Part shown: one piece after another, positions 1 through 62,741 of the stretch
How the letters are laid out: the number at the start of each line of letters is the position of its first letter
Numbering within the stretch: position 1 is the first letter of the stretch
Assembly (NCBI GenBank): GCA_004431415.1
Contig: QPMI01000663.1
Location: 1 to 62,741, forward strand
From: Cyanophora paradoxa CCMP329
Taxonomy: Eukaryota; Plantae; Glaucophyta
DNA length: 62,741 nucleotides
Direction: 5' to 3'
The notes under the pieces: generated by a model
What the model saw: the letters and a program-made list of their open reading frames with translations, nothing else
The model's database searches: none
Told to the model about the DNA's origin: nothing
Position numbers and translations under genes: made by a program

Positions 1-99
1 CCCGGAGGCGCCGCTCTCGCCCGGGCCCCTGTCGGCCGGCGCGCGCCGCGGCGGCGTCGGGTGCCTGGGGCGGGCCGCGGAGCTGGAGCGGGCGCTGCG

Positions 100-3000
100 G
101 GCGGTCGCGGCGGCGGGGGCGGGGGCGGGCGGGACGGTGCTGCTCGAGGGCGAGGCGGGGTACGGCAAGTCGGCGCTGCTGCACGAGCTGGCGCGCGAAT
201 GCGCGGGGCGCGGCTTCGCGGTGCTGCGGGCCGGGCGGAGGCCGTCGAGGAGTCGACGCCGCTGTGGGCGCTGCGCGGGCTCGTCGCCTCGGCCACCAGC
301 GCCGCGAGCGAGGCTGCCTTCGCGGCCGGCCTCGCCGGGCTGGTCCCACCCGAAGACGCCGCGTTCCTGTGGGCCGCCCTCTTCGCCCGGCGCCGCCGCC
401 CGCCCCGCCGCCAAGGGCGACGGCCGCGGGGCTCGATCCTACGTGGCCCGGCGGGGCTCGCAGGAGGCCCCGGGCTCGCCCTCGTCGGCGTCGGGCGCCT
501 CGCCCGCGTCGCCGCCTGCCTCGCCGCCCTCGTCGAGGGCCTCGCCGGCTCGGGCCCCCGCGCCCGGCCCGTCGCCCTCGCCCTCGAGGACGCCCACTGG
601 CTCGACTCCGCTTCGTGCGCGCCCGCTTCGCTTCGCGCCCGCTCCGCCTCGAGTCCACTCCCGTTGCGCTGAGCCGCCGAGACGCTGAGCAAGCGCGCAC
701 GCGGGCGCAGGTGGCTCGTGCTGCGGAGTCTGCGGGAGGCGGCGCCGCGGCTGCTACTGCTCGTGACCTCGCGCCCGATGCCCGAGCCGCCCCGCGACTT
801 CCTGCTCCTCGCCGGGCGCCTGCGCCTCGGGCCCGACTCCGACGACGGGGACGACGTCGACTTTGACGCCCTGGACACCGCCTCGACGCCCGCGCCGCCC
901 GCGGCCGCCGTCTCCGCCGCGTGGGGTCCGGAGCCGCCGGCGAAGGCGGCGCCGCCTGCCCCGGCCGTGGTGGACGTGCGGCTGGGCCCGCTGGAGCGCG
1001 GGCGGCGCGGGAGCTGCTGGAGCGGCTCTCGGGGCGGCTCGGGGTGGAGTGGGCCCCGCCGCCCTCGAGCGCGTCCTCGACAAGGCCGCCGGCGGTGCGC
1101 AGCTCCGCTGCCCTTCCGCTCCGCTCACTCGCTCAGTCGCGCCGCCTCACACGCCGCGCCGTCGGGCAGTGCCGCTGTACCTGGTCGAGCTGGTGCGCGC
1201 GGCGGCCGGCGACGCGGCGGGCCGCTCCGCGCACTCCGCGGGCCTCCCGGACTCGGTGCGCGCGCCGCTCCGTGCCGAGTCGGCGGACGCCGACGCCGAC
1301 GCCGACTCGGTGGGGCGCGGGCGCAGCTGCAGCAGATCGTGCTCTCGCGGGTGGACCAGCTGCCGGCGGCCGCCCGCGACCTCATCAAGATCGCCGCCGT
1401 GATCGACACGGGGTTCACGCCGGCGGCGGTGGCGGCGGTGGCCGGCCCCGAGCGCGACCCCGCCGCCCTCCGCGACGCCTTCCGCGCCCTCGCCAACGCC
1501 CGCCTCATCACCGAGTCGGGCAGCTCCTCCCTCGCCGGCGCCGCCGCCCCCTCCGAGGCCGCCACCACCGCCGCCGATGTCGGCGACGAGGAGGAGGCGG
1601 AGGACGAGGGGGCGGCGTGGCCGGGGGAGGAGGCGCCCTTCGTGTTCAGCCACGCGCTGGTGCGCGAGGCGGTCCTCTCGTCGCTGACGGCCCCGCACCG
1701 GCGGAACGTGCACCGCCGCTTCGCCGAGTTCCTCGAGGCGCGCCCCGCCGCCGCCGCCGACCCCGCGCTCCTCGCGCTGCACTGGGAGGCCGGCGGCGAG
1801 CCCGAGCGCGCCCTGCGGCACCTCGAGCGGGCCGCGCGGCGCGCCCACGACGCCGGCGCGCTCCCCGAGGCGGCCCGCCTCTACGCCCGCCTCGTCGCCC
1901 TCCTCGACTCGCTCGGCCTCGCCGGCCGCCCGTGCCGCCCTCCCGCCGGCACCCCGCACGCCCCTCCTCCTCTCCGCCGCCCCTCGGGGCCCAGGGGCCA
2001 GCAGCCGGGCGCGCGCGCCGCCCCCTCGAGCGCCGCGGAGACGGCGCGGTGGCGCTCTTTCCGCACCGTCGCCCTCAAGAACTGGTGTTATGTCGAGGCA
2101 CGCCTCCTCCGCCCCCAAAAGCGCGCCGCACCGCTGACGGCGGCGGGCCGGGCCCGGGGGCAGTACTACCTGGGGCACGCGGAGCTGGCGCTCAACCTGT
2201 GCCTCGCGACCCTCGCGAGCGCCGGCGGGGAGCAGCCGCGCAGCGAGCTGGGCCCCGCCGCCCTGCTCCGTGCGCCCGCCCGCCCGCCCGCCCACCCGCC
2301 CGCCCGGCCCGAGGTGCGGCGTGGCGCGGCGCAGGGTTCGTGGCGCGGGCCGTGCCGCTGGTCTTCGGGGCGTACCCCGAGCGGCCGAGCGCGGCGGAGG
2401 CGGAGGCCTGGCCCGAAGGGAGGCGGAGCGCGTGGCCCTCATCGAGGTCTACGTCATCGTCGGCTGGTCGCAATGAAGATGACGTCATCGTCCTCGCCCT
2501 CGGCGCCGGACAAGGGCGGCGGCGGCGGCGGCCGGCGGCCCCGCTCGAGCGCCCTCGCCCTCACCGCGACCGGCGGTCCGCCCCCGCCCCCGCCTCCGCC
2601 CGTCGAAGGGGCGCCGCTGACGCGGGCGCAGCGGTGATCGCGCTGGGGTACGCGCGGGGGTGCGCGCTGGAGCACTGGCAGTTCGGGCGGGGCCAGGCCT
2701 GGTTCGCGGTCCTGCTTTTCGTGGCGGGCCTGAGGCGCAAGAGCGCCGAGTTTATGGCGCGGGCGGAGGCGCTCGCCGAGCGCCACGACAGCGACGCCGT
2801 CCGCGAGGCCGCGCACAGCGCCGTCCGCCCCTCCCGCGCCCCTCGGCCCCTCCCGCCTCCCGCGCCCGAAATGAGACGCGCGAGCAGGGGGGTTACATCG
2901 AGGCGACGGCCGGCCGCTTCGCGCGCGCCCTCGAGCGCCTCGACGCCGCCCGCGTCCTCCTCCACAAGGTCATTTGAGCTCGCCCCCGCCCCCGCCCCCG

Positions 3001-4036
3001 CGCCCCGAGCGGGCCCGGGCCGAGCGGGCTGGGTTTCGGCGCAGCTGTCGAGCCTTCACTACGTCGACGGGGCGACGTACTGCGCGTACGCGCGGCTGCT
3101 CCTCGGGCGCTTTGGGGAGGCCGAGGAGCACGCGCGGGGCTTAGAGGCGTACCTCCACCGCACAGGCGGTGCAGATTACGGCCGTGAGATCGTCGCCATG
3201 GCGCGCCCCCGCCCCCGCCCCCCGCCCCCGATTCCAACGCTCTCTGACCCCGCCCGGCGGCCGGCCAGGTGGCGGGGTACAGCGCGCTGTTCACGGGGCG
3301 GGATGCGGAGGCGGGGCGGCTGCTGGGGCGGCTGGAGGCACGGGGCGGGGCGGCCTCGTTCTGGACGACGACCGTGGCGGCCGTGCTGCGGGGCCTGCAC
3401 GCCTGGCGCGCCCGCGGCGAGGCGGGCGCCATGGCGGTGGCCGCCGCCGGCCTCGAGCGGATCCTCGAGCGGGAGCCGGCCTCGCTGATGTGGATCCACC
3501 TGCTGCCCTCGCCTGCGCCCTCGACTTCGCCCTCTGGCGCGCCGCCGACGCCCGCCGCCGCGCCGGCGCCGGCCGCCCCGCGCCCGGCGGCCTCTGTGGG
3601 GACGGCCGGGGCGTGGGTGACGCGGCGGCGGAGGCGGCGCGGGCGGAGGCGGCGGCGGCCGAGGGCGCCCTCCGGCGGCTGGCGGGCGGCATGCGGGCTC
3701 TGCAGAGGAAGAGCCTGCCGTGCCTGGCGCCCTTCTGCGCCCTCGCCAGGGCCGAGGAGCCCGGGCTCGCCCCCCGGCGCCGCGCGGAGCTGCTGCGGGG
3801 TGCGGCGGAGGCCCTCGAGGCTGGCGAGCTGCGCCCCTTCCACGCTGTCGCCCGCCTCCGCCTCGCCCTCGCCGAGGCCGCCGCGGGGCCCCCGGCCCCG
3901 CCGCGGCCGCGCTGCAGCGCGCCGAGCGGGCGGCGCGCGAGTGCGGCCTGCGGCTGCCGGCCCTCGAGCGCGCCCTCGCCGAGGGGCCGCGGCCGCCCCG
4001 CGCCCCGCCCTACGCCTTCGCCTCCATGTTCGTGTG
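100..4036 (+). CDS. Host multi-exon STAND-type/AAA_16 P-loop ATPase with C-terminal TPR-like helical region (adenylate-cyclase-associated architecture); 5' end probably outside the window
   Basis: Walker A VLLEGEAGYGKS (~137-172), Walker B LALEDAHWLDSAS (~575-615), PLYLVEL, LQQIVLSRVDQLP...DLIKIAAVI, FVFSHALVREAV and LALHWEAGGE..RA motifs are spread over several frames, separated by short GC-rich gt..gcag introns. Ends are approximate. Confidence 0.75.
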
Positions 4037-4319
4037 ACTCTTCAGATGTAGATGTAGGGCTGTGGCGCGATTGCAGGCCTGCTTCTAGGCCTGTTCGGGC
4101 AGTATCCAGTATCCGTATACGCATATATATATGTACATGTGATCATGAAATAGTCTAGCCTAGTAGAACCCGGTTCAAGTGCTTATATCGTTAGCCTAGT
4201 GGTACCTTAGAACCGGTAGCTTAGAACCGGTAGTAGTCTAGTCTAGATATATATTAATCATGAAGTAGGGCTGTGGCGCGATATCGATCGCAAGGTGGGA
4301 GGTCCCGGCCCGGACTCCG

Positions 4320-4354
<35 letters not shown>

Positions 4355-4650
4355 ACGACACGCCCCCTGGCCCGGACTCTCGCGATCGCCCGGGCAGCTG
4401 CCAGGCTCAGCGGCTGGCGGTACCGGTCCGGGCGCAGCCCACCCCGCTCCTGTCCGGGCTGGCCCAGCATGCAGCTGCGCATACAGCGCGGGCGTGCATG
4501 CGCAGATGTACTGCGGTACATGTGTAGTCTAGCTATAGAACGCGGTATACGTAGCTTATATGAATATATCCGAATTCACATCTAATCAAATAAATCGAAA
4601 GACGGGTTTATATAATTATACCGTGACTAGAATTGGCAATGAATAGCAAT

Positions 4651-7600
4651 CTATACTCGGGCTGGCTCTGGACGCTGAACTTGCTTGTAGCCGCCTTGAG
4701 CACGGGAGAAAAGAACGCTCGAGTTTATAAAGTTGATAAGACCACCGGTTATCGCTCCCAGGGCGAGGCCGAAGCATAAGCTGAAGGGAAGATTCATGGG
4801 GTCGCTCGAAACGGCCTTCTTGATTGCACCGACGAATATTCCAAAGCACGCGACGTTGAAGGCCAATGCAATAAACTGAAAGAAGATGATAGACTTGATG
4901 GTGTCGAGTCGCTCACTGATTCGATCTGAGCCCAGCTTGAACCACGAGATCAATGAGATGAACCCAACAGCTCCCCCTGCCAGTCCGCCAAGCATGCCGA
5001 CCACGAATGCAGCGATGAAAGAGTCCGCCAGCGTGCACATGCCATCATCCGGAATCGCTAGCGCTCGAGCCATCCTGCATATTTCGTAGTAGCGGAGCCG
5101 ATCGGCGTTGGCGCGCGCCGCTCCCAGAATCGGCAGGCTCCGCTTCACGCCAAAGTCGAAAAACCCGCCGAATCCGACGGAGCTGTCGCCAAACCAGCCG
5201 GGGACGATGGAAGCGACGAACATGCAAGCCGACTGGAGAGCGCCGAGAACGATGGAGAAGAATGCCTGGCTCTTGGTGCGCCGGGAGCACGAGAAGAACA
5301 CGAGGAACGCTATCCCCAGCGCAGAGAGGACAAGCACCGGAACGAGTATGGGGGCGAGCGAGCTTCTGCTCCTGTCCGAGTAGTCGCCAGTGGCAGAGGT
5401 CATGCCCATGAGCACCAACAGGGCGGATGGCCCAGTCGAACCGTCCGTCCTCGTTCTGCTGATTGTGACGGCAATCGACTTGTCGAGCGAAGTCTGGCCC
5501 TCCGGGGCCCCGGCAGGCCGAATCACGAGATAGACTCTGCACGATTCCGCGCGGCTGCATTGAAATGAGCAGCTGTACACACGTACGGCGCTATTTCAAG
5601 GAAATAGCAAAACAGTACCCGCAAAAGGCATCGACAGCGTTGGAGTAGGAGCCAACTCCGGTTTCAGAGCCGACCGCATCCGTCTTTTGGCGCAAGATTT
5701 GGTAAATGTACGGCCGACCCTCGGAGGGGCGAGGAACATTTTTGCCAAGCTGTCGAATGCGTCAGTTTTGGCATTGATTATGTTGTATTTATATAATGAC
5801 TGTTACTTACTTCCCAACAAGACGCGGTGAAAGAGGCGGTCTTGCAAAGATGCGTATCGACAAACGCTCGCCCAGCCCATGCCGCCTGACAGTCACCGCC
5901 GATAATGGATATCGAGCACGTCGAGGATGACGAGGGGAGGACGGTGATTTCGCCGGCCTTCAGCTCGACGGGGGTGGAGATCAGCTGGTTGCCGACCTTG
6001 ACAACCACGTACGCCGCACATGAGCTCTTGCTGCCGCCCCGGCCCGTCGCAGCCGCGATAAGTTTAAATTTATGATGCCTCACAGCTATAGCCAATTCAA
6101 GATGTCAAAGGAAGGAAGTCAAAGATGCATTTATGCACCTAAATTCAGTTCCTTGGCAGGCTTTGTTGAAGGTTGTTGAAGTCACCTTGAAGCTGAATTT
6201 TTTGGGCGCTTTTGGATCGGAGTTCGCGCCGGTTTCGGCCTACGCGTACACGTCCGCCAAGATCCGTACGCGTCATGGCCGGAACAAGACAAGCGAAATA
6301 TTCATCAAGCCGACAAGTGCACCTTCAGTGTACGCGTGCGGTCTCGCTTCGAATTCTGGGACTCAGTCATCTCAGTCTTCCCCGAAACGAGATCCAGTGA
6401 GCCGAGCGGTGCACAGGTGTCCTTATTGAAGCCCGATCCAGCGCACAAGTAGATATTAGCATTGTTGTTGTATTGACGATCGATCGCCCCGCCGTACGAA
6501 AACACAACCGAGCACTCCCCCTCATCCACAGCGCACGAGGTCGACGTGTCACTCGTGTTGCTGAAGACTTGCAAAAGCGAGAATTCGACGAAATTGAATT
6601 GCTGGAAGCCGATGACCTCCTCGAAAGTTGGATCTTCGTTGAAAATTTCATTGAAGCCGGAGAGAGAAACAGAGAATACAATGCGCGAAGTGTTCTTTGT
6701 CGACAGAGATGTGAAACCAGCCGCGACAACGACCCAGTGGGCTTCCGCAGTATCTGGGTTCTCCAAAGAACTGCAGGTCTAGAGCTTGAGCCTCCCGGTG
6801 GATATCAGAAGCGGTCAAGGCACCGCATGCGCACTTGGATCTTGAGTAGGACCTGTATTCCGCCACGAAATCGAAGTCGCTAGCGGAAAGATCCGCCGAG
6901 AATGTGCCAGACTGCACAGAGGACCCTTTCTGCGCATCGTAATCGTTTGAATTAATCTCAGACATGCAGCTGGAAAACCGTTAAACCATAATTAAATTTC
7001 GAGCTTAAGACAATCCGACGTCGACCCACCAGAATGCATGTTGCATAAGCTGGATATTGGTCGTCGTAAACTCGCGAAAGTTTATCATCTGATGAGCGCG
7101 GTTCTCCTTGGCAGAGGTAAACGTCGACGAGACGAGGCCCGGTCCACACGACGGTGCACCCGCCCCCGTTGGCAACACACTCCGAGGAAGAAGCGGCGCT
7201 GTCCACCTTGATTTTGGGGCTCTCAAATTGCGGAAGCGACACAGTAAATGATCTGGAAGCGTCGCGAGGGTCTGGCTTCTTGTTCTCATCGTCCGAAAAA
7301 TCTTGCGTGTCCAGAGGCCGAACAACGAAGTACAGGGAACAAGAAATCGCATTTCCGATTTTCTTTTGCCTGAGGGCAAGAAACAAATCACAGGGGCGAA
7401 AGCGAAAGGATTCTGGAAGAATCATGGAGAAAAACGCGCACCCGCAAAGATCGGAAAATACCTTGCTTCGTAAAAAGAAATTGCCCATGTATGAACCATC
7501 CGAACCTTTCGTTTGCTCGCCGTCTACAGGATGCATTTCCACACATTCACGATCGCTTATTTTATCGGAGTATACGAAGTACGAAGTTTTACAGACGTAC

Positions 7601-8420
7601 ACTGCTGCTTTTCGTGCAGGAACCCACGAGACGCTGCAAGGCCTGTAGAACCTCGATTCTTTTGGAGCCAGCACGCACGTCGCCGACGCCGAAGTGATCG
7701 ACACCTTGCCACTCCGAATGCTGACACGCCTGTCGTAAGCTTCTCCGAACGTCAAGATGTCGACAGCGGACTCTGATTCCTTCACGAGCACTACAAACTC
7801 AGCGACGCAGCTATCTTGGCTCTCTCCGGATCCTCTCCTGCGCAAATTTGCAGTTAGCTCGAATTCGAAAGAGAGCCAACTTGGCAACTGTAAACGAAAT
7901 TAATTATATAAAGCGCATGCAAATGCGTACGAGCAGAGAAAGTCGAAATCGTTCTCAGAGATCTCGAACGTGTGCTGGCCTCCTGTAGTTTGTGGTCGGC
8001 TGGTCGACGGATCTACCTTGACAGCTCCGGCCCGTGAGGCATCCGTGCAACTGGAATTGAAGAATGTCGCGTAATCGATGTTATACAAGCTGCTCAGGCT
8101 CTTGCACAGCTGTGCATACACGTACACGGCCGCAGCTGGCGCCTTGTAGCCGAGTTTGAGAGACCACGTCACCGTGCAGCTCGAGCCCGGGTCGCATCTG
8201 GAGCTGGAGGTGGCTCCAAGCGTGACGTCGGCGTAGTCTACGTAGAGTACGGCTAAGGGTTTGCGTGTATGCGCATGCTGCGGCGCCGCTGTGACCGAAC
8301 TCGGTGCATGTGCATCCGCAGCGCGAGCCAGAGGCACATGTGTAGGCCCCGAGAGGCAAAGCACGACCACGGCGGCGAACTGGAGGAGCGCGAATGCTCG
8401 CAGCCGCCCTACATTCGTAT
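4651..8420 (-). CDS. Host multi-exon protein: signal peptide, Cys-rich repeated extracellular domains, C-terminal multi-pass (claudin/amastin-like topology) membrane region
   Basis: Consecutive minus-strand ORFs: 7900-8400 (hydrophobic leader RAFALLQFAAVVVLCLSG), 6958-7887, 6305-6766, 5778-6095 (recurring C-x-V-x-W/F...V-x-V-Y-L-C pattern) and 4651-5580 (about 5 hydrophobic segments). The start codon and exon borders were not resolved. Confidence 0.55.
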
Positions 8421-9878
8421 ACGTATGTACATGCGGTGTTTCCGGTACCGGTCGCCGAAGCCGCACGCCTCGCCACGCGTGCGCGTATACGTAAGAAGCA
8501 ATTGCAAGGCCGTCGACCCGCTGACTATGATGAGATCTAGATATCGAAGCCGGACTGCACGTGTACGGACGCTCTAGGCCTGAAATATACATACTGAACG
8601 CTGCGCACTGCCGTCCTGAGCCGTCAGCGCCGTTCAAGACGGTTGCCGTTCTCCGCGGCGCCGGCCCGGCGGCTGAACGCCAAGTTGCCAACTTCCCGCG
8701 AAGTTCCCGCCGCAACTTCCCGGTCGATATCCGATGATCGATGCTGCTGCACACGCAGAGCTGCACCGTCTGCACCAGCCTGCCACCAGGCCAGGCTGAC
8801 CGCCGGCCGCTGGCTGAGTCGGCGACTCGCCGAGTGACCCGAGTCACTGAGTCACTGCACTGACTCTCTGCCACTGAGTCGGCGGCGACTCGGCGGCGAG
8901 TCGGCGCTGACCGTGCGGCCAGGCGGCCCGCGGCCCGCCGGCCCAAGGGCCAAGGCCCAGGGTTTGAATGAATGCCATGCTCACATGCCACACATGCAGG
9001 CTGATGCAGCAATGCAGCAGCATCCGATGATCATCAGCAGCACATGCCAATGATGCCATGCATATATGTGATGTCACAGTGTGACAGTGTACTGTGTACA
9101 GGCTCTGTCAGGCTGCACCGTACGCGTGCACTGGCACTGCAGCAGGGGCCGCCGCCGGCCCGCCGGGCCGGGCCGCGCCGGGCGCGCGCGGCGCCAGCAC
9201 CGTACGTACGCGTGGCACGGTGGCACCGCCGCGGCAAACACCCGCAAACTTGCCAAGTTGAAAAGATCGTTAGAGTACTACTGTAGGACGGCGCTTTTTT
9301 TTGCCGTAGTTTTAAATTGCCGTAGTTTTTAAATCGGTAATTTAGCATCCCGGCAATTGCTTTGGGGTAGATATTTTCCTAGCCCGCCATAGAGTAGTCT
9401 GATCGAGCAGAATCTGGATTAATATTCGGCAGTTTATCGCCACGGCAATTCCGGTTTTGCAAGGGCGATTTCGGCAATTTTACACCACGGCAATTTAAGC
9501 CGTAGTATACGTACTAGTATCAACTTGAACTTTCGGAAGCCTTCAAAAAGGGTTAAACTTGCTAGATTAAGTTGCTAAGTTGAAATTGGTTTACCGAACG
9601 GTTTTCAAGTTTTGCTCAAGTTTTGAATTGACCGATCGCGAAACAAAACGTCGGAAAAAACTATATCCGTGAGTGAGAAATCATTAATATTTCTGGAATC
9701 TGATATATTGGCGAGGGGGTACGTTTACGATAGAAACATCTCTGGAAGTTTTTTAATTCTCTTAAAACTTTATTTAAATTGGTGCGCGCCTGCATGCACA
9801 CAAAAACAATTTTGTAAATTTGGATTGAGCAATTTCAGTATTTAATTCGCGCCGGTGGTGCGGCGCCTGTCACGCGGG

Positions 9879-10003
9879 CACTAGTTTCGCATTCAAGTGG
9901 TCTTTCTTGAAACCAGTGTCGAGTTCTATGAATCTATGCCTTACTGTTATTCATAGATCTCGACACTGGTTTCAAGAAAGACCACTTGAATGCGAAACTG
10001 GTG
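9879..10003. repeat. Long near-perfect hairpin (~51-55 bp arms, ~15 nt loop)
   Basis: agtttcgcattcaagtggtctttcttgaaaccagtgtcgagttctatgaat (9883-9933) pairs with attcatagatctcgacactggtttcaagaaagaccacttgaatgcgaaact (9949-9999) with one mismatch. Confidence 0.95.
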
Positions 10004-11593
10004 GCAGTCTGCACTGACTCGAGCTCTGCAGTGAGTCTGCACTGCGGTACTACGGTAGTCTGCAGCTGGTGCGGCTGCACTCAGTGACCGTCGGACTGCC
10101 GGAGTTAGGGCTGTGGTCGCTGGTGGTCGCTTCGCTCGCGAGGTTCCAGCGGCCGCTACGCTTGGCGTTTTCCGCCAGCGACACCTCCTCGCTCAGCGTT
10201 TTTTATGGCTGACAGGCGCCAAAAAAAGCTCCATCCCGCTTTTTTCTCATCTGAAGGTCGACGTAGGTTGGCCTAGCCGATCAATCTTGCTAAATTTCGA
10301 CTGTTTTCGAGCATCCAGGCGCTCCGCTTCGCCCAAAAGCAGCCTGCAGCTGGCCTCTATCTCGCAGAAATTGACAGATGGCTCGCGGAACTAAGCATTA
10401 AATCTGCATTTGCGTACGCGCGCATCTTAAAAGCTTGTACGAAATAAACTAAACGGAACAGATAGGTTTTCGGTTGGTTTTCAGCAGTTTTTCGACAGGT
10501 TTTGGCGGTACCCCCACCTCAGCGACGGGTCAGCGACGGGCGCCGCTCGCCGGGCTTCAGCGGCCGCTGGGCCCGGCCCCCCCCAGCGAGCACAGCTCTA
10601 GCCGGAGTCTGCCGCACTGCGGCAGGCCCGCAGGCCCCTGAACTCGGAACATGAAGCCCGGCACTGGGCCGGCAGGCCCGCGGGGCCGGCGCGGGCCGCA
10701 GCCTCCCGCAGGCTCCGCAGCCTCGCACTGGCTCGCAGCAACGTCAACTTAATTTGCAAGCCGCCCCAGGCGGCTGGGCCCTTCCGAGGCTCCCTGCAGC
10801 TGCTGGCCTGGCTCCGAGAGGCTCATCACTAGTACTACTACTACGGTACTCAGTGACTGTCGGGCTCTCCGACGTCACGGATCCGGCCGGACTCGTGAGG
10901 AGCGCCCGCCGCCAGCCCCGGGCGCCAGCGAGGCTCGTATACGTATAAGTAGCTATATAGCGAGCCTACCGAGTAGTACCGACCGAACCGTATTCGTACG
11001 ACGCGCGCGGGCATATATATATACGTACCGCAGTACGCGCGCGCGCCTAGGCCTTTCCGAGGCTTCAAAAGTTTCGGCTCAGCGGCCGCCGGGCGCCAGC
11101 CGCGGGCTTAAGCTTCAACATTAAATACAATGCAGGTGCGCGGATTGCGTATGTATTCTTATAATTATGTATACGTATCATAGTATTACGTATACGTATA
11201 CCGGTACCATAGCTCACGTATATGCACATATATGCATTTGCATATATATGTGTATATAAGATATATATATAAGCTTGTATGCGTCCTTTTGCTTTTTTGT
11301 TTTGGAAATTTAGAGGGCCGACCGGCACCGCACCTCTTTTGCATCCGAGTGTTTCGTGCATGCACTAACTGCATTTGCGTGTTGGTGCGGCGCGAACCCA
11401 AATTATCGAGGTTGCCGCCCCCAGCCATTTCCATACATGGCCAAGTTTGGATTTTTTATGTTGGCGCGGCAAGCTCGCTCATGATGCAGCATTCAGAGGG
11501 GTATGCCCCCGTATGTACACTCGCGCGGCGGGCTCTGCTCCTGCTCCCGTCGCGCTGGGGGCGGGCAGGTCGCCGCCGGCGTCCGGCACGCCC

Positions 11594-12525
11594 TCACTCG
11601 TCCGCCCCGCGGATCTTTTTGCGGAGCTGCATATCCTTGGGCTGGATTGTGATGCTGCGCGCCCCCGGCGGTTACGTGCCCCTGCACGGGGCGCTACAGA
11701 GTTTTGGAGGGGGTAGAAGGGGCGGCACACCGCTTGGCATGGATCGCGAGGAGGTTGCTCCCCTCGAACGTCTCGATGGCGTAGCTGCGTCTCGACGATC
11801 AGTTGCAGAGCTCAGCATTTTGTATACTTGTAAATCTCGCGCACTGCTCGGTGGCCTCGCGGAGAGCAAGGACGGCCTGCCGGCACCAGCGAAGAGCGGG
11901 AGTGTCGGTCAGCCTTGCCTCACGAAGCTCTTTCAGGACATCTTCGGTGATCTCCTTGACGGTGCGGGTGAATGGGGCCAGCGCAATGATGGGTTCGGTT
12001 CGCTTCTGCCACTTGCGAATCTCTCTGCGAGCGACGGAGCATCGGATTAATATTCACTGAGCCTCCTGCACTTTAAACTTAGACAACGTCATGATCAATT
12101 GCAACGTACCGGAGGGCAACCGTGCCTCCGCAAAGGCGTGCGCGGTTATAAACAAATCAGATATATAGAGATCTAGAAACATTAAGAATTTAATGATAGT
12201 CACTTTAAAATAGCTATAGTAAGAGATCTAGATCTAGAATGATATCGATCATGATACGATGACATTTGAACCACTTATAGTCACTTTAATTAATTTAGCC
12301 CTTTTGGGTTCAACGGTTACAAGGCTCGCATACTGATCATGATCATGATCATGAACATGAACTCGGACCTGGACGGTAACGGTGAGGCTTCTTGACGCCT
12401 CCTGCGGCAGGAGCCGCTTTACGGGCCGCCTTCGACGCGAGCTTCCGCTCGCCTATGTTTGCGAATCGCTTCCGCGGGGCCTTGCCCCCCGTGCTCTTTT
12501 GCGCCGTGTGCTTTGTCCGTGCCAT
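11594..12525 (-). CDS. Histone H3 variant, 155 aa, 5 exons (12525-12369, 12125-12110, 12024-11845, 11784-11731, 11654-11594); CenH3-like histone fold with a canonical-like tail
   Basis: Spliced translation [155 protein letters not shown]. All four introns are GT-AG and the exon phases are consistent. Confidence 0.93.
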
Positions 12526-12676
12526 CTGGCTATAGTTTGCTTGGGCCGAAAGGCCCTGTGGCCTCGCTGGAGTGCACACGCGCGGGTGCTCTTATTTATA
12601 TATTCGTATACACATATGCATGTACACGGATTTTTTTTGCGTCGTGCATTTTAAACTCATGATCAGAATCAAGAAA

Positions 12677-14708
12677 TCAAGGGGCGTCGGACTCGGATTT
12701 CGAGCCATCGGCGTCCGAGGCCCCCGCGGCCTTGATGCGAAAGACGTTCTTCGGCATGCGAACGAGCGGCTCGCCCTTGCTGTCGACGAGCTTCCTCACG
12801 CGCTCGTCGAGCCGCTTCTCGATCTCCTCGAGCGCCGCCTCGTCGGCGCGCTGCAGGTTGGGGAGAAAGGCGACAAAGTCCGCCGGGCTGACGCCGTCGC
12901 CCACCACGCGCGCGAGGCCCGGGAGGCGCTGCAGGACGCGGGCGCAGGCGGCCAGGTCCGAGTAGGCCTTGGCGCACACCGAGCGCTCCTCGAGGCGGAG
13001 GCCGCAGGCCTCGAGGATGTGGTTGTAGCGCGGCTCGACGCGGTCCCGCCGAAAGTAGCCCCAGCTGCGGGGGTTCCGCCCGTTGGCCTCGACGTAGCGC
13101 TCGTACGCGCCGAGAATGCCCGTCGAGGCGAGGAGGAGGCAGCGGATCCGCTCCCGCCCCGCGTGCTGGGCCCGCAGGAGGAGGGCCCGCCGCGCCGCGG
13201 GGTCCCCGTCGAGCTGGATCCCGACGAGGGCGGCGTCGACGCCGCGCCGCAGCCCCCGCTCGAGCTCGCGGAGGGAGAGCGTCCCCTCGCTCCTCTCCGA
13301 GACCGCCTCTTCCCCCTCGCCGCCCTCGCCGCCGCTACCGCTGCCGGCGCCCTCGTGCTCCGCGTCCGCGTCCGAGCCCGAGTCCGACGTCTCCTCGCCG
13401 TCCCGATCCCGATCGGCCGCCTCGAGCTGGGTCTCGAACTCGGCCCGCTTCTGCTCCTCCCACTCGTTCATCGGCCCGTCCTCGCCGGCGGGCTCGCCTC
13501 CGGATCCACCTCCGCCGCCGCCCGCGCCGGGGGCCTCGGTCTCCTCGCCCTCGCCCTCGCCCTCGCCCGCGCCATCCTCGTCGTCCTCCTCGTCAAAGTC
13601 CTCGCGCTTGCACGTGTAGGCGTCGTAGAGGATGCGCTGCAGCTTCTCGCTTTCCCACGGCGGCCGCCGCTCCGACGAGGCGGGGCGGCGCTGCCGCTTG
13701 GCCGGCGGGCCCTTGGGCGCCTCGATGGCCAGCGGCGGCTCCTCGTCCTCGAGCTCGTCCTTGTCCTCGGCGGCCGCGGGGGCCATGCGCCTCGCGCGCG
13801 TCGCCCGGGCCGCCGGTGCCGGCGCCGGCGCCGGAGCTCCCCCGGCCGCCGCCGCAGAGCTCCCCTCGGCCGCCGTCGAGGCCTGAGAGGCCCCGGCGCG
13901 CCCCGAGCGGCGGGGCGTCGACGCGTTCGAGTCGGCCCCGCCCTTGCGCGCGGGCGCGGGCTGGGCGGCCGAGGGGGAGCCCCCGGCGGGAGGCTCCTGG
14001 GAGGCAGACTCGGCCGCGGGCGCCGCCGGTCCCCTGGACGAAGAGGGCCCCGCCCCGCCGCTCGTCGGGGGCGCGCGGCGGCACGAGGTCAGCGCGGCGA
14101 GCTGGATGGCGCGCGAGACGCCCTCGGCCGCCGTCCAGGACTCGGGGCGCTCGGCCTCGTGGACAAAGGCGCGGTAGGCGAGGTAGCCGTCGACGCGCGA
14201 CGAGGGGACGAGGGCGGAGAGCGTCGGGTGCGGCTCGCTGCACGCGCTCTGGAGCATGGGGCACTCGATCTCGCCCTCTTCGTCCCCGGCCGCGCCCGTG
14301 GGCGCGAGAACCTGCGCAGAAGGGGGCGATGGGCGGACTCCGGGAGCGGGGGGGAAGGTGGGGGTACGGGCGCGGGGGCGGCACCTTGGGGACGCAGGCG
14401 AGGCACACGAGGCCGTGGCGCTGGAGCAGGTGACCCGTCGGCTCGTCGTTGAGGTCGATCGCGCGGTCGAGGTCGCCCCCGCCGGCGAGCTCGGCGATGT
14501 TCCTGGCCAGGCACGCCGGCACGTACGCCGGCGGGAGGAGGCGCTCCGCGGCGCAGACGCTGCACCGGGGGCGCACGTCGAGGTCGAGCCATGCCGAGAT
14601 GTACTTGGGGCGGGCGATCCGCACGGGCCGCGCGTCGATCGGCGGGGCCCCCGATGCTGCCTCCTCCTGGGAGGACGCCGCCTGCTTGCCCTTGGCCTTG
14701 GCCCCCAT
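12677..14708 (-). CDS. Hypothetical protein with N-terminal RING-like Cys/His cluster, acidic low-complexity middle and helical C-terminal domain (at least 1 intron, ~14312-14385)
   Basis: MGAKAKGK...CSVC...HGLVCLAC..K|intron|VLAP...IECPMLQSAC joins ORFs 13593-14708 and 12677-14995. Confidence 0.6.
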
Positions 14709-14999
14709 CGAGACCGCGGGACCCGTGTTCCCGGTACCCTCCCCGCTCGAGTCGAGGGGGGTACGCAGGCCCTTTCAATCCTGCACGCGGGAATGAGACG
14801 GACGGTGTGCGACGTGCAGCCATTTATGAATTCTGGAGCTACACGTCCCGTCTCGCTTTCCTTGGTGCGCACCTGCGAACCGCGCGGCAGCGTCCAAGAG
14901 GCCTGCGTGCGCTCGGTCTCTGGGCCCGACAAGGCCCGTGCACCTCGCGACTCGTTCAAGCGGCGGCAGGCTTGTATCCCCCGTTCACTGCGCATGGTC

Positions 15000-15040
15000 C
15001 CGGAATCGGCCGAGCTCTGGTCGGGGGAGAGGGGAGGGAA

Positions 15041-15076
<36 letters not shown>

Positions 15077-16425
15077 GAAATTAAAACGCGGCTAGGTGCG
15101 GTCTTGTTGAGGTGTACCCGGCCCCTCTCACTTGCCGGATTTGAGAGCGGTTTCCGCTGTACCCTGACCGTACGATACATAGACCTGGAATCGGCCGAGC
15201 TCTGGTCGGGGGGGGGGGGAAGGGGGGTAGAGAGGGTAGAGGGCAAGGCCGCAAGGGTACCAGACGGACAAGCTCAAGGTCACTAAGGCGCCGGTCTCAA
15301 TTGCAACCCCTCGGCCGATTTCAGGTCTAGAGATTTAGAACGGGGTCCAACGAGCCGGGGCTGTACCCCGATTGTGTGGTGCATCTAGACCTGGGGTCGG
15401 CCGAGCTCTGGTCAGTGATCATGAGGGAATCGGAGGGCCGCGCGCGCTGCAGGGGTATAGAGGGGTAGGGTCGAAGGATAACGGTACCCCCCGTCGACGT
15501 CCTCCCCACCCACCCCTTTCCCCCACAAGGCCCGCAGACTACAGGAGATCCAACCAGAGCTCGGCCGATTTCGCGCCCAAAGGGGCAGGGTCGAGAGAGA
15601 GCGTGAAAGAAAACCACTACCCCCTCCATCGCGAGATCGCCACACATAGACCTGGGATCGGCCGAGTTCTGGTCGGCAGGGGAGGGGGTACAAGCGAGAA
15701 ACATAGGACGCAGGTGACGGGTTCGACTCTCGAGCGGATCCCTCCCGAAGAACGGCGCGAAAGACACGAGCAGCCTTCGTGAAAACTCGGCCGGCGCTCG
15801 TCTGGTATCAGCGGGTGTTGCGGAACGTTAACTCATCGGCTGGGGTGCGCGGAAAGAGGACGATCTGCGTATACGTAGCGATCATCGGATAGTAGAGCGT
15901 GAGCGACGCGCGGGCAAGCCTGCAGCTGACTACGCGAGAGATAGGGGCGCGTGAGGAGAAGAGAATCAAAGATCGAAACGTTAATTATAACCGGGGAGAG
16001 CCGAACCTGGAAATTTAAATGCGCCGGCAAAAAAAGGGGCCGACCAGAGCTCGGCCGTTTTCGGCTCCTAGGAGCTGTGCAAGAAGAGATCGGACTCGCA
16101 GCATGGGCGCTGGCCGCCGTCGGGGAGGGAGAGGGGAAAAGAGAGGGGTAGAACCACGCGAGAAAATCAAACGGAGAGCCCCCGGCCCGCGCCCCGACCA
16201 GAGCTCGGCCGATTCCGGGTCCATATGGGGGGGGGGGGGGGGGGGGGGGAAGGAGGAAGGGGGGGGAGGGGGGGGATGCAAGCGCGGTTAGGTGCGGGTC
16301 TCGTTCATTGAAAGACGTACCCTCTCACCCCTTGATGGATTCGAGAGCGGTTTTCCGAGAGCAACCCCTGCCAAGCTGTACCCCTAACCGTGCGCGCGGG
16401 GCGCATATATAGACCTGGGATCGTC
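15000..16425. repeat. Motif cluster 1: ~8 copies of (TAGACCTGGRA)TCGGCCGAGCTCTGGTC in both orientations, with poly-G tracts
   Basis: Forward copies near 15006, 15191, 15397 and 15658; reverse copies near 15311, 15553, 16041 and 16195; partial copy at 16411. G runs at 15041-15075 and 16227-16249. Confidence 0.9.
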
Positions 16426-17024
16426 AACTATAAAAATTATAACGTCAACTAGGATGTCCAATAAGTCCGAAGTTCGATCAAGTAGTGGCCACATGGCCGC
16501 TTATCCGGAATGACTTACGGACTGTGATCTAGATCTAGATCTCTCGTAATAAAGCCAATGCGGACGTCGACCGCGGCGCGCGCGAGCGACGGGGCGCCCA
16601 CCGGCGGCGGCCGCCGATCGCGAGTGCTGACGCCCGGCGCCGGCGCGCGGCGGCATCATGCTCCCGGTCCACCCATGGCCACCCCACGCCTAAAGCTAAG
16701 CTTAAGCTAAAGACGCTTCCCGAATGAGCCGAGAAGCTCAAGACCGGTACCGCTGCGGCAATCGCAAGGACCTCTGCCGCAAGGGCGGAGCAAATATATA
16801 TATATCCCATCCTCTTCGTCTATCAACTTTTGCCCCACGTGCAGAGCTCGTTCAGGAAAGACCTAGTACGGGCCGTCGGCTTCGTTAAGAGATCGGGACC
16901 ACTTCTAGCCCTCTATATAACTATCGGTTCCGTCGAGGTATACAAGCCCGCCTCGAGATCGAATTCAGATAAAGATTCAGATTAAGAGGACCAGCGCGCA
17001 TGCACTGTACACGGGCACGCGGGG

Positions 17025-19076
17025 CTAACCTTCCGAGCTCGAAGAGTCGCCATCGGACGAGGAAGACTCGTCCTCCTCCGCCTCGCCGGCGGAATCGGCG
17101 TCGACTTTGAGGTTCTTGCCGAGGGTGAAGACGATGCAGTACCTGCGCACGCGGGTCGCGGGATCAGGGCAGCCGGGGGACGCGCCCGCCGGCGCAGCGA
17201 ACCTAGGATCCGTCTCCCCGTCCACCACCACCTCGTGCTCCAGCAGGTGCCCCTGGCGGAGCGCCGGTTCGTCGCCGGCCGGGAAGAAAGGGGAGAGCGC
17301 CGGCGGGGGCCGGGGCGCTTACTCGGATAAAGACGACGTCTCCGTGTCGCAGGTCGAGGGAGATGCCAAGGGCGGGGAAACGCAGCCGATGCAGCCGCCG
17401 GTCACGGGTGCCGTCGGGGTGAAAGTAGACGAGGGCGGCGTAGGCCTCTTGCGCATCGTTCTTGTCCCGGTGGGACGTCGCGATCCTGGGGGGGAAAGGG
17501 GGGGGGGGGGGGGGGGGGGGAGAGGGAGGAAAGTCGGCATCCAAAGACGTTTTTTTAGGGCGAACTCACGTTTCCGGCGAGTTCATCCACTGCATCGACC
17601 AGAACCCTGCGCGCCCGCAACCGGCGTCGGGCCCGAAAGGGCGGGACGGCGCACGATGGCGGACCGTAATTGTACGGTTGCCGATCGAGGAGGCGAAGCG
17701 CGATCTCCGCCATGTCGCAGCCGGCCTTGACGTCGAAGGCGCAGAGGGCCGGGAACAGGTACTCGAGCACGCCGGCAAAGTACCCGTTCGCGAGGTGCAG
17801 CCGCCGGTTCGCGTTCGTGTCCGTGCCGAACTGCGGGTTCAGCGAGATCTGCAGGAGACCGGGTCGGCTCGCCCGCGCGGGCGGCCCGGGGCGCGGGGCG
17901 CGGGCCGCGCGCGGACCGGAATCGGGACGGACGCGCCCTGGGCCCGCTGGAAGCCGGTGGCGATCCGGGGCCCGCGCTTCTTCTTTGATTCACCGGACTT
18001 GCCCTCGGCGGGGGCCGCTTCCCGGGCCGCGGCGGCCCTCCGCGGCGGGCGCGCCGCTGCGGGGCGCGGGGGCGGCAGGAGCGCCTTCTTCTTGCCTCCG
18101 GGACGCCCGGCGAGCTTCTCCCGCATCACGTCGAGCCGCCCCGTCCGGAGCGCCGCCTCGGCCGCAGCGCGCGCCTCGTCGAGCAGCGTCTGGTCCTGCG
18201 CCGGCGCTCACGTTGCGGTCGCGGGCGGGGGCGCGGGAGGAGGGCGGCCGGCACCCGGGCCTCGTTGTACATGGTGCTGCGGCGGACGGAAAACCTAAAG
18301 GCCGTGGAGGCGCAGGCGACGGCGGCGGCCACCCGCTCGATCCCGGCGCCCTCGCGGAAGAGGCCGGGGAGGTGGACGGCGGCAAGGGCGCCGCTCAGGG
18401 AGATGCAGGCCTGCGCCCCGCGGTCTACGACGTAGTCGTGCCTCGCCTCGTCCTCCTTGGAGCAGCCAGGCGGGAGCGGGGCGACGTAGGCGGCGAACTT
18501 GCCCTGCGGGCGCGTGAGCCGTCGGCGCGGGGACGGGGCGGGACGGGGCGGCGGCGGCACCTCGGCCCGCTGCTTCCGGATGAAACGCGAGTCGACGCCG
18601 CCCCCGAGGAGGTTGCAGGGGAGCACGACGCACCGCTCCGGGGACGTGGCCCACGCCGCCAGCGCCGAGGCGTGCGGCGGTCCGTGCGGCCGTTCGAGCA
18701 GGGCCCCCTCGATCGCGCGGAGGGCGAGCAGGTCGACGGGCGGCGGGTTCAGCCCCAGCTCCGAGCCAAAGTGCTCTGCCAACCGGTCCGGCGGGCCCGT
18801 CATCCCCTCGGGTACTACGCCGAAAGGGAGCTGCGCATGCCGGCGGGGACCGTCGGGGCGCGCGCGCGCGCGCGGGAGAGCGCCCCTTCCGGAGCGCACG
18901 TGCAGGATCTGGCCCCTCCAGCGGACGGGACCGTAGGATCGGTAGCCGTACCGCCTCGTCGCAACGAGCTCGGCGCGCTTGTGGGGGTCTGCGGCGCGCG
19001 TCAGGGCCCCGGGCGCGATGGGGAGGGACGGCGGGGCGAACCATTCGCGCACGCTGGCCCGCCGGGCTTTGAGCAT
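17025..19076 (-). CDS. Multi-exon 2OG-Fe(II) dioxygenase, TET/JBP-like
   Basis: Spliced C-terminus reads ...YNYGFWSMQWMNSPETIATSHRDKNDAQEAYAALVYF...LRFPALGISLDLRHGDVVFIRGHLLEHEVV...RRYCIVFTL. It has HxD (17464-17472), a distal His and a terminal Arg in double-stranded beta-helix spacing. Confidence 0.75.
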
Positions 19077-19267
19077 TCGCGCAGAGTCTTAAGCTTAGGC
19101 GGCGCCGGCCAGACTCCTGCGCGCGGCGGTCGCTCGCCCCCGTATACCCTCGAGAACCCAGTCTAGATAACCCTATTGCAACTTTCAACGCCCCACGTAT
19201 ACGCTAGCGCGCACTCTGCCGGCGCCCACCCCCACCCTTTACTTCATCTAGTAATTTCTGTTTCGAA

Positions 19268-21820
19268 TTATGAACCGAGCACGTGTACAACATAGCTACG
19301 GCTTGCCGTGTCCGCGAGCCGCCCGCAGCATCTCAAGCTTGGCGTGGAGCTCCCGCTGCACCGCCGGATCGCTCGCGCTCTGAGCCGATATCGAATGCAT
19401 TCGCGAGGGGCGAGATGTGAAGAATCGGCAAGACACACCTCGATCTGCTTTACGAGGGACCCCTCGAGCTCCGAGGCCGCCGGCTCCATGACATCCGAGT
19501 CCCGCGCTGGCGTTTGCGGGAGAGGACCGGGTGAGCGGCGAAACGGTCCGGGTGAGGCGTGGGGGGGTGCCCACCGGAAGACGCGTGGTCTTCGTCCTCG
19601 ACGGGCTTGCTGGGACCCGCGGGGGTGGGATCCGCAGGCGTCGGCCTGCGACAGGGCGATCAAAGAAGCGGCGCGGCGCAAGGAGGAGGGCGGCCCCGCC
19701 CACCCGGGAGTCTCCGGAGGGTCCCGGGGATCGTTGGACGTCCCGCCCTCGCCCTCCTCCTTGACGACGGAGGCCAAAGTCTGCCGCGCCTCCTTGATAG
19801 CCTGCCTCCTGCGACTCTCGTGAGAGCTATTCGGGGGGGGGGGGGGGGGGGGGGGGGGGAGCCAAGGGGACGGCTGAGCACAGTTTCGCCACGAGAACGT
19901 CGTTCGGTCGGACCTCCTCCCGCCAGTTTTTCGACCGCATCTGCGTAACGCTGCGGTGGCCGGAATCGGTGGGCGACGAGAGCGGGGGGCGGGGTCGGAG
20001 GCGTACGGGTCGATCGGCGGGAAGCCGAGCGCGCGGGCCAGGAGAACGATGAGGGAGGTGGCGCCGTCGAAGCTGAGGTGGGGAATCTCCGCGAGATGGA
20101 CCTTTCCCCCGAAATGTCGCTCCAGGAACTTGCGCTGCTCTGTCGCGCTCCTCTTGAAAAAGGTGGGCGTCGACCACGTCGCCGTTCTTCGCGAAATGAA
20201 ACGGGGCCCGTCAGTGGCGCGGAGGGAGCACGGGCGCTACGTAAGACCCCGAGACGCGCACGCCGCATCCAGATCGGTCACGTCCTTGCCGTTGATCGTA
20301 CTCCATACCGGTTCGATCTCGGGGAGCCCCCCGTCGCCCGCCTCCTGCGGCCGCCTGACGGAACGCACGGCTTGTCGCCGGCGGGGGCGCGAGGAAACGG
20401 GGCGGGACGCACCGCTCGGCCGCGCGCTCGGGCGAGGATCCATCCGCGGCCGCCGCGTCTCCGACCCTGCGCGGGGATCAGCGGGGGAAAGGTCGAGGCG
20501 CCGCACATCACCGAGGCGGGCACCTTGGGCGCTTGGTACCGTCGGGGCCCGAGGCCGGCGTCGCCTCGCCGCCCCCGGCGGCGCGCTTGCCGGTGGCTTG
20601 CTCCGGCGACGCGACCGTCGGCGGCGGCGCCTCCGGGCTGCGGCGGTGAGCGACGGGGCGACGAGGTCGTGAAGGGCCGGGGGCACGGACCAGTGCTCAA
20701 TGTTGATGCCGCGTGCCCTGCACGCCTCTGCCGTCTCCCTCCGGGCATCGCCAAGGCGCCCCGAGCCGCAGCGCCCCATGCCCAGCTGCGTACGCAGAAC
20801 GTCGAGGGACTTGCGATCGTGAAACGCAGACTTGAGGACGACGAAGGTCCTGCGGCGAGCCGCGGTGAGCACCAGCCGCGCGCCGACGGAGATGGGGAGA
20901 GGAATAGAAGTCTTAGAAGAGGGGTGGGGGGTACCGGGGTGCAGAGGGGTCAACGGGGGTGGCGCCGGGGGCGGCGGCGGCCGGGGCGGGGACGGGGGCG
21001 GCCCCCGCGCCGCGCAGAGCCTCCTGCGCACCAAGGACGCGCTGAACGTCGGCCCGAACCGAGTCCATGCCCAGCTTTCCGCCGGCACCGCGCGGCCAGC
21101 AGAGGTGCACGAACGCGTCCCCGTCCAGCTTCTGCTCCACGGTCGCGTAGACCAGATCGTTCGTCCTGCACTTTTGCACGTACGCGATCTCCGGGAACAG
21201 GTGCCGCGGCCGCCCCGTCCTCTCGTCCACGCCGCATCCCTTGCACGGCGTGCCCGGCATCCCGACGCCGAGCTTGCCGAGGAGCCCGACGAGTCGCGCG
21301 CTCGGCGGGAGCGGTGCGAGGACCTCGAGCGCCTTGGGGGTGCTCAGCACACGGTACGCTGCGCGAGCGGCGTCGGGGGCCCGCGCGGGAGAGGCGGGGG
21401 CGCGTACGCGCGCGCGCGGCGCCGGCGGCCCGGCCGCGGCGCCCTCCCGGCCGCGGCCAGGATACGCACCCAGCGTGACGACGTGGCGGAGCGCTTCGAG
21501 AAACTGCTCAAGCTGCTGCGGCGAAGAGCCGAGCTGCGCTCCGCGCGCCTGCGCATCCGGCCGCGGCCGCGGCCACGGGCGGCGTCATCACAGGTTCAAA
21601 ACGAGCGGTCCGCGCGCGCGTGCGGTGGAAGCGCACCTGTACCGACTGGAGGGTGAGATCCTGCATCGTCTGCAGGTACGCCGCTTTCACGGCCGCCGAG
21701 GACTCGTCGTACGACGCGAACGACTTGAGCTCCGCCGGGAGGCCTAGCACGGCGGCAGGATTGCCCAGGTTGATGCCCCAGAAGTCTCGTGTCGTCCATC
21801 GCCGCCGCCGGCGCCTCACC
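19268..21820 (-). CDS. Multi-exon hypothetical protein
   Basis: Protein-like coding segments (DFWGINLGNPAAVLGLPAELKSF; CKGCGVDERTGRPRHLFPEIAYVQKC; RTFVVLKSAFHDRKSLDVLRTQLG) are separated by gt..cag introns. No family was recognised and the ends are approximate. Confidence 0.5.
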
Positions 21821-21878
21821 CGCGCGCGCGCCGGCCACTGCGCACGATTGGGGGTACGTCGTCGGAACGAGCCGCAGC

Positions 21879-23457
21879 ATGGCGGGCCGCCGGGTCGTGC
21901 AGCGCTGGTTCGACACAGCGTTCATCGTAGCACCGAAGCGATGTCGATTCGTTCGAGCGGGCCCCAGTCCCGTAGAGCTGCTGCAGCAGGAGCCTCAGAC
22001 CTTTGCCGAGGAGGTTCTGAGTCGCATACGGCGGGCCGACCGCGGCCAGTTCGAATCCCTCCACTTGCAATTGGTTGTAGCGACAAAGCGGCGTCGATGC
22101 CAATGGCGCGATTGCCCCCAGTCGACCCGCAAGACTCCCTTCTGCAAGGAGCACCTCGCGAAGCTGAAGGCGAGCACCGCCGTGCATTCGTGCCACTCCC
22201 ACCGTTTCCTTTCCTTACTGACAAAGGTTTAGCTTCGCATTGGCCCCTCCACGGTGTGCGACGGCGAGGGCTTGTTCGCCGAGGCGCTGCCGGAGGAGCT
22301 GGAGGCGGCGGCCGCCAAGGGGCTGCTTCCAACCGAGGTCGAGGTCTTCGGCCCGAACACGCAGTACTTTGTGTGCCTGTACGACGGGTCCGCAGCGCCC
22401 CGCCCCGCCTCAAGCTTGGCGCCCGCGCGGTGCGCCCGCGCCTGACGCGCCGCGCGCTCGCAGGATCTTGGTGACGAACCCGCTCCAGCACTGGTTCGAT
22501 CAGCTGGACGCTACGGGCGAGTGGACGTGAGTGGATGCCCCCCAGCGCCCAGCGCAAAACGTTTGCCCACGCGCGCGGGGGTCGGGCGGGCAGGTTCTGC
22601 TTCAAGATCGACTCTCTCACGTACATCGATGCGGCGCTGCTCAACTTTCTCGGCCGCTTCATCAACTGCGCGTATCCCGACGCGAAGAGGGGCAACGTGC
22701 GGTTCGTGGTGAACACGAGGCGGAAGGAGGTCCTCGTCCGCGCCACCAAGCCGGTCTTCCACCGCCAGGAGGTGCGAAGCCTGCAGGAATTTGCATCTTT
22801 TCGAGTATCTAACGGCACTCGTCCCTTTCCCCGCCGCGCGACCCCCCGAAGCTCATCGCCAAGACCTACGGTGAGCCTCCCCCCTCCCAACCTCCGCCTC
22901 CGCCGCGACCGCGCCTCGGAATCCCTTTGTGACGCGCTCGCGCAGGGGGCGGCTACTTTCCGCGGCTGATGGAGAAGCTCGAGACCGGCAAGCTCTGCCG
23001 GTGCGATTCCCGCGGCGAGGTGCGGATGTCGAACCGCACCGCGCGGGCGAAGCTCCGCGAGGGGTCCTTGAGCACGGAGGAGGACGCTCCCGAGCGCGAG
23101 GGGGGCGACGCCGTGCTCGAGCCCTTCCCTCTCAGCCCTCTCGGCCGGTGGTGGGAGAACCCGCCGAAGCTCCGGCCGCCGCCGAAGCGCAACGCCCCCT
23201 TTGGGGCGCGGCCGAAGAACAAGAAGAAGAAGAAGAACGCGAAGGCGTCCGGCGGCGGGCTCGGCGCGCAGCAGCTGCAGCCGCAGCTCTTTGCCGCCGA
23301 CCCCGAGTCATTCGCGGCCGCGGCCGGCGATCTCGTCCCGCCCCCATCGGGGGGGCCGGCCCTCTTCCTTTCGGGTGCCGGGGCGGAGGTCGCCGCGTTT
23401 TCTTTTCCCGAGGAGATCTCTGTAGACTACGAGATCGAGGGGCACTTCGGGTGCTGA
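21879..23457 (+). CDS. Multi-exon SET-domain protein (putative lysine methyltransferase) with N-terminal C-x4-C-x8-C-x2-H knuckle
   Basis: Spliced: RCQWRDCPQSTRKTPFCKEHLAKLK|LRIGPSTVCDGEGLFAE...CLYDG|...YIDAALLNFLGRFINCAYPDAKRGNVRF...VLVRATKPVFHRQE|LIAKTYG|GGYF...LCRCD. This covers the SET motifs GxGLFA, IDA, RFIN, ELxxxYG and a partial post-SET. Confidence 0.85.
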
Positions 23458-24595
23458 GCTCGAGGGCGCGGGGCTATGGGGTGTCGGGGCGCCCCCCTTT
23501 TTCTTAGGGCTGTCTCGCCATCGTCCACAGTCTACTATTTTAATTTATTCTAGTAATTTTCAAAGTTCGGTTGATTATTTCTTCTTTCATGAGTACTTGC
23601 GTCATTCTCATCAGCTGTGTACGCTTACGTCCGCATCCGAGCCATGTACACTCGATAGCTAGCCTAGCGCTAGCTATATCTAGTACTAGCTTGTAGTGTG
23701 CATGCCCGTGCATGCGCATGCGCAACGTTGACTGCGCGTGCTGGCCGACGCATGCATGCTGCAGCTGGGGGAAATTGGTTAAAACGTTGATAAGGGCCTA
23801 AGTCGGCCTGGTCCGCGCGCGCCGGCGCGGCCGGGCGCGGCGGTCAACGCACATGTACAACGATATATGGTGACGTCGACTCGGTGACTTCACTTTTGAC
23901 CGATGCCGGCGGCGATCAAATTGTCGAGGCGGTGGTTTTGCTGTACCCTTAAGCTTTCCGGTCACGGAGTGGAATCGACGTCGGGCACGTCCGGACCCGG
24001 GAGTGGCAATCTCAACCGTCGGACATCGTTTCGGCATCACGCACGTTAACTCATCATACCCACGTAGAGCAGAATCTGTGTGCGCGTCGTCGGACCGCGA
24101 CGAACAGCAACCAGCTCGCTGCACTGCGGCAGGCCCTAGATAGCTAGCCATAGCTATAGGACCGACGTTGACGCAGTCGCCGCGCGGCGCAGCCGACTCC
24201 AACGCCGGCTTAACGTCAACGTTCAAATTCGCCGCGGCCGCGCGCGGCCCGGTCCCGCGCGGATCCCCGGGCCGTCGGACGACGTTTGATTGCCTATAGC
24301 TATAGGCTTTAGCCACGCCTATAGCTAGTGCCACGGTGGTTCGACGGTTCCGATATATACTGCAGTCACGCACTCTTAGTACGGTACGTATACGTATACT
24401 ATAGCCTAGTAGCTAAAGCTATAGCTAGCTACAATACCGAGTCCGCGGCCGGCCCCCGCATGCGCATCGGCGAACTTAAGGATCCCGCGCAGGCCGGCAC
24501 CAGCGCTATAGTTAGCCAGATTGAGATTCAGTGCGCCGTGCCACGGTGCACGCGGCGCCGCTCGACGAGCCTCGGGGTTGATATCATCGCGCACC

Positions 24596-27500
24596 ATGGA
24601 TCCGGTAGTTCCAGTGCAAGGTGCGCATGCGTCTCGGGCCAGCCGCTGAATGTTTCGCTCAATTGCAATGATCGTCGCGGATTTCAGGTTCCAGTGTTGC
24701 TGGTGCCGCCGAGGGCGGGCGTCACAAGTCAGTCGACGTCTCCAAAGTGCCCTCTGTGGCGGAGATTTCGATTACGGTGCCGATAGCACGGGGCGTAACT
24801 GACACAAATGAAGAATTCGTACGCCCTAATGTGATTATGATTGAGCAAACAGCGATGGAGAAAGCAATTCGTGCGCGCGCGCGCGCGCGGTCGGCTGCGG
24901 AGACGCAGCAACCCACCGGTAATTTTAACACGAAACGGCAGGTACCTTTGTTTCCATGTCGGGCACACTTATTGAGTTGCTGAATTCAACGGAATCGCTC
25001 TCTGTCGGGTATATCGATCTGCACCCTGTCACCACAAAGAAGAACGTGAACCCAAGCAAAGTGGACGTTGTGCCGATTCCGTATTTTCTCTTTCAAATCG
25101 CTTTTCACCTCAAATCGCTCGCCCGTTATCATGAATGTGGAAGCGAAAGACCCTGTCCGTGGTCGACCCCCATTCTGCGCCTTCACGGAGATCTCGCGCC
25201 AAGTGCGAGAACCCACATTGGTTTGCCCCTGGGGTCTCGCCTAACTTTGAGCAAAGATTCTTCCGATGAGCTCGACGTGATAAGAAGAAACGCCGATCGT
25301 GGGGGGTTTTTTTCGATGGTTCGTATATGAAGCTTGATTATTGATAAATCATAACGTTGCGCGCCTACTTGGTTGAATGAGACACGTTTAATTTTCACAT
25401 TCGCAGATGTCGACGTTCGGGGGAGAAGATGACCCCGGGCTCGGCAGCTCCGCAGGCACTTCCTCCGGTACGAGATTAATATTCGAGTGAAGCAAATCTG
25501 TGGAGCCCCGGAAATACACCTCGTTGACTACGTGTGCAATGCATCGGCCCGATCAGGTATGCCCAAGCGGAACGTCTTGGTCATCGAGCGGTGGTCGCAG
25601 ATTCAATACCGTGAGTTTCCCCTCAGGACCTGCCTGGCAAATTAGAGCGCCAACACTCGACGCTCGTCGTTTCGATTTCCCACCAAAATCCCGCACTCAT
25701 TCGTTTGCATCCGCCCGCTCCCCGCCGCCTCGCCGCCACTGTACTTTAGGTGCATGTGCTTCCGCACTCCATACAGCCGAGGGCACGGAGGAGGGGTTGC
25801 CTAGCGAGGAGGTGGTACCCAGCGACGAGGCGACTGGCCATGAGGACCCGTTCCCGCGATCGTCCTTGTTCGATGAAGTTGGGCGCTCGCCCCCGGGTCC
25901 GTGCTTCTTCGAGTGCGAATATTCGCTGGCGGGCTCGAAATGACCAGCGTGCGTGTGCACAACATGTACAGCCGCAGCCGCAGCGCGGGCGATCGAAAGG
26001 TCTCCCGCCGAGGTCTCGGCCACTGGCTCGCCCCAAGTCCCGACGGTGGCGAGTCCTGCGCCCGATATCGATGCGGCATTGCTCGAGGGACGCGGCTCGG
26101 GCGAGCCTAGTGGTGACGTCCACGCGCGCTGTAATAGGTGCGCGATTTTGAAACCCGATTTTTTGCATCCAATCTGGTTTCCTGCACCGCGCGGCGAACC
26201 CGCTTGTCCCAGCTTTGCAATTGCGCCCGATGCATTGCGGCCGGCCCTCGATTTCGCCTTGGAATTTAATCGAATCGACGTCAAGAAGATTGAAACCCGT
26301 GCGCCCCACTTCCTCTTTTTTACGGACCCCCTGTTATATGCGCACAAGTACACTTGACTTTCTGTGACGCGTGCACGGTTTTGCAGATGCGAGAGACGGC
26401 GCGCATGGGCAGGAGAGCGAAAATGTGCTGTTCCATCTGGTCCTCGGCGAAGGCGATCCAAAGGATCTCTGCGACGCCTTTGTTGCGCTGTCGACGTTTC
26501 CCGAGATCCACCGCGCGGTGAGCGATCGCGGGCCTCGAAGAAATACGAGTCTCAGTTTTCACTCCGCACACCCGCAGATAGAACAAAGTATTCAGCAAAT
26601 ATTGGATTCAATGGGCCCAGGCTGCGGCGAGGTCGAGCTGATGGGGTGTCGCAGCGGATCCGTCGTTGTCATGTTCCGTGTCCTTTTTAAGAGCGCCGGC
26701 AATGGAAAGGCGTTCAAAGAATTTCTCGAGCAGTGCATCACGGATGGGCGACTCGCCGAATTCTTCAAGGAGCACAGCAAAAATGTGGATATCAGCGGCA
26801 AATTTGGCGGTGACCGTCGGCACGTCGACGCACAGCAGTATCATGTCGGAAAAGGGAAAGCAACGTCCCTTGCCGACGTCCGCCCGTCTCTGGCGTACGT
26901 GGAGAGCTCGTCGAGTGCGGGCACCGCCCCTTCTGCCGCCGCCGTGGGTCGCCGCGACCGGGAGGACGCTGCGGAGGAGGATGCGCAAGGTAATGCTGTC
27001 GTGGGCGTCGCGATCCTCCCATTTGAGCTGATCATGACAATTAACGGCACACTTGTATGTATGTACGCGGCGCAGCCAAGGTGCACCGGAGCCTCCACAA
27101 AAGATTCAACGTCGACTCCCAAATAATCCGGCCGGAACAGCTGAAAAGCCCCGTACGTTTGACCAAGGTCGAGTTGGGGGACGATTTCTCACTCGAGGGA
27201 TTGCGCCAGGGGGAACTCCAGCGCTTCTACACGTTCGAGGATGCAGGTCTTAATCGCGCGAATGTCTACGGCGTGTGGGGAGTTCCGCACGAGAATCCGA
27301 AAGGAGGCCGTAGTATTGAACAGCACATTGTGGAGAAGCTTAATTGGCCCGTATACGTATCGGAAGAGCATGTGCCCCCCGCGCCGGCGAGCTTCAGCTC
27401 GAGGGGCGAACCCCAGCGGGCGGTGCTCATTCCGTTCAAGGGGTTCGGGGACGCTTCGACCAACATGGTTCGCGCTAGCGCTCGATTGCATTGCAAACAG

Positions 27501-30500
27501 CACAAGAAACCACACCAGAGCCCTGAATCTGACATTCACGCGTGCAGTCTACGACGTGGGACTTGAGCGAGGACAACGGCCTCACCCGCCGCCCCCTCTT
27601 CATCGGACCCAGTCACCCTGGACACACAGTCGAAGCGTCCGAGATCGAACAGGCCGAGAAAATTGCCCTCGGTCAGATCGTGTCGCGCGCCAATGCAAGC
27701 ACATCCTACGGCGTGGTGTTCGTGGGTGCGAGCGAGTGCTCGAGATTCCGTCTGGCTCGCACCGCGCGCACGGCCGACAGCGGGATCCCGCAGGACTGCA
27801 GGCGTCGTACATCGTCGAAAACTACATGGAGGCGCTCTTTCACGAGATGGAGCAGCTCAAGGGGGAACTCCGAAAGAAGAAATCCGGCGGCGGCGCTCAG
27901 CCAAAGCAGCTCAGGGCGGGGCGGGAGGATGCCGAATTTCGCAAGCAGTTCAAGGTCGACAAATACTACCTGCGCAAAGACAAGAAGTGGGCGCCGATAT
28001 CGCCCGACGACGCGGAATTCGTGAGCGCTTGGCTTTTAGGAGATTTTGCTCGGCGAGTTCAATTTCGTCTCACCCGAATCGCACATGTTTGCGAGCAGAA
28101 GGAGAAGATATGCATTTTGTATCAGATGCCGAATTATGAGAAGGAGAAGGGCACGGGGCGGAAAACCGAGACGTACTTCACGCTGGAGAACTACTTCTTT
28201 CAGTGCTGCTCCGGCGGAGACGACGAGAACATGCGTTTCGAATTCGGCGGTTCCGACACCGGTATCCTTCGAAAGCTCTATCCCGGACTCGAATCCGGAG
28301 GTTCCCGCAAGACCGCGAGGGAGTGTGTTGTGCTCATCCTCCTCGAGCCGGCGCCGGCGCCACAGGGCGGATCGGGAGACGAGATGGAGGTAGATGGCCA
28401 GGGCGGCGAGCCCAAGGCGGCCCTCCGGTTCCGCCCGCGCCGCGCGTTCTTCGTCAACGAGTTGAGCGTGATTCCCGCGGAGAAGCTTCTCCGCGAAAAA
28501 ACCTGCATTTGGGCCTTTACAGGTGCGGCGATGCGGTGCGGCGTTGCGCGCGTTGGGCCGCGCAATCCCTTTCCCGTCCCCAACGCGCCGCCGCAGAGGA
28601 TCGCTACAAAGCCCGAGTGCAGCGCGAGGACCCCGATTTTGTGTCCGATGCATCGCTAAAGTCGAAGCCCCCACCCAAGGACGGGATGCAGTTCTGCGTC
28701 GACGTCGAGGAGGGCAGTCTCGCCGAGCAGTGGGACGCGTGTGCTGCAAAGCTACGGAAGCTCCAGGATGAGAGGCGGGGCACCTTCCTGGAGCTCGGCT
28801 GGACACAGGCGCGCAAGGGCGAGCGCAAGAGCACGCGCCACAAAGAGGCGAGCTTCATCGTCGACAATCCCGTCGCCCAGGCGCTCGGCATCGAGGTGCG
28901 GAATCTGCCCAAGGCCCCTTTGACTTTGGGCGGTGGTACCGGCGGCGGCGGTACGCACAAGAGCTCGTCAAAGTCGAGCACGGACTTTGACGAGGAGTAC
29001 TGGAAGGCGGCCAACGTCGGCGAGCAGGCCATCGCGGCGGCGGGCGGTCGAAACGAGGACGCGCAGGTGATCCTGTCCGCCGTCTTCCGAACGATACAGG
29101 ACCCAAAGTCTTACGAGAACATCACACTCGAGAGCCTCGGTTCGCACAACGCGGGATGATCCATTGCGCCCCGCTCGACCGCAGCAGACGTGTGCACATG
29201 CGCAGGCTCCACGGAAAAGCTGCGCTTTGCGAGGCGGGCGATCAAGCAGCTGATGGATCAGACGGGGAGGTATTCGAAGGGTATTTTCGGTCGCGGGAGC
29301 AAGGGTATCTTGTTGTACGGGCCGCCGGTGCGCTCGTGTGCACGCACGCGCCGTTGACGTTGCCCCGGTCAGGCGCGCTTTTCTCACCGACCCCTCCTCG
29401 TTCCGCAGGGAATCGGGAAGACTCAGATCATCCGGGCAATTGCAAAAGAGTGCAAGGCCACGTTCTTTCTGGTAACGCGCGGCACCATCTTCAGCAAATG
29501 GGTGCGACATCTCGTGCCCCCTCTCCGTGATCTTTGCGGCTCGATCGTCGCGCGTGACAGACCGGCGTGGCGGAGGCGAGCATGGAGACGCTCTTCTGCA
29601 TCGCCCGCCACAGGGCCCCATCGATTATTTTCATCGAGTACGCTTTCTTTCATTCGAGAAGCTCGAGCTCCGCGCGGAGAATCTAATGACTTGGCCCCTG
29701 TTTCCCTCCCCGTCGCCACCAGCGAGCTGGAGTCCTTGGCGTCGAATCGGACGGAGAACTCGCACGATTCTCAGATCGTAAACGTGGTAAGAAAACGAAT
29801 TTTCCGCACCCCCTTGCGCGATTCCGCCTCGCCATCCGGCGCCCGACGGCTCCCTCTGCTGTGCAGATTCTCCAGCAGATCGATGGATTCGTAAAGACGG
29901 AGCAGAGTCGCATTCTCATCGTCGCCGCCACGAACCACCGAGAGTACGTCGATCAGGCCATGCTGGACAGGCTCCCCAACCAGTGCGTCGGGCCACGGGG
30001 CGCGCCGTTCTCCGGCCCCCGGCTCACCGCGCCCGCAGCATCGAGCTGAAGCTCCCGACCGAGGAGGATCTCAAGCGCGTCCTCCTCGCCGACATAGCAG
30101 AGGCGGACGCGGCAAAGGATCTCGTCTACAAGTTTCAGCTGTCCGTTAAGGAGATCGATGCGTTTTGCAAAGAAGCGGCGGGAAAGGATGCAAAGATCTC
30201 GTACCGCGGCTATGCGTCCGTCATCAAACGCGCCGTCGACGAGAGCATCGTGAATGACGAGTGGGATTCCCTCGAGAGCGTTGACGACGGGCAGCGGGAT
30301 GGCTCCCCCGGCGCGGGTGGGGGCCAGGCCAAGCAAGAGACCTACCTGGTCAACGCGGAGCGCCTGATGGCCGCCTTGACGTGGTACGCGGGGCGCCAGA
30401 AGAAGCCCGGCGAGACATCGTACTCGGCGGCTTCCTTTGCGGGCCGCAACGCCGCCCCGTCACGTACGGTCTTTGGCACAAACGAGATGCTCGGCGCGCT

Positions 30501-31736
30501 GGCGAAGCACGCGGGCGTCCTGGAGGCAATCGTGAGCCGGATCGAGCGGATGAACGCCAGCGACCAGCAGCAGTGGAAGATTAACGACCAGATTCTGCGG
30601 ACGCTCCAGTCGCTTGAGCAACTCGTGAGCTCGCAGGCGAGCGTTTTCACACAGATCCTCCACGGCAACAGCGCCGCTGGACTGTTGTTCGGGGGCGGGC
30701 GGGCCGCTCCGGGCCACTGCCTCTTGTGCAAGCGGATCACCGCGGATGGCGAAGATCCGCGGGGCGGCGGCGCGCAGAGATCCGTGAGGGCCTCCTTGGT
30801 GCGGAGGGTTTTCTGGGCCATTTCACATACACTCCTTGGACTCTCAGCAGAAGTGACACTCGTCCAGATGGAGATCGACAGCGCTAGCGGGCCCTCGGCC
30901 CCCAGCGTCGTGTCCCCCACGTTTACGCACGCCGGCGTTGCATCGGAGAAGATGGTGCGTGCAGTTAGTTGTGTGGTGCATGTCCTCTCCTGAATTTTTC
31001 TGATAAACTCCACTCACCAAACAGGAAGGCGACGAGCTCGCGCCGCTTTCCGATCCGACTTCGCCGCCGGGACAGGTGCTCGAGGCGGGCTCCCCGAGCC
31101 TTCCTCCCCACAAGCCCGCCGCCGGCTCGCTCGGCGACATGGCATCCTACGCCGTGAAGTACATTCAACAAGGTCCGTGCCGGCCATCGGAATCTCGCCC
31201 GTCCAGATACCAATCGACCGGCCGAAAACAAAAGCGCGAGAGTTTTGGGTAGACTCCAACAAGGAAGGATCGGAGGCCGGACAGGAGCAGCCGTGGGATG
31301 GCTACATAATATGGTGCAATTCCATCAAGGTCCAGGGCACGGAAATGCCCGCGGGGCGGGGCTGGCTCTGGGTCAACCTGTCAGGAATGTGCCGCGACCA
31401 CCGGTACAAGCTCAGAGCCGGCGAGCTGGATCAACTTCGGAAGTTACTCCTGTGCGTTTTTACACGTAGTGCGGCGAACGGTCGTCGTCGCTCGCGGACC
31501 TTTTTGAAATGATACCGGACGCGCGCGCAGAGAGCGGCTCAAACTGGACTCGGCCGATGCCTTTCGGGACGGGGAGCCCGTGTCGCCGCCGACGGCCGCG
31601 GCGGTTGCTCCGAACAAGCTCAAGGGCATCTTCATCTCCCTCGCCAAATTGCACGAGGTGCTCGAGGCCCCGACCCCCTAGCTCGTCCGCGGCCAGCGCC
31701 GAAGTCGTTCCCGCAGCCGCAGATCTAGATATGTGA
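24596..31736 (+). CDS. Large multi-exon protein (possibly more than one gene) containing a classical AAA+ ATPase of the Vps4/katanin/spastin-like clade at ~29200-30260
   Basis: Spliced AAA domain: KGILLYGPP|GIGKTQIIRAIAKECKATFFLVTRGTIFSKW|..E.SMETLFCIARHRAPSIIFI(D)ELESLAS...ILQQIDGF...ILIVAATNHREYVDQAMLDRL. The upstream exons are uncharacterised (GSVVV SEA-like motif at ~26655). Confidence 0.75.
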
Positions 31737-31962
31737 TATCAATTTTGTCACAGTAGAAGATTTCGAAGATTCACAATATACATGAGATTCTAGTGTTCGT
31801 GGTCGCGCACTCTCCGAAAGAGGTGAAATGGGAAATTCGATAGGAAATCACACATTGATCGGCAGCAAATTCCCTCAAGCGACCATCTATCTCAGCATGC
31901 GCACATGCATCTGCGCCCTCGAAATCCGGCGCCCGGCGGCTCGAGATCCACCCAATGTCTAG

Positions 31963-34262
31963 CTAGTCCGCTTCGAGGGGCTTGGGGAAGAGCCCGGCGG
32001 GCATGCCGTCTCCGAGGGCCTTCTGGAGGGTGCGCAGCTGCGTCTCCGTGGCCTGGGCGACGACGGCGAGGTAGCGGAAGAGCTCGAGGGCCCGGACGGT
32101 GCCGACGACCTTGGTGTAGTCCGGGTACTCGCGGATGAGTGCGGCGACGCACATCATGACCTTGTACGTTCGCTGGTCCACGGGGAAGTGGGCCGCGCGC
32201 AGCGCGGGGCCAAACTTTTCCTCCACCGCCACCCCCACGCTGGGCCACTGCAGGTGCTCCTTGCCCTTGCCGCGGAGGCTCTTGCGCCGATCAAAGGATC
32301 GCTTGGCGCCGCCCACCGTGCTCTCGATGTGGTGGAGCATGGCCGCCGAGAGGACGAAGCCCGCGCGGGTCCGCCGGTCCTCCGCCTTGATGAAGACCCT
32401 CTTGAGCGCCTCCAGGATGGGGCCCGTGACCCGCTCGCCGATGTCGAAGGGGTCTTCGCCCTTGCCGAGGTCTTCCTCGCACTGCTTGAGCGCGAGCTGC
32501 GCCGGCTCGTTCTCCTCGCCCGCATCGTTCTTCTTGCTCCTCTTCTTCGACTTGGCCCCCGAGCTCGAACTGGCAAACGGCGCCGCAGGGTCGGGCTCCA
32601 CGTAGGCCCTCCGGAGCACGGTGTGCATGTGCTCGGACTTGAGCATATCCTTCCGGATCTTCTTGCCCTCCTCGCCGTCGTCGAGACTCGCGTCGTTGCC
32701 CAGCTCGGGTGCGTTTACGTCGTCGTCGTTGACCACCACCTCCTCCTCCTCCTCCTGCTGCTGCTGCTGCTCCTGCTCGTCAAGAGCGTCGGCCTCCCCC
32801 GGGCCCCCGGCTGCGCTGTTTCCGCCCGCGGCGCCTTTGCCCTTCTTCTCCTGTGCCGTCGTCTTCGTCTTGGTCTTCTTTCCCTTCTGCTCCTCGGACT
32901 CACTCGCGCTCCTCCCAGCCTCCTCGGCCTCCCCGGCCTCCCGTGGCCGCTTCGAATCGTTGCCCTTGCGGCGCGGCGTCGTCCTGGCCGCGGCGTCGTC
33001 GGTCTTGAGCTGTTCTGTCTTGCGGCGCTCTCTCTTCAAACTCTCGTCGAGAATATTGTTCGGGTCGACACCGGCTGCGGGCAACCGCGCTCGGCGCGCG
33101 CGTGGACGCGCCGTGGGGCGAGGGCGCGGCGCGCACCGGCCTTGCGAGGGCGCGGCGGCGCCTGCCTGTCCGGCGATTCTTTTTCGCCGCGCCGATCAAT
33201 AGGATTGGACGCCCCTGCAAAGCCCAAAGCGGTCGATCGGCGGGGGAGGGGTTGGGCGGGGGGGGAGGCAGGGTCAAGGGGAGGGGGGGAGGGGGCGGGA
33301 CCGACGAGCACCCTCGCTATAGGGCGGCGCGGGCAGGGCCGAAGGGCCTGCATGCACGTGCAGATGAGCCGCCGGGAGCGGGGGCCGGGTCGAGGGGCCT
33401 GCGGCTGCGCGCACGCGGAGATGAGCCGCTGGAGCCAAGGCATGGTCCGCGCGGGGGCCGGGCGCACCCACGGGTCCGACGCCCGAGCCCTTCTCGTAGA
33501 TCGTCGCGATCTGCGTCATGTACTTTCCGGGCTTCATGGCGCCGCTCGTCCGCGCATCCTCCTCTTTCTTGCTCGTCAGCCGCCGCGCCCAGAGCAACGC
33601 CAGCAGCGCCGGGGAGTCCACGAGCTCGCGCGCGTCGATGTCATGGTGCTCTTCGCAGAACCGACACGTGTGAGCGTCTGCCGGATCCCCCCGCGTGAGC
33701 GAGGCGCGCGCCGGCGCCGCGCACGGCGCCCCCGAACGCGCACCCGACGCCGCCGCATCGACTCCTGCGCCGCCTGCGCGGGGAGGGCCGTCAGCGCGAG
33801 CGTACGCGGACCCGGCGCGGCTAGCTATCGCTTGCACGCCGACGCGTGCGCGGGGCCTAGCGCGGAGCGGCGGGGCCGGGGGTGGACGGCGCGCCTGTAC
33901 CTTCGCCGTCGGCGGGCGAGAAGACGCAGTTCGGACAGCGCACGCCGGCGCCGTTTTCGAGTGCTCGCTGGATCAACTTGAAGATTTCCGAGGGCTTGTC
34001 CGAGGGCTCCTTGAGCTCCGCGAGGAATCCCTCGTCGTCCAGCAGAGTCTCGTCGAGCAGCTTCAGCAGGACCGCCGCGCCGGACTGTGCGTCTCCCTTT
34101 GCGCTCTGTAGCTCCTCCAAGACGCACGCTAGGACGAGCGGCGGGCCAGAGTCCCACACGCAGCGGCCGCACGCCGCCGTCCACCCGGACGCATCGAGCG
34201 CTTCAGCTACGGGAAAGACTTTCTTGCCGAGCGCGTTGCCCTCTACTGCGCTATCGCCCATG
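31963..34262 (-). CDS. Multi-exon hypothetical protein with CxxC pairs, acidic/basic low-complexity region and helical C-terminal domain
   Basis: MGDSAVEG...CGRC...CPNC...CRFCEEHH followed by ORF 31963-33084, joined by short introns. Confidence 0.55.
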
Positions 34263-35169
34263 GGCCGGGGGAGCGCGCGCCGGGTTGTGCAGCTGCGGCC
34301 GTGCGATGAACGGTTGTACCCCCCGGCTTGAATCGTCGAAACTCTACGATTCAGGATCTCGGCGCGCGCTGCGCCGCCGGCGTCAAATGCGGCGGCTAGT
34401 GGGCCGCTAGCGCTTACAACCGCGCTTTCTGTTGCGTTTTCCACCCGGAGCCGGGCCGTAGCCGAGAGCGGGCCTATCGTCGGACCGTCCCGGGTCCGGC
34501 GGACGCGCCGGGACGCCGGCGCAGGCGGATTTGCAGTCGAGTGCCGATTGAGCACCGCGCTGCGCTGCGTGCTGCCCAGCGCGGACTCCGGGAGCGGCGT
34601 TTCGCAGTGGCCTCGCGCCCTGATGCGCTGATCCGCCCCAGCGCGCTACTAGGCTAGCGCCAGCTTGCTTACTAGCCTTACTAGCTTACTAGCGTGTACG
34701 CTTTGCGACCACGTGTTTGCGCTCGTGCGGTGCGCATGCTCCCTGCGAGCTCGGACTGCCTTGAGGCACGTGAATCCCTTCATTCTTGCATGCAAGGATG
34801 ACCCCTGTAAACGATAGTATACTTCCGACGATCAGCATCTCGGTGCGCACGTGTATCAGACGCACACGTGCACACGCGCTCACTGTTAATGCTCGGCCGC
34901 GCAACGGGGCTACACGTCTTTGCCGCGGTACACGCGCGCTAGCACGTCGGAAAGCGCATGCGCACGCGCAGCTGCAGCCGGTCGGGCCGTGGGAACCCGT
35001 CGGCGGCGCGTGCGGGCGGCTGCGGCTTGGAATCCAAAATCGAAACTAGTACTCGAGCGATTCGAGCTGCCGGGCGCTCGGCAATAGATTCGGCGAGCTC
35101 GAGTCGGCGAGCTTCGCTCCACGTGTTCGAGTGAACGGTACTTTCCCCCCCCTCGCCCCCTCTGGTACC

Positions 35170-35975
35170 ACGCTGACAAGAGCTCGGCCGTTTCCAGGTC
35201 TACGGAGCAACGTCCTGCGCTGCGCACCAGCCCGTGACCCCATACCCCCCGCGTGCACGTGGGCTCTCGCGCAACCCGCGCCCCTTTTTTTTCTGCCCCC
35301 ACAGGTCGCCGAAGCTTTCGCGCGACTCGGGGGTTCCTGTGCGGGCCGCTTTTCGTGCGAGTATGGCCTCTCGCAACGGGGTACAGATCGTTCTGCCCCC
35401 CTCTTCTAGACCTGGGATCGGCCGAGCTCTGGTCGGCGGCGAAAGAGGGGTACAGATCGTTCGGCCCCCCTCTTCTAGACCTGGGATCGGCCGAGCTCTG
35501 GTCGGCGCCGCGGCGGCCGCGGTGAAAGAGGGGTACAGATCGTTCTGCCCCCCTCTTCTAGACCTGCGATCGGCCGAGCTCTGGTCGGCGCCGCGGCGGC
35601 CGCGGTGAAAGAGGGGGTAGAGTGTAGCTCGGAATTTTTTCGTGTGTTCCGGATCCTATCCTCTCTCGAGCCACCCCACACCCTCCCGCTCTCTACCCCA
35701 AGCGCATCGACAAGACGCCGCAGATGGCGGCTGCAGGGTACGCTAATTTTTGGAGAAGCTCCGCAGGTTCGCGTGCGTGAGGGGGTACGAGTCGCCCTCG
35801 CACTCCTCTCTCGGCCGTGGATCGGCCGAGCTCTGCGATCTGGTTGGGTATCGAAGAGAGGGGTAGGGCGCCGGGCCGGCACGGCGCTCACCACTACCCC
35901 CCCTCCCCCCCCCCCCCCCCCCCCCACACACCCCCGACCAGAGGTCGGCCAATTCCGGGTCTACGCGTGACACAG
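35170..35975. repeat. Motif cluster 2, including 3 tandem ~68-81 bp units (35378-35620)
   Basis: ggggtacagatcgttc..cccccctcttctagacctgggatcggccgagctctggtcggcg x3, with further copies at ~35178 (rev), 35820 and 35935 (rev). Confidence 0.92.
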
Positions 35976-36005
35976 GGGGTACGTATACGGCAGCGTGACC
36001 TCCCA
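35840..36005 (+). repeat. Left arm of ~160-bp inverted repeat (partner 38582-38739)
   Basis: ctggttgggtatcga..gaggggtagggcgccgggccggcacggcgctcaccactacccccc...cgaccagaggtcggccaattccgggtctacgcgtgacacag..gggtacgtatacggcagcgtgacctccca is the reverse complement of 38582-38739. Confidence 0.92.
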
Positions 36006-36072
36006 CCCCCCCCAACCAGAGCAACCCTTTCAATTTCGATTGCATCTCCAAAAATAAGATATATGTATATTT

Positions 36073-36247
36073 CACGATCGGGCGGCGGAAGGGGGCCTGC
36101 AGGCGCAACGCACATGATCGGGCGGCGGGAGGGGCGCGCGGGCGCTATGTACATGTACACGATCGGGCGGCGGGAGGGGCGCGCGGGCGCAACGCACACG
36201 ATCGAGGTGGCGGGAGGGGCGCGCGGGCGCTATGTACACGATCGAGG
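36073..36247 (+). repeat. Short tandem repeat (~40-45 bp x 4)
   Basis: The unit cacgatcgggcggcgggaggggcgcgcgggcgc(aacgca/tatgta) is repeated. Confidence 0.85.
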
Positions 36248-36273
36248 CGACGACCAGGTGCTCCTGGATGCCG

Positions 36274-36972
36274 TTAGAGGTAGTCCTCATCGTCCGACTC
36301 GCCCTCCAGGTCTTCGGCGTGGAGGGCGCAGACCACGAAAAAGCCAAAGGCCTCGTAGGCGTTGGGAACAAGGGGAGACGCCACCGTGTACGTGGTGATC
36401 TCCCAGCCCTTGCGGACGATGCGCGCGTCGGAGCAGACGGCCCGCGCGATCTGGTCCGCGGTCGGCACGTCGGCGCAGACAAAGGCAATGACGCGCTCCT
36501 TGAGGAGGTCGCGGACGTGGCCCGCGACCGCGGCAGCAGACGTGGGCACGATGGGACCGTCGAGGCTCTGGACGGCCGCGCGCGGGACGACCGCGACAAC
36601 CTCGCCCCAGTTAGCAACGAGCGCGTCGCGGTACATGCCGTCGAGGGGAACTTCGAGCGCGGCGGCCGCCCCGGCGAGGCGCGCCGCGGTCGCGTCCACC
36701 GTCGTCGGCACGCCGCGGTCGAACAGCGAGACGGCAAAGGCGCGGTCCTTGGGAAGCTTGTCGTGGAGAACGCCCGCGACCTCCGCGTCCAATTCGGCCT
36801 CGGGATCGTACGCGCTGAAGGCCCGGAGGATGAACGCGTCGAGCTCGGGGTCCGCGTCCGGGAGGCGCGCCAGAGCCGTGGCCCAGGCCGCGGTTGCGGC
36901 CTCGGGCGCGGGCGTGGTGGTCGCCTCGGGCGCGGTCGTGGTCGCGGTGGCGTCGAAGCGGGTGGAAGACAT
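36274..36972 (-). CDS. Intronless hypothetical protein (~232 aa)
   Basis: ORF MSSTRFDATATT...GESDDEDYL with strong GC3 codon bias and a TATA-like aataaaag just upstream. Confidence 0.7.
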   Translation of the reverse strand: MSSTRFDATATTTAPEATTTPAPEAATAAWATALARLPDADPELDAFILRAFSAYDPEAELDAEVAGVLHDKLPKDRAFAVSLFDRGVPTTVDATAARLAGAAAALEVPLDGMYRDALVANWGEVVAVVPRAAVQSLDGPIVPTSAAAVAGHVRDLLKERVIAFVCADVPTADQIARAVCSDARIVRKGWEITTYTVASPLVPNAYEAFGFFVVCALHAEDLEGESDDEDYL

Positions 36973-37692
36973 GGTCGAGGGTGAAGTTGTCGAGGTGCGA
37001 GTGTGGGGATTGCCTGCGCGGGGCACCCCTTTTATTCTGCCGAGCTTTGGGCAGGCTGCTTTCGCCCAATTCGGTCTCGGGGGCGCCCTCCTGCACGACT
37101 CGGTTGCGGATGATTGCCGGCCGTTGGGCGGGGGGTAAGACGCGCTGCAGCGGGGGGTACGGCGGCCCCGGCGCCGCCCCTAGGTGAGCGGACTGGATGC
37201 ATCGTGGCCGGGGCCGACGCGCTCGGCGCCGCGGGGATCCGAGCCCGGTACCTTTCAACCCCTCCTTTCTCTCCCGTACCCGCCTCTGCTTTTCCCCCCC
37301 TGACCGCCATGCAGCCGCTGGGCGGACAGAGGACGCGGGGCGGGACGGGGCGGCCGAGGGCGCTCCCCGCGCAGGCCGTTGGGGCGGGGGTACGGCGGGC
37401 TGCGGCGGGGGGTACGGCGGCCCCCGCACCACCCCTTTTGGCACGCCGCCTGGACGCATCGTGGCCGGGGCCGGCGCGCGCGGCGCCGCAAGAGAGGGCG
37501 AGCCCGGTACGCGTCCGCCCCATGCGCACACGCGCCGCCGCCCCTCGCGCGCCCCTCTGGGCCCCTGGCGGGCGCCCGGCGCGCCCCACGCCAAGCCTCT
37601 CGCGGGCGGGACGATCAAGACGAGACCGCACTCGGTATTGGTACAAGGCGCGCAACGCAGATCACGATCGGGGCGCGCGGGCAGAGGCCTAA

Positions 37693-38331
37693 CTAGGCAT
37701 GCGCATTGTACGTGTACGCCGACACGAGGGGAAAGGCAGAGGCCGCGTCCGCGCGGATCTTCTTGGCGCGGACCAGGTCGCGGGCGGTCGGGAGGATTCC
37801 GCGCGCCCCGGCGTAGAGGATCGCGTCGTCCTCCGGGCCGGCCGCGCCGCCGAGGGCGGCCCACGCGGTCTCCAGGCGCCGCTCGCTCTCGCGCAGCGCG
37901 CCGTCTGCGTCGGCGCACGCGAGCACCATCCTCTTGAGGCGCTGGACGTCGACGCGGCCGCCGCCCGCCGCGCCGCCGACAGAGACGCGGGTCCCGGTGA
38001 GGTACACGACCTTGTTCAAGAAGCGGTGCAACTTGCGGGACCTCCTCTCGGCGATCACGTTGGTGGCGCGGATCACCTCTGGTAGAAAGTTGATCAGCAT
38101 CGCACGGAAAAAGGCGACGTCGGCCTGGGACAGGCGATCCAGCAGCTCGGCGGGCGGCATCTTCAGGAGAGCCTTGGTGTCGTCGCGGAACGAGAGGGGC
38201 CGATCGCAGTCGGAGTGCAACTTTCTCGTCTCGCGGTCGAGGTCGTCGAAGCTCTCCTCGAAGAAGAGGTGGACGGCGCGGGCGCCGCGGAAGAGCGCAG
38301 AGTTGAGGGCGGCCAGCCGCACGTGCGCCAT
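37693..38331 (-). CDS. Intronless hypothetical helical protein (212 aa)
   Basis: ORF MAHVRLAALNSALFRG... with protein-like composition and GC3 bias. Confidence 0.7.
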   Translation of the reverse strand: MAHVRLAALNSALFRGARAVHLFFEESFDDLDRETRKLHSDCDRPLSFRDDTKALLKMPPAELLDRLSQADVAFFRAMLINFLPEVIRATNVIAERRSRKLHRFLNKVVYLTGTRVSVGGAAGGGRVDVQRLKRMVLACADADGALRESERRLETAWAALGGAAGPEDDAILYAGARGILPTARDLVRAKKIRADAASAFPLVSAYTYNAHA

Positions 38332-38581
38332 GGTCCACGGGTGGAGGATCGATTGGGGTCGAAGAGTGCGGGGCCGACGGGCGCGGACGGCGATCTAGGC
38401 GGCTGCCCCGACCGATTCAACCAAAACGGTCGCCCGCCCAGGCGTGTTTCGCACGACTCGGTCGCCTCCCAAGGGTACCCCTTTCCCCTCTCACACCCCC
38501 GCCCCCTCTTCCCCTCCCCTCCTGGCCTCTATCCACCCTCGCACAACGACCGCGGAGTCGCGCTGCTTCTCTGTCAGGGGA

Positions 38582-38739
38582 TGGGAGGTCGCGCTGCCGT
38601 ATACGTACCCCTCTGTGTCACGCGTAGACCCGGAATTGGCCGACCTCTGGTCGGGTGTGGGGGGGAGGGGGGGAGGGGGGGTAGTGGTGAGCGCCGTGCC
38701 GGCCCGGCGCCCCTACCCCTCTCCTCGATACCCAACCAG
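38582..38739 (-). repeat. Right arm of ~160-bp inverted repeat (partner 35840-36005)
   Basis: Reverse complement of 35840-36005. Confidence 0.92.
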
Positions 38740-38752
38740 CGCTACGCGGGAC

Positions 38753-39236
38753 ACAGAGGGGGTACGTGTACGGCAGCGTGACCTCCCACCCCCGACCAGA
38801 TGTCGGCCAATTCCGGGTCTACGCGTGAAGAGAGGGGGTACGTGTACGGCAGCGTGACCTCCCACCCCCGACCAGAGGTCGGCCAATTCCGGGTCTACGC
38901 GTGAAGAGGGGGGGTACGTGTACGGCAGCGTGGCCTCCCACCCCCGACCAGAGGTCGGCCAATTCCGGGTCTACGCGTGAAGAGAGGGGGTACGTGTACG
39001 GCAGCGTGGCCTCCCACCCCCGACCAGAGGTCGGCCAATTCCGGGTCTACGCGTGAAGAGAGGGGGGTACGTGTACGGCAGCGTGACCTCCCACCCCCGA
39101 CCAGAGGTCGGCCAATTCCGGGTCTACGCGTGAAGAGAGGGGGGTACGTGTACGGCAGCGTGACCTCCCACCCCCGACCAGAGGTCGGCCAATTCCGGGT
39201 CTACGCGTGAAGAGAGGGGGTACGTATACGGCAGCG
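38753..39236. repeat. Motif cluster 3: tandem array of 6 x 76-77 bp units
   Basis: cgaccagaggtcggccaattccgggtctacgcgtgaagagagggggtacgtgtacggcagcgtgacctcccacccc recurs at 38793, 38869, 38945, 39021, 39098 and 39175. Confidence 0.97.
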
Positions 39237-39397
39237 CCGCGTGAGACGACGCGCGAGGTTACGGAAATGCTCCCCTTTGTGTTTTTGCAACAACGAGCTA
39301 GAGTCGGGGCGCGTGCGTCCCAACCGACGCTGCACTGGCGTGCAGAAAAACAGAGAGGGAGAGGGGGGGGATGCGGGCGGGCGACGGCATCGTCGGC

Positions 39398-40009
39398 TCA
39401 CGCGCTCGGCGCGGCGCCGTTCCGATCGGGCGGGGAGAGCCAGGCGGGGTCGACGAAGCGCGCGCAGAGGGCCCGCGGGAGGGCCGGGTCCAGCCCCGCG
39501 GCGGCCTCGGCGAGCCTCGCCGCGTAGGCCTCGCGCCCGGCCTCGTACAGGCGCCTGTGCGCCGCCGAGAGCGGCACGATCTCGAGGCCCGGGTCGGCGC
39601 GGCAGAGGGGGCACCGGAGCGGCGCGATCGGGAGGATGCAGCCGAGGCAGAAGACGTGCCCGCACCCGAGGCGCGTCGGGCGGCACGGGTGCTGGAGGCA
39701 GACGGCGCACACGGCGTCCTCGGCGAGCGCGGCGCGCGCGGCGGGGCGCCACAGGTTGCTCGCGCACGTCCAGGCGACGTGGGCGGCGCGGCCGACGGCC
39801 TCGTAGCGCGCCAGGGCGCCGGCGTCGCGGGTGGGGTCGCCCCCGGCCGGCGCCTCGACGATCTCGCTCACGATGCGGCTGGACTTGACGCCGAGCGCGA
39901 GCGGCGCGGCGATCACGCCCCGGGCGGCGTCGTAGGCGTGCCCGTCCAGGTACTTCCACCGTCCGAGGTCGTAGGTGCGCTCGGGCGCGGGCGCGGCGGC
40001 AGAGGCCAT
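39398..40009 (-). CDS. C3HC4 RING-finger protein (putative E3 ubiquitin ligase), intronless
   Basis: CAVCLQHPCRPTRLGCGHVFCLGCILPIAPLRCPLCR. Confidence 0.9.
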   Translation of the reverse strand: MASAAAPAPERTYDLGRWKYLDGHAYDAARGVIAAPLALGVKSSRIVSEIVEAPAGGDPTRDAGALARYEAVGRAAHVAWTCASNLWRPAARAALAEDAVCAVCLQHPCRPTRLGCGHVFCLGCILPIAPLRCPLCRADPGLEIVPLSAAHRRLYEAGREAYAARLAEAAAGLDPALPRALCARFVDPAWLSPPDRNGAAPSA

Positions 40010-40298
40010 TTTTTCCGAGGGTGTTGGCGGGGGGAGGGTACGAGGAATCTGGGCGGGGCGCAGACCCTCCCCTCTACCTCCTAGGAGATCTCCGGGGGGT
40101 ATTTAGCCGTTTGCCCTCTGGCCCCCGCCCCTGCTACCCCCCCCGGCCCCCACCCCCTCCCCCTTTCCCTTTTCCCCCTCTCGCCCCCACCTCGCCGTTT
40201 CGGCCCAACGGACCGAATCGCACGACTCGGCGGCCGGTGGCGCCCCAACACATAAAAGAGAGGCGCCCCTCTGTCCGGGCGTCAGTCTCTACTCGACG

Positions 40299-43200
40299 AT
40301 GAAGCGGCCGGCGGACCCCGCCGCCCCCGAGGAGCCCACCTGCGCCCGAACCGGACCGGCACCGCCGCCGGTGCCGTCGCCCCCCAAGGCGGTCGCGGAT
40401 GCAGAGGGCGACCTCGAGATGGAGGACAAGGCGCCGGTGGGCGCGACCGCGCCGCCCTCGGGCGCGCCCCTCCCCGCCCCCGCCGCGAGCCAGATCGTGC
40501 GGACCACGGTCCTCGTCAAGAGCAACCCGCGCAAGGGCGCCGCGCGCGACGCGATCTTTGCCGTCCCCTGGCAGCCCGCCGACGTGGAGAGGCTCGAGTC
40601 GCCGTCCGCGCGCCGCGCCGTCGTCCAGATCTCGCCCCAGATCCTCGTCGAGCACGCGGGCGGCGCCCGGCGCACCCTCCGCGCGTTCAACGTCTTTGAC
40701 TTTGACGTCCCCAACATCCGCTTCCCCGAGGCGCTGGAGGGCGGCTCTCTCGGGAGGGAGCAGCTGAAGAACGCCAAGAAAGAGTACCTCGCCGGCGTGC
40801 TGGCGCGATGCGAGACCCTCGCCCAGTACTGGACCGAGGTCCCCGAGATCCTCGGCGTCGCCCGCCGCGCGCGCGACTTTGCCCGGGCCCTCCAGGCGCG
40901 CGGCGTCGCCGTCCTCGTCGTCTTCTCGGGCCTTAAGGGCTTCCACGTCTACGTGCGCGACGCCGACCTCGTCGCGGCGGTCGAGGGGCCCGGCGCCGCC
41001 GTGTACGCCAAGGAGGACCTCGACCAGTGGTGGGGCATCGTGCGCGCCAAGCTCAAGCGGCTCGAGGAGGACTCGGCGGCGGCGCTGCGCGACCCGTCGG
41101 TCCCGCAGGGGGAGAAGAGCCGCCTCCGCCGCTCCTTCTGGTCCAAGGCCACGCGCGCCGCCGGCCCGCGGCGCGTCCCCGGCATGTACAAGGCGGGACG
41201 GTGGGAGGGGCGCGAGGCCTTTGAGCGCGTCGTCGTCCCGTTTGCGGAGGAGCGCGGGATCGGGGCGATGGTGGAGCAGCTGGAAAGGGAGGGCGTCCTG
41301 GACCTCGCGCCGTTCCGCGTCAACAGCGGCTGCCGCTCCGACGAGCACCGCCACGGCTGGACCTCCTACTACCCCGTGGCGGTACCCCTGGAGGCCGTCG
41401 ACGACGCGGCGATCGCGGCGACGGTCCGCCTGCACGCCACGCGGCCCGACCCGCTCCTCGTCGCGTGGAACAGCGACGAGTGGCGCTGGCTGCGCGAGCT
41501 CGCGCGCGAGATCGCCCCCAAGCACACCCTCCACGTGGCGGCCCCCGCGGACGGCGCCCGCCCTCCGCCGCCCAAGCGCCCGCGCGCCCCCCCGGGCCCC
41601 CGGCCGCCGCCGACGCTCGATCGGGAGGGCGAGGAGGAGGAGGAGGAGGGCGGGGGTGCGGAGGACGGGGACGCCGAGGACGAGGCGACGATCAGCGAGG
41701 GCGTGGTGGAGCGCCTCGGGCTCCTCGCGTGCGGGGCGGGGCGCGGGCGGGGCTGGAGCGCCGCCCCCGGCCGCGGCCGCGGCGGCCGCGGCGGCCCCTC
41801 GATCTCCCACTTTGTTTCGCCGCCCGACGCGGACGGGGGCGAGCTCTGCCCCCACGGGCGGGACCACGAGCGCGTGGAGACGAGCATGTGGGTGGCGGAG
41901 AGCGGCATCCCCGGCGTCCTCGCCGCGACGGCGCACTGCTACTCGCTCCGCTGCGCCGGCGAGCCGCTCCTGGGCGCCCTCGCGTGGGCCCAGCCGGGCG
42001 CCTTTGGCGGCGCCTCGACCCTCGCCCAGGCCGACGCGGCGCTCCTGGGGCTCCACGCCACCGTCGCCCGCATCGCCGACCGGAGCCTCCAGCTTGCGGA
42101 GAGGCTCGCGCGCGCGGCGGCGGCGGCGGCGGCGGCAGAGGCGCAGGCGGCAGCGGCGGCGGCAGAGGGGGAGGGGCAGAGGGGAGGGGGCAGAGGGACG
42201 GGCCCGGAGGACGGCGCGCGCGGGGCGGCGCCGGCGCCGGCCGCCCCGCCCTCCCGCAGCGGCCGGCGGGGGCGCTGCCCCCGTCCGCGTCGCCTCGCAC
42301 GTCGAGGGCCGCTCCTACTTTGTCCGCGTCCCCTGCTGGAGCTGCGGTCACCGCAAGGGGAAGCTCTTCATCGACCAGACGAGCGGGGAGGCCGAGGAGC
42401 GCGGTCAGGTGCGCGTCCGGGCGTGCGGCGCGGCGGCGTGCGGCGGGCGCTGGGCCTGCGGGCCGCTGGAGCTCGGCGAGGACGACGCGACCGAGCTCCG
42501 CCTCGCCGAGGACGAGGTGGACATGTTCTCCCTCCGGCTCTTCCCCGAGCAGGCCAAGTCCATGGGCGCCGGCACCTTTGGCGCGACGGCCCGCAACCCG
42601 TACTGGGCGGAGCTCCCTCAGGGCGCCGTCGACTACCTCGATGCCGTCGTCGCGTGGCTGCGCACGCTCGGCGCCGGCGCGGCGCTCCCCTCCGACGGCG
42701 GCCCCGAGCGGCGCGTCCGGCCCCGCGGCGTCGGGCCCCCGGGCTCCTTTCCCCTCGAGGACGGCGCGACCGGCGGGCCGGCGGCGCGGCTGCACGCCAT
42801 GCTGCCGGACCTCGCGACGTGGCGCGCTGCCCTCCGCCTCCCCGAGCTCTCCCGGCCCCTCGCGATCCCGGCGGACTTTGATCCCGTCGCCCGACGCTGG
42901 ATCGACATCGACGAGCCGGCGGGCCCGGGGGCCCAGCGCTTCTGCAGCCCGGCCCCCATCCTCGCGCGCCTCGACGGCGGGAGGAAGACGATCTTTGTGC
43001 GGGCAGAGACCGGGAGCGGCAAGACGGAGACGTGCGTGGGGGGCCGCGAGGGCGCGGCGGGGCCGGGCCCCCGGGGGATCCTGCAGGCGGTGCTGGACGA
43101 CCCGGCGCTCGTGGGGCTCCCCAGCGTCCCCGGCGCGCCGCCCCGCGTCCTCTACGTGACGGCGGGGCGCGTCCAGCCCGACATCCTCGTCAAGGACCCC

Positions 43201-46200
43201 CGCTTCGCGGCCCTCTCCTACCCCTCGGCGTCGGGCGAGCGCGTGCCGGTCGCCTGGACCGTCTACAAGGAGGCCCGCCCCGAGGAGCTCGCCGACGCCT
43301 CGTTCGTCATGTGCACGGTGCAGAGCGGCCGCCGGCTCGAGGGCGACTTTGACGTCGTCATCGTCGACGAGGGGGCGCGGGCCCTCACGACCCTCACGAC
43401 GGGCGGGCCGTTCAAGGGGCCCGAGCACCACGCGCAGACGGTCGCCTGGTTCGACAGGGCGCTGGAGGCGCCGGCGCTCGTGATCGTCGCCGACGCCGAC
43501 CTGCTGGACGAGGACGCCGCCCTCTACGCCGCGCGCCGCCCGGGGGCGGACGTCATCTCGTACCTCAAGCGCGGCAGCAACGACGCGCGCCTGCGCTGGA
43601 CGGCCATCGACATTCGCTACGCCGCCGCCGTGATCGCCGCCAAGCTCCTCGCCGGCGAGGTCGGCTACATCGCCTGCTCGACGCGGCGCGCCCTCTGGGA
43701 GATCGAGTCCATCGTGCGGCGCCACATGCGGCTCTCCGGGCGCCGCTGCGAGTTCCTGTACGCCGACGCGGACCGGCGCGCGAGGCAGACGATGACGGAC
43801 TCGGACTACGTCTGCTCCGCCCTCTGCTACGCTTCCAACTACGCGATGCCCCAGGGCACCGACTTTTCCAGCGGGCCGCCCGCCAACTTTGTCGCCTACA
43901 TCGAGGAGGGGCGGACCGCCGACGTCAACGCCGGCTTTCAGCTCGTCCGCCGCCGCCGTCACGTGATCGGGCCCGACGCCTTTTTCTTCTGCCGGTTCCC
44001 CCGCAAGGCCCCCCTCCCCGACCGGCAGGGGCGGCCCCTGCACGCCCCCGTCGACTGGCGGGCGATCTACGGCGAGCTGGTGGACTCGGTGCGCGCGTGG
44101 AACGAGCGGCTCCCCGCGGAGAGGCGCGTGGCGACCGAGGAGCACTACCTCCGCGTGCGGGCCGTCCGCACGGCGCTCCGGAACGCGACGCACGCGTGCC
44201 CCATGCTGGCGTTTCACCTGAAGCTCCGCTCGCTCGGCAACGAGGGCCTCTACGTGTACCCCCTGCCCCAGCCCCCGAAGAAGCCCAAGGGCGGCGCGCG
44301 CGCGGGCCCGAGCGCGCCGGCGGCGCCGGCGGCGGGGGGCCTCCCCTGGATGCCGGAGGGGTACTCGGACTCTGCCGTCCCCCTGGCGGCCGAGGTCGAG
44401 GCGCGCGAGCGGCTCCTCCCCATCGTCGCCGCGCCGCGGCTGCTGGGCTACGACTGCGCCAAGGCGATCCGGGGGGCCATGGAGTACGGGACGTCCACGG
44501 TGGAGGTCTCCGACGCGGCGCGGCGCGCCTGGAAGCGCGAAAAGGCCGCCGCGCGCTTCGGGCTGCGGCCCGAGCAGGTGGGCGTCGCCGAGGTCCGCCT
44601 CTCGGAGCAGAGCCCGCCGGCGGAGATCTTCCGCCTCTCCAAGCGGTTCGCCCTCGACACCCTCCCGTACCTCGCCTCGGGGGCGGCCCCCGACGAGGAG
44701 AGCGCGACGCTCCTCCCGGACCACCGCGAGCGGCGCCGCCCCTTTGAGAGCGCCCTGCGGCTCTTTGAGCTGCTCGGCGCGCGCGTCCCGCCCGGCGGCG
44801 GCGCGGCGGCGGCGGCGAGCGACGTCGCGGCCGGCCTCCGTTACCTCTTCTGGGCGACGTGGGAGGGGCCGGAGGACTGCGGCGCGGCGCGCCTGCGCGG
44901 GCTCGGCGAGGCGATCGAGGAGGGTGGCATCTTTACCGACGGGCCCCTCGGGCGGCTCTTTGCAAACGCCTGCCGCGCGGCGTGGGAGCGGATCGCGATC
45001 CCCTACTCGCCGATCGCCGCGTACCGCGCCGACGCCCTCCGCTGGCAGTGCGCCGAGCTCTGGCAGCTCGAGTGCCTCCGCCCGGAGAAGCGCAACAAGG
45101 GGGCCGCCCCTCCCCCGATCGGGGACTGCGCGCGGCGCCTCCTGCACGACCTCGTCGTCCACGCCGCGGAGCAGCTGGGCCTCGGCGTGCTCGTCGCGGC
45201 GGCCGACGCGCGGCGCGTGGTGCGGGGCGGCGCGCGCAGGACCGTCAAGCGCACGCGCTACTGCTTCGACCCCGAGACCGTCCTCCTCGGCCTGCGCCTC
45301 TACGGGCGCGATCGGGACGGCCGCGGGGACGTCCCGCCCGACGCGACGCTCGGGGCGCTCCTGGCGGCCGGCGTGCGCTCCCTCCAGATCGCGCTCGTCC
45401 AGGATCCAAATTCCAAGCTCCGGGCGGCGGGCGCGGGCGGCGGCGGCGGCGAGGGCGGCGAGGGTGGCGCCCCGGGCGCGCCGGCAGAGGCGGGGGCCCG
45501 CCCCCGCCCGAGCGACGCGGCGAAGCGCGTCGTCCGGCTCCTCAAGTCGGGCGTGCACTCGGCGGTCTTCTTCTCCGGGGCGGCGCGCGCGGTCCTCGGC
45601 GAGGACGCCGCCCGCTGCTGGCGCGGGGCCGGCGACGGGGAGGAGGAGGGGGACGGGGCCACCCGCGCGTCGCCCTACGCAGAGGTCCTGGCGCGCGTCG
45701 CCGCCTCCGAGGCCCCGAGGCCCTCGCCCCGATCGCGCCGCCCCTCGGCGCCGGCGCCGACCCGACCGTCGCGGCGCTCTGCGCGCGGGACCTGGCGCGC
45801 GCCGCCCTCGCGATGGACGACGGGGCGGCGCGGGAGGGCCTCGGCTTCCCCGCCGCGGAGGAGTCTCCCGCCCTCCCCACCGAGGACGTGACCTGGCTCC
45901 TCGGTCGCCTCGCCGAGGCCGCCGGCGCCCCCGCCCAGCGCGCCTCGGAGTGGTGCCCCGTCGTGGAGGGGCGGGAGGGGCCGGACCCCTGCGTCGGGTT
46001 TGCGTACACGTCGATCTTTGCGCGGGACCTCCCCCAGGAGCGCCGCACGCTCCCCTCGTCCGGAATCGACGTGGCGCGCACGGGCTCCGACACCTCGGGC
46101 ATCAGCCTCTTCGTGGACGGCGCGGCGCGGCTCCTGCCCGAGGACCTCGCGCGCCCGCGCGTCGCCCGCGGGCCGCGCTCGTGCGGGGCGAAGATGCTCC

Positions 46201-46298
46201 TCTTCGTACCCCGCTCCACCTTTCAGCACTTTGGCGTACCCCTCTTGGCCCTTCCCCTCCGCCCCGCCCCGGCACCTACCCCCGCTCCCCCTGCGTGA
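40299..46298 (+). CDS. ~2000-aa AEP primase(-polymerase) fused to Zn-binding motifs and an SF2 helicase of the herpesvirus UL9/origin-binding-protein type; two apparent frameshifts (~42250, ~45715)
   Basis: AEP motif I VFDFD and motif II FSGLKGFHVYV. CPH...HCYSLRC and CWSCGH...CGAAAC. Walker A IFVRAETGSGKT, Walker B DVVIVDE, and LVIVADADL, GYIACSTR, YASNYAMPQGTDF. Confidence 0.8.
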
Positions 46299-46510
46299 AT
46301 GCGAAATTCGATGTGCGGTCCGCGCCCCCTCCCCCCGCGCCGAGTCGTTTGAAAGCGCGCCGCCGCGTTGTGCGCTCTCCCAATTTGGCTCTTTTTTTGC
46401 CTGCCCGCCGCTTTCGCTTGATTCGGGCCCTCGGCGCCGATAAAACTCCTCTCCCCGCGCCGCTTGGCTCACTCTTTTTGCCTCTTCTCATCGCAGATCA
46501 CGACCTGGCC

Positions 46511-48367
46511 ATGGACTCTACCACGACGATGAACCCCCACGCAGACCTCGCCACGACGATGACCGCGGCCGGCGCTCCCCGCCTCGTCAAGAAACCCGTC
46601 AAGAAACCCATCAAGAGCGACTTCTGCACGCGGATGGACCTCCTCCCGGTCGACCTGTCCGAGGCAATCCTGCACTACCTCGGGCGCGAGGACCGCCTCA
46701 AGATGCTCACCGTCTCCCAGCAGTCCCGCTCCTTTGCGCTCGGCACCTCGGGCGTCTCGAGCGGCTGGTTCGACGCCCTCGCGGTCGACGACGCGCTCGC
46801 CCTGCTCGTCGGAGGGCCCGGCGCGCCGCGCGGCGCCCGCCTCCGTCTCATCGCGGGGCGCGGTCACGGGGCGGAGATCCCGATCCCGTCGCGCCTCGGC
46901 GGCCTCGACGCGACCTTTGCCCTCCCGACAGAGCCCGGGAGCGAGGGCCGCTGGGTGTGCATCCTCTTCCCCCCGGCGGCGGCGGCGGGGGCCGAGGACC
47001 TCTCCCCGCGAGGCGCCATCATCCGCTACGGGCCGGGCGGGTTCGGCGACGCCCTGCAGATCCCGGCCGGGTTTCCCATTCACGACTTTGCCCGCGGTTC
47101 CGTCTCCATCGCCGGCGACGGGACGATTGTGCTCGGCGGCGAGCGCGGCTGGCTCGTCTGGTCCGCCGACGGCGGCGTCTCGGCGGTCGACGTCGGCGCG
47201 GCGGTCGCCGGCGTGGTGGCGTGCCGCCCCTCTCCCGACGCCTCGCGCGTCGCGATCTGCAGCGTCGTCGGCGACGGCGGCTCCGCGGGCGGCCGCGTCC
47301 TCGTCCGCTTCGTGGGCTCTGGCGAGTCTGCAGAGGGCGCCGCCGCGGCCCCCGCGGCCGACGCCGGCCCCCTGCGCTCGACAGCGGCGCGCACGCGGCT
47401 CTCCCACGAGCTCGCCGAGGTGGACGGCTCCGGGGACCCCTCGGCCCTCGGCGACTGGAGCGACGTGCCCCTGCGCGAGTGCGACGCGAGCCTGACGTGG
47501 AACGCGCGCGGCAACGCCGTGCTGGTGCGGATCAAGGTGGCGCGCAGCGGTATGGAGGCGGGCGATGTGGAGATGGGCGACGCCGGCGGCGATGTCGACG
47601 TCGACAGGATGGAGGACGACTGCAGCGTCGACGAGCCCGCCGCCCGCGAGGAGGCCTTTGTCGAGTTTATCGCGTCGGTGCGGCTCTCGGGCGGCGCTGC
47701 GCGCCAGGGCTGGTGGATCGTCTGCGGCGCCGAGCCCGCAGAGGCCTTTGCCGTCGGTCTGGGCGAGAACTGGCTCCTCCACGCGGCTCGGGACGTGGGC
47801 GGCATCCGGAGCGCGTCCATGTACGTCTACTACCTCGCCGGTGGCGCCTCTGGTCGCCCCACCATGGTCGAGCTGCACATGCCCTGCGAGGGCAAGTCGT
47901 GGCGATGCGTCACGCCCGTCGGCGACTGGAACTTCATCTACCAGGCCGCCGGTCAGTTTGAGCTCAACGGGACCAGCGTCGATCGCCCTTTTCTGGTCTC
48001 CGTGACGCCCTACGCCCGCGACCTGGAGTATTTCGAGCTGCCCGAGGCCAGCGGTCTGCTGGAGGCGCGCTCCATCCGCCCGCTGGGAGCCGTCGGACTG
48101 CACGGGGTGGCGGCCCTCGCGGTCGGGACGGACCAGGACGCCCCCGCGCCGTTCAACGTCGTCCGGTACATCCGCTGGTCGGGGATCGGGAGGCTGGCGG
48201 GTCAGGGCGGCCCGTTTGCGGCGTCGATCAGCACCCACCTGCAGCACAACACGTTTCGGCCGACCCGCGAGTGGCTGGACGATCGCTACTACACCGTCGA
48301 GGGCGAGCGGCACAACAACACGCTCACGCTCTTCCCCGGCGAGCCGCAGCCGACGCTGCACGTGTGA
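46511..48367 (+). CDS. F-box protein with beta-rich (propeller-like) C-terminus, intronless (~618 aa)
   Basis: MDLLPVDLSEAILHYLGREDRLKMLTVSQQSRSFAL matches the F-box consensus LPxELxxxILxYLxxxDLxxLxxVSK. Confidence 0.75.
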   Translation: MDSTTTMNPHADLATTMTAAGAPRLVKKPVKKPIKSDFCTRMDLLPVDLSEAILHYLGREDRLKMLTVSQQSRSFALGTSGVSSGWFDALAVDDALALLVGGPGAPRGARLRLIAGRGHGAEIPIPSRLGGLDATFALPTEPGSEGRWVCILFPPAAAAGAEDLSPRGAIIRYGPGGFGDALQIPAGFPIHDFARGSVSIAGDGTIVLGGERGWLVWSADGGVSAVDVGAAVAGVVACRPSPDASRVAICSVVGDGGSAGGRVLVRFVGSGESAEGAAAAPAADAGPLRSTAARTRLSHELAEVDGSGDPSALGDWSDVPLRECDASLTWNARGNAVLVRIKVARSGMEAGDVEMGDAGGDVDVDRMEDDCSVDEPAAREEAFVEFIASVRLSGGAARQGWWIVCGAEPAEAFAVGLGENWLLHAARDVGGIRSASMYVYYLAGGASGRPTMVELHMPCEGKSWRCVTPVGDWNFIYQAAGQFELNGTSVDRPFLVSVTPYARDLEYFELPEASGLLEARSIRPLGAVGLHGVAALAVGTDQDAPAPFNVVRYIRWSGIGRLAGQGGPFAASISTHLQHNTFRPTREWLDDRYYTVEGERHNNTLTLFPGEPQPTLHV

Positions 48368-48706
48368 TCGGCGGCCCGTGCGCTCCCGTGCGCGTTTCTC
48401 TCCCGCGCCGCCGATCCCTTTCGTCCAATAGGATCGTCCTTATTGAATGTTACCAGTTTTTTTTTGCGTGGTGGGGGGCCGGGCCGGGGCGGGGGTGGTG
48501 GTAGATGGCGCGGGCCCGAGGGGTGGGGCTAGGGGGGCGGGGGGGGGCGGGGGGGCCGAGGGGGGTACCCTCTGGAGCACCGAGTTGGTTGAGCGCAGCA
48601 ACTTGAAGGCCCGATTCGGACGAAAGGGTCCCCTGGTCTCCCAAAAAGCCGAGCAGGTGCGCGATGCGGTCATTCTTTCTCACATCGTCAAGAACCGAGA
48701 ACAAGG

Positions 48707-49267
48707 ATGGCCGCCGCCCAGCCCTGGCAACACCCCCGTCGCAACGTCCTGATCGACATGGGAGAGCTGGTCAGCGACTTTTTCCGCTACAACTACGACG
48801 CCGAGGACGCCGACCTCTACGACAGCGACGTCGTGGCCCTCGCGACCAAGGCCAAGGCCGGCGAGGTCCCCGCGCGCGAGACGGACGACGCGCTCCAGAA
48901 GCTCCGGCCGACCGCGGAGCGCATCCGCCCCATCGCGACGGGCCTGTTCGCGGCGAGCGTCCGGCAGTACTCGGGCGGTCTCATCGAACTCCAGAACGTG
49001 TTGGGGCGCGCCTTTGCGAACCGCGTCGACGCGACCTTGGCCTCGCGCGCCCAGGGCCAGGGCCCGCAGGCCACCTCCTCCGACCTGGCGTACGTCGTCT
49101 TTCCCGTGGAGCTCTGGTACGAGATGCTGTCGTGCGCGGGATCCGAGATTCTGCACTTGGACCTGTACGAGCGCGTCGTCCTCGGGATAGTCCCCCTTTT
49201 CCTCACGATGCTCCGCGCCGGCAACATTCGCGTTGCCGCCGGCAAAGTTCTGTCGGCGATCTCGTGA
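48707..49267 (+). CDS. Intronless hypothetical protein (186 aa)
   Basis: ORF MAAAQPWQHPRRNVLIDMGELVSDFFRYNY... with GC3 bias. Confidence 0.7.
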   Translation: MAAAQPWQHPRRNVLIDMGELVSDFFRYNYDAEDADLYDSDVVALATKAKAGEVPARETDDALQKLRPTAERIRPIATGLFAASVRQYSGGLIELQNVLGRAFANRVDATLASRAQGQGPQATSSDLAYVVFPVELWYEMLSCAGSEILHLDLYERVVLGIVPLFLTMLRAGNIRVAAGKVLSAIS

Positions 49268-49587
49268 GCAGAGAATATATTGTGCCGAGCGCATTCAAAG
49301 TGCGTAGAGTTTTTGTGTGCGGTGTGGGACTGAGAATCGAACTGACATGCGCGCACGCGCGCGTGCTCTCGTTTCCGGCTCTACGCATAACTTTGGGGGC
49401 CAGCTCGAGCTCCTGGACGCACGGGCTCGATGCACGCGGGGCTCTCGAGTAGAGTCGCTGCAGTTTGGCGCGCGCGGCGCCGGCCCCAGAGCGCGCGTGA
49501 GGGCATTTTCGTGATCAAGAATGGTTTTTGTTTTATCTTTCAAACAATCGACGTGCGGTTGCGGGGTGCCTGGGGGATTTTCGTACC

Positions 49588-50560
49588 CTGCCGCCGTCGC
49601 CTCATAGAGCCGCGATCGGCCGAGCTCTGTGCAGGGGGGGCAAGGGGGGGGGGGGGGGGGGGGGGAGCGGAGCGGACGGGGGTACGGATCAGGAAGCGTC
49701 CGGCATCGCCCTACCCTCGGCGGCAGCACCCCCTGCGCAGAGCTCGGCCGATTCCGGGGCGAGAGAGAGGGCGAGAATAGACAGAGGGGTACGCACCTCT
49801 GCCGCCGCCGCTCATAGAGCCGCGATCGGCCGAGCTCTGTGCAGGGGGAGGAAGAGAGGGAGGGGCGGAGCGGGCGGGGGTACGCATCAGGAAGCGTCCG
49901 GCATCGCGCAGCCCTTGGCGGCAGCGGCCCCTTGCGCAGAGCTCGGCCGATTACGGGACGAGGGTGCGAGAAAATAAGCAGAGGGGGTAATCACCTCTGC
50001 CGCCGCCGCTCATCGAGCCGCGATCGGCCGAGCTCTGTGCAGGGGGGGCAAGGGGGAGAGGGGCGGAGCGGGCGGGGGTACGCATCAGGAAGCGTCCGGC
50101 ATCGCGCAGCCCTTGGCGGCAGCGGCCCCCTGCGCAGAGCTCGGCCGATTACGGGGCGAGGGTGCGAGAAAATAAGCAGAGGGGGTACTCACCTCTGCCG
50201 CCGCCGCTCATCGAGCCGCGATCGGCCGAGCTCTGTGCAGGGGGGGCAAGGGGGAGAGGGGCGGAGCGGGCGGGGGTACGCATCAGGAAGCGTCCGGCAT
50301 CGCGCAGCCCTTGGCGGCAGCGGCCCCCTGCGCAGAGCTCGGCCGATTACGGGGCGAGGGTGCGAGAAAATAAGCAGAGGGGGTACTCACCTCTGCCGCC
50401 GCCGCTCATCGAGCCGCGATCGGCCGAGCTCTGTGCAGGGGGGGCAAGGGGGAGAGGGGCGGAGCGGGCGGGGTACGGACCAAGGTGAGCGTCCGGTATC
50501 GCGCCCTACCCTCGGCGGCAGCGGCCCCCTGCGCAGCGCTCGGCCGATTACGGGACGAGG
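49588..50560. repeat. Motif cluster 4: 5 tandem ~198-bp units, each with two inverted copies of the motif
   Basis: gagccgcgatcggccgagctctgtgcagggg at 49607, 49817, 50015, 50213 and 50411, each followed by cccctgcgcagagctcggccgatt. Confidence 0.96.
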
Positions 50561-50891
50561 GTGCGAGCGCGGGCAGACAGAGGGGTACGTAAGGTTTCGC
50601 TACGGCGGAAACGACAGATCCGGCAAAGGTCGAGCTCGGATCGGGCGGCCGTGCACGGGCATCTCACACGCACCCGGCAAGTCGATCCGCGCGCCGACGC
50701 CGCCCGCCACCGGGAAGCCCGCACCGTACCCCCCAAGCGCCACAGAAAGGACCGATTCGCGCGACTCGGTCCCGACAAACGCATAAAGGACCTCGCCCGC
50801 CGCCGTCGCGGTACTGCGGGCCGCCCCACCGCGCCCCTGATACGCAGCACATCGACAGCGCGCGCACCGACTCGCTGAGCGGGGGTGGAAC

Positions 50892-51566
50892 ATGTGCCGC
50901 GAGGGCCAGCTGGTCACGACGCGCGACGGGGACGTGGTGTGCGATGCCTGCGGCGCGGCCGAGGCGGTCGTCGGGACCCTGGGGGGCAGCGAGAAGCCGG
51001 GGGCCGACGAGAGCCCGCCCGCGTCGCCCCGCGAGCCCTCGCGGTCCGAGGTCCGCATGGGGCGGCTCCTGGAGGGCGCAGCGTCGGCGCTGGGCCTCGC
51101 CGAGGCGGCGGTCCACGAGGCGCGGCTGCTGCTGGCGGACCGCGGGCTGCTGAGGGGCAGGAAGAGCGAGATTATCGTCGCCGGCGCGCTCTACTACGCG
51201 GCGGCCTCGGCCGGCGCCCCGCGCACCGTCGACGACGCGCTCGGCTGGCACCCCGACCTGCGCACACGCCGCGCGGCGCTCGTCAGGATGGTCCGCGCGA
51301 TCCACCGCCGCCGCGGCGTCGGGCGCATCCCCCGCGCGCCCGACTACGTCGACGCGCTCGCCCAGCGCGTGGGGCTGGACGGGGCGGACCTGCGGGCGGC
51401 GCGGGAGTACGCGGAGCGGCACCGAGACTCGGGAAGGAGCCCGATCGTTGTCGCCGCGGCGGCGTTGGTGGAGGCGGGCGGCGCTTCGACGCGCGAGGCC
51501 GCGCGCGCGGCCGGCATTACGACCGTTGGCATCCAGGTCTGCATCAAGGCGTTCGCCGCCGCCTAG
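50892..51566 (+). CDS. TFIIB-like transcription initiation factor (Zn ribbon + cyclin folds), intronless
   Basis: C..GQLVTTRDGDVVCDACG Zn ribbon; ASALGL...HEA..L...LLRGRKSEIIVAGALYYA...PRTVDD cyclin repeat; second repeat GRSPIVVAAAAL. Confidence 0.82.
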   Translation: MCREGQLVTTRDGDVVCDACGAAEAVVGTLGGSEKPGADESPPASPREPSRSEVRMGRLLEGAASALGLAEAAVHEARLLLADRGLLRGRKSEIIVAGALYYAAASAGAPRTVDDALGWHPDLRTRRAALVRMVRAIHRRRGVGRIPRAPDYVDALAQRVGLDGADLRAAREYAERHRDSGRSPIVVAAAALVEAGGASTREAARAAGITTVGIQVCIKAFAAA

Positions 51567-52388
51567 AGGAGAGCAGAGCGTCATCGCGTGTCGCATGTTG
51601 CTGTTTTGCGAATACTATGCGAAACTAAATGCCATTTGCGCGTGCGGGAATGGGGCGGGCGGTGCACCGCCGGATCGAGTTGCGGTCGGGTGGCTCGGCG
51701 GCTCGCGGCGGCCCAAGGCGCCTGCGCGCGGCTTAACGCGACTCTAGAGTCCTATACACAGCACCGAGACCTATCTATGGCGTCGCTGCCGCTCCAGGCC
51801 GCCGCCGTGACGCCGCGGTCAACCTGCGCCGCGCACGCAGCATGCGGGCCGCCGGGCCCGTGGCCGGGAGCCGGAATCTCGCAGTCGCGCAACTAGCAAA
51901 AGCCCCGAGAAGAATCTCGCCGCCCGCGCCGCTCGAAGCGATCGGGTACTGGTACCGAGCCGCCCCCTACCTCGGACTTGGGCGAATCCGAGTCGCCGAG
52001 TCCAAAGTCCAACTTTTGCGGCGGCGGCGGGCGCGCCTAGACTCATCTTTGCCGGCATATAAGACCTCTATCAAGTTCATTTAGCTGGGGCAAGCCGCCC
52101 GCGGGGCCCGCGAAGGTACTCGTCCGAACCGAACGATCATCGCGCGGCACGGGGAAAATCACGGGTTCGAATGCGCCCGTCTCCTCTTTTCGGGAAAGCT
52201 TACACGTCGCGCTCGCCTAGCCCTAGTTTTCTGCCGGCGCTGGCGCTAGAGGCCGCAGCCGCAGTCGCCGCGCATCCGCGAGCTCGCACCCCGCGCGCGT
52301 GGCGACGAGCTTCCCGGCCCGCGGCTCGACGAGCTCTCCGCGGGCTCTCCCGGCTCGTGTAGCGCCTCTGTCGATCGTAGAGAGCCGA

Positions 52389-53003
52389 CTAAGCCGCGTC
52401 CGAGGACGGGCTCTCGCCTCCCGCATCGGCGCCCTCGGGGTTGACGTGGACGGCGATCTGCGTGCCGCCGCCGGCGCTCCACTCGGCGGCGAGCTTCTTC
52501 ATGGCTTCGACGCGCTTCGATGCGGATCCGGTGCGCCCCTTGAGCGCCTGCTCGTAACCCTGGGCCAGGCTGCGGTTGGGAAACGGCGCAGCGACGGCGA
52601 GGAGCCGCCAGGGCCCGCGGCTCTTGGTGAACGAGCCGCGGATGGTGCCGCGCGAGTGCTCCTTGAACCGCCGCGCGAGGCTCGCCGTCTCGCCGCAGTA
52701 GAACATCCGGCCGTTGTGCAGCAGGTACACGACGTGCTGCTTCTCAAACTGGTGGTGGAACGGGCGGGCCTTGCCGCCGCCGCCACCGCCGCCGCCGCCG
52801 CCTCCTCCCGCTGCGGCCTTTGCGCCGACGCCGACGCCGCCGTCGCCCCGCTCCCCGTCGGCGCTCCCCTTGTCCGCGTCGGAATTCGAATCCTCGTTCG
52901 TCTCGCCGCCCCCGTCCCGCCGCTCCTGCCGCCCCTCGTCCCCGCCAACGGCGTGCGCAGGCGCCGGTGCGGCCGCGGCCAGCGACGTCGGCTCCGCCTC
53001 CAT
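52389..53003 (-). CDS. GIY-YIG nuclease, SLX1-like
   Basis: HVVYLLHNGRMFYCGETASLARRFKEHSRG..GSFTKSRGPWRLLAVAAPFPNRSLAQGYEQALK. Confidence 0.85.
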   Translation of the reverse strand: MEAEPTSLAAAAPAPAHAVGGDEGRQERRDGGGETNEDSNSDADKGSADGERGDGGVGVGAKAAAGGGGGGGGGGGGKARPFHHQFEKQHVVYLLHNGRMFYCGETASLARRFKEHSRGTIRGSFTKSRGPWRLLAVAAPFPNRSLAQGYEQALKGRTGSASKRVEAMKKLAAEWSAGGGTQIAVHVNPEGADAGGESPSSDAA

Positions 53004-53097
53004 GCTCCCGAAGAAAGACGCTCGCTCTGCTGGTTCGCGGTGCTGGCAGGTGCGCCCTGCCCCTACACTCCCCGGGGCGGGCCCGGCACGCATCGCT

Positions 53098-56000
53098 TTA
53101 TGCGTTCAGCAGATGCCCTGCCGGTACAGGAGCCTGCGGCGGCGGCGGGGGAGGCGGCGGCGGGGCGGGGCTGGGCTTGAACCGCTTCGGCGGCCCCCCG
53201 CTCGGGGGCTCGACGCGGGCGACGGGGCGGAGGATGCCGGCGGGCGGGCGCGCCGTGGGCGGCGCCGGTGCGCAGAGCAGGGCCGGAGGGGGGCAGGGGT
53301 GCGGGGGTCGCGGCGTGTCGGGTCGTGCGCGCCCGTCCATCCCTCGCCGCTCCCCTGCCACGAGCCGTCGCCGACCCCGCTCCCATTTGCAGGATCGGAG
53401 CGCAGAGGGCCGGGGGGCGCCGCCCCTCAGCCAGGGGCCGCGCCTTGGGCGGCCTCCCGCGCCGCCTCGCGGGCGGGGCGCCCCGCCCGCCCCGCCCCCG
53501 CCGCGCGACGACGAGGAGGAAGAGGCCGGCGGCGGCGAGGGCGCCGGCCGCGCAAAGCCCAGGAGCTCCAGCACCGCTCGGCGCCGGTTCGGATCTCGAC
53601 GGTGCCGTTGCGGCCCTCGAACTCGACGGGGAAGAGGGCGCTCACGCCCGTCCACTCGCGAGGTCCGCCCTCCTGGCTCGCCGTCCACGCCCCGCCGAAC
53701 CGCTTCAGCAGGACGAAGCGGGACTCGAACTCGCCGCTCGGCAGGTCGATCGTCTGGACGAGGCGCGCGTACACCACGTTGGGCAGCGGGCTCGCCGCGT
53801 GCGTCGCCAGCGCCGCCACCACCTGCCCCGCCGCGTACGGCGAGGCCGACCGCCAGCGCAGGTGGTAGAGGGGCGGCGGCGGCCCCGCCGCGGGCACGGC
53901 GACGGGGGCGGGAACGGCGCCACCGCGGCCCGGCCCCAGGCCCCGCCGGCGGCTGAGGCCACGCCGGCGGCCGCCGCGGATGAGCCCGCGGGAGCAGTAG
54001 CTCGCGTGGTGCTTGGCCCCGGCCGCGTTCTTGAACGCCTCGCGGTGCGTCGGGGGCGGTAAAGGCGGGAGGGCGCGGGGCGCGGGGCGGGCGCGGTCTC
54101 ACCCGGTCGCAGGGCTCGCAGTAGCGCTGCTCGGCGATCGCCAGCGCCCGCTCGACGGCATAGTCGGCGTCCCAGGGCCGCCGAGGGCCCCCCGCGCTGC
54201 CGGTGCGGCGCCGCTTGGCCTCTTCCGCGCCGGCCGAGCCGCCCCCGTCCTCCTCGTGCTCTTCCTCTTCCTCCTCCTCCTCCTCTTCCTCTTCGCCCAA
54301 GTCGAACGAGCTGGAGCTCCCGCACTTGCCCGCCGGCTCCGGGCTCGTCGACGGTGTCTGCGTCTGCGTCGCCGGCGCCGGCGCCGCCTCGCCCCCGTCC
54401 TCTTCCCCTTCCTCCTCCTCGCGCCCCTCGTTCTCCTCCCTCGCCGCCTTGTCGCCGCGGCGCCCGCCGCCCGTCTCCCGCCCCTTGTTCCGCCCACCCC
54501 CTCGGCGCGCCGCGCGGGGCGCCGCCGGGCGGGGTACGGGGTCGGCCGTCGGCCCCTCCAGGAGCGGCGGCTCGGGCCCGTCGGGGCTCTCCCGCGCGCG
54601 GCGCCTCTCCTCCCCGTGCTTCAGCGCCAGCTGCTCGAGGTACGCCACCGCCGAGGCCGCCGCGCGCGCGCGGGCCGAGTAGTCGTAATTCTGCGTCGCA
54701 GTGATGACGCTGTGCCCCAGCAGCTTGGCTGCGCGGGGAGGCGCGGTGACGGCGGGCGCAGCGGCGGGGCGCGGGAGCGGGCGCGGGCGCGGGAGCGGGG
54801 GTACGGCGCACCCGTCCCCTCGACGACGGCGGCGGCCGTGTCGCCGGAGATGCGATTCGCGGCGGCCTCGTCCCGCACGTGCGTCGTGATGATGGCGCGG
54901 ATGGCCTGCGCCGTCACCGGCACGCCCGTGTACTTTTCCGTCACCTGCGGTGCGTGAGCCTGTCCCCTTCAGCCCGCCCGCCCCCTCGCGCGCCTTTTTC
55001 ACAAAGTTGCTCCAGCCGGCGTCGGAGAGGAGCGTTCCCGTCGGGCCGGTGAAGAGCCAGCCCTCGTCGGCGGCGCCCGTCGTCGGCGGGAAGAGGAGGC
55101 GGCGGTAGCGCTCGACGTACAAGGTGAGCGGCTCCTGGACAAACCCGGGGATCGGAAAGGTCATCGCGCCGGCAGTCTTGGCCGTCTTGGACGAGAGGAC
55201 CGGCTCGGCGCCCCCGACATCGATTCTCATCTTTGTGAGCGCGATCGCCCACGCGCCCTGGTCCCGTCGGAGCGTGTGACCGATCCTGCGCAGGGCGCGC
55301 GGTGGCCATGGGGGCGGGGCGGGAGGGGTGGCGGAGGGGGGGGTACGGCACCTGAGGCGGCGGACGATGCCGACGCGCGAGGGCGTCGAGACGAGGAGGG
55401 AGAGGAGGAGCCCCTCGCGGAGGGCGAGGGCCTTGTCGTACTCGAGCGGCGCCCGCTCCGCCGCCTCCAGCGCGTCCAGCCGCGCCGAGAGGAGCGTCTC
55501 AAACGGCACCCAGTTCGGTCCGCGCTCGCGCCACTTGACCCCCTCGCGCTTCTCCTTTCTCAGCTGGGCGAGCAGGTTGCGGAGGCCGCGGGCATGGGGC
55601 CCCTCGGAGCCCGACGCCGCGCCCGACGTGCGCGCGTGGACAAAGGCGTGGGCCTGGAGCGCCGCCTGCGTGTACCCCGCCAAGGTGGCGGCCTGCACCT
55701 TGCGCTCCCCGCGGAGAAACGTGAGGAACCGCATCCACAGGTCGATGAAATCGACGCGGGCGCCGGAGAAGAGGTCGAGCGTCGGGGCGCCGTCGATCTT
55801 CTCGCGGAGGGCGCAGTACCCCAGGAAGCGCAGCAACGTCGTCCGCTCGTTGGCCAGCGTCGAGGAGCGCTCGACGGCGGCGCCGGGGCGGTCGGGGTTG
55901 AGGGCGCGGGTGCGCCACTCTTCGTACGCGGCGAGCTGCGCCTTGAGCTCCCGCGACTGATCCTCCTCGCGCAGGCCGTACGGGGCGGCGCGCTCGGCCG

Positions 56001-56197
56001 ACGGCTCCTCGGCGGCCTCGGCGTCGGAGCCCGCGTCGCCCGGCGCCGGCAGCGGCGGCGGCGGCGGCGAGCTAGAGGGGGAGGACGACGGGCCGGCGCC
56101 GGGATCGCTCCCCTCGCTCCCGGAGCTCGTCGAGCTCTCCCCAAGGTCGACGGCTCGAATCACCACGGCGGCGCCCGGCGGAGCCTGGCGGGACGCC

Positions 56198-56228
<31 letters not shown>

Positions 56229-57926
56229 GGGGCCGCTCCTCGGCGGGGAGGACCACGCGCTCGGGGTCCGGCAGGGCGTCGGCGTCAAAGAGCGTGATCG
56301 ACGGGTCGAGGATCATGCTCTCCAGCATCGACCGGTACGCCTGGCGCTTCTCCGCGATAAACTTGGCGTTGTCCTTGGCGACGGCGTCTGACATGGGGCC
56401 CCCCGGGCGGTAGAACATCAGCTCGCCGTGCGCCAGCTCGTCCGACCACGAGAAGCCCGTCGCCGCCTCCAGCGTCGCGCCCTCGGCGAACCAGAGGATC
56501 CCTGCCCAGGGCCCGTCAAGGGGGCGCTGCGGGGATGGGCGCCGAGGGAGAGGCGCGCACACGGCCCGCACTGGTACCCGTCCACCTGGAGCCGCCCGCC
56601 GCACGTCTCGTCCACGTACTGGTGCGCGGGAAACGCCGCCTTGGCCGCGTAGACGAGCGACGGGTCGCAGGGCTCGCCGAGCGAGTCCCAGTACCGCGTC
56701 TTCGCCCCGCCGAGCACGAGGAGGGTCCAGTGGCCGCCGCTCGCCGAGCGCTTCTCGGCCCCGCGGCGCACGAGGCTCGTCGAGACGGGGCAGATGACGG
56801 TGCCGCCCCTCGCCACGAGCGACAGCGCGCGCCGCTTACGGCGCTCCTCGCTCGCAGCCGCGTACCGGCGGAGGACCGAGGCGAGGATGTCGACGCTCAT
56901 CGGGTAGAGGGCCCGCACGCGGCCGTTGTTGGCCTTGCGCAGGATGAGGGTGAGCACGTTGGCGATGTGCGTGTCCGTGAGCCACTCGCGCGCGCCAAAG
57001 ATCGGGACGCGGCGCGCAGGCGGGACGGGCGCGGGAACGGCGGCGGCGGCGGCGACGGGGTCGGCGCCCTCGAGGACGAGCCGCTGGCGCTTGAAGTCGG
57101 CGAGGAGGCTCGCGTCGCGCCCCGGTAGGTCCTTTAGGAACATTTCCACGCCGAGCGCGCTGATGAAGCCCCAGGTGCGGGCAAAGCCGCGCGAGGCCTC
57201 GCCCTCGACCTCGGAGCCAAGGCCGGCGTACCGCGTCAGCGTCTGCGTGACGAGGCCGAAGCGCTCGCGGCCGATGCTCAGCGTCGTCACGTTCCAGCGG
57301 TGCGGCCCGTCCCGCGCGAGGTCCGGGAGGCGCTTCTCGATCTCTCGCCGCACGCAGTTTGTGTCGCGGGAGGAGCCGTAGAGGGCGTCGGCGAGCGAGG
57401 CCATCGGCACCCAGAGCTGCAGGTCCGGCACCTCGATCCGCTTGGCGCGCAGCGCGTACATGCGCTTGCCGCCGACGCGTATGACGTGCAGGTCGAGGCG
57501 CGCGAGGGTGCGGGGCCGGCGGCGCTCGTTGGCGGCGTAGAACGAGGCGGCGGCGGCGCGCTTGCGCTGCTCGTCCGTGACCTCCCAGGCCTCGGCGACC
57601 ACGTCCAGCACGTAGCGCATCGCCACCATCCGCGGCGGCGACTCGGGCGTGCACTCGCGCCGGCGGACGGCGCCAGGGCCTCGAGCAGCAGGATGGCGTT
57701 CTCGTCGGGCAGCGGCCGCGTCGGCACTCCGTAGCGCGCGGTGAGGAGGTCCTCGGCCTCGGCCTCGGGCCCGTCGGGGTCGGGGCGCGGCTCGCCGAGG
57801 ACGCGCGCCAGCTGGGCCGAGCACGCGGCGGGGCCCGCCGTCGTCGGAGGACGACGAGGCGCTCCGGCCCCAGGGCCCCGCGTACTCGACGAGCTCGTAG
57901 GCGTCGTGCACCGTCGGAAAGGACAT
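53098..57926 (-). CDS. Multi-exon fusion: N-terminal domain + Ulp1/C48 cysteine protease + tyrosine recombinase + C2H2-like finger
   Basis: Protease: EWLTDTHI, GHWTLLVL, YWDSL, QVDGYQCGP|WILWFAE (intron ~56502-56560 keeps the frame). YR: STPSRVG (R), SSKT (K), QAIR (HxxR variant), LLGHS (H), QNYDY (Y). Downstream CEPCDR..FKN..AKHHASYC. The 3' end is approximate. Confidence 0.82.
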
Positions 57927-58450
57927 TGCGGCGGCGCAACCGATCGCGGGCGGCCGCGTGGGACGGGCCGCGGGGCAGCGGTGTGGGCCCCGCCAACTCT
58001 TACCCCAAGGAGCAATGGGGCGCTTGGATTTATGTATCTGCCCTGCGCGATTGCGAGCTCGAAGTAGATAGGGGTACAGTTTTCGGTGCTCTCTGCAGTA
58101 AGGGTACAGGCACCGCCCTCTCGCCCTCCCCCCCCTCCCTTCTTTTTTGGGGGGGACGGTCGCAGTCGGTTCATCCCTGCACGCCACGATGAAACAGTGT
58201 CACAGTGCTCGAGATCTCGTACCTGTTTTGATTTCAAATTCCCACCTTGGTTTTCAGGTTTCCCTTCAAAAAAGCTTTGTGAAGCTTATAATTAAGCGAT
58301 CGCAGCTCTAAATGTCTATCTCGAGTCAAATACAGAAATAGAGCCCCACCGTGCTGCCATCTGTATCGTCAGGGAGATCTAGAGCTCGAGGCTATAGCTA
58401 TAGCTAGTGGTCTGACGAGATCTATAGAGCGAACATCAACATTGATATCG

Positions 58451-58873
58451 ATGAGGCTTCTGTGCTCAGACGGCGAGACGGTCGTGTGCCCGGGGGCCCT
58501 GGTCGCTGACAGCGAGCTCCTTGCCGACGTTTCCGAGTGCTCAGATGCTCACACAGACGCCATCCCCATGCCCATCACATCGACAGTCATCCTCGCGGCG
58601 GGCATCGCCCTCAACGACCGCTCGGCCTCCCGACCTTTCGCCTCGCTCCAAGTTCCGCACGGCGGGCCCGATTCGCGAGCGGCCCCCGCAATGGCCCTCA
58701 TCGCCCGCCTCGGTGTCGCCGCAGAGTTTCTTCGCGCTCCAAAGCTCGCACACGCGTGCGCAAAGCTCTTTGAGGGCGCGATTACGCACGAGAAGGCTCT
58801 CGGGGAACTCTGGGAGGATCATGTTCGATTCGCGACCGGCGCCGCCCGCAGCGGGTTCGGAAGCGCAAGATAG
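58451..58873 (+). CDS. Skp1/BTB-POZ-like protein
   Basis: MRLLCSDGETVVCPGALVADSELLADVSECSDAHTDAIPMPITSTVIL...LGVAAEFLRAPKLAHACAK resembles Skp1 (L.SSDG..F.V...A..S; IPLP; LI.AANYL.I..L...C). Confidence 0.7.
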   Translation: MRLLCSDGETVVCPGALVADSELLADVSECSDAHTDAIPMPITSTVILAAGIALNDRSASRPFASLQVPHGGPDSRAAPAMALIARLGVAAEFLRAPKLAHACAKLFEGAITHEKALGELWEDHVRFATGAARSGFGSAR

Positions 58874-59040
58874 AGGAGACGGTCCCCTGTAAGAATCAGA
58901 GCGATTGATCAAAGCCATTACAACCGCTCAGAGGCCTTTGCACGGCAGTGGGTACCGCCGGTTCCATGGGCGATGCGAGGGCGCGTCCGGGGGGAGGGGA
59001 CGGGCCCCGGGCCCCCTAGGGTTATTTTTAGAATCGATCC

Positions 59041-59345
59041 GGGTTCCGCACCAAAATTGTTTTTGATGTCTACGAGCCCTCCCAATTGCTTGCGATGCGT
59101 TGGTGCGGGGCCCTCATTTTATTTTTCCGGTTTTTTTGCAGGGTTGGGATCTGTATTGGACCTTTTGCTTTTTTGTTTTGGAAATTTAGAGGGCCGACCG
59201 GCACCGCACCTCTTTTGCATCCGAGTGTTTCGTGCATGCACTAACTGCATTTGCGTGTTGGTGCGGCGCGAACCCAAATTATCGAGGTTGCCGCCCCCAG
59301 CCATTTCCATACATGGCCAAGTTTGGATTTTTTATGTTGGCGCGG
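59041..59345. promoter_or_regulatory. Putative recombination junction (attP-like) with symmetric TTGGTGCGG boxes centred on 59156
   Basis: ccgcaccaa 59046-54 / ttggtgcgg 59258-66 and ttggtgcgg 59100-08 / ccgcacc 59204-10 are both symmetric about 59156. An extra ttggcgcgg lies at 59337. The repeat boundary is at 59161. Confidence 0.65.
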
Positions 59346-59469
59346 CAAGCTCGCTCATGATGCAGCATTCAGAGGGGTATGCCCCCGTATGTACACTCGC
59401 GCGGCGGGCTCTGCTCCTGCTCCCGTCGCGCTGGGGGCGGGCAGGTCGCCGCCGGCGTCCGGCACGCCC

Positions 59470-60396
59470 TCACTCGTCCGCCCCGCGGATCTTTTTGCGG
59501 AGCTGCATATCCTTGGGCTGGATTGTGATGCTGCGCGCCCCCGGCGGTTACGTGCCCCTGCACGGGGCGCTACAGAGTTTTGGAGGGGGTAGAAGGGGCG
59601 GCACACCGCTTGGCATGGATCGCGAGGAGGTTGCTCCCCTCGAACGTCTCGATGGCGTAGCTGCGTCTCGACGATCAGTTGCAGAGCTCAGCATTTTGTA
59701 TACTTGTAAATCTCGCGCACTGCTCGGTGGCCTCGCGGAGAGCAAGGACGGCCTGCCGGCACCAGCGAAGAGCGGGAGTGTCGGTCAGCCTTGCCTCACG
59801 AAGCTCTTTCAGGACATCTTCGGTGATCTCCTTGACGGTGCGGGTGAATGGGGCCAGCGCAATGATGGGTTCGGTTCGCTTCTGCCACTTGCGAATCTCT
59901 CTGCGAGCGACGGAGCATCGGATTAATATTCACTGAGCCTCCTGCACTTTAAACTTAGACAACGTCATGATCAATTGCAACGTACCGGAGGGCAACCGTG
60001 CTCCGCAAAGGCGTGCGCGGTTATAACAAATCAGATATATAGAGATCTAGAAACATTAAGAATTTAATGATAGTCACTTTAAAATAGCTATAGTAAGAGA
60101 TCTAGATCTAGAATGATATCGATCATGATACGATGACATTTGAACCACTTATAGTCACTTTAATTAATTTAGCCTTTTGGGTTCAACGGTTACAAGGCTC
60201 GCATACTGATCATGATCATGATCATGAACATGAACTCGGACCTGGACGGTAACGGTGAGGCTTCTTGACGCCTCCTGCGGCAGGAGCCGCTTTACGGGCC
60301 GCCTTCGACGCGAGCTTCCGCTCGCCTATGTTTGCGAATCGCTTCCGCGGGGCCTTGCCCCCGTGCTCTTTTGCGCCGTGTGCTTTGTCCGTGCAT
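59470..60396 (-). CDS. Second copy of the histone H3 variant gene (1-nt indels, probably sequencing error)
   Basis: Same sequence as 11594-12525 except single-base deletions (e.g. gtgcat vs gtgccat at the start codon). Confidence 0.8.
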
Positions 60397-60547
60397 CTGG
60401 CTATAGTTTGCTTGGGCCGAAAGGCCCTGTGGCCTCGCTGGAGTGCACACGCGCGGGTGCTCTTATTTATATATTCGTATACACATATGCATGTACACGG
60501 ATTTTTTTTGCGTCGTGCATTTTAAACTCATGATCAGAATCAAGAAA

Positions 60548-62569
60548 TCAAGGGGCGTCGGACTCGGATTTCGAGCCATCGGCGTCCGAGGCCCCCGCGG
60601 CCTTGATGCGAAAGACGTTCTTCGGCATGCGAACGAGCGGCTCGCCCTTGCTGTCGACGAGCTTCCTCACGCGCTCGTCGAGCCGCTTCTCGATCTCCTC
60701 GAGCGCCGCCTCGTCGGCGCGCTGCAGGTTGGGGAGAAAGGCGACAAAGTCCGCCGGGCTGACGCCGTCGCCCACACGCGCGCGAGGCCCGGGAGGCGCT
60801 GCAGGACGCGGGCGCAGGCGGCCAGGTCCGAGTAGGCCTTGGCGCACACCGAGCGCTCCTCGAGGCGGAGGCCGCAGGCCTCGAGGATGTGGTTGTAGCG
60901 CGGCTCGACGCGGTCCGCCGAAAGTAGCCCCAGCTGCGGGGGTTCCGCCCGTTGGCCTCGACGTAGCGCTCGTACGCGCCGAGAATGCCCGTCGAGGCGA
61001 GGAGGAGGCAGCGGATCCGCTCCCGCCCGCGTGCTGGGCCCGCAGGAGGAGGGCCCGCCGCGCCGCGGGGTCCCCGTCGAGCTGGATCCCGACGAGGGCG
61101 GCGTCGACGCCGCGCCGCAGCCCCCGCTCGAGCTCGCGGAGGGAGAGCGTCCCCTCGCTCCTCTCCGAGACCGCTCTTCCCCTCGCCGCCTCGCCGCCGC
61201 TACCGCTGCCGGCGCCCTCGTGCTCCGCGTCCGCGTCCGAGCCCGAGTCCGACGTCTCCTCGCCGTCCCGATCCCCGATCGGCCGCCTCGAGCTGGGTCT
61301 CGAACTCGGCCCGCTTCTGCTCCTCCCACTCGTTTCATCGGCCCGTCCTCGCCGGCGGGCTCGCCTCCGGATCCACCTCCGCCGCCGCGCGCCGGGGGCC
61401 TCGGTCTCCTCGCCTCGCCCTCGCCCTCGCCCGCGCCATCCTCGTCGTCCTCCTCGTCAAAGTCCTCGCGCTTGCACGTGTAGGCGTCGTAGAGGATGCG
61501 CTGCAGCTTCTCGCTTTCCCACGGCGGCCGCCGCTCCGACGAGGCGGGGCGGCGCTGCCGCTTGGCCGGCGGGCCCTTGGGCGCCTCGATGGCCAGCGGC
61601 GGCTCCTCGTCCTCGAGCTCGTCCTTGTCCTCGGCGGCCGCGGGGGCCATGCGCCTCGCGCGCGTCGCCCGGGCCGCCGGTGCCGGCGCCGGCGCCGGAG
61701 CTCCCCCGGCCGCCGCCGCAGAGCTCCCCTCGGCCGCCGTCGAGGCCTGAGAGGCCCCGGCGCGCCCCGAGCGGCGGGGCGTCGACGCGTTCGAGTCGGC
61801 CCCGCCCTTGCGCGCGGGCGCGGCTGGGCGGCCGAGGGGGAGCCCCGGCGGGAGGCTCCTGGGAGGCAGACTCGGCCGGCGGGCCGCCGGTCCCCTGGAC
61901 GAAGAGGGCCCCGCCCCGCCGCTCGTCGGGGGCGCGCGGCGGCACGAGGTCAGCGCGGCGAGCTGGATGGCGCGCGAGACGCCCTCGGCCGCCGTCCAGG
62001 ACTCGGGGCGCTCGGCCTCGTGGACAAAGGCGCGGTAGGCGAGGTAGCCGTCGACGCGCGACGAGGGGACGAGGGCGGAGAGCGTCGGGTGCGGCTCGCT
62101 GCACGCGCTCTGGAGCATGGGGCACTCGATCTCGCCCTCTTCGTCCCCGGCCGCGCCCGTGGGCGCGAGAACCTGCGCAGAAGGGGGCGATGGGCGGACT
62201 CCGGGAGCGGGGGGGAAGGTGGGGGTACGGGCGCGGGGGCGGCACCTTGGGGACGCAGGCGAGGCACACGAGGCCGTGGCGCTGGAGCAGGTGACCCGTC
62301 GGCTCGTCGTTGAGGTCGATCGCGCGGTCGAGGTCGCCCCCGCCGGCGAGCTCGGCGATGTTCCTGGCCAGGCACGCCGGCACGTACGCCGGCGGGAGGA
62401 GGCGCTCCGCGGCGCAGACGCTGCACCGGGGGCGCACGTCGAGGTCGAGCCATGCCGAGATGTACTTGGGGCGGGCGATCCGCACGGGCCGCGCGTCGAT
62501 CGGCGGGGCCCCCGATGCTGCCTCCTCCTGGGAGGACGCCGCCTGCTTGCCCTTGGCCTTGGCCCCCAT
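60548..62569 (-). CDS. Second copy of the RING-like/acidic protein gene (indels)
   Basis: Copy of 12677-14708. Confidence 0.6.
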
Positions 62570-62741
62570 CGAGACCGCGGGACCCGTGTTCCCGGTACCC
62601 TCCCCGCTCGAGTCGAGGGGGGTACGCAGGCCCTTTCAATCCTGCACGCGGGAATGAGACGGACGGTGTGCGACGTGCAGCCATTTATGAATTCTGGAGC
62701 TACACGTCCCGTCTCGCTTTCCTTGGTGCGCACCTGCGAAC

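Follow-up and report, generated by a model that had tools for sequence, protein, structure and literature searches.

Single core histone genes have been described on several kinds of parasitic DNA. The nearest precedent for the gene reported here is H3L, which was described on a hAT 'transduplication' element of Pyrenophora tritici-repentis (Manning et al. 2013, PMC3538342) and resembles our locus in several respects: the element is multi-copy and carries one H3-like gene, the N-terminal tail is alignable and bears an insertion, and the fold is fully neither H3 nor CenH3. Viruses likewise carry a histone without partners, as described for the single H3s of DSLPV1, sylvanvirus, xenomavirus and NCLDV MAGs and for the H4 of bracoviruses; here, too, modification sites are largely kept, and the proteins are assumed to be incorporated into the nucleosomes of the host (Talbert et al. 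2022, PMC9145170). The CENH3 variants reported from B chromosomes of Sorghum, maize and Aegilops likewise place a CenH3-like gene on a selfish carrier (PMC12849586). CenH3 proteins have been characterized by replacement of Q68, F84 and T107, a longer loop 1 and a fold ∼50% identical to H3 (PMC7598501, PMC8015243), and a CENP-C docking motif has been described at the C-terminus of human CENP-A (PMC7659725).

The locus described here lies in a 62,741-nt stretch of Cyanophora paradoxa DNA (the window). The initial annotation had proposed that an element-encoded H3 gene appears there after manual splicing, and we confirmed a gene of five exons with predicted splicing, whose four introns (243, 85, 60 and 76 nt) are all of the GT-AG type and whose 468 nt form an open frame of 155 amino acids plus stop. 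The gene and its upstream surroundings are as follows:

12369..12525, minus strand: H3 variant exon 1, with the ATG and the entire N-terminal tail, in which eight residues are inserted after K18; runs to G44 in phase 1
12110..12125, minus strand: H3 variant exon 2, 16 nt, start of alphaN; predicted from the motif
11845..12024, minus strand: H3 variant exon 3, with the end of alphaN, alpha1 (T68), the 11-residue insertion, W84 and the start of alpha2
11731..11784, minus strand: H3 variant exon 4, with alpha2, S107, L110 and H113; splicing matches gene models P0002 and P0010
11594..11654, minus strand: H3 variant exon 5, with alpha3, the short acidic C-terminus and a TGA stop
12592..12602, minus strand: putative promoter, a TATA-like AT-rich word ∼70 nt upstream of the ATG, from sequence
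12680..14708, minus strand: upstream gene with a Cys-rich start and an acidic middle; one published model joins the H3 fold to it

Exon 3 alone matched the Pfam Histone family (E 2e-5), and when it was compared with the PDB all seven of the top matches were Cse4. The mini-exon at 12125-12110 was the sole one among 19 frame-keeping candidates to restore the H3 alphaN motif. Introns 3 and 4 are spliced identically in the published gene models P0002 and P0010, both of which lack the tail exons; intron 2 matches the intron of two canonical H3 loci in codon position and phase, and intron 1 falls exactly on the border between tail and fold. The GC3 of the gene is 0.75, with a host-like codon pattern. 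Three sets of RNA-type contigs, whose RNA nature is guessed, covered little of the gene and left the bin 11761-12011 empty, and the 15 of 35 joints listed include none at its introns, which leaves the contigs neutral on expression. We rejected model P0002, in which the upstream gene is fused to the H3 fold: the frame of the upstream gene stops at 12677, and the H3 gene comes with a separate ATG, a tail exon and an AT-rich word in front of it. Judged from these features, a fusion of this type is probably wrong.

Comparison with canonical H3 bore out each of the fold substitutions first noted for the protein, Q68 to T, F84 to W and T107 to S; over the whole fold, 51 of 90 positions (57%) are identical to canonical H3. 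Among 29 non-CenH3 comparison rows, Q68 was changed in one, F84 in two and T107 in six, and none had all three changes together or a loop of more than 12 residues. On this sequence comparison, the combination of fold changes is beyond chance. Loop 1 had also been described as about 11 residues longer than in H3. The length holds, the segment from I74 to R83 having 19 residues versus 8 in canonical H3, but some seven of the 11 extra residues are predicted to extend helix alpha1 rather than the loop: in an AlphaFold2 model of the fold (pLDDT 79, 18-row alignment), alpha1 is lengthened by ∼7 residues and the insertion is thus partly helix. The insertion is charged and helix-favouring, with 8-10 charged residues of 18-19, whereas long CenH3-like loops have 2-5 and, unlike it, are rich in G, S and Y. 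Elsewhere, alphaN is canonical (R49, R52, K53), residues that the CenH3-like comparison rows keep as well; the alpha2 site QAVL is also present in 6 of 20 canonical rows; and the protein closes on a four-residue acidic end. The near-invariant fold with an 8-residue loop segment that marks canonical H3/H3.3 was not found.

The N-terminal tail is identical to canonical H3 at 36 of 44 positions and has K4, K9, K14, K18, K23, K27 and K36 (one alignment puts R at 18 through gap placement, but an anchored comparison retains K18). The description of the tail as canonical-type is therefore right for the seven lysines, but it passes over the 8-residue insertion that follows K18, six substitutions (Q5H, R8Q, Q19K, T22S, S28A and T32A) and the broken A-R-K context at K9. 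Both A-R-K-S boxes, intact in canonical H3/H3.3, are altered here, by R8Q and S28A, while K4, K14 and K36 remain in their native sequence context. Silencing enzymes and readers are expected to require the A-R-K-S context. A7-R8-K9 is kept in 33 of the 34 locus H3s with an alignable start and in none of the three full-tail members of the family to which the gene belongs (see below). The copy in the window keeps both K9 and K27; a second copy type and the family member P0033 have K27R.

That the H3 gene is borne by an element, as had been supposed, is supported by defined ends at 11285 and 59160, by recombinase and replication genes within these ends and by the multi-copy state of the unit:

11285..59160, no strand assigned: mobile element unit 1, 47,876 bp; its left end abuts single-copy host DNA
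59161..62741, no strand assigned: second unit, head-to-tail, start only, 99.3% identical; runs off the window
59470..60396, minus strand: second H3 gene copy; five single nucleotides are missing from short G or T runs, and three of these losses touch exons
15005-16213, 35417-35953, 38635-39193 and 49615-50548, both strands: clusters of a 15-bp motif, all inside the element

The stop codon of the H3 gene is 309 bp from the left end of the element. In public DNA runs, contigs break at 11284 and 59160, which is where a multi-copy element predicts them to break: the single-copy flank contig of run X1 stops 30 nt past 11284, and contigs of runs X1 and X13 stop at 59160. Contig depth, which is not copy number, was ∼6-7x that of the single-copy flank (62-75) over the H3 gene, where two sequence types were seen; as an equally rough guide and not as copy number, it was 1.5-2x the flank at 15.7-16.2 kb and 2.3-5.5x over the right part of the element. 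At the listed sites the frame is open in both H3 copy types, and the six differing codons seen between them comprise three silent and three replacement changes, which provides no clear sign of constraint. The 1-nt losses in the second H3 copy are probably assembly errors; the variant listing of run X1 has no deletions at matching places. The element has no end repeats longer than 13 nt, and terminal inverted repeats of the hAT type are absent.

Both strands carry the 15-bp motif, whose 29 copies form four clusters (of 7, 5, 7 and 10) between 15005 and 50548 (0.1 copies expected by chance); the 11,284 bp to the left of the element have none. The motifs lie within 69/83-, 76- and 198-bp tandem arrays and in inverted arrangements, and are candidate binding sites for the origin-binding-type helicase listed below. 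The host flank has a repeat of another kind: at 9879-10003 of the window, two inverted 55-bp arms (96%) are separated by a 15-nt spacer, and high-copy repeats adjoin them at ∼9250-9500 and 10000-10750.

Besides the H3 gene and its upstream neighbour, the following genes were assigned in the element:

22233..23100, plus strand: SET-domain-like exons (weak); all three PDB matches (best E 0.19) are H3K4 methyltransferases, and Pfam gave no SET family
29358..30990, plus strand: AAA ATPase (PF00004, E 5.9e-6)
39401..40102, minus strand: RING-finger protein (E 5.6e-5)
40300..46298, plus strand: likely primase-helicase, an AEP-like primase plus a superfamily-2 / origin-binding-type helicase
46490..48367, plus strand: F-box-like protein (PF00646, E 0.002)
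50841..51566, plus strand: TFIIB-like protein (E 5.8e-7; second search E 1.3e-11)
52389..53105, minus strand: GIY-YIG nuclease (E 4.4e-8)
54560..56400 (approximate), minus strand: tyrosine recombinase (ESM Atlas 0.95-0.96; XerC E 0.1)
56421..57930 (approximate), minus strand: Ulp1-like cysteine protease (weak); four of four PDB matches are CE-clan-type proteases, best E 0.037

The likely primase-helicase is ∼1,900 amino acids long and has three paralogues at 71-89% on three other contigs; its family matches are weak (DNA_primase_S 0.015, PriS 0.09, CyRepA1 0.017), Walker motifs are present in the sequence, and a PDB search with the helicase returned P-loop noise only. The ESM Atlas neighbours of the recombinase were Preplasmiviricota clusters and one tyrosine recombinase cluster (0.95-0.96). 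Contigs from two studies that we guess to be RNA partly cover the genes for the recombinase, protease, nuclease and TFIIB. RNA-type contigs of two studies also skip a GT-AG intron at 55685-55740 on the plus strand, opposite the recombinase frame, which points to antisense transcription with splicing or to a second gene that overlaps, perhaps in a diverged copy.

No double jelly-roll capsid, penton or packaging ATPase gene was found among 130 + 147 frames searched with Pfam and 49 searched with PHROGs, a search that left out at least 79 frames of 90-189 amino acids and from which introns or divergence could hide genes. Thirteen short motifs of H4, H2A and H2B, sought in six frames of the window, gave one chance-level match; profile searches of the element frames found no kinetochore genes, and scans of IMG/VR found zero relatives of the helicase, the recombinase or the 15-bp motif. 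With its 48 kb, its introns, no terminal repeats and no capsid found, the carrier looks undescribed.

The H3 variant belongs to a family within C. paradoxa. At least four fold models are identical or 97% identical, two on the window's contig, one on tig00000849 and one on a further accession. The near-identical H3 on tig00000849 is four gene models away from a helicase paralogue; two further helicase paralogues are on other contigs. A HMMER search with exon 3 against 1.84 billion representatives gave 26 matches, and the 10 that we looked up comprised five more C. paradoxa genes, which share W84 and the long insertion, and five CenH3-like or divergent H3s; on these 10 of the 26, the long-loop H3 family is thus known from C. 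paradoxa only. Its members form one clade (support 100/98) and are 61-65% identical in the fold, yet the insertion has 18-19 residues in all four that are cleanly modelled. In five of five members K64 is replaced by a large hydrophobic residue, L65 by A and Q93 by R, and C110 is lost. The clade-wide changes at L60, K64, L65, Q93, L103, D106 and C110 occur in none of the CenH3-like rows. Position 68 is occupied by four different residues across the five members. A weak, word-based and length-limited search found none of the three helicase paralogues on the contigs of the five divergent members.

Outside C. paradoxa, a metagenome scan gave ordinary H3s and CenH3-like genes, with no family member among the 80 kept of 525; IMG/VR gave unrelated viral H3s only (two loci), the ESM Atlas searched with the H3 variant gave generic histone clusters only, and a PDB search with family member P0022 gave histones only. 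The gene models of P0022 and a second member, P0017, are fused to the same upstream sequence, hinting that these two share a neighbour gene distinct from the window's upstream gene. Three further H3s have features of their own. P0004, from Logan, has a near-canonical tail with a similar mid-tail insertion, W84 and a normal loop, and is the family's neighbour in the tree with weak support; metagenome contig L008 encodes an H4-H3 fusion with an acidic linker; and a giant-virus contig (L002:4947-5441) has one H3 only, whose tail is divergent and whose gene contains an intron.

C. paradoxa has five proteins in the published CenpA cluster in addition to at least nine long-loop gene models, among them g22645, g22662, g4783, g4815, g10412, g10531, g13931 and g15677, and the supplement of PMC5579357 places none of the long-loop family in that cluster. 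In one of the five, CPAR010062, the tail is unalignable, residue 68 is A, and the protein continues into MCM-like sequence. The joined sequence is presumably an MCM protein, judged by its motifs. These features would fit an ordinary CenH3 of the host whose gene model was wrongly joined, and CPAR010062 is our candidate for it. The initial annotation had named, as grounds for an ordinary host gene, that the element H3 be the host's only CenH3; instead, C. paradoxa has this separate candidate with an unalignable tail and A68.

The reading that we favour, with belief and doubt in equal parts, is that the element-borne H3 gives the element chromatin that resists host silencing and builds no kinetochore. 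The 'decoy H3' proposed earlier survives in this form, a decoy or chromatin modulator still being the best reading. The gene would have been captured from a host H3 gene at the DNA level, with its introns. The protein would pair with host H4 (no other core histone motif was found in the window) and would join nucleosomes with host H4, H2A and H2B, loading through the alpha2 site that is also found in canonical H3s. Its tail would keep the activity-linked sites K4, K14 and K36 while the A-R-K-S boxes read in silencing are altered, and the longer alpha1 and loop would change the set of chaperones and readers that act on the nucleosome. In a silencing host, an element would profit from nucleosomes open to active marks and closed to repressive ones, and C. 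paradoxa has been described to methylate and silence repeats and viral genes (PMC12344493); the same source reports giant-virus insertions in this alga, which may or may not include the 48-kb unit. We put our confidence no higher because the excess of A-R-K-S-box changes is not significant for any single protein (p = 0.30, 0.37 and 0.07), because this context is also lost in other C. paradoxa H3 variants (van Hooff list), and because the window copy keeps both lysines. The three CenH3 marks with a long loop, seen in none of the 29 non-CenH3 rows, and the prominence of Cse4 among the matches of exon 3 also count against this explanation, as does the weakness of the SET and protease assignments.

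The gene might, alternatively, be passenger cargo, one host long-loop H3 that the element took up near its end and amplified and that does no job for it; we regard this as possible but somewhat doubtful. Its position only 309 bp from the element end would fit, as would the many divergent H3s of C. paradoxa, with five family members of uncharted context, and the few silent differences between copies; the same 'drift' reading has been proposed for the hAT-borne H3L (PMC3538342). A cargo gene is harder to reconcile with a frame and splice sites that are intact in the well-assembled copy and with two copy types that are both open at the listed sites. Nor does it account for a contig depth of ∼6-7x the flank over the gene versus 1.5-2x at 15.7-16.2 kb, although depth is not copy number, or for the other chromatin and ubiquitin-pathway genes aboard the element.

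The initial annotation had also offered a centromere-like histone, encoded by the element to segregate an episome or to target centromeres. Such a protein would join a CenH3-derived fold to an H3 tail exon and start a kinetochore on the element's repeats by which an episome is segregated, or direct the element or its integration to host centromeres. We consider it unlikely, and slightly more so in the specific form of a chimeric histone, with an H3 tail exon and a CenH3-type core, that a family of large integrating elements would use to make a private centromere on the repeat clusters and so segregate an excised circle, or to enter centromeric chromatin by the loading route of the host. What speaks for the idea is that the classical substitutions and the long loop recur in five of five members, that Cse4 is the best match of exon 3, and that intron 1 at the tail/fold border makes exon shuffling possible; the head-to-tail junction, likely replication gene and clustered repeats would fit an episome, and B chromosomes are described to carry CENH3 variants of their own (PMC12849586). 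Phylogeny leaves CenH3 ancestry neither shown nor rejected. We used a tree of 41 rows and 91 columns with loop 1 removed, in which comparison rows were labelled from sequence features (25 of 82 loci as non-CenH3, 5 as CenH3-like) and near-identical locus H3s and the host's own genes were left out; five of its six CenH3-like rows are one fungal-type group. The free tree kept the family clade and the six CenH3-like rows apart, but forcing them together cost 0.73 log-likelihood units (AU p = 0.47, host genes absent). The proposed fold phylogeny thus resolved the family as a clade of its own (100/98), but with host H3 and CenH3 absent and at this AU value it separates the two placements no further. 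The most identical comparison row was CenH3-like, at 67% versus 61-62% for canonical rows, though this row was the best of 525 by resemblance; with sister family members it shares 56%.

The C-terminus argues against a centromeric role. All five members end in a short, acidic stretch without W, F, L or I, whereas the five CenH3-like rows having a C-terminus all have large hydrophobic residues there, as do two red-algal CenpA entries and human CENP-A. Among the attributes of CenH3, then, the element H3 has the three replacements, the longer loop 1 and a fold 57% identical to H3, and it lacks the unalignable tail and the hydrophobic docking residues. A centromere-like role is further opposed by the canonical alphaN, although the CenH3-like rows keep the same residues, by a family clade with changes not seen in those rows, by the charged and helix-forming insertion (8-10 charged residues of 18-19 versus 2-5 in CenH3-like loops), by the four residues found at position 68 in five members, by the absence of kinetochore genes from the profile matches of the element, and by the host's own CenH3 candidate. 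On present sequence grounds, the resemblance to CenH3 may have arisen by convergence or by descent; the kinetochore-docking end is absent in either case.

A decaying H3 pseudogene, in which relaxed selection mimics CenH3, is improbable: R63, K64 and C110 are lost and the second window copy is frameshifted as assembled, but the same changes are common to members only 61-65% identical, and the frameshifts fall within short homopolymer runs close to the window end and are absent from the run X1 listing. An ordinary host gene, a true or duplicated CenH3 within a segmental duplication and no mobile element, is scarcely tenable, for although the spliceosomal introns, the host-like codons (GC3 0.75) and the want of a close relative outside C. 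paradoxa among the matches looked up would suit it, it is largely refuted by the defined element ends, which are sharp in independent runs, and is further opposed by the recombinase and replication genes in the same 47,876-bp unit, the element-restricted 15-bp motif and the pairing of H3 and helicase on a second contig.

With an element-borne H3 that resists silencing as the preferred reading, we return to the known systems. A full-text literature search found no paper on the long-loop H3 family or the 48-kb element, and the words 'histone', 'viral' and 'virus' are absent from the main text of the genome paper (PMC6704402). Few of the histones captured by elements and viruses have had their roles tested, and those described in the papers cited here are near host H3 or lack the full CenH3 signature. 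The element H3 splits the sequence marks of CenH3 from its tail and docking end, and so offers a natural test of the predictive value of these marks. It is also a warning for CenH3 annotation, which is unsettled in C. paradoxa: several such genes of this one genome would pass the usual screen. If the element is indeed shielded from a host that methylates its repeats, it would possess a histone-based anti-silencing tool; if the protein reaches centromeres, this would be a new kind of genetic conflict; and should the chimera reading be true, it would be the first parasite-encoded centromeric histone outside B chromosomes.

As an element, the carrier resembles Polinton-like viruses and Cryptons in its tyrosine recombinase, weakly assigned primase-helicase, GIY-YIG nuclease and head-to-tail junction. 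Cryptons are integrating elements that use a tyrosine recombinase. Polinton-like viruses are given as 14-40 kb (PMC12220804), whereas this element has 48 kb, genes with introns, and no capsid or packaging genes found. Viral histones, in the account available, have folds 73-89% identical to host-type histones (PMC9145170) versus 57% (51 of 90 positions) for the element H3, which, unlike them, has introns and a CenH3-like alpha1 and loop and comes from an element in which no capsid gene was found. With CenH3, CENP-A and Cse4 it has in common the replaced Q68, F84 and T107, the longer loop 1 and a fold ∼57% identical to H3, but its tail is alignable, its alphaN canonical (though in residues that the CenH3-like rows share), its docking residues absent and its changes clade-specific, and the gene is multi-copy and mobile. 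The CENH3s of B chromosomes are described as close copies of host genes on whole chromosomes (PMC12849586), whereas the element H3 is a distant variant on an integrating element. H3L remains the closest parallel, yet it sits on a 5.6-kb hAT element in 26 near-identical copies, as opposed to a 48-kb tyrosine-recombinase element with a likely primase-helicase and an old, diverged family (61-65%) in a glaucophyte host; the Cyanophora fold moreover has all the classical CenH3 marks and an 11-residue insertion (PMC3538342). Captured single histones on elements and viruses were thus already known; what is new here is the carrier and the CenH3-like core.

Follow-up and report, generated by a model that had tools for sequence, protein, structure and literature searches.

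What are the clusters of a repeated palindrome that recur along a 62,741-nucleotide stretch of the Cyanophora paradoxa CCMP329 assembly (contig QPMI01000663.1; hereafter the window), and what might they do for the DNA that carries them? All four clusters are intergenic and lie inside an integrated element (11285..59160; unit length ~47,876 bp). In self-alignment, positions 11276-14880 match 59152-62741 at 99.3%, with identity between the element copies beginning at 11285/59161; public contigs stop at 59160 in 3/3 DNA runs and, past 59160 and 59169, continue in flanks that are unrelated. A second, head-to-tail copy starts at 59161 and is cut by the window end at 62741, ~110 bp before its expected cluster 1. 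This second copy is error-rich, with 1-bp deletions that are filled in public contigs, and P0015, which shares its frameshifts, was not counted as independent. No contig bridging the head-to-tail junction was seen among the public contigs listed, and no termini were found for a low-GC block at 23.4-32 kb.

Cluster 1 (14995..16424) holds seven full palindromes, centred at 15009+, 15194+, 15400+, 15564-, 15661+, 16054- and 16208-, and both of the left half-sites, at 15314- and 16424+ (~16423-16424). Its centres are spaced by 86-393 bp with no tandem array, and its ends are old direct duplicates of each other (15031-15153 vs 16227-16353, 73%). Cluster 2 (35172..35963) has six palindromes, three of them within a 69/83-bp array, and cluster 3 (38624..39203) has seven of a TTGG variant, six within a 76-77-bp array; an inverted copy links the two (38577-38739 vs 35840-36010, 90%). 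Cluster 4 (49604..50558) contains ten palindromes whose orientation alternates inside a 198-bp unit. The tandem units of about 76 and 198 bp described in an earlier, sequence-only reading of this DNA thus stand, and its 68-81-bp unit is corrected to 69 and 83 bp. AT content within the clusters is 29-38%. GC skew does not switch at the clusters and is uninformative.

That reading had also counted about 30 copies of the motif in both orientations, and the count holds. A 34-bp profile run over the 62,741 bases in full, on both strands, found 31 matches above a threshold of 8 bits, comprising 30 full copies (14 plus, 16 minus) and the half-site at 15314. No match fell outside the four clusters within the window, and the 11.3 kb host flank, where the motif had previously gone unnoticed, contains none on either strand. 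TCGGCCGAGCTCTG occurs exactly 18 times and TTGGCCGACCTCTG exactly seven times, all within the same four regions, and matches with at most one mismatch number 21 vs 0.16 expected (100 shuffles, largest 1). The small overlapping palindromes pointed out before are present but are not separate, both being parts of one larger imperfect palindrome of 26-30 bp centred on GG|CC. Its half-sites are symmetric at a mean of 8.1/13 positions, and the outer nine positions contribute 4.4 symmetric positions vs 2.6 expected. The statement that TAGACCTGGGA often precedes the motif survives in part: eight instances occur at one mismatch, but exact copies number just four, and cluster 4 carries other left halves. 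We regard the motif copies as very probably selected protein-binding sites.

A neutral or selfish micro-repeat, such as a MITE remnant or a minisatellite seed, could also multiply in this way by slippage and gene conversion. Sixteen of the 30 copies are redundant, having arisen by recent tandem or inverted duplication, G-tracts favour slippage, and conversion could keep copies alike. The same core, however, sits in unrelated units: core identity is 78% and flank identity a near-random 31% (90 pairs among 14 non-redundant copies, a comparison that is partly circular since the core was used for picking them). Neither shared termini, target-site duplications nor MITE-like terminal inverted repeats were seen around the copies, the flanks of which are unrelated. 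Rarity was judged on the public DNA contigs of two runs matched to cluster 1, which number 9/271,541 and 12/1,176,635; this matching detects close variants only, clusters 3 and 4 being unseen among the contigs listed. The placeable additional motif-bearing contigs belong either to cluster 2 or to a diverged sister copy. The sister retains two motifs with identities of 35/36 and 35/37, whereas their 62-letter intervening spacer fails to align at 80%. A dispersed MITE is therefore excluded, and selection on the motif is likely, because it is rare in public contigs and is kept while sister spacers drift. The genome-wide abundance and MITE membership that had been named as grounds for rejecting a functional motif therefore did not appear, as far as these checks could be run, and a micro-repeat origin is very improbable. 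Beyond the species, a 24-letter degenerate form of the motif had no match in metagenome contigs, and the 32 single, unclustered matches of a 15-mer in viral contigs were taken as chance.

The surroundings of the motif are polar. G skew is greater in the 3' than in the 5' flank in 14/14 non-redundant copies, and G4-like tracts occur at 4.3/kb vs 1.6/kb. In 9/14 copies a GGGTA/TACCC box precedes the motif by 31-44 bp (rotation null P=0.004), and boxes differ between copies in side and orientation. We consider this accessory box moderately supported, because the downstream box of the sister copy reads GGGATC and because GTACCCC is also found in element introns. The copies gave no support for a hairpin or cruciform function (z < -2 at both 30 and 90 nt in 1/14 copies), and the conserved block at 15715-15815 folds poorly (z +1.2). 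Interpretation as a tRNA or Pol III element was dropped: ARAGORN and a covariance model search returned no tRNA gene, and one B-box-like 10-mer was present vs 0.79 expected. Five sub-threshold Rfam matches all lie outside the clusters.

Long dyads in both orientations might instead be recombination or resolution sites for enzymes that the element itself encodes. One of these is a GIY-YIG nuclease (52389..53093, minus strand; Pfam 4.3e-8). The other is an intron-split gene product in which a CE-clan (Ulp1-like) protease is fused to a likely tyrosine recombinase (53560..57926, minus strand). It has eight homologues at 50-79%, of which three of the eight match Phage_integrase at E ~0.02 and three of the eight Peptidase_C48, and PDB profile matches are to CE-clan deubiquitinases (1e-7). 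The length and dyad form of the motif suit a recombinase, the two half-sites break at most 5 bp from the centre, and an inverted 170-bp duplicate joins clusters 2 and 3. Yet the motif is absent at both element junctions (best profile score ~ -18), and its centre is symmetric and most conserved. The crossover spacer of a recombinase site, by contrast, is typically neither symmetric nor its most conserved part. If all thirty sites, in either orientation, were active, the element would, moreover, be scrambled, and such a role has very little probability.

For sites bound by a protein, the function that we tentatively favour, at a likelihood a little short of even, is that of hr-like binding-site clusters acting as replication origins, perhaps also as enhancers. 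Baculovirus hrs are described as 3-8 repeats with a 24-bp imperfect palindrome that serve as origin and enhancer (PMC4535591), and baculovirus 30-bp palindromes as bound by IE-1 (PMC6669502). The hr analogy drawn earlier is borne out in layout, with four loci carrying 7, 6, 7 and 10 copies. As in AcMNPV hr1-5 and SpltNPVII Sphr1-7, several intergenic loci each carry 3-10 imperfect palindromes of 24-30 bp on a nuclear dsDNA replicon. Unlike the AT-rich hrs, the element clusters are GC-rich with polar G/C flanks. Unlike baculoviruses, the element is integrated, its host is likely a glaucophyte, and neither IE-1 nor a polymerase nor another baculovirus gene was found; the Pfam searches (34 and 101 ORFs) that returned no IE-1-like protein also missed the helicase, so that their sensitivity is limited.

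The best candidate initiator may be the element's own primase-helicase, because its family includes origin-binding proteins. The intron-split gene at 40299..46298 (plus strand; gene models P0001/P0012) likely encodes an AEP primase fused to a UL9-like SF2 helicase. In the N-terminal part, a likely AEP primase by its sequence motifs, DxD and SGLKGFH are kept at 41% identity, Pfam primase matches are weak, and a PDB profile search found nothing. Three methods support the UL9-like assignment of the helicase that had been proposed before. First, its top Atlas cluster is PF02399, on 53% of members. Second, it has a PDB profile match at E=0.03. Third, Foldseek matches of a pLDDT 65 model reach 6e-9 and 2e-12, the top matches being origin-binding proteins; a single-sequence fold with pLDDT 36 was discarded. 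Helicase residues 600-960 gave no usable Atlas match and no recognisable relative of the C-terminal part. Fusions of an N-terminal AEP to a UL9-like helicase, as is likely here, are described for mimivirus R8, ASFV pF1055L and some mriyaviruses (PMC11253617). Searches of viral contigs with the helicase and recombinase confirmed 0/2, 0/9 and 0/96 candidate stretches, and the one confirmed among 564 in a metagenome search was dropped as a low-complexity bacterial match.

The likeness to HSV-1 oriS and UL9 therefore lies in the helicase fold, which is closest to origin-binding proteins. No UL9 C-terminal domain was recognised in the element helicase, and unlike oriS, with its few sites, the 30 sites of the clusters come without a UL9 box or an AT-rich spacer; the UL9 box occurs once in the window, at 29140, outside the clusters. 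No cluster adjoins the primase-helicase gene. On the origin reading, the recombinase would excise a circular form of the element, and a dimeric initiator would bind the palindromes cooperatively; the head-to-tail junction inside the window is in keeping with this reading. The helicase would then open the DNA, the primase domain would prime it, and host polymerases would extend the primed DNA; host enzymes enter the proposal because no polymerase gene was found in the element. The same clusters may also have enhancer activity, each on the gene whose start lies 300-930 bp away. To our knowledge, binding sites of the UL9 helicase family are known in herpesviruses only. If the clusters are origins, they would offer this family a defined sequence together with a candidate initiator, and they would pair an hr-like layout with a UL9-family primase-helicase. 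Such an architecture would then have arisen, or persist, in an integrated element of an alga, a long way from the insect viruses. Vectors for Cyanophora could also take a cluster together with one gene as their replicon.

Every cluster lies between co-directional genes, upstream of one gene start, which also suits sites that act purely on transcription. The nearest starts belong to a function-unassigned gene with a Cys/His-rich N-terminus and no Pfam match (12677..14708, minus; 300 bp from cluster 1), a small ORF without family match (33857..34261, minus; ~930 bp from cluster 2), a 212-aa ORF, likewise without family match (37693..38331, minus; ~310 bp from cluster 3), and a TFIIB-like protein (50892..51566, plus; Pfam TFIIB 5.6e-7; 350 bp from cluster 4). 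The clusters could thus be enhancers or anti-silencing sites with no origin role, through which a transcription factor would switch on four genes, TFIIB among them. Motif copies in both orientations are compatible with this, as is an element gene set that includes TFIIB, an H3 variant and a SET-like ORF. CpGs of repeats are described as methylated in the host (PMC12344493), and the motif core carries two CpGs. The upstream position, however, has no statistical force because there are just four clusters, and 6-10 long sites per cluster would exceed what a promoter typically needs. The replication and recombinase promoters are, moreover, without clusters, and a separate promoter-like motif precedes several genes. 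Regulation alone is an unlikely explanation.

The histone opens another route, in which the clusters would be partition loci: an element protein would bind them and deposit a CenH3-like H3 variant there, and the circle would be carried through mitosis like the yeast 2-micron plasmid with its STB locus. The intron-split H3 variant (11594..12525, minus; splicing inferred; Pfam Histone 3.3e-7) proved real, as read earlier, and has CenH3-like features, namely a loop 1 lengthened by ~11 residues, Gln68 replaced by Thr, and Phe84 replaced by Trp. The long loop and the loss of Gln68 are described as two CENP-A features (PMC11633173). The C-terminal fold has its best PDB match in Cse4 (5.8e-14, vs 4.2e-13 for H3.3), but by a narrow margin and with a gene model from which part of helix 1 is missing; a viral H3 is also described with a long loop 1 (PMC9145170). 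The tail is of the canonical H3 type (match at 3e-13), apart from an insertion of eight residues. CenH3s, by contrast, typically have a divergent N-terminal tail. The 2-micron plasmid has a tyrosine recombinase, and STB is, like the clusters, a repeat array on a selfish nuclear element. It is described as bound by plasmid proteins and holding Cse4 (PMC2064333, PMC6344848), with CenH3 chromatin (PMC2064333). STB is one locus of direct repeats that uses the host Cse4, whereas the element encodes an H3 variant itself and has four GC-rich loci with palindromes of either orientation. Four centromere-like loci, or any in a host chromosome, would probably be harmful, and we consider a partition role distinctly unlikely.

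A broader proposal would combine these functions: glaucophytes would harbour a hitherto undescribed class of nuclear episome-transposon, capsid-less and self-replicating, in which the recombinase integrates and excises, the primase-UL9 helicase fires from the clusters, and a histone with an H3 tail and a CenH3 fold marks them as sequence-defined mini-centromeres. We hold this to be decidedly improbable; if true, it would be the first mobile element carrying its own centromeric histone. No element with a recombinase, primase-helicase, TFIIB and H3/CenH3-like histone and without a detected capsid was found in the literature searched. Polinton-like viruses are described as integrated protist elements with a primase-helicase and a tyrosine recombinase (PMC10120064), a pairing shared by this element. 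Unlike these viruses (15-30 kb), it is 48 kb long and intron-rich and has no terminal inverted repeats; no capsid protein or packaging ATPase was matched in Pfam, PHROGs and NCBIfam scans, which missed known domains too. The element also encodes a RING-finger protein (39398..40009, minus; Pfam zf-C3HC4_3 4.3e-5, under the curated cut-off). In runs guessed as RNA, one contig lies on 57950-58457, and cluster 1 is represented by one low-depth sister-type contig in one run and by none in a second. Diverged pairs of helicase and recombinase are present on contigs tig00020509 and tig00020553. Every species-labelled relative is a Cyanophora paradoxa protein, and the element has diverged paralogous families within this species.

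The sequence-only reading described one motif in about 30 copies and four clusters, and a profile scan bears this out. The 14-mer core of the motif occurs 18 times exactly in the window and its TTGG variant seven times, and there are 21 occurrences at one mismatch or fewer versus 0.16 expected. A profile built from 20 distinct 34-mers, scanned over both strands of the window at a cut-off of 8 bits, yields 31 matches, namely 30 full copies and one half-site; another left half-site ends at 16423. The full copies number 7, 6, 7 and 10 in clusters 1 to 4 (14995–16424, 35172–35963, 38624–39203 and 49604–50558), and the same profile scan places none at either element junction. The reported tandem units of 198 and 76–77 bp hold, whereas the one given as 68–81 bp measures 69/83 bp, and spacing in cluster 1 is irregular. 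Separately, an inverted 170-bp repeat, 90% alike (35840–36010 and 38577–38739), brackets a stretch of 2.6 kb with two genes, and inversion of this stretch would be possible.

The motif consensus is an imperfect palindrome, TAGACCYGGRATCGG joined to CCGAGCTCTGGTCGG across a GG/CC centre. In the 14 non-redundant copies used for statistics (16 tandem or inverted duplicates were excluded), symmetry holds at a mean of 8.1 of 13 positions, and at 4.4 of the outer nine versus 2.6 expected. The most conserved stretch, from −5 to +10, is off-centre, which makes the site polar. G skew is higher in the 3′ than in the 5′ flank of all 14 copies, and a GGGTA/TACCC box lies 31–44 bp upstream in nine of them (rotation null, P = 0.004). 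G4-like tracts number 17 in the 4.0 kb of the clusters versus 71 per 43.9 kb. Identity among copies is 78% in the core versus 31% in the flanks (90 pairs), and stable folding (z < −2) was seen in just 1/14 copies at either length tried. Because the sites are clustered, long, dyadic and conserved in sequence rather than structure, they are probably recognised in double-stranded form by a dimeric protein. The clusters were also considered as RNA genes, which tRNA and Rfam scans ruled out. A second motif, (TC)GCRCGACTCGG, occurs close to several gene starts at 35318, 37093, 38449, 40218 and 50757 (plus strand), with four exact 13-mers and five at one mismatch versus 1.3 expected; it stands twice about 25–35 bp ahead of a CATAAA box and forms a near-perfect palindrome at 50745–50770.

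Genome-wide abundance or membership of a MITE family, which had been named as grounds for discarding the sequence-only reading, was not found. Contigs of two DNA runs were aligned to 15085–16222 in cluster 1 at 80% likeness, at which close variants only are detectable, and 9/271,541 and 12/1,176,635 contigs matched. Among the matches listed, the additional placeable contigs come either from the cluster 2 unit or from a sister copy that has diverged; two further contigs match a purine tract alone. In one sister contig, a minus-strand motif (35/36) is followed by 62 non-aligning letters, versus 65 in the window's own gap, and then by a plus-strand motif (35/37), past which a diverged spacer precedes resumption of the alignment at 15718. 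Another contig carries the motif and then a flank similar to the unique exact match at 16164–16174. The accessory box downstream is altered in the sister copy. Since few contigs matched and the sister copy keeps the motif and not its spacers, the motif appears to be rare genome-wide and to outlast its spacers. The array is real and element-specific, and its predicted binding sites are likely under selection. A non-motif block within cluster 1 (15718–15809), about 91% kept in the sister copy, holds a B-box-like 10-mer and folds unstably.

The element encodes a protease–tyrosine recombinase fusion (53560–57926, minus strand) and a primase-helicase. Language-model features, profile and fold all give origin-binding proteins as the closest matches of the helicase, and the UL9-like helicase of the sequence-only reading stands, with the clusters as putative binding sites for it. 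The primase assignment is putative, from conserved motifs and weak Pfam scores, and a PDB profile search for it was blank; AEP–UL9-like fusions are described in giant viruses and mriyaviruses (PMC11253617). Pfam, PHROGs and NCBIfam scans, which missed the helicase too, found no polymerase, capsid or packaging ATPase. Because the element has a recombinase and a primase-helicase of an origin-binding family and no detected polymerase, the simplest role for the clusters would be as replication origin of an excised circle, on which host polymerases would extend the DNA. Against this role, the clusters contain no UL9 box, are not AT-rich and offer no AT-rich unwinding region, there is no GC skew switch, and the helicase has no recognisable C-terminal binding domain. 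The layout of the clusters matches that of baculovirus hrs (PMC4535591, PMC6669502). The array may be hr-like in its working, yet it is neither a baculovirus hr nor a herpes oriS. Every cluster lies 300–930 bp upstream of some gene start, as enhancers would, although a purely enhancer function strikes us as rather unlikely.

The H3 variant (11594–12525, minus strand), proposed to nucleate on the motif, is real. Phe84 and the tail are among the features by which CenH3 is judged. Loop 1 and the Gln serve likewise (PMC11633173). In the variant, loop 1 is long, Gln68 is missing and Trp replaces Phe84; its best PDB match, by a narrow margin, is Cse4. These features would suit partition loci analogous to the 2-micron STB (PMC2064333), but the tail is canonical, with an 8-residue insertion, and a long loop 1 is known in a viral H3 too (PMC9145170); we regard a partition role as improbable. 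Public contigs carry two sequence types, about 95% alike, of the H3-variant end. Pfam also identifies RING, TFIIB and GIY-YIG genes in the element. An intron-split SET-domain-like gene (21879–23457) and an F-box-like propeller gene (46511–48367), both on the plus strand, were recognised by eye with Pfam blank, as was the Skp1/BTB-like start of a small plus-strand ORF near the right end (58451–58873), for which family searches were blank.

Helicase homologues numbered three by word search and five by a complete search across 1.84 billion proteins. The six distinct ones all carry the label Cyanophora paradoxa, so the window likely stems from this species. The recombinase fusion has at least eight homologues (50–79% identity), named in the same style, one of them fused to GIY-YIG. 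Both genes occur together on tig00020509 (g9756, g9764) and tig00020553 (g10527, g10514), with helicase identities of 35% and 28%, respectively. Since the helicase relatives are all labelled C. paradoxa and the diverged pairs lie on two contigs, the family is old within one host. Most recombinase homologues lie on contigs where no helicase match was found, and recombinase-only elements may exist. No relatives were confirmed in viral or metagenome contigs. The Cyanophora genome paper reports 11.5% unknown repeats, and its available text mentions no viruses, recombinases or histones (PMC6704402); Cyanophora repeats are CpG-methylated (PMC12344493), and the main text of PMC10120064 does not mention Cyanophora. 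Titles and the opening lines of abstracts revealed no publication on this element, although supplementary viral-element tables could name these contigs; the family looks undescribed.

Because 11276–14880 recurs at 59152–62741, the window holds a 47.9 kb unit (11285–59160) and, behind it, the beginning of a second copy. In 3/3 DNA runs, public contigs stop at 59160 and go on with two unrelated flanking sequences, a sign that there are other sites of insertion. Among the matches listed, no contig bridges the head-to-tail junction, and the second copy carries single-base deletions that are filled in public contigs; the arrangement may therefore be a tandem, a circle or an assembly artefact. Within the unit, a low-GC block (23500–31900, 55–64%) with host-like intergenic DNA and an intron-split AAA ATPase gene (Pfam) is likely captured cargo; a search for its termini found none. 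The host flank contains a hairpin (9879–10003) with 55-bp arms (96%), a 15-bp loop and a sub-threshold miRNA-family match. At 59161–59169, one public right-end contig retains 9 extra bases identical to the start of the element's left end and another retains none, a hint that the crossover core varies.

What the first reader, a model, noticed from the sequence alone, without database searches (positions are those of the whole stretch)
17025..19076. TET/JBP-like DNA-modifying dioxygenase carried by the element
Seen: spliced motifs F.....N......HxDxxD, fPxLGixxxLxxGDvvF..HLLEH and RxxxVF. Knowledge: this pattern fits TET/JBP enzymes, which in fungi and algae travel with KDZ (Kyakuja-Dileera-Zisupton) transposons and oxidise 5mC or T (e.g. 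Chlamydomonas CMD1). Inference: an anti-silencing or self-marking base modification, here linked to a YR element rather than a KDZ transposase.
Basis: partly seen in the sequence, partly recalled or inferred. Interest (0 to 1): 0.75.

Follow-up and report, generated by a model that had tools for sequence, protein, structure and literature searches.

The report
Altered TET enzyme on algal element
An intron-rich gene of a glaucophyte alga encodes a relative of the TET/JBP DNA-base oxidases and lies inside a 48-kb, likely mobile, virus-like unit with a tyrosine recombinase; it likely erases the host's silencing methyl marks, although its base-binding pocket lacks two residues kept in the four structurally studied TET enzymes.

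Summary
The gene is real: minus strand 19076-17025, nine exons, 508 aa, 479 aa identical to a EukProt Cyanophora paradoxa model. TET/JBP ancestry is well supported: the only hits outside the family among 1.84 billion proteins are two Tet_JBP proteins, and the four TET/JBP structures rank first in a fold search. Fourteen paralogous models lie on 14 contigs; all 11 complete ones keep HxD...H, the 2OG arginine and the base-reading aspartate, but carry Thr and Gly where TET2, NgTet1, CcTet and CMD1 have a stacking aromatic and His/Arg. The gene lies in a 47.9-kb head-to-tail unit with tyrosine recombinase, primase-helicase, TFIIB, a SET-like gene and no capsid detected. A stable TET-recombinase link is not shown: none of 13 other TET contigs had a recombinase hit, and none of 5 other core-gene contigs had a TET, in a search of imperfect sensitivity. 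TET cargo is already reported for fungal transposons, Polinton-like viruses and an algal endogenous giant virus. Best reading: anti-silencing 5mC oxidase (0.55). One earlier scan note paired a recombinase with a TET-like gene on fungal DNA.

The parts
17025..19076 (-). TET/JBP-related dioxygenase gene; exons 19076-18900, 18830-18561, 18503-18255, 18195-17917, 17848-17665, 17606-17570, 17485-17323, 17252-17203, 17142-17025; 508 aa; start codon uncertain
   Evidence: 479 aa identical to P0005
17455..17472 (-). HxDxxD: iron ligands His and Asp, plus the Asp equivalent to NgTet1 D234 / CMD1 D350 / TET2 N1387
   Evidence: residue roles from PMC4678852, PMC7854593
17235..17249 (-). HLLEH: the last His is the distal iron ligand, invariant across the family and 47 viral TET/JBP proteins
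17118..17204 (-). Final strand RYCIVFTLG (split by a 60-nt intron): 2OG Arg and +4 Val kept; Thr at +6 and Gly at +8 replace the stacking aromatic and the His/Arg
19268..21786 (-). Upstream intron-rich gene with a J-domain-like start and a Cys/His cluster (read by eye, no Pfam hit); also lies next to the TET gene in paralog P0013; ends approximate
21846..23454 (+). SET-domain-like gene (weak: one exon matches a Set1 structure at E 0.74; motifs read by eye); ends approximate
   Evidence: no Pfam hit in 44, 115
11276..14880 (.). Start of the 47.9-kb unit; repeated at 59152-62741 with no substitution after the first 9 nt and 19 indels of 1-2 nt
59152..62741 (.). Second copy of the unit's start, cut by the window end; head-to-tail junction 1.2 kb upstream of the recombinase gene
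15005..16213 (.). Cluster of a 15-nt cis repeat next to the TET 3' end; the same repeat clusters at 35.2-36.0, 38.6-39.2 and 49.6-50.5 kb (29 copies in the unit, 0 in the 11.3-kb left flank)
39398..40009 (-). RING-finger gene; near-identical copy on tig00021045
40299..46298 (+). AEP-primase-like region (Pfam DNA_primase_S E 0.02) followed by a helicase with Walker A and DE motifs (SF2-like by eye); frame breaks near 42.2, 45.4 and 45.7 kb
46511..48367 (+). Intronless 618-aa gene with a weak F-box match
50892..51566 (+). TFIIB homologue; near-identical copies on tig00021045
   Evidence: E 5.8e-7; E 2e-11
52392..53003 (-). GIY-YIG endonuclease
   Evidence: E 4.6e-9
53571..57926 (-). Ulp/CE-clan protease fused to a tyrosine recombinase and a zinc finger; five paralogous models elsewhere, 53-71% identical over the queried exon
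   Evidence: (integrase E 4e-4)

Best explanation
The gene encodes a TET/JBP-lineage iron dioxygenase carried as cargo in a 47.9-kb, likely mobile, recombinase and primase-helicase unit, and it likely oxidises 5-methylcytosine in DNA so that the unit would escape the host's CpG-methylation silencing. Shown: gene structure, homology, intact iron triad, 14-copy family with a conserved core, position inside the unit. From literature: the host methylates CpG (32%) on repeats, silent genes and viral genes. Inferred: the unit excises and integrates as a circle through its recombinase; the enzyme is expressed, flips a base, reads its N4 amine with the HxD+5 Asp, and makes up for the lost aromatic and His/Arg with other residues (two conserved Trp and a Gln/His in the strand before HxD are candidates); the SET-like neighbour and TFIIB would act on chromatin and transcription of the same unit. 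The TET gene appears to be an accessory passenger, not a fixed part of the recombinase element.
For: Pfam Tet_JBP is the top family for 9 of 9 models, E 0.1 to 2.3e-4. Atlas: 26 of 30 and 25 of 30 hits Tet_JBP, top score 0.96. HMMER over 1.84 billion proteins: 11 hits, 9 in-family, the other 2 are Tet_JBP. A motif taken from the family retrieved 120 viral loci, 119 with HxDxx[DN] (58, 63); 47 of 47 tested are Tet_JBP; hhalign probability 90.8. Fold: TET2 Z 13.0 (rmsd 4.1, 230 aligned), NgTET1 12.3, CcTet 11.7, CMD1 11.3, next FTO 9.7; Foldseek CcTet E 6e-7. The catalytic core is more conserved (70-77%) than the N-terminal part (48-60%) in the four most distant paralogs compared. Asp at HxD+5 binds 5mC N4 and blocks 6mA in known enzymes. 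Host 5mC. Precedent of an intron-rich viral TET linked to an unmethylated endogenous virus.
Against: The stacking aromatic and the His/Arg are replaced by Thr and Gly in 11 of 11 complete models, while all four solved enzymes keep them and the two nearest outside homologues keep them. All Pfam scores are below the curated cut-off (best 20.9 vs 34.9). JBP thymine hydroxylases also have Asp at HxD+5, and CMD1 keeps the Arg yet does not use 2OG. The fold model is middling (pLDDT 58.9), was made for paralog P0011, and used an alignment with 47 viral TET/JBP rows, which biases it; the family alone gave pLDDT 36. No expression or methylation data were obtained. No co-occurrence of TET and YR outside this copy. 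No CpG depletion anywhere in the window, host flank included, so composition says nothing.
Confidence: 0.55

Rival explanations
1. The enzyme modifies a different target: thymine (JBP-like hydroxylation), an RNA base, or 5mC with an unusual co-substrate or product as in CMD1, marking the element's DNA as self.
For: Family-wide Thr/Gly at two base-contacting positions; changes at TET2 N1387 or H1904 shift activity to thymine (PMC11804724); JBP1 also has the Asp (77); CMD1 shows that algal TETs can change chemistry.
Against: No glycosyltransferase or methyltransferase partner was found in the unit (the Glyco_transf_4 hit overlaps the primase motif and is below cut-off); the host offers abundant 5mC.
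Confidence: 0.25
2. The protein binds iron but no longer turns over a DNA base; it acts as a reader or shield of methylated DNA, or on a small molecule or protein.
For: Loss of the stacking aromatic, judged important in NgTet1; 3 of 14 models lack the catalytic end.
Against: HxD, distal His, Arg and Val are kept in 11 of 11 complete models across 50-95% identity; keeping the whole catalytic set argues for catalysis.
Confidence: 0.1
3. The TET gene belongs to a separate mobile module (with its upstream neighbour and perhaps the SET-like gene) nested in or captured by the recombinase unit, so the YR link is incidental. This concerns the vehicle and is compatible with any of the substrate readings.
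For: 0 of 13 other TET contigs had a YR hit or a >=90% copy of six core genes; 0 of 5 other contigs with YR, RING or TFIIB copies had a TET model. TET and neighbours are intron-rich while the 32-58 kb core is intron-poor. The upstream gene is adjacent to TET in a distant paralog. TET genes move passively between transposons (PMC12730594).
Against: The YR search missed the window's own YR, so its sensitivity is incomplete; the 90% cluster test is borderline for copies 90-97% identical; the element's cis repeat lies 0.8 kb from the TET stop; no terminal inverted repeats or transposase were found around the module.
Confidence: 0.45

Closest known systems
TET/JBP dioxygenases with solved structures (human TET2, NgTet1, CcTet, CMD1)
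   Same: Fold, HxD...H triad, Arg and Val of the last strand, Asp/Asn at HxD+5
   Different: Thr and Gly replace the stacking Phe/Tyr and the His/Arg; about 9-15% structural identity; extra N-terminal region of about 130-190 aa with no match
TET+ DNA transposons of fungi (KDZ, hAT, Harbinger, EnSpm, Plavaka, IS3EU, Helitron; PMC12730594)
   Same: Multicopy TET/JBP cargo in a host that silences repeats with 5mC; nearest outside homologues P0026/P0027 share the GxxLxHxV and RxxxxY/FxH pattern
   Different: Glaucophyte host; no DDE or HUH transposase found; the paper's main text does not mention tyrosine recombinases
Polinton-like viruses with Tet-like genes (GKS2/Alpensee about half, VC40 29%; 10.64898/2026.06.19.733378) and YR-AEP association in polisuviruses (10.64898/2026.10.13.758929)
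   Same: YR, AEP-helicase, cysteine protease, endonuclease and TET in one integrated unit
   Different: No capsid or A32 ATPase detected; 47.9 kb; introns in the TET gene; TFIIB, SET-like and F-box genes; TET clade distinct from the viral JBP-like family (about 12-19% identity)
Punuivirus TET and the transposon-borne TETs of Chlamydomonas (PMC13692296)
   Same: Intron-rich TET (eight introns there too) on an integrated virus-like element, proposed to keep it unmethylated; host TET genes are mobile cargo
   Different: That enzyme is CMD1-like with all functional sites kept and sits in a giant virus; this one has an altered pocket and sits in a 48-kb unit

Membership tests
TET/JBP lineage (homology level) | Double-stranded beta-helix fold closest to TET/JBP structures | tested here: met
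   model of paralog P0011 built with viral TET/JBP rows, so partly biased
TET/JBP lineage (homology level) | Nearest outside homologues are TET/JBP | tested here: met
   (2 of 2)
TET/JBP lineage (homology level) | HxD...H iron triad and Arg at the start of the last strand | tested here: met
   11 of 11 complete models; invariant columns
Pfam Tet_JBP (PF12851) | Gathering score 34.9 bits | tested here: not met
   best 20.9 bits
Canonical 5mC-oxidising TET | Asp/Asn at HxD+5 reading N4 | tested here: met
   Asp in 11 of 11
Canonical 5mC-oxidising TET | Phe/Tyr at Arg+6 stacking the base | tested here: not met
   Thr in 11 of 11; not filed as a canonical TET
Canonical 5mC-oxidising TET | His/Arg at Arg+8 reading N3/O2 | tested here: not met
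   Gly in 11 of 11
Canonical 5mC-oxidising TET | Second Arg (TET2 R1261, NgTet1 R224) | tested here: inconclusive
   A basic residue follows the first helix in most paralogs but the alignment there is poor
Canonical 5mC-oxidising TET | Activity on 5mC DNA | not testable with these tools
   needs an assay
CMD1-type vitamin C enzyme | Trp blocking the 2OG C5 site | not tested
   no CMD1 sequence or model coordinates were at hand; feature from PMC7854593
KDZ or other TET+ cut-and-paste transposon | DDE transposase, terminal inverted repeats, target-site duplication | tested here: inconclusive
   none found, but intron-rich genes were scanned only as unspliced pieces
Polinton-like virus | Major capsid protein and A32 packaging ATPase | tested here: inconclusive
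   no hit in Pfam, PHROGs or NCBIfam; several ORFs remain unassigned and no PLV capsid profiles were available
Polinton-like virus | YR integrase with AEP-helicase replicase | tested here: met
   YR, weak E-values plus motifs; AEP, weak
Phage C5-methyltransferase/TET/glycosyltransferase cassette | Neighbouring methyltransferase or glycosyltransferase | tested here: inconclusive
   none found in the unit; same limit from introns

The most novel reading that the evidence does not exclude
A glaucophyte-specific TET/JBP clade with a rebuilt pocket writes a DNA or RNA base modification not yet known, and it rides a new class of capsid-less, circularising 48-kb eukaryotic elements (tyrosine recombinase, primase-helicase, TFIIB, SET, TET) that bring their own epigenetic and transcription toolkit.
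Probability: 0.2. Interest if true: 0.82.

Novelty: new variant of a known kind. Interest (0 to 1): 0.5.

Why it matters
It extends the TET-as-counter-silencing theme from fungi and green algae to glaucophytes, in a species with published methylome data, so the hypothesis that element-borne TETs keep their carrier unmethylated can be tested on existing reads. The conserved loss of two base-contacting residues makes the enzyme a candidate for new chemistry or a new way to recognise 5mC; the last divergent algal TET studied (CMD1) gave a new base. The carrier unit itself was not matched to a described class here. The concept of TET cargo on mobile or viral DNA is not new.

Tried and rejected
Six trial splice models were out of frame until the donor at 17916 was used. 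A DNA-ligase reading of the upstream gene (KxDG-like motif) was dropped: the motif is not kept in paralog P0013. Direct searches of solved-structure sequences with the exon or the family profile found no TET. Folding with the 12-sequence family alignment failed (pLDDT 36). No relative of the TET family was found in viral or metagenome contigs, nor of the helicase in viral contigs or the YR in metagenomes; the YR query in viral contigs gave two phage loci (35% over 55 aa); the one inspected is an ordinary phage integrase. The best phage tblastn hit (Mufasa8 gp36, E 0.8) is a 117-aa hypothetical gene, not followed up. CpG observed/expected is 1.06-1.33 across the window, uninformative. No whole genome was held, so copies could be compared only through protein models and contig names. 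No RNA or DNA reads were examined. Literature: 'TET'+'JBP'+'Cyanophora' gave 0 papers; 'glaucophyte'+'TET'+'dioxygenase'+'transposon' gave 1, PMC12344493, whose passages seen discuss TET only for Naegleria. Two Iyer et al. papers (PMC3763556, PMC3918813) were not held, and no supplements were read; gene lists in them, or in the 2026 preprints, may already include these proteins.

Full report
Observation. Eight GT-AG introns of 57-84 nt give an open 508-aa frame. The catalytic exon retrieved 9 proteins among 27 candidates, all EukProt models. One, P0005, maps letter for letter on the window with the same eight introns; its accession names Cyanophora paradoxa. Short, frequent introns are normal for that species (mean 86 bp; PMC6704402, passages). 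P0005 is fused to the upstream gene, probably by mis-prediction, so the true start is unsettled. No RNA reads were examined.

The family. and 119/121 give 14 models on 14 different contigs (12 named C. paradoxa by accession, 2 by shared id format), plus two unnamed fragments on a 5.3-kb contig. Eleven of 14 have a complete catalytic end; all 11 keep HxD, Asp at +5, the distal His and RYC[IM]V[FL]TLG. In the four most distant paralogs compared, the core is 70-77% identical to P0005 and the N-terminal part 48-60%, as expected under selection on catalysis.

TET/JBP ancestry. Pfam Tet_JBP is the top family for 9 of 9 models but below the cut-off (E 0.1 to 2.3e-4). The ESM Atlas gave Tet_JBP clusters for 26 of 30 and 25 of 30 hits, top score 0.96, with viral and basidiomycete members. 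An unfiltered HMMER search of 1.84 billion proteins gave 11 hits: 9 in-family and two outsiders, both Tet_JBP (37.1 and 28.9 bits). Profile-profile comparison of the two families gives probability 90.8, E 1.2e-6 over 79 columns. A model of paralog P0011 built with those viral rows (pLDDT 58.9; 75-88 in the core) matches TET2 (Z 13.0, rmsd 4.1, 230 aligned), NgTET1 (12.3), CcTet (11.7) and CMD1 (11.3) ahead of FTO and AlkB (9.7, 9.6) among 48,161 chains; Foldseek ranks CcTet first (E 6e-7). The viral rows bias this model; the family alone did not fold.

The pocket. In TET2, NgTet1, CMD1 and CcTet the last strand runs Arg, aromatic at +6, His/Arg at +8; the aromatic stacks the base and the His/Arg reads N3 or O2, while Asp/Asn at HxD+5 reads N4 and blocks 6mA (passages of PMC4678852, PMC11804724, PMC11040006, PMC7854593, PMC8256090). 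The register is fixed by the viral family and by P0026/P0027. This family keeps the Asp but has Thr at +6 and Gly at +8 in 11 of 11 models. It works like a TET/JBP but fails two pocket features of canonical TETs, so I do not file it as one. Substitutions at these sites can shift TET2 towards thymine, JBP1 shares the Asp, and CMD1 keeps its Arg without using 2OG: the substrate is open.

The carrier. Bases 11276-14880 recur at 59152-62741 (window end) with no substitution after the first 9 nt and 19 indels of 1-2 nt. I infer a 47.9-kb unit in head-to-tail tandem, or a circle that the assembly ran round; the junction lies 1.2 kb upstream of the recombinase gene. The unit holds a protease-YR fusion (integrase profile E 4e-4 for a paralog, catalytic motifs visible), GIY-YIG (E 4.6e-9), TFIIB (E 2e-11), an AEP-like primase and helicase (weak profile hits, motifs by eye), RING, F-box-like and AAA genes, and a SET-like gene next to the TET pair (E 0.74 only). 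A 15-nt cis repeat occurs 29 times in four clusters inside the unit, one 0.8 kb from the TET stop, and 0 times in the 11.3-kb left flank (0-2 in 20 shuffles). No capsid or A32 ATPase was detected in Pfam, PHROGs or NCBIfam; intron-rich genes were scanned only in pieces and several ORFs are unassigned.

Is TET tied to the recombinase? In this copy, yes by position. Elsewhere it was not seen: five YR models lie on four contigs, none with a TET model; of 10 core ORFs looked up, 6 were in the collection and 2 (RING, TFIIB) had near-identical copies, on tig00021045, which has no TET model. None of the 13 other TET contigs appeared in either test. Limits: the YR search missed the window's own YR, and clustering at 90% is borderline for these copies. 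The upstream neighbour gene does travel with TET in a distant paralog. TET is best seen as accessory cargo.

Mechanism. The host has DNMT1 and DNMT3, methylates 32% of CpG, and enriches 5mC on repeats, silent genes and viral genes (PMC12344493, passages and section 9). A TET-like passenger would help an integrated element stay expressed. I put 5mC oxidation for anti-silencing at 0.55, another base or product at 0.25, no base turnover at 0.1. Expression, activity and mobility are all inferred.

Known kinds. TET cargo is described in 11 fungal transposon lineages, none YR-based in the text searched (PMC12730594, parts 1-3 of 7 and passages), in about half of GKS2 Polinton-like viruses (10.64898/2026.06.19.733378, passages), and in punuivirus and Chlamydomonas transposons, where loss of the region with the viral TET goes with methylation of the element (PMC13692296, section 11 and passages). 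YR and AEP genes associate in polisuviruses (10.64898/2026.10.13.758929, passages). My searches found no paper on TET/JBP genes in Cyanophora, but two Iyer et al. surveys were not held and no supplements were read.

Verdict. Observation confirmed; interpretation partly supported. New variant of a known kind: a glaucophyte TET/JBP clade with a rebuilt pocket in an unclassified 48-kb YR unit. Interest 0.5.

Noticed in passing
window 11276-59151: The 47.9-kb unit itself (protease-YR fusion, AEP-helicase, TFIIB, GIY-YIG, RING, F-box-like, no capsid detected) matches no class I could test; related YR genes occur on four other contigs, twice on one contig ten gene models apart.
   Followed up: partly
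window 15005-16213, 35192-35953, 38635-39193, 49615-50548: A 15-nt motif recurs 29 times in both orientations, in 76-nt and 198-nt tandem arrays; candidate replication origins or protein-binding sites of the element.
   Followed up: partly
window 35866-35979 and 38609-38712: Inverted repeats flank a 2.7-kb segment with two intronless unknown genes; could be an invertible or nested segment.
   Followed up: no
window 21846-23454 (+): SET-domain-like gene beside the TET pair, with Cys where SET enzymes usually have His after the conserved Asn (comparison with the Set1 alignment).
   Followed up: partly
window 26000-31700 (+): Lower-GC, intron-rich block with a classical AAA ATPase gene (Pfam AAA E 5.9e-6) inside the unit; may be captured host DNA or a nested insertion.
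   Followed up: no
window 4000-11275: Low-GC island (47-63%) with intronless membrane-protein-like ORFs and a 55-nt hairpin at 9879-10003, between a GC-rich host gene (AAA_16, 1-4 kb) and the unit.
   Followed up: no
window 42150-42280, 45400-45415, 45710, 57670-57840: Frame breaks in the primase-helicase and in the start of the YR gene; long-read errors or decay, not resolved.
   Followed up: no
P0012 residues 1-30: This TET paralog's model begins with a stretch resembling the end of histone H3 (recalled resemblance, not tested), suggesting a histone-like neighbour at that copy.
   Followed up: no
L002-L121: At least 120 viral contigs, many from giant-virus assemblies, carry JBP-like TET/JBP genes ending in RxSxVxYxR.
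   Followed up: partly

Follow-up and report, generated by a model that had tools for sequence, protein, structure and literature searches.

Proteins in which an AEP primase is joined to a UL9-like SF2 helicase have been described in mimivirus (R8), ASFV (pF1055L), OsHV-1 and some mriyaviruses (10.1101/2024.02.29.582850), in SmDNAV (10.64898/2026.08.29.747986) and among some AEPs of bacterial mobile elements (PMC5862659). According to the sections of the sources available, primase-SF2 fusions also occur in PLVs (PMC12220804; 10.64898/2026.10.13.758929), the AEP-SF2 arrangement is a "sizable minority" among polisuvirus replicases, and some AEPs are processive polymerases (both 10.64898/2026.10.13.758929). 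An earlier note on the DNA analysed here had contrasted its gene with NCLDVs and PLVs as groups that usually pair AEP with an SF3 (D5) helicase; in the light of these reports that contrast was overstated. For the origin-binding protein of HSV-1 (OBP, UL9), the available part of PMC12543377 places the DNA-binding domain, with its RVKNL motif, at residues 536-851.

The window, that is the whole stretch of 62,741 nucleotides analysed from Cyanophora paradoxa CCMP329, contains a gene whose product belongs to this known fusion family as a new and highly diverged member. The fusion as such is not new. The new part is the setting: the primase-helicase lies in a 48-kb multi-copy element together with a likely recombinase, no capsid protein or polymerase being detected, and the element may represent a new class. 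We assign a probability of about 0.58 to the reading that the primase-helicase is the predicted replication initiator of a plasmid-like, multi-copy element of 48 kb which integrates by means of its recombinase and has no detected capsid. The features on which the analysis relies are collected in Table 1.

Table 1. Positions of the features located in the window, counted from its first letter.
Feature	Position	Strand	Evidence
Mobile element unit, 47,876 bp, holding the primase-helicase gene	11285..59160		self-BLAST, junctions, contig ends
Start of second head-to-tail copy, reaching the window end	59161..62741		self-BLAST
Histone-fold (H3-like) frame near left end	11802..12053	-	Pfam E 3e-7
Box cluster, 7 boxes	15006..16212		
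Multi-exon AAA+ ATPase, by Pfam family not an A32 packaging ATPase	29156..30200	+	PF00004 E 6e-6
Box cluster, 5 boxes	35418..35952		
76-bp x 6.5 tandem array with box, ~1 kb upstream of the primase-helicase gene; candidate origin	38742..39236		
RING-finger protein, divergently oriented from the primase-helicase	39398..40009	-	Pfam E 4e-5, below cut-off
Primase-helicase gene: AEP - Zn finger - Zn ribbon - UL9-like SF2 helicase - C-terminal region	40299..46298	+	
Frames of the primase-helicase gene	40299-~42250, ~42283-45712, ~45713-46298	+	ORFs
AEP-like primase domain	40500..41520	+	motifs, profile/fold/embedding matches
Cys/His cluster 1, predicted Zn finger	41847..41954	+	kept in P0007
Two one-base deficits relative to short-read contigs	42244..42282	+	42277 and ~42250
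Cys cluster 2, predicted Zn ribbon	42334..42441	+	kept in P0007
SF2 helicase, UL9/R8/pF1055L type	42877..44265	+	VIA, Foldseek, profile search, ESM Atlas
C-terminal stretch of ~675 aa without assigned family; its position alone makes it a candidate for DNA binding	44266..46298	+	
One-base deficit relative to short-read contigs	45709..45716	+	2/3 DNA runs
F-box-like protein, 618 aa	46511..48367	+	Pfam F-box E 0.004, below cut-off
198-bp x 4.6 tandem array, inverted box pair per unit; candidate origin	49656..50567		DNA hairpin z -4.3
TFIIB-like protein	50892..51566	+	Pfam E 6e-7
GIY-YIG endonuclease	52392..53093	-	Pfam E 4e-8
Gene with introns for a Ulp1/C48-like protease and a likely tyrosine recombinase	53571..57926	-	C48 clan E 3e-8; motifs PSR, SKT, AIR, GHS, NY

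The primase-helicase gene (40299-46298, + strand) is a single coding stretch of about 2,000 codons, which occupies three frames in the assembly and requires no intron to be read. All the elements that the earlier note had seen in one ~6-kb intronless reading region, namely the AEP motifs, two Zn-binding clusters and the SF2 motifs, were located there. The AEP motifs are DFD (motif I, 40698-40706), SGLKGFH (motif II, 40926-40946) and LD (motif III, ~41301). Cluster 1 has the pattern C-x-H-G-R-x-H...H-C-x-S-x-x-C (C-H-H-C-C), which we take to resemble the PrimPol/UL52 finger, and cluster 2 is formed by four cysteines (CxxC...C-x4-C). An alignment with the relative P0007 showed that the AEP motifs and both Cys/His clusters are kept there. 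The SF2 motifs span 43003-43959 and comprise Walker A (43003), DE (43366), DAD (III), QG (V) and Q-x3-R-x-R (VI); residues K52, D167, E168, D209, A210, G330, Q358, R362 and R364 are invariant in all five aligned helicases. No Pfam family reached its curated cut-off anywhere in the gene, and the family calls therefore rest on profile, fold and embedding searches. The search of PHROGs returned nothing below E 0.2. A Glyco_transf_4 match, which overlaps AEP motif II, was discarded as spurious. The C-terminal region, of which only the first part was folded, with low confidence, had no match in PHROGs or Pfam.

As judged from profile and predicted model, the helicase is of the UL9/R8/pF1055L type. 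Profile search, Foldseek, VIA and ESM Atlas all placed it as UL9-like, in agreement with the family proposed in the earlier note and not with an unrelated SF2 family. A profile built from five helicase sequences and run against 177,635 PDB sequences gave four matches at E<=10, all of them "Replication origin-binding protein" (E 2e-4 to 1e-3), with an alignment to OBP covering motifs I, Ib-III and V-VI; single-sequence PDB searches with both gene halves gave noise only. The AlphaFold model of the helicase (mean pLDDT 60.5, higher in the first domain) adopts a tandem RecA-like SF2 fold that is nearest to OBP in both Foldseek and VIA. With Foldseek, HSV-1 OBP occupied ranks 1-4 in the PDB, and OBP-type proteins of marseillevirus, mimiviral and herpesvirus origin led the BFVD ranking. 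With VIA, the match to residues 48-515 of HSV-1 OBP reached a Z of 18.7 (rmsd 4.7, 382 aligned), the next family being at Z 15.3. Herpes_ori_bp occurs in 53%, 20% and 31% of the members of the three best ESM Atlas clusters (0.97-0.98). The alignment to OBP stops at residue 515 and is thus limited to its helicase half: neither the VIA alignment nor the motif search detected a counterpart of the DNA-binding domain 536-851 in the primase-helicase gene, where a pattern search for R[VI]KxL (RVKNL) was negative. The protein may contain a differently folded DNA-binding domain.

Identification of the AEP domain is likely on the basis of its motifs and is weaker than that of the helicase. The domain is 36% identical to P0007. 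Its ESM Atlas matches range from 0.91 to 0.95 and include a best set of 24 hits (0.95) with no name, a DNA_primase_S cluster (0.93) and LigD clusters. In Pfam, DNA_primase_S (E 0.003) and LigD were both matched below cut-off, each on motif II. The model of this domain is poor (pLDDT 39.9), and the only domain-wide matches retrieved by VIA, both below its noise level, were 8b9d_O and the core primase 1zt2_A, at Z 5.8 and 5.4 with 22% identity; 8b9d is the human replisome with Pol alpha, and we take its chain O to be the primase subunit. The best BFVD match was likewise a primase domain, at an E-value of 7e-3 that is below the noise level, and the AEP profile had no match in the PDB. One relative, P0008, shows no recognisable AEP in the alignment, so the primase may be dispensable.

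Breaks in the reading frame had been noted at ~42250 and ~45715. Both were confirmed, with the correction that the first consists of two deficits (~42250 and 42277), which brings the total to three. We consider assembly errors the most likely cause. GC3 is 0.94-0.99 in one frame until ~42100, where its peak shifts frame, to shift back at ~45700. The contigs assembled from short reads are one base longer behind 42277 in all three DNA runs and behind 45712 in two of the three; among the contigs listed, none of the third run (X1) bridges the latter site. The deficit near ~42250 was deduced from frame arithmetic and from one X2 contig, which has 773 letters over 771 places. The neighbouring protease gene has the same one-base error at two breaks, bridged and corrected in 4/4 runs, and P0007 holds the AEP, both clusters and the helicase in a single model of 1,775 aa (34% identical in the helicase). 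The gene thus likely encodes an intact primase-helicase, a reading in line with the earlier note. Real frameshifts, which would make this copy a pseudogene, appear very improbable. The contigs from short reads represent the majority copy, in which the gene has no fewer than 11 differences from the window; they do not prove that the copy analysed here is open, and P0004 and P0006 also appear frameshifted. Against this, none of the 11 listed substitutions makes or removes a stop, and every break is a one-base deficit in a C-rich run, an error also found in other genes and in the second copy of the 3.6-kb repeat, where 17 single bases present in the first copy are missing, 15 of them C.

The boundaries of the element are defined by the repeat at its right end. 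Positions 59161-62741 are 99.3% identical to 11285-14880, the differences being nearly all one-base gaps. Contigs of two runs (X2 and X10) stop exactly at 59160 instead of entering the repeat. A tandem copy or a circle junction is therefore favoured, and a long-terminal-repeat structure is less likely, but among the contigs listed none crosses the 59160/59161 junction. The contig ends at 59160 are what would be expected if other copies ran on into different flanks. No TIR was found within 200 bp of the unit ends. TGTAT is present at both junctions (11276-11284 and 59152-59160), where four unlike bases separate it from the shared end, the right host flank lying outside the window; this arrangement resembles the coupling sequences of Tn916-type recombinase elements. 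On the left, the flank 4100-11284 has a lower GC (0.545), a 55-bp inverted repeat (9879-10003) and a number of short frames; it may be a further repeat that separates the element from a host gene. The latter (100-4050, +) is GC-rich and multi-exon, has the Walker A sequence GEAGYGKS, and by eye looks like an adenylate-cyclase-associated AAA/TPR protein.

A recombinase-like gene lies within the same unit as the primase-helicase. Its protease and recombinase parts are fused in all six paralogous gene models compared. The recombinase residues R, K, R, H/GH and Y are present, the first histidine (that of HxxR) being replaced, and Pfam detected Phage_integrase at E 0.022 on the paralog P0010; from these motifs the protein is likely a tyrosine recombinase. 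The paralogs P0011 and P0013 are ten gene numbers apart on one contig and may form another tandem pair. Some frames of the element were noted by eye and had no Pfam support: a multi-exon gene at 17000-19090 (-) with an H-R-D...H...R pattern, which we take to be that of TET/JBP-type 2OG-Fe dioxygenases, a SET-domain-like frame at 22240-22950 (+) and a Skp1-like frame at 58455-58870 (+).

To look for polymerases, capsid proteins and A32/packaging ATPases, 337 of the 339 stop-to-stop frames of at least 75 aa were scanned with Pfam, and the remaining two from their ATG; none was found. Strict motif patterns for PolB, HUH and A32 matched nothing, loose patterns gave three matches judged to be due to chance, and no HUH endonuclease was found by pattern or Pfam. 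Visual inspection of the unassigned ORFs revealed none that is beta-rich and has the size of a capsid protein. The claim that the element has no PolB was thus borne out by Pfam and by strict motif, and it is fairly safe, PolB being usually easy to detect. A diverged capsid protein could be missed because Pfam also missed the helicase, the AEP and the recombinase. To call the protein the "sole" replication protein, as the earlier note did, similarly relies on negative searches by a procedure, Pfam, which missed the primase-helicase gene itself.

All 14 relatives found (6 for the helicase and 8 for the recombinase) are EukProt gene models of C. paradoxa, and a search of 1.84 billion representatives gave 5 matches, all in this species. 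No relative outside C. paradoxa was found in viral contigs (3 scans), metagenome contigs or phages (query P0007); the search for longer relatives spanned only 3,150-5,000 aa. In two cases, one of the six helicase relatives lies on the same contig as one of the eight recombinase relatives (g9756 with g9764 and g10527 with g10514), 8 and 13 gene numbers apart as read from the gene names only. The helicase-recombinase pairing is thus kept in relatives at 28-34% identity. C. paradoxa is likely haploid, as stated in the available text of PMC6704402, and the contig variants are therefore probably copies and not alleles. The depth of the contigs that cover the gene exceeds that of window-specific pieces severalfold, which is consistent with a few near-identical copies in the genome, depth not being equivalent to copy number.

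Among the matches listed, no RNA run carries the primase-helicase gene; a 491-nt contig (depth 4.8) covering part of the AEP comes from a run guessed to be RNA and is no evidence on expression either way. Two runs guessed to be RNA contribute contigs (depth 37-74) over the protease end of the recombinase gene at 56413-58442, which hints at transcription of the element. At 54640-54701, an X20 contig (guessed RNA, depth 11) leaves out 62 bases that fit GT..AG on the + strand. This strand is antisense to the recombinase, whose catalytic Tyr region the gap overlaps, and the contig may come from a spliced antisense transcript.

A 14-bp box is repeated within the unit, where all of its 28 matches (0.37 expected) fall in four clusters between 15006 and 50547. 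The boxes flank spacers that are G-rich, not AT-rich, and they could be recombinase or transcription-factor sites instead of parts of an origin. If the primase-helicase acts as the initiator, the tyrosine recombinase would cut the unit out in circular form, in the way suggested for Cryptons, the C-terminal region or the Zn modules would bind the 14-bp boxes, the SF2 motor would open the DNA and the AEP would lay primers. Host nuclear polymerases could then extend these primers, and the recombinase would re-insert monomers or tandem copies. This scheme builds on the observed domain order, UL9-like helicase fold, element boundaries, co-located recombinase-like gene and repeated boxes; its enzymatic steps are inferred. 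Host chromatin and the ubiquitin pathways of the host would be the targets of the cargo (H3, TFIIB, RING, F-box and Ulp1), and this points to a nuclear life of the element. Extending this scheme, we tentatively propose a new class, possible at best, of eukaryotic self-replicating element, a capsid-less nuclear "integrative plasmid" of ~50 kb, in which a Crypton-type Ulp1-recombinase is combined with a herpes/NCLDV-type primase-helicase and iteron-like boxes, whose circle would be replicated by host polymerases, and which would carry its own chromatin and ubiquitin effectors.

Two other origins of the unit were weighed against its being a replicating plasmid-like element. It could be an endogenous virus, similar to a PLV, a mriyavirus or a small NCLDV, that has lost its capsid module or in which this module is too diverged to be detected, the gene being its ordinary primase-helicase. 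This would agree with reports, as far as their available parts go, that PLVs often combine a primase-helicase with a YR, that AEP-SF2 is found in PLVs and mriyaviruses, that SmDNAV has TFIIB and an AEP-UL9 protein with no polymerase (10.64898/2026.08.29.747986) and that giant-virus insertions occur in C. paradoxa (PMC12344493). Against it stand the lack of any capsid or A32 ATPase match, motif or capsid-sized ORF in the searches above, the intron-rich genes, the persistence of the helicase-recombinase pairing among diverged relatives and the negative scans of viral contigs, and we regard a viral origin as unlikely. A giant Crypton-like transposon moving by excision and reinsertion alone, with the primase-helicase as captured viral cargo or as a help in gap repair, seems more doubtful still. 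Cryptons have a YR, sometimes a C48 peptidase, and terminal repeats of 5-6 bp (PMC3212892), of which the TGTAT common to both junctions is reminiscent, and the relative lacking a recognisable AEP points the same way. Here the gene, with intact catalytic motifs, stays beside the recombinase across a deep divergence, and the accessible portion of PMC3212892 mentions no helicase for Cryptons.

Should the plasmid-like reading be true, eukaryotes would have a giant transposon that carries a primase-helicase and forms no virion, linking Cryptons to the polymerase-less nuclear DNA viruses. The element also offers a test of whether AEP-SF2 fusions of R8/pF1055L type recognise origins as UL9 does: it is compact, holds the candidate protein together with the candidate boxes, and belongs to an alga that can be cultured. 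Our literature search found no description of this element or of its combination of genes in the texts available; the locus may already be present in PLV tables (PMC12220804, PMC10120064) or in GEVE coordinates (PMC12344493).

Compared with R8, pF1055L and their counterparts in OsHV-1, mriyaviruses (SF2_hel) and SmDNAV, as described in the available parts of their reports, the protein has the same N-terminal AEP with intact motifs and C-terminal UL9-like SF2 helicase, and the top BFVD matches are of this kind; mriyaviruses and SmDNAV also have no DNA polymerase. It differs in its length (~2,000 aa, against ~1,000-1,200 for most BFVD matches), in the two Cys/His clusters between the domains and the long C-terminal extension, in the low identity of the fold alignments (9-17%) and in not belonging to a recognisable virus. 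With HSV-1 UL9 it shares the helicase fold and motifs I, Ib (S-x-x-R), II, III (DA), V (G) and VI (R-x-R), whereas UL9, in the sections consulted, has no intact primase, and its DNA-binding domain and RVKNL motif were not found here. PLVs with Prim-S2H or AEP-SF2 and a YR resemble the element in having a replicase with a YR, a likely one in the element, and in integrating into algal genomes; they span 14-40 kb in the sources at hand, less than the present unit, which also differs by its many introns and in which no TIRs, capsid proteins or A32 ATPase were detected. The Plavaka giant repeats of Amoebidium, as far as their main text describes them, are intron-poor, are flanked by a Plavaka transposase and come with no mention of a helicase, and they are similar to our element in reaching up to 50 kb, in their YR genes and in their tandem clusters. 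The search with the recombinase returned no Crypton YR among its 8 matches, and the 48-kb element differs from Cryptons by its primase-helicase, its chromatin/ubiquitin cargo and the fusion of protease and YR in the gene models. CryptonS and CryptonF-2_PS have, according to the available part of PMC3212892, a YR, a C48/Ulp1 peptidase, no TIRs, a short direct repeat at the junctions and a proposed circular intermediate, to which the likely YR, the C48-like protease, the lack of a TIR within 200 bp, the TGTAT and the predicted circle of our element would correspond.

Follow-up and report, generated by a model that had tools for sequence, protein, structure and literature searches.

Proteases of the Ulp1 (C48) type beside a tyrosine recombinase (YR), in the Cryptons of oomycetes, or fused to a DDE transposase, in Ginger1, are already known. 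The closest precedent for the gene described here is the oomycete elements CryptonF-2_PS and CryptonS, which are reported as YR DNA transposons that also encode a C48/Ulp1 peptidase; CryptonS has it as an additional protein, and for CryptonF-2_PS the section of text cited here does not say if it is fused (PMC3212892). In Ginger1, a ubiquitin-like-protein protease lies in the chain of the mobility enzyme itself, C-terminal in a DDE enzyme, and Mutator and Helitron proteins (DDE or rolling-circle) are described as also carrying Ulp1 or OTU domains. Ulp1-like domains are recurrent in transposons, and the same account, in the part cited, leaves their role as an open question (PMC2836005).

We analysed a 62,741-bp stretch of the glaucophyte Cyanophora paradoxa CCMP329 (contig QPMI01000663.1), called the window below. 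On its minus strand is a gene that is predicted to join a C48-type protease to a YR. As in Ginger1 the protease belongs to the mobility enzyme's chain, but it is placed N-terminal to a YR, and the single chain differs from the additional protein of CryptonS. A further difference from Cryptons is the surrounding unit, which measures ~48 kb and includes genes for replication and chromatin. Cryptons have terminal direct repeats of 4-6 bp and lack long repeats; the Cyanophora junctions share a 5-bp match, the second host flank lying outside the window. The Crypton profiles (DUF3504, GCR1_C) matched neither the homologs P0004-P0007 nor 101 relatives, and our recombinase tree included no known Crypton sequence.

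Starships resemble the Cyanophora unit as large eukaryotic elements with a YR as first gene, a variable His position and a circular junction, according to the portions of the reports cited (PMC10104507; bioRxiv 10.64898/2026.09.21.753150). The Cyanophora unit differs in being non-fungal, in its YR with a protease, and in having its own primase-helicase and TFIIB. The Starship captain domain DUF3435 gave no match with P0004-P0007 (E<=1) or with 101 relatives (E<=0.01 or 0.05). The YR-rich tandem giant repeats of Amoebidium form clusters of up to 50 kb and have YR relatives in algae, but they are flanked by Plavaka transposase and are intron-poor, and the description on which this comparison is based mentions no protease fusion in the part cited (PMC11244446).

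Results

The features of the window are collected in Table 1. The preliminary description had joined protease and recombinase by an in-frame splice across about 56502-56560. The region allows 105 GT/GC..AG joins that stay in frame and free of stops; when these were scored against P0004, this splice ranked first (score 319; runner-up 295; unspliced 97). The intron runs from GTGCGC to GGGCAG and splits a Trp codon (T|GG). The preferred reading frame changes at this intron, and third-position GC is 0.89-0.96 across all six exons. Removal of the intron completes the catalytic helix of the protease, and no stop precedes the recombinase in the same exon; without the splice, the protease loses this helix and reads into 45 unrelated residues. 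From the splice to the first Met of the exon, 15 of 29 residues are identical to P0004; this peptide is therefore coding and needs the upstream exon. The analysis confirmed, at the level of the predicted gene, that protease and recombinase are one gene and an in-frame fusion in one protein.

Two details of the earlier model had to be changed. The joint CGP|WILWFAE holds as the splice joint, but WILWFAE, which had been read as recombinase, is the catalytic helix of the protease, and the recombinase begins ~170 codons later, at 55986. The gene end at 53098 was merely the stop of a long ORF; the C-terminal RRRGRPPK of the homologs, which we take to be an AT-hook-like motif, maps to 53464-53441. 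At the other end, P0004 aligns to the window gene from its own residue 1, at 57926. The window copy has frame breaks near 53580 and 53500 besides the two in the N-terminal region, and its intron 5 ends in GAG, a non-canonical acceptor. These defects are probably assembly errors, because the repeat copies differ by 18 gap openings in 3.6 kb; decay of the window copy may be an alternative source.

Table 1. Features of the 62,741-bp window, numbered from its first base
Feature	Position	Strand	Evidence or remark
Left end of unit, first copy of long direct repeat	11276..14880	+	99.3% identical to 59152-62741
Possible TET/JBP-like dioxygenase exons	17088..17860	-	HRD exon's only Pfam match Tet_JBP, E=0.28 (weak)
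RING finger gene	39398..40009	-	Pfam zf-C3HC4_3 E=4.3e-5; 96% identical copy on another contig
Likely AEP primase and superfamily-2-type helicase fusion	40299..46240	+	weak DNA_primase_S, LigD_Prim-Pol and CyRepA1 matches
618-aa gene, weak N-terminal F-box match	46511..48367	+	Pfam F-box E=0.066
TFIIB-like gene	50892..51566	+	Pfam TFIIB E=5.8e-7; 99.5% identical copy on another contig
GIY-YIG endonuclease gene immediately following fusion gene	52389..53003	-	Pfam GIY-YIG E=4.4e-8
Protease-recombinase gene	53427..57926	-	six exons, ~1,380 codons; ATG 57926; end (~53430) placed from homologs
RRRGRPPK at C-terminus, presumably AT-hook-like	53441..53464	-	homologs end in same motif
Conserved C-terminal domain, no assigned family	53583..53882	-	84% identity to homologs; no Pfam match
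Zinc finger C-x2-C-x12-H-x3-C	53994..54120	-	spans intron 5 (54102-54039)
Acidic low-complexity linker	54184..54618	-	sequence; 36-46% identity to homologs
Recombinase catalytic domain	54619..55521	-	R, K, QxxR, H, Y set
Catalytic-domain intron	55351-55286	-	GT-AG
Catalytic-domain intron	54993-54945	-	GC-AG
Catalytic-domain intron	54811-54729	-	GT-AG
Recombinase core-binding (SAM-like) domain	55522..55986	-	90% identity to P0004; relatives weakly match Phage_int_SAM profiles
C48/CE-clan cysteine protease domain	56446..57020	-	split by intron 1
Intron 1	56502..56560	-	59 nt, GT-AG; connects protease exon to exon continuing into recombinase
N-terminal region, ~300 aa	57021..57926	-	conserved among fused proteins; no family match; frame broken near 57840 and 57670
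End-to-start junction	59152..59165	.	self-BLAST
Second left-end copy	59152..62741	+	cut by window end

The catalytic set of the protease is intact, as had been noted from the sequence: the His-Asp-Cys triad and the oxyanion Gln stand in order with a Trp motif upstream (minus strand: REWL Trp 56984, His 56732, Asp 56687, Gln 56588, Cys 56570). The domain aligns to NopD and ChlaDub2. Its nearest relatives of solved structure are a type III effector and a deubiquitinase/deneddylase. Peptidase_C48 made up 26 of the 30 Atlas matches of the window protease, and a PDB search with it returned NopD at E=0.047. P0004 matched ChlaDub2 at E=0.0052 and Pfam C48 at E=0.027 (14.7 bits, below the curated cut-off of 20.7), and the window protease exon had no Pfam C48 match. 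The splice restores the CE-clan helix that is present in ChlaDub2, and P0020 contains GYQCGPW within its own chain. In the unspliced pieces of the window, neither the protease nor the recombinase domain was detected by Pfam, and PHROGs likewise missed both; the domain calls are based on spliced homologs and other searches, with weak domain E-values. Two single-sequence structure predictions had pLDDT values of 36 and 40, too low to use.

The R, K, QxxR, GH and Y reported for the recombinase were all located on the minus strand (Arg 55377, Lys 55188, Gln 54908 and Arg 54899 of QxxR, His 54714, Tyr 54687), and this tyrosine recombinase set sits behind a core-binding domain. The integrase profile matches are weak but concordant, those of P0004 being a PHROG integrase (E=3.7e-4), XerC (E=0.0031) and Phage_integrase (E=0.022); a search of the PDB with the recombinase profile found nothing. 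Among 41 full recombinase domains, R, K, R, H and Y are conserved in 40, 40, 40, 38 and 39, respectively. The first column of HxxR is variable (K 21, N 6, H 4, R 3, S 3, Q 3, one gap), and the fused clade alone has Q, K and R. The suggestion that the change from His to Gln marks the family could not be maintained, as Gln occurs in just 3 of 41 domains and Lys in 21. Cre with Gln at this His is described, in the part of the study cited, as active with accumulation of the covalent intermediate (PMC2943603).

The remaining parts of the protein are less easily named. The last 200 aa of the N-terminal region are 70% identical to P0004, with no Pfam match for the region. A profile comparison with the N-terminal domain of unfused relatives was weak (E=0.063; reversed control 0.38). 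A Bro-N identity, suggested by eye for the N-terminus, found no profile support. The C2H2-like finger noted after the recombinase has its cysteines and histidine at 54120-53994; zf-C2H2_jaz matched at E=0.04 in P0005 and P0006, and the finger of the window gene is 73% identical to that of P0005.

A search for this architecture showed that it recurs in nine Cyanophora paradoxa gene models carrying both domains (P0004-P0007, P0020-P0023 and P0025), which are gene predictions from one proteome. In the five models compared, identity to the window gene is 35-86% for the recombinase and 45-70% for the protease, and two fused models are 10 gene numbers apart on tig00000269. Of 11 chains checked, 9 show the Gln/Cys motif of the protease. 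The His motif is absent from 4 of 11; these chains look mis-spliced in the predictions, and decay is possible. In a tree of 41 recombinases built by a quick method, the six fused ones included form a single clade. No such protease was seen with the recombinase relatives in aquatic metagenomes. A word-based protein search at similar length gave 0 among 7,997 candidates. No match came from a plasmid and phage search, nor from metagenome and prokaryote contigs with Cyanophora-type queries, and four scans of viral contigs gave no relative; the last prokaryote contig scan gave 1 match, with no locus.

The gene lies in a sequence with a period of 47,876 bp, and the window shows the right end of this unit meeting a second copy of its left end. 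TGTAT is common to both junctions (TGTAT-GCGT-CC at 11276, TGTAT-TGGA-CC at 59152), and 7-bp inverted matches lie near the unit ends. Starships share a short direct repeat with their target, and their terminal inverted repeat is asymmetric. We infer the boundaries of the unit from the window, with the right flank and the empty site outside it. From the junction (~59160) to the start codon at 57926 the distance is 1,234 bp, in agreement with the ~1.2 kb given before. The gene points inward and is the first at the end, like a Starship captain. The unit's genes contain introns. Its primase-helicase has frame breaks in the window copy and three homologs on other Cyanophora contigs; on tig00021045 the RING, primase-helicase and TFIIB genes keep the same order, and on tig00000540 a recombinase model and a helicase model are 12 gene numbers apart. 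No recombinase model was found on tig00021045 and tig00000849, where helicase copies are present.

Searches of the window detected neither a DDE transposase nor an rve integrase, and they gave no long terminal inverted repeat; no long inverted pair connects the two ends of the unit. The fusion recombinase is therefore the sole candidate integrase of the window. None of the 62 ORFs matched the reverse transcriptase and RNase H of DIRS, Ngaro or VIPER. In the first repeat copy (11276..14880) lies the greater part of a gene whose cysteines, judged by eye, form a RING-like pattern.

Discussion

The 48-kb unit is likely a mobile element, and it is probably an undescribed giant one. We regard it as about an even chance that the C48-tethered recombinase moves the 47.9-kb element via a circle while the protease frees the recombination complex and its chromatin of SUMO, ubiquitin or NEDD8. 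According to this model, the unit would be a head-to-tail element copied by its own primase-helicase, which the fusion recombinase would excise and integrate through a circular form. The protease would be an active isopeptidase that takes SUMO, ubiquitin or NEDD8 off the recombination complex and the bound chromatin, and it may thereby shield the recombinase from removal driven by host SUMO and ubiquitin, most of all in its covalent intermediate with DNA. The deSUMOylation or deNEDDylation of chromatin proposed earlier would be a plausible role.

[quoted passage not shown] As described in the sections cited, Flp undergoes sumoylation, ubiquitination by Slx5-Slx8 and degradation. Yeast that has lost Ulp1 also shows deregulated Flp, so that deconjugation does not necessarily stabilise a recombinase (PMC6594588). 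The SUMO site psi-K-x-E/D was found nowhere in the window's model and 0-2 times in seven homologs checked, which argues against simple self-deSUMOylation.

A wider and more tentative reading, to which we give somewhat less than even weight, is that the gene may be the captain of new capsid-less, self-replicating, intron-containing glaucophyte elements of ~48 kb, an independent Starship-like design with an anti-silencing kit. This kit would consist of the recombinase-tethered ubiquitin-like protease, the RING and F-box proteins and the TET-like 5mC oxidase. Mobility of the 48-kb unit would mean that YR elements with cargo extend beyond fungi, and it would make the enzyme an algal candidate for a large-payload integrase. 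The link between a Ulp1-type protease and a tyrosine recombinase holds throughout a Cyanophora family of 35-86% identity, and the defined junction of the unit makes the role of the protease directly testable.

Instead of integrating the element, the recombinase could serve as a resolvase and break down the multimers of a tandem array or a replicating episome, with the role of the protease unchanged. The unit has a primase-helicase and looks head-to-tail. In locus L010, perfect inverted repeats of 3.1 kb enclose a sister-group recombinase together with a pogo/Tc5 DDE transposase, an arrangement that resembles the Tec elements, whose YR is thought to resolve intermediates, and another sister-group recombinase adjoins a telomere resolvase in locus L031. 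The fusion recombinase is, however, the only candidate integrase in the window, and its location at the very end of the unit suits integrases; we consider the resolvase explanation unlikely, if still the strongest of the alternatives.

Slightly less likely again is an endogenous virus, a Polinton-like or giant-virus remnant with a capsid too divergent to detect, in which the protease would come from a virion maturation protease. Both Atlas clusters that lie nearest to the recombinase are viral, most commonly Preplasmiviricota (0.96, 0.95), several ORFs of the window have no assigned family, and giant-virus insertions are on record for C. paradoxa in the part of the report cited (PMC12344493). 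Polinton-like viruses share a YR and a primase-helicase with the unit and sometimes have a cysteine protease, but the unit, at 48 kb, exceeds the usual 15-30 kb given in the passages cited (PMC10120064), contains host-type introns and lacks terminal inverted repeats. Moreover, the protease resembles eukaryotic C48, the viral-contig scans gave no relative, and no capsid or packaging ATPase matched in 62 ORFs (Pfam) or 30 (PHROGs), where spliced ORFs were scanned piecewise and divergent capsids can escape.

C48 enzymes cleave after the Gly-Gly of a ubiquitin-like fold. The low-complexity linker of 94-118 aa between the two domains in six fused proteins would suit a protease that cuts its own polyprotein and frees the recombinase; yet the linker of the window has no di-glycine and the other five have none at a conserved place, so the self-processing proposed earlier was not borne out and we consider it quite improbable. 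That protease and recombinase are separate genes, or their join a prediction artefact, is the most improbable explanation, as the conserved Met 36 codons into exon 2, which would favour it, is set against an unspliced protease without its catalytic helix, a conserved peptide before that Met, and a fusion present in nine other models.

The in-frame fusion

The protease and the recombinase of the minus-strand gene are joined in one reading frame. Its six exons translate without a stop into 1,239 residues, and GC at the third codon position is 0.89–0.96 throughout. The introns measure 59, 66, 49, 83 and 64 nt; three have GT-AG and one GC-AG borders, and the last has the acceptor GAG in the window copy. 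Among 105 stop-free in-frame joins scored against the Cyanophora paradoxa homolog P0004, the intron 56560–56502 ranked first. In the CE-clan enzyme ChlaDub2, the catalytic helix matches the spliced peptide GYQCGPWILWFAE, so the protease domain ends within an exon that runs on into the recombinase. Of the 29 residues between the splice and the exon's first Met, 15 are identical to P0004. The splice of CGP to WILWFAE in the preliminary description was therefore correct, but this stretch still belongs to the protease helix and the recombinase begins later in the exon.

A search for the domain architecture, which had been recommended, found both domains in nine other models (P0004–P0007, P0020–P0023, P0025), all gene predictions of a single C. 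paradoxa proteome. P0024 keeps the N-terminus and the recombinase with the protease reduced to its start, and P0028 is a chimeric fragment. Taken together, the fusion proposed earlier is very probably real, and two separate genes are very improbable. Judged by its homologs, the gene begins with the ATG at 57926, as described, but its AT-hook-like C-terminal end lies near 53440 instead of 53098. Frame breaks near 57840, 57670, 53580 and 53500 spare both catalytic domains; assembly error is their likelier source, since the repeat copies of the window differ by 18 gap openings per 3.6 kb, nearly all single-base.

The window is eukaryotic, with short introns, high GC and a STAND-type ATPase gene. 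Exact sequences exist in EukProt for six of 10 window proteins queried, and two have cluster-mates named C. paradoxa (96–99.5% identity), which makes this glaucophyte or a near relative the most likely host.

Recombinase and protease domains

The P0004 recombinase matches a PHROG integrase (E=3.7e-4), XerC and Phage_integrase. Among 1.84 billion representatives searched with a recombinase profile, 102 matched: 8 named Cyanophora models and 94 others, three of the latter traced to ENA or JGI collections. In an alignment of 41 rows (5 seeds and 36 full-domain matches, with 62 partial matches omitted), the catalytic residues are retained in 40 (R), 40 (K), 40 (R), 38 (H) and 39 (Y) rows. The first HxxR position is K in 21, N in 6, H in 4, R, S and Q in 3 each, and a gap in 1; Gln thus marks a subfamily only, not the family as had been supposed. 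It was reported that Gln occupies this position in about 1% of tyrosine recombinases (YRs) and that Cre H289Q is still active while its covalent intermediate builds up (PMC2943603).

In a quick tree built without named reference YRs, a branch supported by an SH-aLRT of 99 separates the fused sequences (six included) from all the others. Fused homologs are 86–35% identical to the window in the recombinase and 70–45% in the protease, so the fusion is old within this lineage. The fused-protease profile found nothing convincing among the 94 other proteins (one match, E=0.036) and nothing in 79 metagenome loci translated in all six frames, many of these being fragments. The evidence for acquisition of the protease in the glaucophyte branch is therefore moderate. 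Unfused relatives among P0027–P0117 share an unnamed N-terminal domain of ~150 aa (25 aligned); chromodomains occur in P0120 and, weakly, in P0039.

In the window protease, Trp, His, Asp, Gln and Cys stand in CE-clan order. Peptidase_C48 accounts for 26 of its 30 Atlas neighbours. Its PDB match is NopD (E=0.047); that of the spliced homolog P0004 is ChlaDub2 (E=0.0052), and the Pfam C48 match of P0004 is under the cut-off. Over 11 chains, the His motif is visible in 7, the Asp motif in 9 and the Gln/Cys motif in 9. Activity on a ubiquitin-like tag is quite probable.

Relation to known systems

A protease paired with a mobility enzyme is an already known theme. Oomycete Cryptons carry C48 and a YR within one element; in CryptonS the peptidase is an additional protein, and in CryptonF-2_PS it is described as 'in addition to a YR', a text that allows an in-frame fusion there (PMC3212892). 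DDE transposases with fused Ulp1 are also known (PMC2836005). In the suggested comparison with Starships and Cryptons, the recombinase family (homologs and relatives searched) matched none of DUF3435, DUF3504 and GCR1_C. The fused family was not described in the accessible literature on C. paradoxa tyrosine recombinases, a scope outside most subscription journals, Repbase and supplements. The main text of the genome paper, in its accessible part, mentions no recombinase, integrase or virus (PMC6704402); that of the methylome paper mentions no recombinase (PMC12344493). The N-terminal protease joined in frame to YRs of a distinct clade appears undescribed, as does its 48-kb carrier unit.

The 48-kb unit

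The two repeat copies are 99.3% identical and set a 47,876-bp period; the second extends past the window edge. On the simplest reading, host DNA is followed by one whole unit and the beginning of the next, which meet in an end-to-start junction of the type that a circle or a tandem insertion produces. Alternatively, the repeat could reflect long LTR-like ends, dispersed copies or an overlap in the assembly. TGTAT is common to both junctions and is followed by a 4-base mismatch. The recombinase gene faces inward, and its start lies 1,234 bp from the junction, in agreement with the earlier estimate of ~1.2 kb.

Features of the window
Feature	Position	Strand	Remark
STAND-type ATPase gene	1-4040
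Lower-GC ORFs	4654-6800	minus	probable membrane protein; no convincing family match
Hairpin	9879-10003		55-bp arms, 96% complementary; left of unit
Repeat, first copy	11276-14880
HRD-motif exons	17088-17860	minus	sole Pfam match Tet_JBP, E=0.28
Spliced ORF	22233-22900	plus	SET-domain-like by eye; no matching Pfam family
Lower-GC block	23500-31500		55-64% GC; spliced AAA ATPase, E=1.8e-5
CGGCCGAGCTCTG copies	15007-50534	both	22, at <=1 mismatch
Fusion exons 1-6 (translation)	57620-56561, 56501-55352, 55285-54994, 54944-54812, 54728-54103, 54038-53583	minus
TTGGTGCGG copies	59046, 59100, 59258 (=11382)		<=115 bp from junction
Repeat, second copy	59152-62741

The TTGGTGCGG copies are possible recombinase binding sites; one further copy lies elsewhere, 0.8 are expected per window, and the motif was picked post hoc. 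CGGCCGAGCTCTG, with zero occurrences in the rest of the window, often forms inverted pairs and also lies within a 198-bp tandem array. Its enrichment is not significant as tested because the copies are clustered; it could represent origin or promoter repeats.

Among the genes of the unit are GIY-YIG, TFIIB, RING and AAA ATPase genes, a weak F-box gene and a likely primase-helicase. The HRD-motif exons possibly encode a TET/JBP dioxygenase, a 5mC oxidase inside the unit, and the lower-GC block could have arisen by DNA capture or as a nested insertion. Another Cyanophora contig, tig00021045, repeats the order RING, primase-helicase, TFIIB (g17656, g17657, g17660/61). On tig00000540, helicase g1925 and recombinase model g1937 are 12 gene numbers apart; two of the three helicase-bearing Cyanophora contigs yielded no recombinase model.

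Possible mechanism

We consider it fairly likely that the recombinase moves the unit, most likely by cutting it out and inserting it as a circle, a route now shown for Starships (bioRxiv 10.64898/2026.09.21.753150). The protease would work where the recombinase itself binds, as suggested by Flp, which undergoes sumoylation and Slx5-Slx8 ubiquitination and is then degraded (PMC6594588). A YR without the conserved His may persist as a covalent adduct and benefit from tag removal. Simple self-deSUMOylation is disfavoured, since a motif scan found no consensus SUMO site in the window's fusion chain, the top match among solved structures is a deubiquitinase/deneddylase, and Flp is likewise deregulated when Ulp1 is lost (PMC6594588).

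Less probably, the recombinase acts as a resolvase, a role suggested by relatives in L010 and L031. The metagenome contig L010 (4323-19215) carries a Tec-like element, in which perfect inverted repeats of at least 3,138 bp flank a related recombinase together with a pogo/Tc5 DDE transposase. In L031 (6486-18568), which may be a linear plasmid or a virus, another related recombinase is found next to a ResT/TelK telomere resolvase, a DEAD-box-type helicase and an ORF bearing DnaJ. It is also less probable that the unit is a cryptic virus; giant-virus insertions are reported in C. paradoxa (PMC12344493). Profile searches of the unit's ORFs detected no capsid, packaging ATPase, reverse transcriptase or DDE transposase. 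Self-cleavage of the fusion protein by the protease is a further, unlikely alternative. For the whole chain, namely a real fusion, a unit moved by the recombinase and a protease active on a ubiquitin-like tag, we see roughly even chances.

Follow-up and report, generated by a model that had tools for sequence, protein, structure and literature searches.

The stretch of Cyanophora paradoxa CCMP329 DNA analyzed here (62,741 nucleotides of contig QPMI01000663.1, referred to below as the window) is eukaryotic in character, with GC-rich genes and short introns. It comprises a host flank, one complete unit of ~47.9 kb, and the first part of a second unit (Table 1). The host flank carries a plus-strand gene (1-4100) with a P-loop (GEAGYGKS) and helical repeats, judged by eye to be like AAA_16/adenylate-cyclase-associated ATPases. 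This flank is low in GC and also contains a hairpin at 9879-10003 (55 bp, 96%, 15-nt loop), close to incomplete TGGTGCG boxes (9779, 9856 and 10067), which is perhaps the end of another element.

Table 1. Features of the window and the evidence on which each assignment is based
Feature	Position	Strand	Basis
attL spacer TGTAT-GCGT, host side of left junction	11276..11284		sequence; one of two TGTAT-N4-CCTTTT sites
Whole unit, ~47.9 kb, between two 9-bp spacers	11285..59151		repeat spacing 47,876; read-contig ends
Left-end 63-bp box module; third box (8/9) at 11461	11328..11390		sequence
Tail-less histone H3-like gene, short introns; second copy at +47,876	11594..12092	-	PF00125 E 3.3e-7; PDB H3 E ~1e-7; EukProt P0101, P0102; exon limits inferred
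Multi-exon gene, no meaningful Pfam or PHROG match	12710..14720	-	coding score
Putative Tet/2OG-Fe(II) dioxygenase, HxD motif	17067..19058	-	motif by eye; no Pfam match
Putative SET-domain gene	22239..23337	+	motifs by eye; single exons without Pfam match
AAA+ ATPase pieces, not A32-type	29358..29989	+	PF00004 E 5.9e-6 and 7e-3
RING finger gene	39437..40000	-	PF13920 E 3.7e-5, under curated cut-off
AEP-like primase fused to UL9-like SF2 helicase	40299..46238	+	AEP E 0.02-0.04 (weak); Atlas 0.97-0.98; fused models P0003, P0005
F-box-like protein	46499..48364	+	PF00646 E 0.067, weak
TFIIB-like gene	50877..51563	+	PF00382 E 5.4e-7
GIY-YIG nuclease	52428..52784	-	PF01541 E 9.9e-9
N-terminal domain + Ulp1/C48-like protease (H, D, Q, C motifs) + tyrosine recombinase (R, K, QxxR, H, Y), spliced	53571..57926	-	translation; paralogue models
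Right-end 63-bp box module	59046..59108		sequence
9-bp core TGTAT-TGGA, end-to-end attP-like joint	59152..59160		centre 59156; read-contig boundaries 59160/59161
Second unit, first 3.6 kb, leaving window	59161..62741		0 substitutions vs first copy, 21 indel columns
Second unit's left-end box module; third box 59337-59345	59204..59266		sequence

The right end of the unit meets the left end of the next at a symmetric joint. A 9-bp core, TGTATTGGA, has its exact centre at 59156, 43 bp from either inner box, and the same position is the centre of two mirror runs of lengths 9 and 7. An earlier note on this DNA had described two nested inverted box pairs around this centre and right-half boxes at the left host junction. 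The centre held, and exact TTGGTGCGG sites were present at 59046 (-), 59100 (+), 59258 (+) and 11382 (+), whereas the boxes at 59204 and 11328 (CCGCACCTC) matched at only 7/9 positions and those at 11461 and 59337 (TTGGCGCGG) at 8/9. One extra, unrelated copy of TTGGTGCGG at 30796 lies inside a coding frame and was taken as chance. Each end carried the same 63-bp module, CCGCACC-N47-TTGGTGCGG, a pattern without a match among 100 shuffles. The ggccctc/gagggcc pair reported near the boundary was present as well, centred at 59152, and the motif TGTAT-N4-CCTTTT, read at both junctions, proved to occur in the window only at 11276 and 59152. Three of the four N bases differ between the attL spacer and the joint spacer.

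Dinucleotide shuffling of the two arms (n=5000) never placed both mirror runs (≥9 and ≥7) on one centre ≤10 bp from the boundary (0/5000). A mirror run of ≥9 alone was reached by 65/5000 shuffles, and so was a looser statistic, any 7-mer occurring four times in 300 nt (65/5000). Across the window both runs were found at 29 of 124,882 centres, three of which also shared a 7-mer; the remaining two of these three were low-complexity, 59156 being the exception. The 95 bp separating the inner boxes had an AT content of 57%, versus 31% for the unit. No core-type inverted half-sites were found around the 9-bp core, no long inverted repeat linked the two ends (25 longest pairs; self-BLAST), and an Rfam search gave no matches. 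A search of the host flank for end-like sequence returned a single 14-bp match (E 0.17).

The two copies of the repeat (11276-14880 and 59152-62741) were 99.3% identical at a spacing of 47,876 bp, and differed by three substitutions, all within N4, and 21 indel columns. Beyond the core the second copy is substitution-free but indel-rich and stops with the window, like a collapsed repeat. Public short-read contigs from four runs (X1, X2, X12 and X14) filled three of its indels in 4/4 runs and two more in three runs, and it is thus best regarded as an error-rich sequence end. At least half of the junction-region words were contained in 14 of the 24 listed short-read runs, all from one organism. 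The right-end contig terminated exactly at 59160 in X1, X2 and X14, as a branch point would give, and in X1 one contig ran from 59160 into non-element DNA (ACTACTCAG...), a candidate attR; right-end/host joints thus numbered at least one among the 24 of 83 loose ends listed. The far right end had been predicted to stop near gggttgggatc(tgtat) and to join host DNA; the stop and the X1 joint agreed with this, except that the stop lay four bases later, at 59160. In X1, X2 and X14 the right ends kept TGTAT+TGGA, and attL carries GCGT.

Contigs carrying a T>C variant at 59173 ended 18 letters away in X1, X2 and X14; if words of 31 letters were used, we infer that they converge at 59161 as a shared left end. 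An X12 contig (59131-59333), which has the 59173 variant absent from the window, spans the joint with 30 letters on the left side, one short of the 31-letter bridging rule. Both ends were thus fixed at 59160/59161 in three runs, and the left/host joint lies within the window. Because the read contigs place both ends at this position, 11285-59151 was read as one 47.9-kb unit. These end positions, together with the recombinase gene near the right end, support the earlier proposal of an attP-like joint at 59156 and an attL near 11280, the latter likely being 11276-11284. An X12 loose end before 59149 was considered as a second attL and rejected, since its 25-letter side, which jumps to 59879, was too short. 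Three further features of the left end were seen in the read contigs. A second variant of similar depth occurred at 59384-59539 and 59630-59899 (7/156 and 13/144 differences). Positions 59174-59413, including the boxes, formed a single contig in three runs, and conservation seems to be higher at the end than in the adjoining sequence. Many loose ends at 60195-60227 and a 168-bp skip (60026 to 60195), found in 4/4 runs, may be read as a small repeat or another element boundary within the left end.

Going inward from the right end, the first gene to be identified, ~1.2 kb in, was the protease-recombinase fusion gene, in agreement with the tyrosine recombinase that the earlier note had named as the acting enzyme class. 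Its product has an N-terminal domain followed by the Ulp1/C48-like protease, an acidic linker and the recombinase. Paralogue models bore out the exons and the fusion of protease and recombinase, and three 1-bp gaps in the 5' part of the gene in the window were filled in 4/4 runs. The protease domain was recognized by its motifs and a weak PDB match to NopD (E 0.03). The N-terminal domain, which we had presumed to resemble Ski/Dach DNA-binding domains, received no Pfam or PDB support in that role, and this assignment was dropped; its homology probability with the N-terminal domain of relatives was only 2.7%.

For the recombinase domain of the window, Pfam gave no match and PHROG only an integrase match at E 0.095, while the ESM Atlas placed it at 0.98 with phage-integrase clusters (10/10 named matches concurring). 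The catalytic R, K, R and H were conserved in ≥90% of 21 aligned relatives, and the Y was read by eye; the first catalytic His is Q in the window protein and mostly K or R among the relatives. A single-sequence structure model of the window recombinase was unusable (pLDDT 42). A relative with 36% identity (P0010) was modelled at pLDDT 82.9 and matched Xer/Cre best (Foldseek probability 1.0, TM 0.44-0.60 to Cre, E ~1e-3, none counted at 1e-3 or better), as well as giant-virus and phage integrases. The catalytic residues, and the Cre/Xer-like fold predicted for this relative, assign the window enzyme to the tyrosine recombinase superfamily.

The histone H3-like protein lacks the N-terminal tail. 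Its gene lies ~310 bp from the left end and, in the joined form, just upstream of the recombinase gene on the same strand. The two EukProt models that match it represent four accessions, of which one pair may be this locus and was not counted as independent. In one X12 contig 6/7 variants in the H3-like exon were silent, a bias that hints at selection in a second subfamily. Atlas clusters matched by the primase-helicase carried Herpes_ori_bp on 31-53% of members, and three other C. paradoxa models of this protein were found. The calls of SET-like, Tet-like and F-box genes are weak or at motif level only, as is that of a further multi-exon gene at 19436-21786 (-), which has a CxxC pair and an EQKLDG (KxDG) motif as in nucleotidyltransferases and no database match. 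Genes for a capsid (major capsid protein or penton), A32 and pPolB were not found in the 148/395 frames picked by composition or in 38 and 25 exon segments, as searched with general profiles and with frames split by introns. Of six Walker A matches only that of the helicase was credible; the Walker A of the AAA gene is split by an intron. Among the Pfam matches there were no Nucleocytoviricota core genes (capsid, PolB, A32, VLTF3, RNA polymerase), but only the TFIIB-like and UL9-like genes.

A palindrome-containing motif, TCGGCCGAGCTCTG, was present in 18 exact copies plus variants in the unit only (0 in 1-11284). It formed clusters at 15006-16214, 35418-35954, 38634-39194 and 49616-50549, with tandem units of 76, 69-83 and 198 bp in both orientations. 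The clusters resemble dispersed viral origin or enhancer repeats.

A protein search over 1.84 billion representatives yielded 84 proteins related to the recombinase at E ≤1e-3. Six of the closest were named C. paradoxa EukProt models, and two further models share the naming style; six models aligned to the protease region and the recombinase of the window protein alike. Within C. paradoxa the fusion family showed 41-80% identity, and a tree (short search, midpoint root) placed seven C. paradoxa rows on one side of a branch with SH-aLRT 90. Other helicase and H3-like copies show that further genes of the element are multi-copy, and on one contig paralogues of the recombinase and the helicase lie 12 gene models apart. 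Recombinase relatives were also found in metagenomes, where 95/201 candidates were confirmed and 79 loci kept; no candidate was confirmed in IMG/VR (0/64, 0/24 and 0/48) or in prokaryote genomes (0/81).

Neighbouring genes were scanned in 89/182 frames from 22 of the 25 metagenome loci ≥4.5 kb, three near-duplicate loci and likely antisense shadows being omitted. Most loci had no diagnostic neighbour. The exceptions included an A32 ATPase (E 1.6e-5) and, by eye, protein-primed-polymerase motifs at locus L033, a similar ATPase motif at L028, a D5-like helicase and methylases at L035, and a protelomerase and DEAD helicase at L030. Neither the unit nor these 89 frames contained a reverse transcriptase or RNase H match. 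The end boxes had no DNA match in the 79 loci, other genes of the element were absent by tblastn (0/25 segments), and phmmer returned weak RING and GIY-YIG matches only. An OTU-like GNGDC motif was present on the recombinase strand in 11/79 loci by pattern match (L003, L008-L011, L014, L015, L022, L030, L031 and L036), and fusion of the recombinase to ubiquitin-like proteases may therefore recur in the family. Locus L030 (1-18249) appears to be an unusual virus-like element, with SET-like and cysteine-protease-like frames and ~170-180-bp repeats in addition to the recombinase family gene and the neighbours named above. At L009 a perfect 2,994-bp inverted repeat (4467-7460 and 16078-19071) reaches the recombinase gene start and encloses a pogo-like DDE gene; it is either a true terminal repeat or an assembly fold-back.

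From these data we consider it quite probable that the unit is a recombinase-mobilised giant element of 47.9 kb, caught as a circle joint or in a tandem array, with the joint of right and left end at 59156. The tyrosine recombinase encoded by the element likely produced this joint, which likely equals the attP of the circular form. We lean slightly towards the two units being a chromosomal tandem; that the assembly ran on into a circle, or into an array at another locus, is plausible at somewhat below even. Either arrangement requires the same joint. The recombinase is predicted to hold both 63-bp arm modules, and strand exchange within the 9-bp core would excise a circle whose joint has the sequence at 59156 and which could be copied by the element's primase-helicase. 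Re-insertion would occur at host TGTAT-N4 sites, with identity needed in TGTAT only and mismatches allowed in the last four bases. One history would fit all data: insertion of a TGGA circle into a GCGT target would leave GCGT at attL and TGGA at attR, and a second insertion into attR, or integration of a dimer, would create a head-to-tail array with a joint of the 59156 type. AttR would be open to a second insertion because its TGTAT-TGGA end is itself a TGTAT-N4 target. The putative protease may strip off SUMO or ubiquitin, and host silencing may be opposed by the chromatin genes; C. paradoxa is described, in the accessible text of PMC12344493, as methylating repeats and viral genes.

An assembly chimera with symmetry by chance could draw on the indel-rich second copy that stops with the window, but it is hardly tenable. 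The joint is crossed by a short-read contig from another run, X12 (30 letters on the left side), which disfavours the chimera that the earlier note had given as a refuting outcome. No shuffle reproduced the symmetry, and a random chimera would be unlikely to land on its centre. It is very improbable, too, that a single element has long direct repeats of 3.6 kb at its termini and that 59161 marks nothing more than the inner edge of the repeat. The second copy is indeed visible for 3.6 kb only, and the left-/right-end depth ratio was 1.43 in X1, against 0.88, 0.96 and 1.00 in the other three runs. However, in X1 the right end continues past 59160 into non-element DNA, and the mirror geometry would be left unexplained. 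Moreover, the depth of 60003-60357 relative to the right end was 1.11, 0.71, 0.80 and 0.86 in the four runs; ratios near 1 and not 2 speak weakly against a terminal repeat, contig depth being a weak measure.

Two other explanations accept the joint and are each rather unlikely. Its mirror boxes might bind the UL9-like helicase or another protein of the element, so that the joined ends build an origin existing only in the circle or array; this would be compatible with a recombinase-mobilised element, and we give it a minor chance. Herpes origins have inverted boxes flanking an AT spacer, and in favour of such an origin are the resemblance of the helicase to Herpes_ori_bp clusters and the A/T-rich interval between the inner boxes. 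A dual use has also been proposed for Polinton-like viruses, whose end repeats would be substrates of the recombinase as well as of the primase-helicase (Barth et al., PMC11296320, accessible part). However, the inverted module is already present on each end alone, an origin-binding domain was not identified in the helicase, and the TCGGCCGAGCTCTG clusters, confined to the unit, offer an alternative origin. Slightly less probable still is a proviral reading, in which the unit would be an integrated virus, either Polinton-like or small and related to Nucleocytoviricota, with capsid genes that escaped the search and with an ordinary proviral attP as its joint. The viral genes and motifs adjoining recombinase relatives (A32 ATPase and protein-primed-polymerase motifs at L033, D5-like helicase at L035, protelomerase at L030) point this way, as do the giant-virus proteins among the best viral fold matches. 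Capsids may be overlooked, since those of one PLV group are often missed by the profiles of other groups (bioRxiv 10.64898/2026.06.19.733378, accessible text) and introns can split motifs, as in the AAA Walker A. In contrast, the frames and exon segments searched yielded no capsid, A32 or pPolB and a credible Walker A in the helicase alone, several genes have spliceosomal-type introns, none of the IMG/VR candidates was confirmed as a relative, and the unit, at 47.9 kb, is larger than PLVs are said to be (14-40 kb; PMC12220804, accessible text).

To place the recombinase-mobilised element among known systems, we relied on the accessible portions of the publications cited in this and the following paragraph. 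The recombinase has its relatives among those of Polinton-like viruses, and not in Tn916 Int. In its genes the unit is closest to PLV end modules (PMC11296320, PMC10120064, PMC12220804, bioRxiv 10.64898/2026.06.19.733378). Like Gezel-14T and CBEV_PLV1 (PMC11296320), it has recombinase, GIY-YIG and primase-helicase in its right-hand part, and its recombinase family is common to metagenome loci bearing PLV-type genes. The combination of a YR/rve integrase with a primase-helicase or pPolB that characterizes PLVs was thus found, whereas the size of 14-40 kb with frequent terminal inverted repeats was not. The unit is larger and has no capsid or A32 match, and it has introns, an SF2 UL9-like helicase and the protease-recombinase fusion; in place of long terminal inverted repeats it has short, spaced boxes.

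In its manner of working the unit is like Starships and phaeovirus proviruses, without the genes that define them. With Starships (PMC10104507, bioRxiv 10.64898/2026.09.21.753150) it shares a size of tens of kb, a recombinase as the first identified gene at one end (here 1.2 kb inside the right end), a short motif common to element end and target (TGTAT, at both junctions), a circle joint and the form of a capsid-less cargo carrier. Unlike Starships it is non-fungal and has its own primase-helicase, symmetric arm modules and a 4-bp mismatch inside the core; neither the captain domain DUF3435 nor another Starship captain had a Pfam match in the window protein or 55 relatives. The endogenous giant viruses of Ectocarpus (PMC13236599) likewise have an algal host, a recombinase near one end and an attP formed from conserved ends, with 2-5 bp of homology with the target. 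These phaeoviruses, however, are complete viruses of the Nucleocytoviricota that form virions, and their junctions read CC-CC; the one right-end/host joint seen here is without CC. CTnDOT and Tn916 (PMC2817482, PMC5812530) offer a parallel for arm-like boxes around a core of which the left part is conserved and the rest non-matching: the CTnDOT overlap combines a short matching part with variable coupling bases (PMC2817482), and the Tn916 integrase tolerates heterology, tandem ICE arrays being known (PMC5812530). In the unit, N4 differs between attL and the joint, and TGGA was constant at the right ends in X1, X2 and X14, with one host joint. Unlike these bacterial elements the unit is eukaryotic, spliced and without conjugation genes, and none of the 81 prokaryote relative candidates was confirmed. 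It also differs from DIRS/Ngaro YR retrotransposons in having no reverse transcriptase or RNase H match.

Tentatively, we propose that giant transposons which lack a capsid and replicate themselves form a family outside fungi, which would derive from a Polinton-like-virus end module. Such a family would combine bacterial-style symmetric arm sites, a mismatch-tolerant 9-bp core, a fusion of recombinase and SUMO-type protease, and anti-silencing chromatin cargo (tail-less H3, SET-like, Tet-like, RING, TFIIB), as a eukaryotic counterpart of an integrative element. An element that circularises and re-inserts through this joint would belong to the large integrating elements that to date have been found chiefly in fungi, viruses and bacteria. 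The locus also points to a path by which Polinton-like viruses could have given rise to cargo transposons like Starships. In the literature searched, and in the accessible text of its sources, eukaryotic tyrosine-recombinase elements with mapped attachment sites are few (Starships and phaeoviruses); for PLVs, the end repeats are proposed as substrates without a mapped crossover in the accessible part of PMC11296320. The present locus supplies base-exact candidates for attL, an attP-like site and attR, as well as the arm boxes and the enzyme that belongs to them. With these, and in an alga that can likely be cultured, integration by this recombinase family can be tested directly. It may also become an algal tool for large-DNA integration. 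The literature searched, with most subscription papers outside its scope, held no description of the element, nor of any fusion between a recombinase and a SUMO protease. The C. paradoxa genome paper gives 11.5% unknown repeats and, in its accessible text, does not mention recombinases or viruses (PMC6704402). Giant-virus endogenous regions have been reported in C. paradoxa, with no loci named in the accessible part of that report (PMC12344493), and these might include the element described here.
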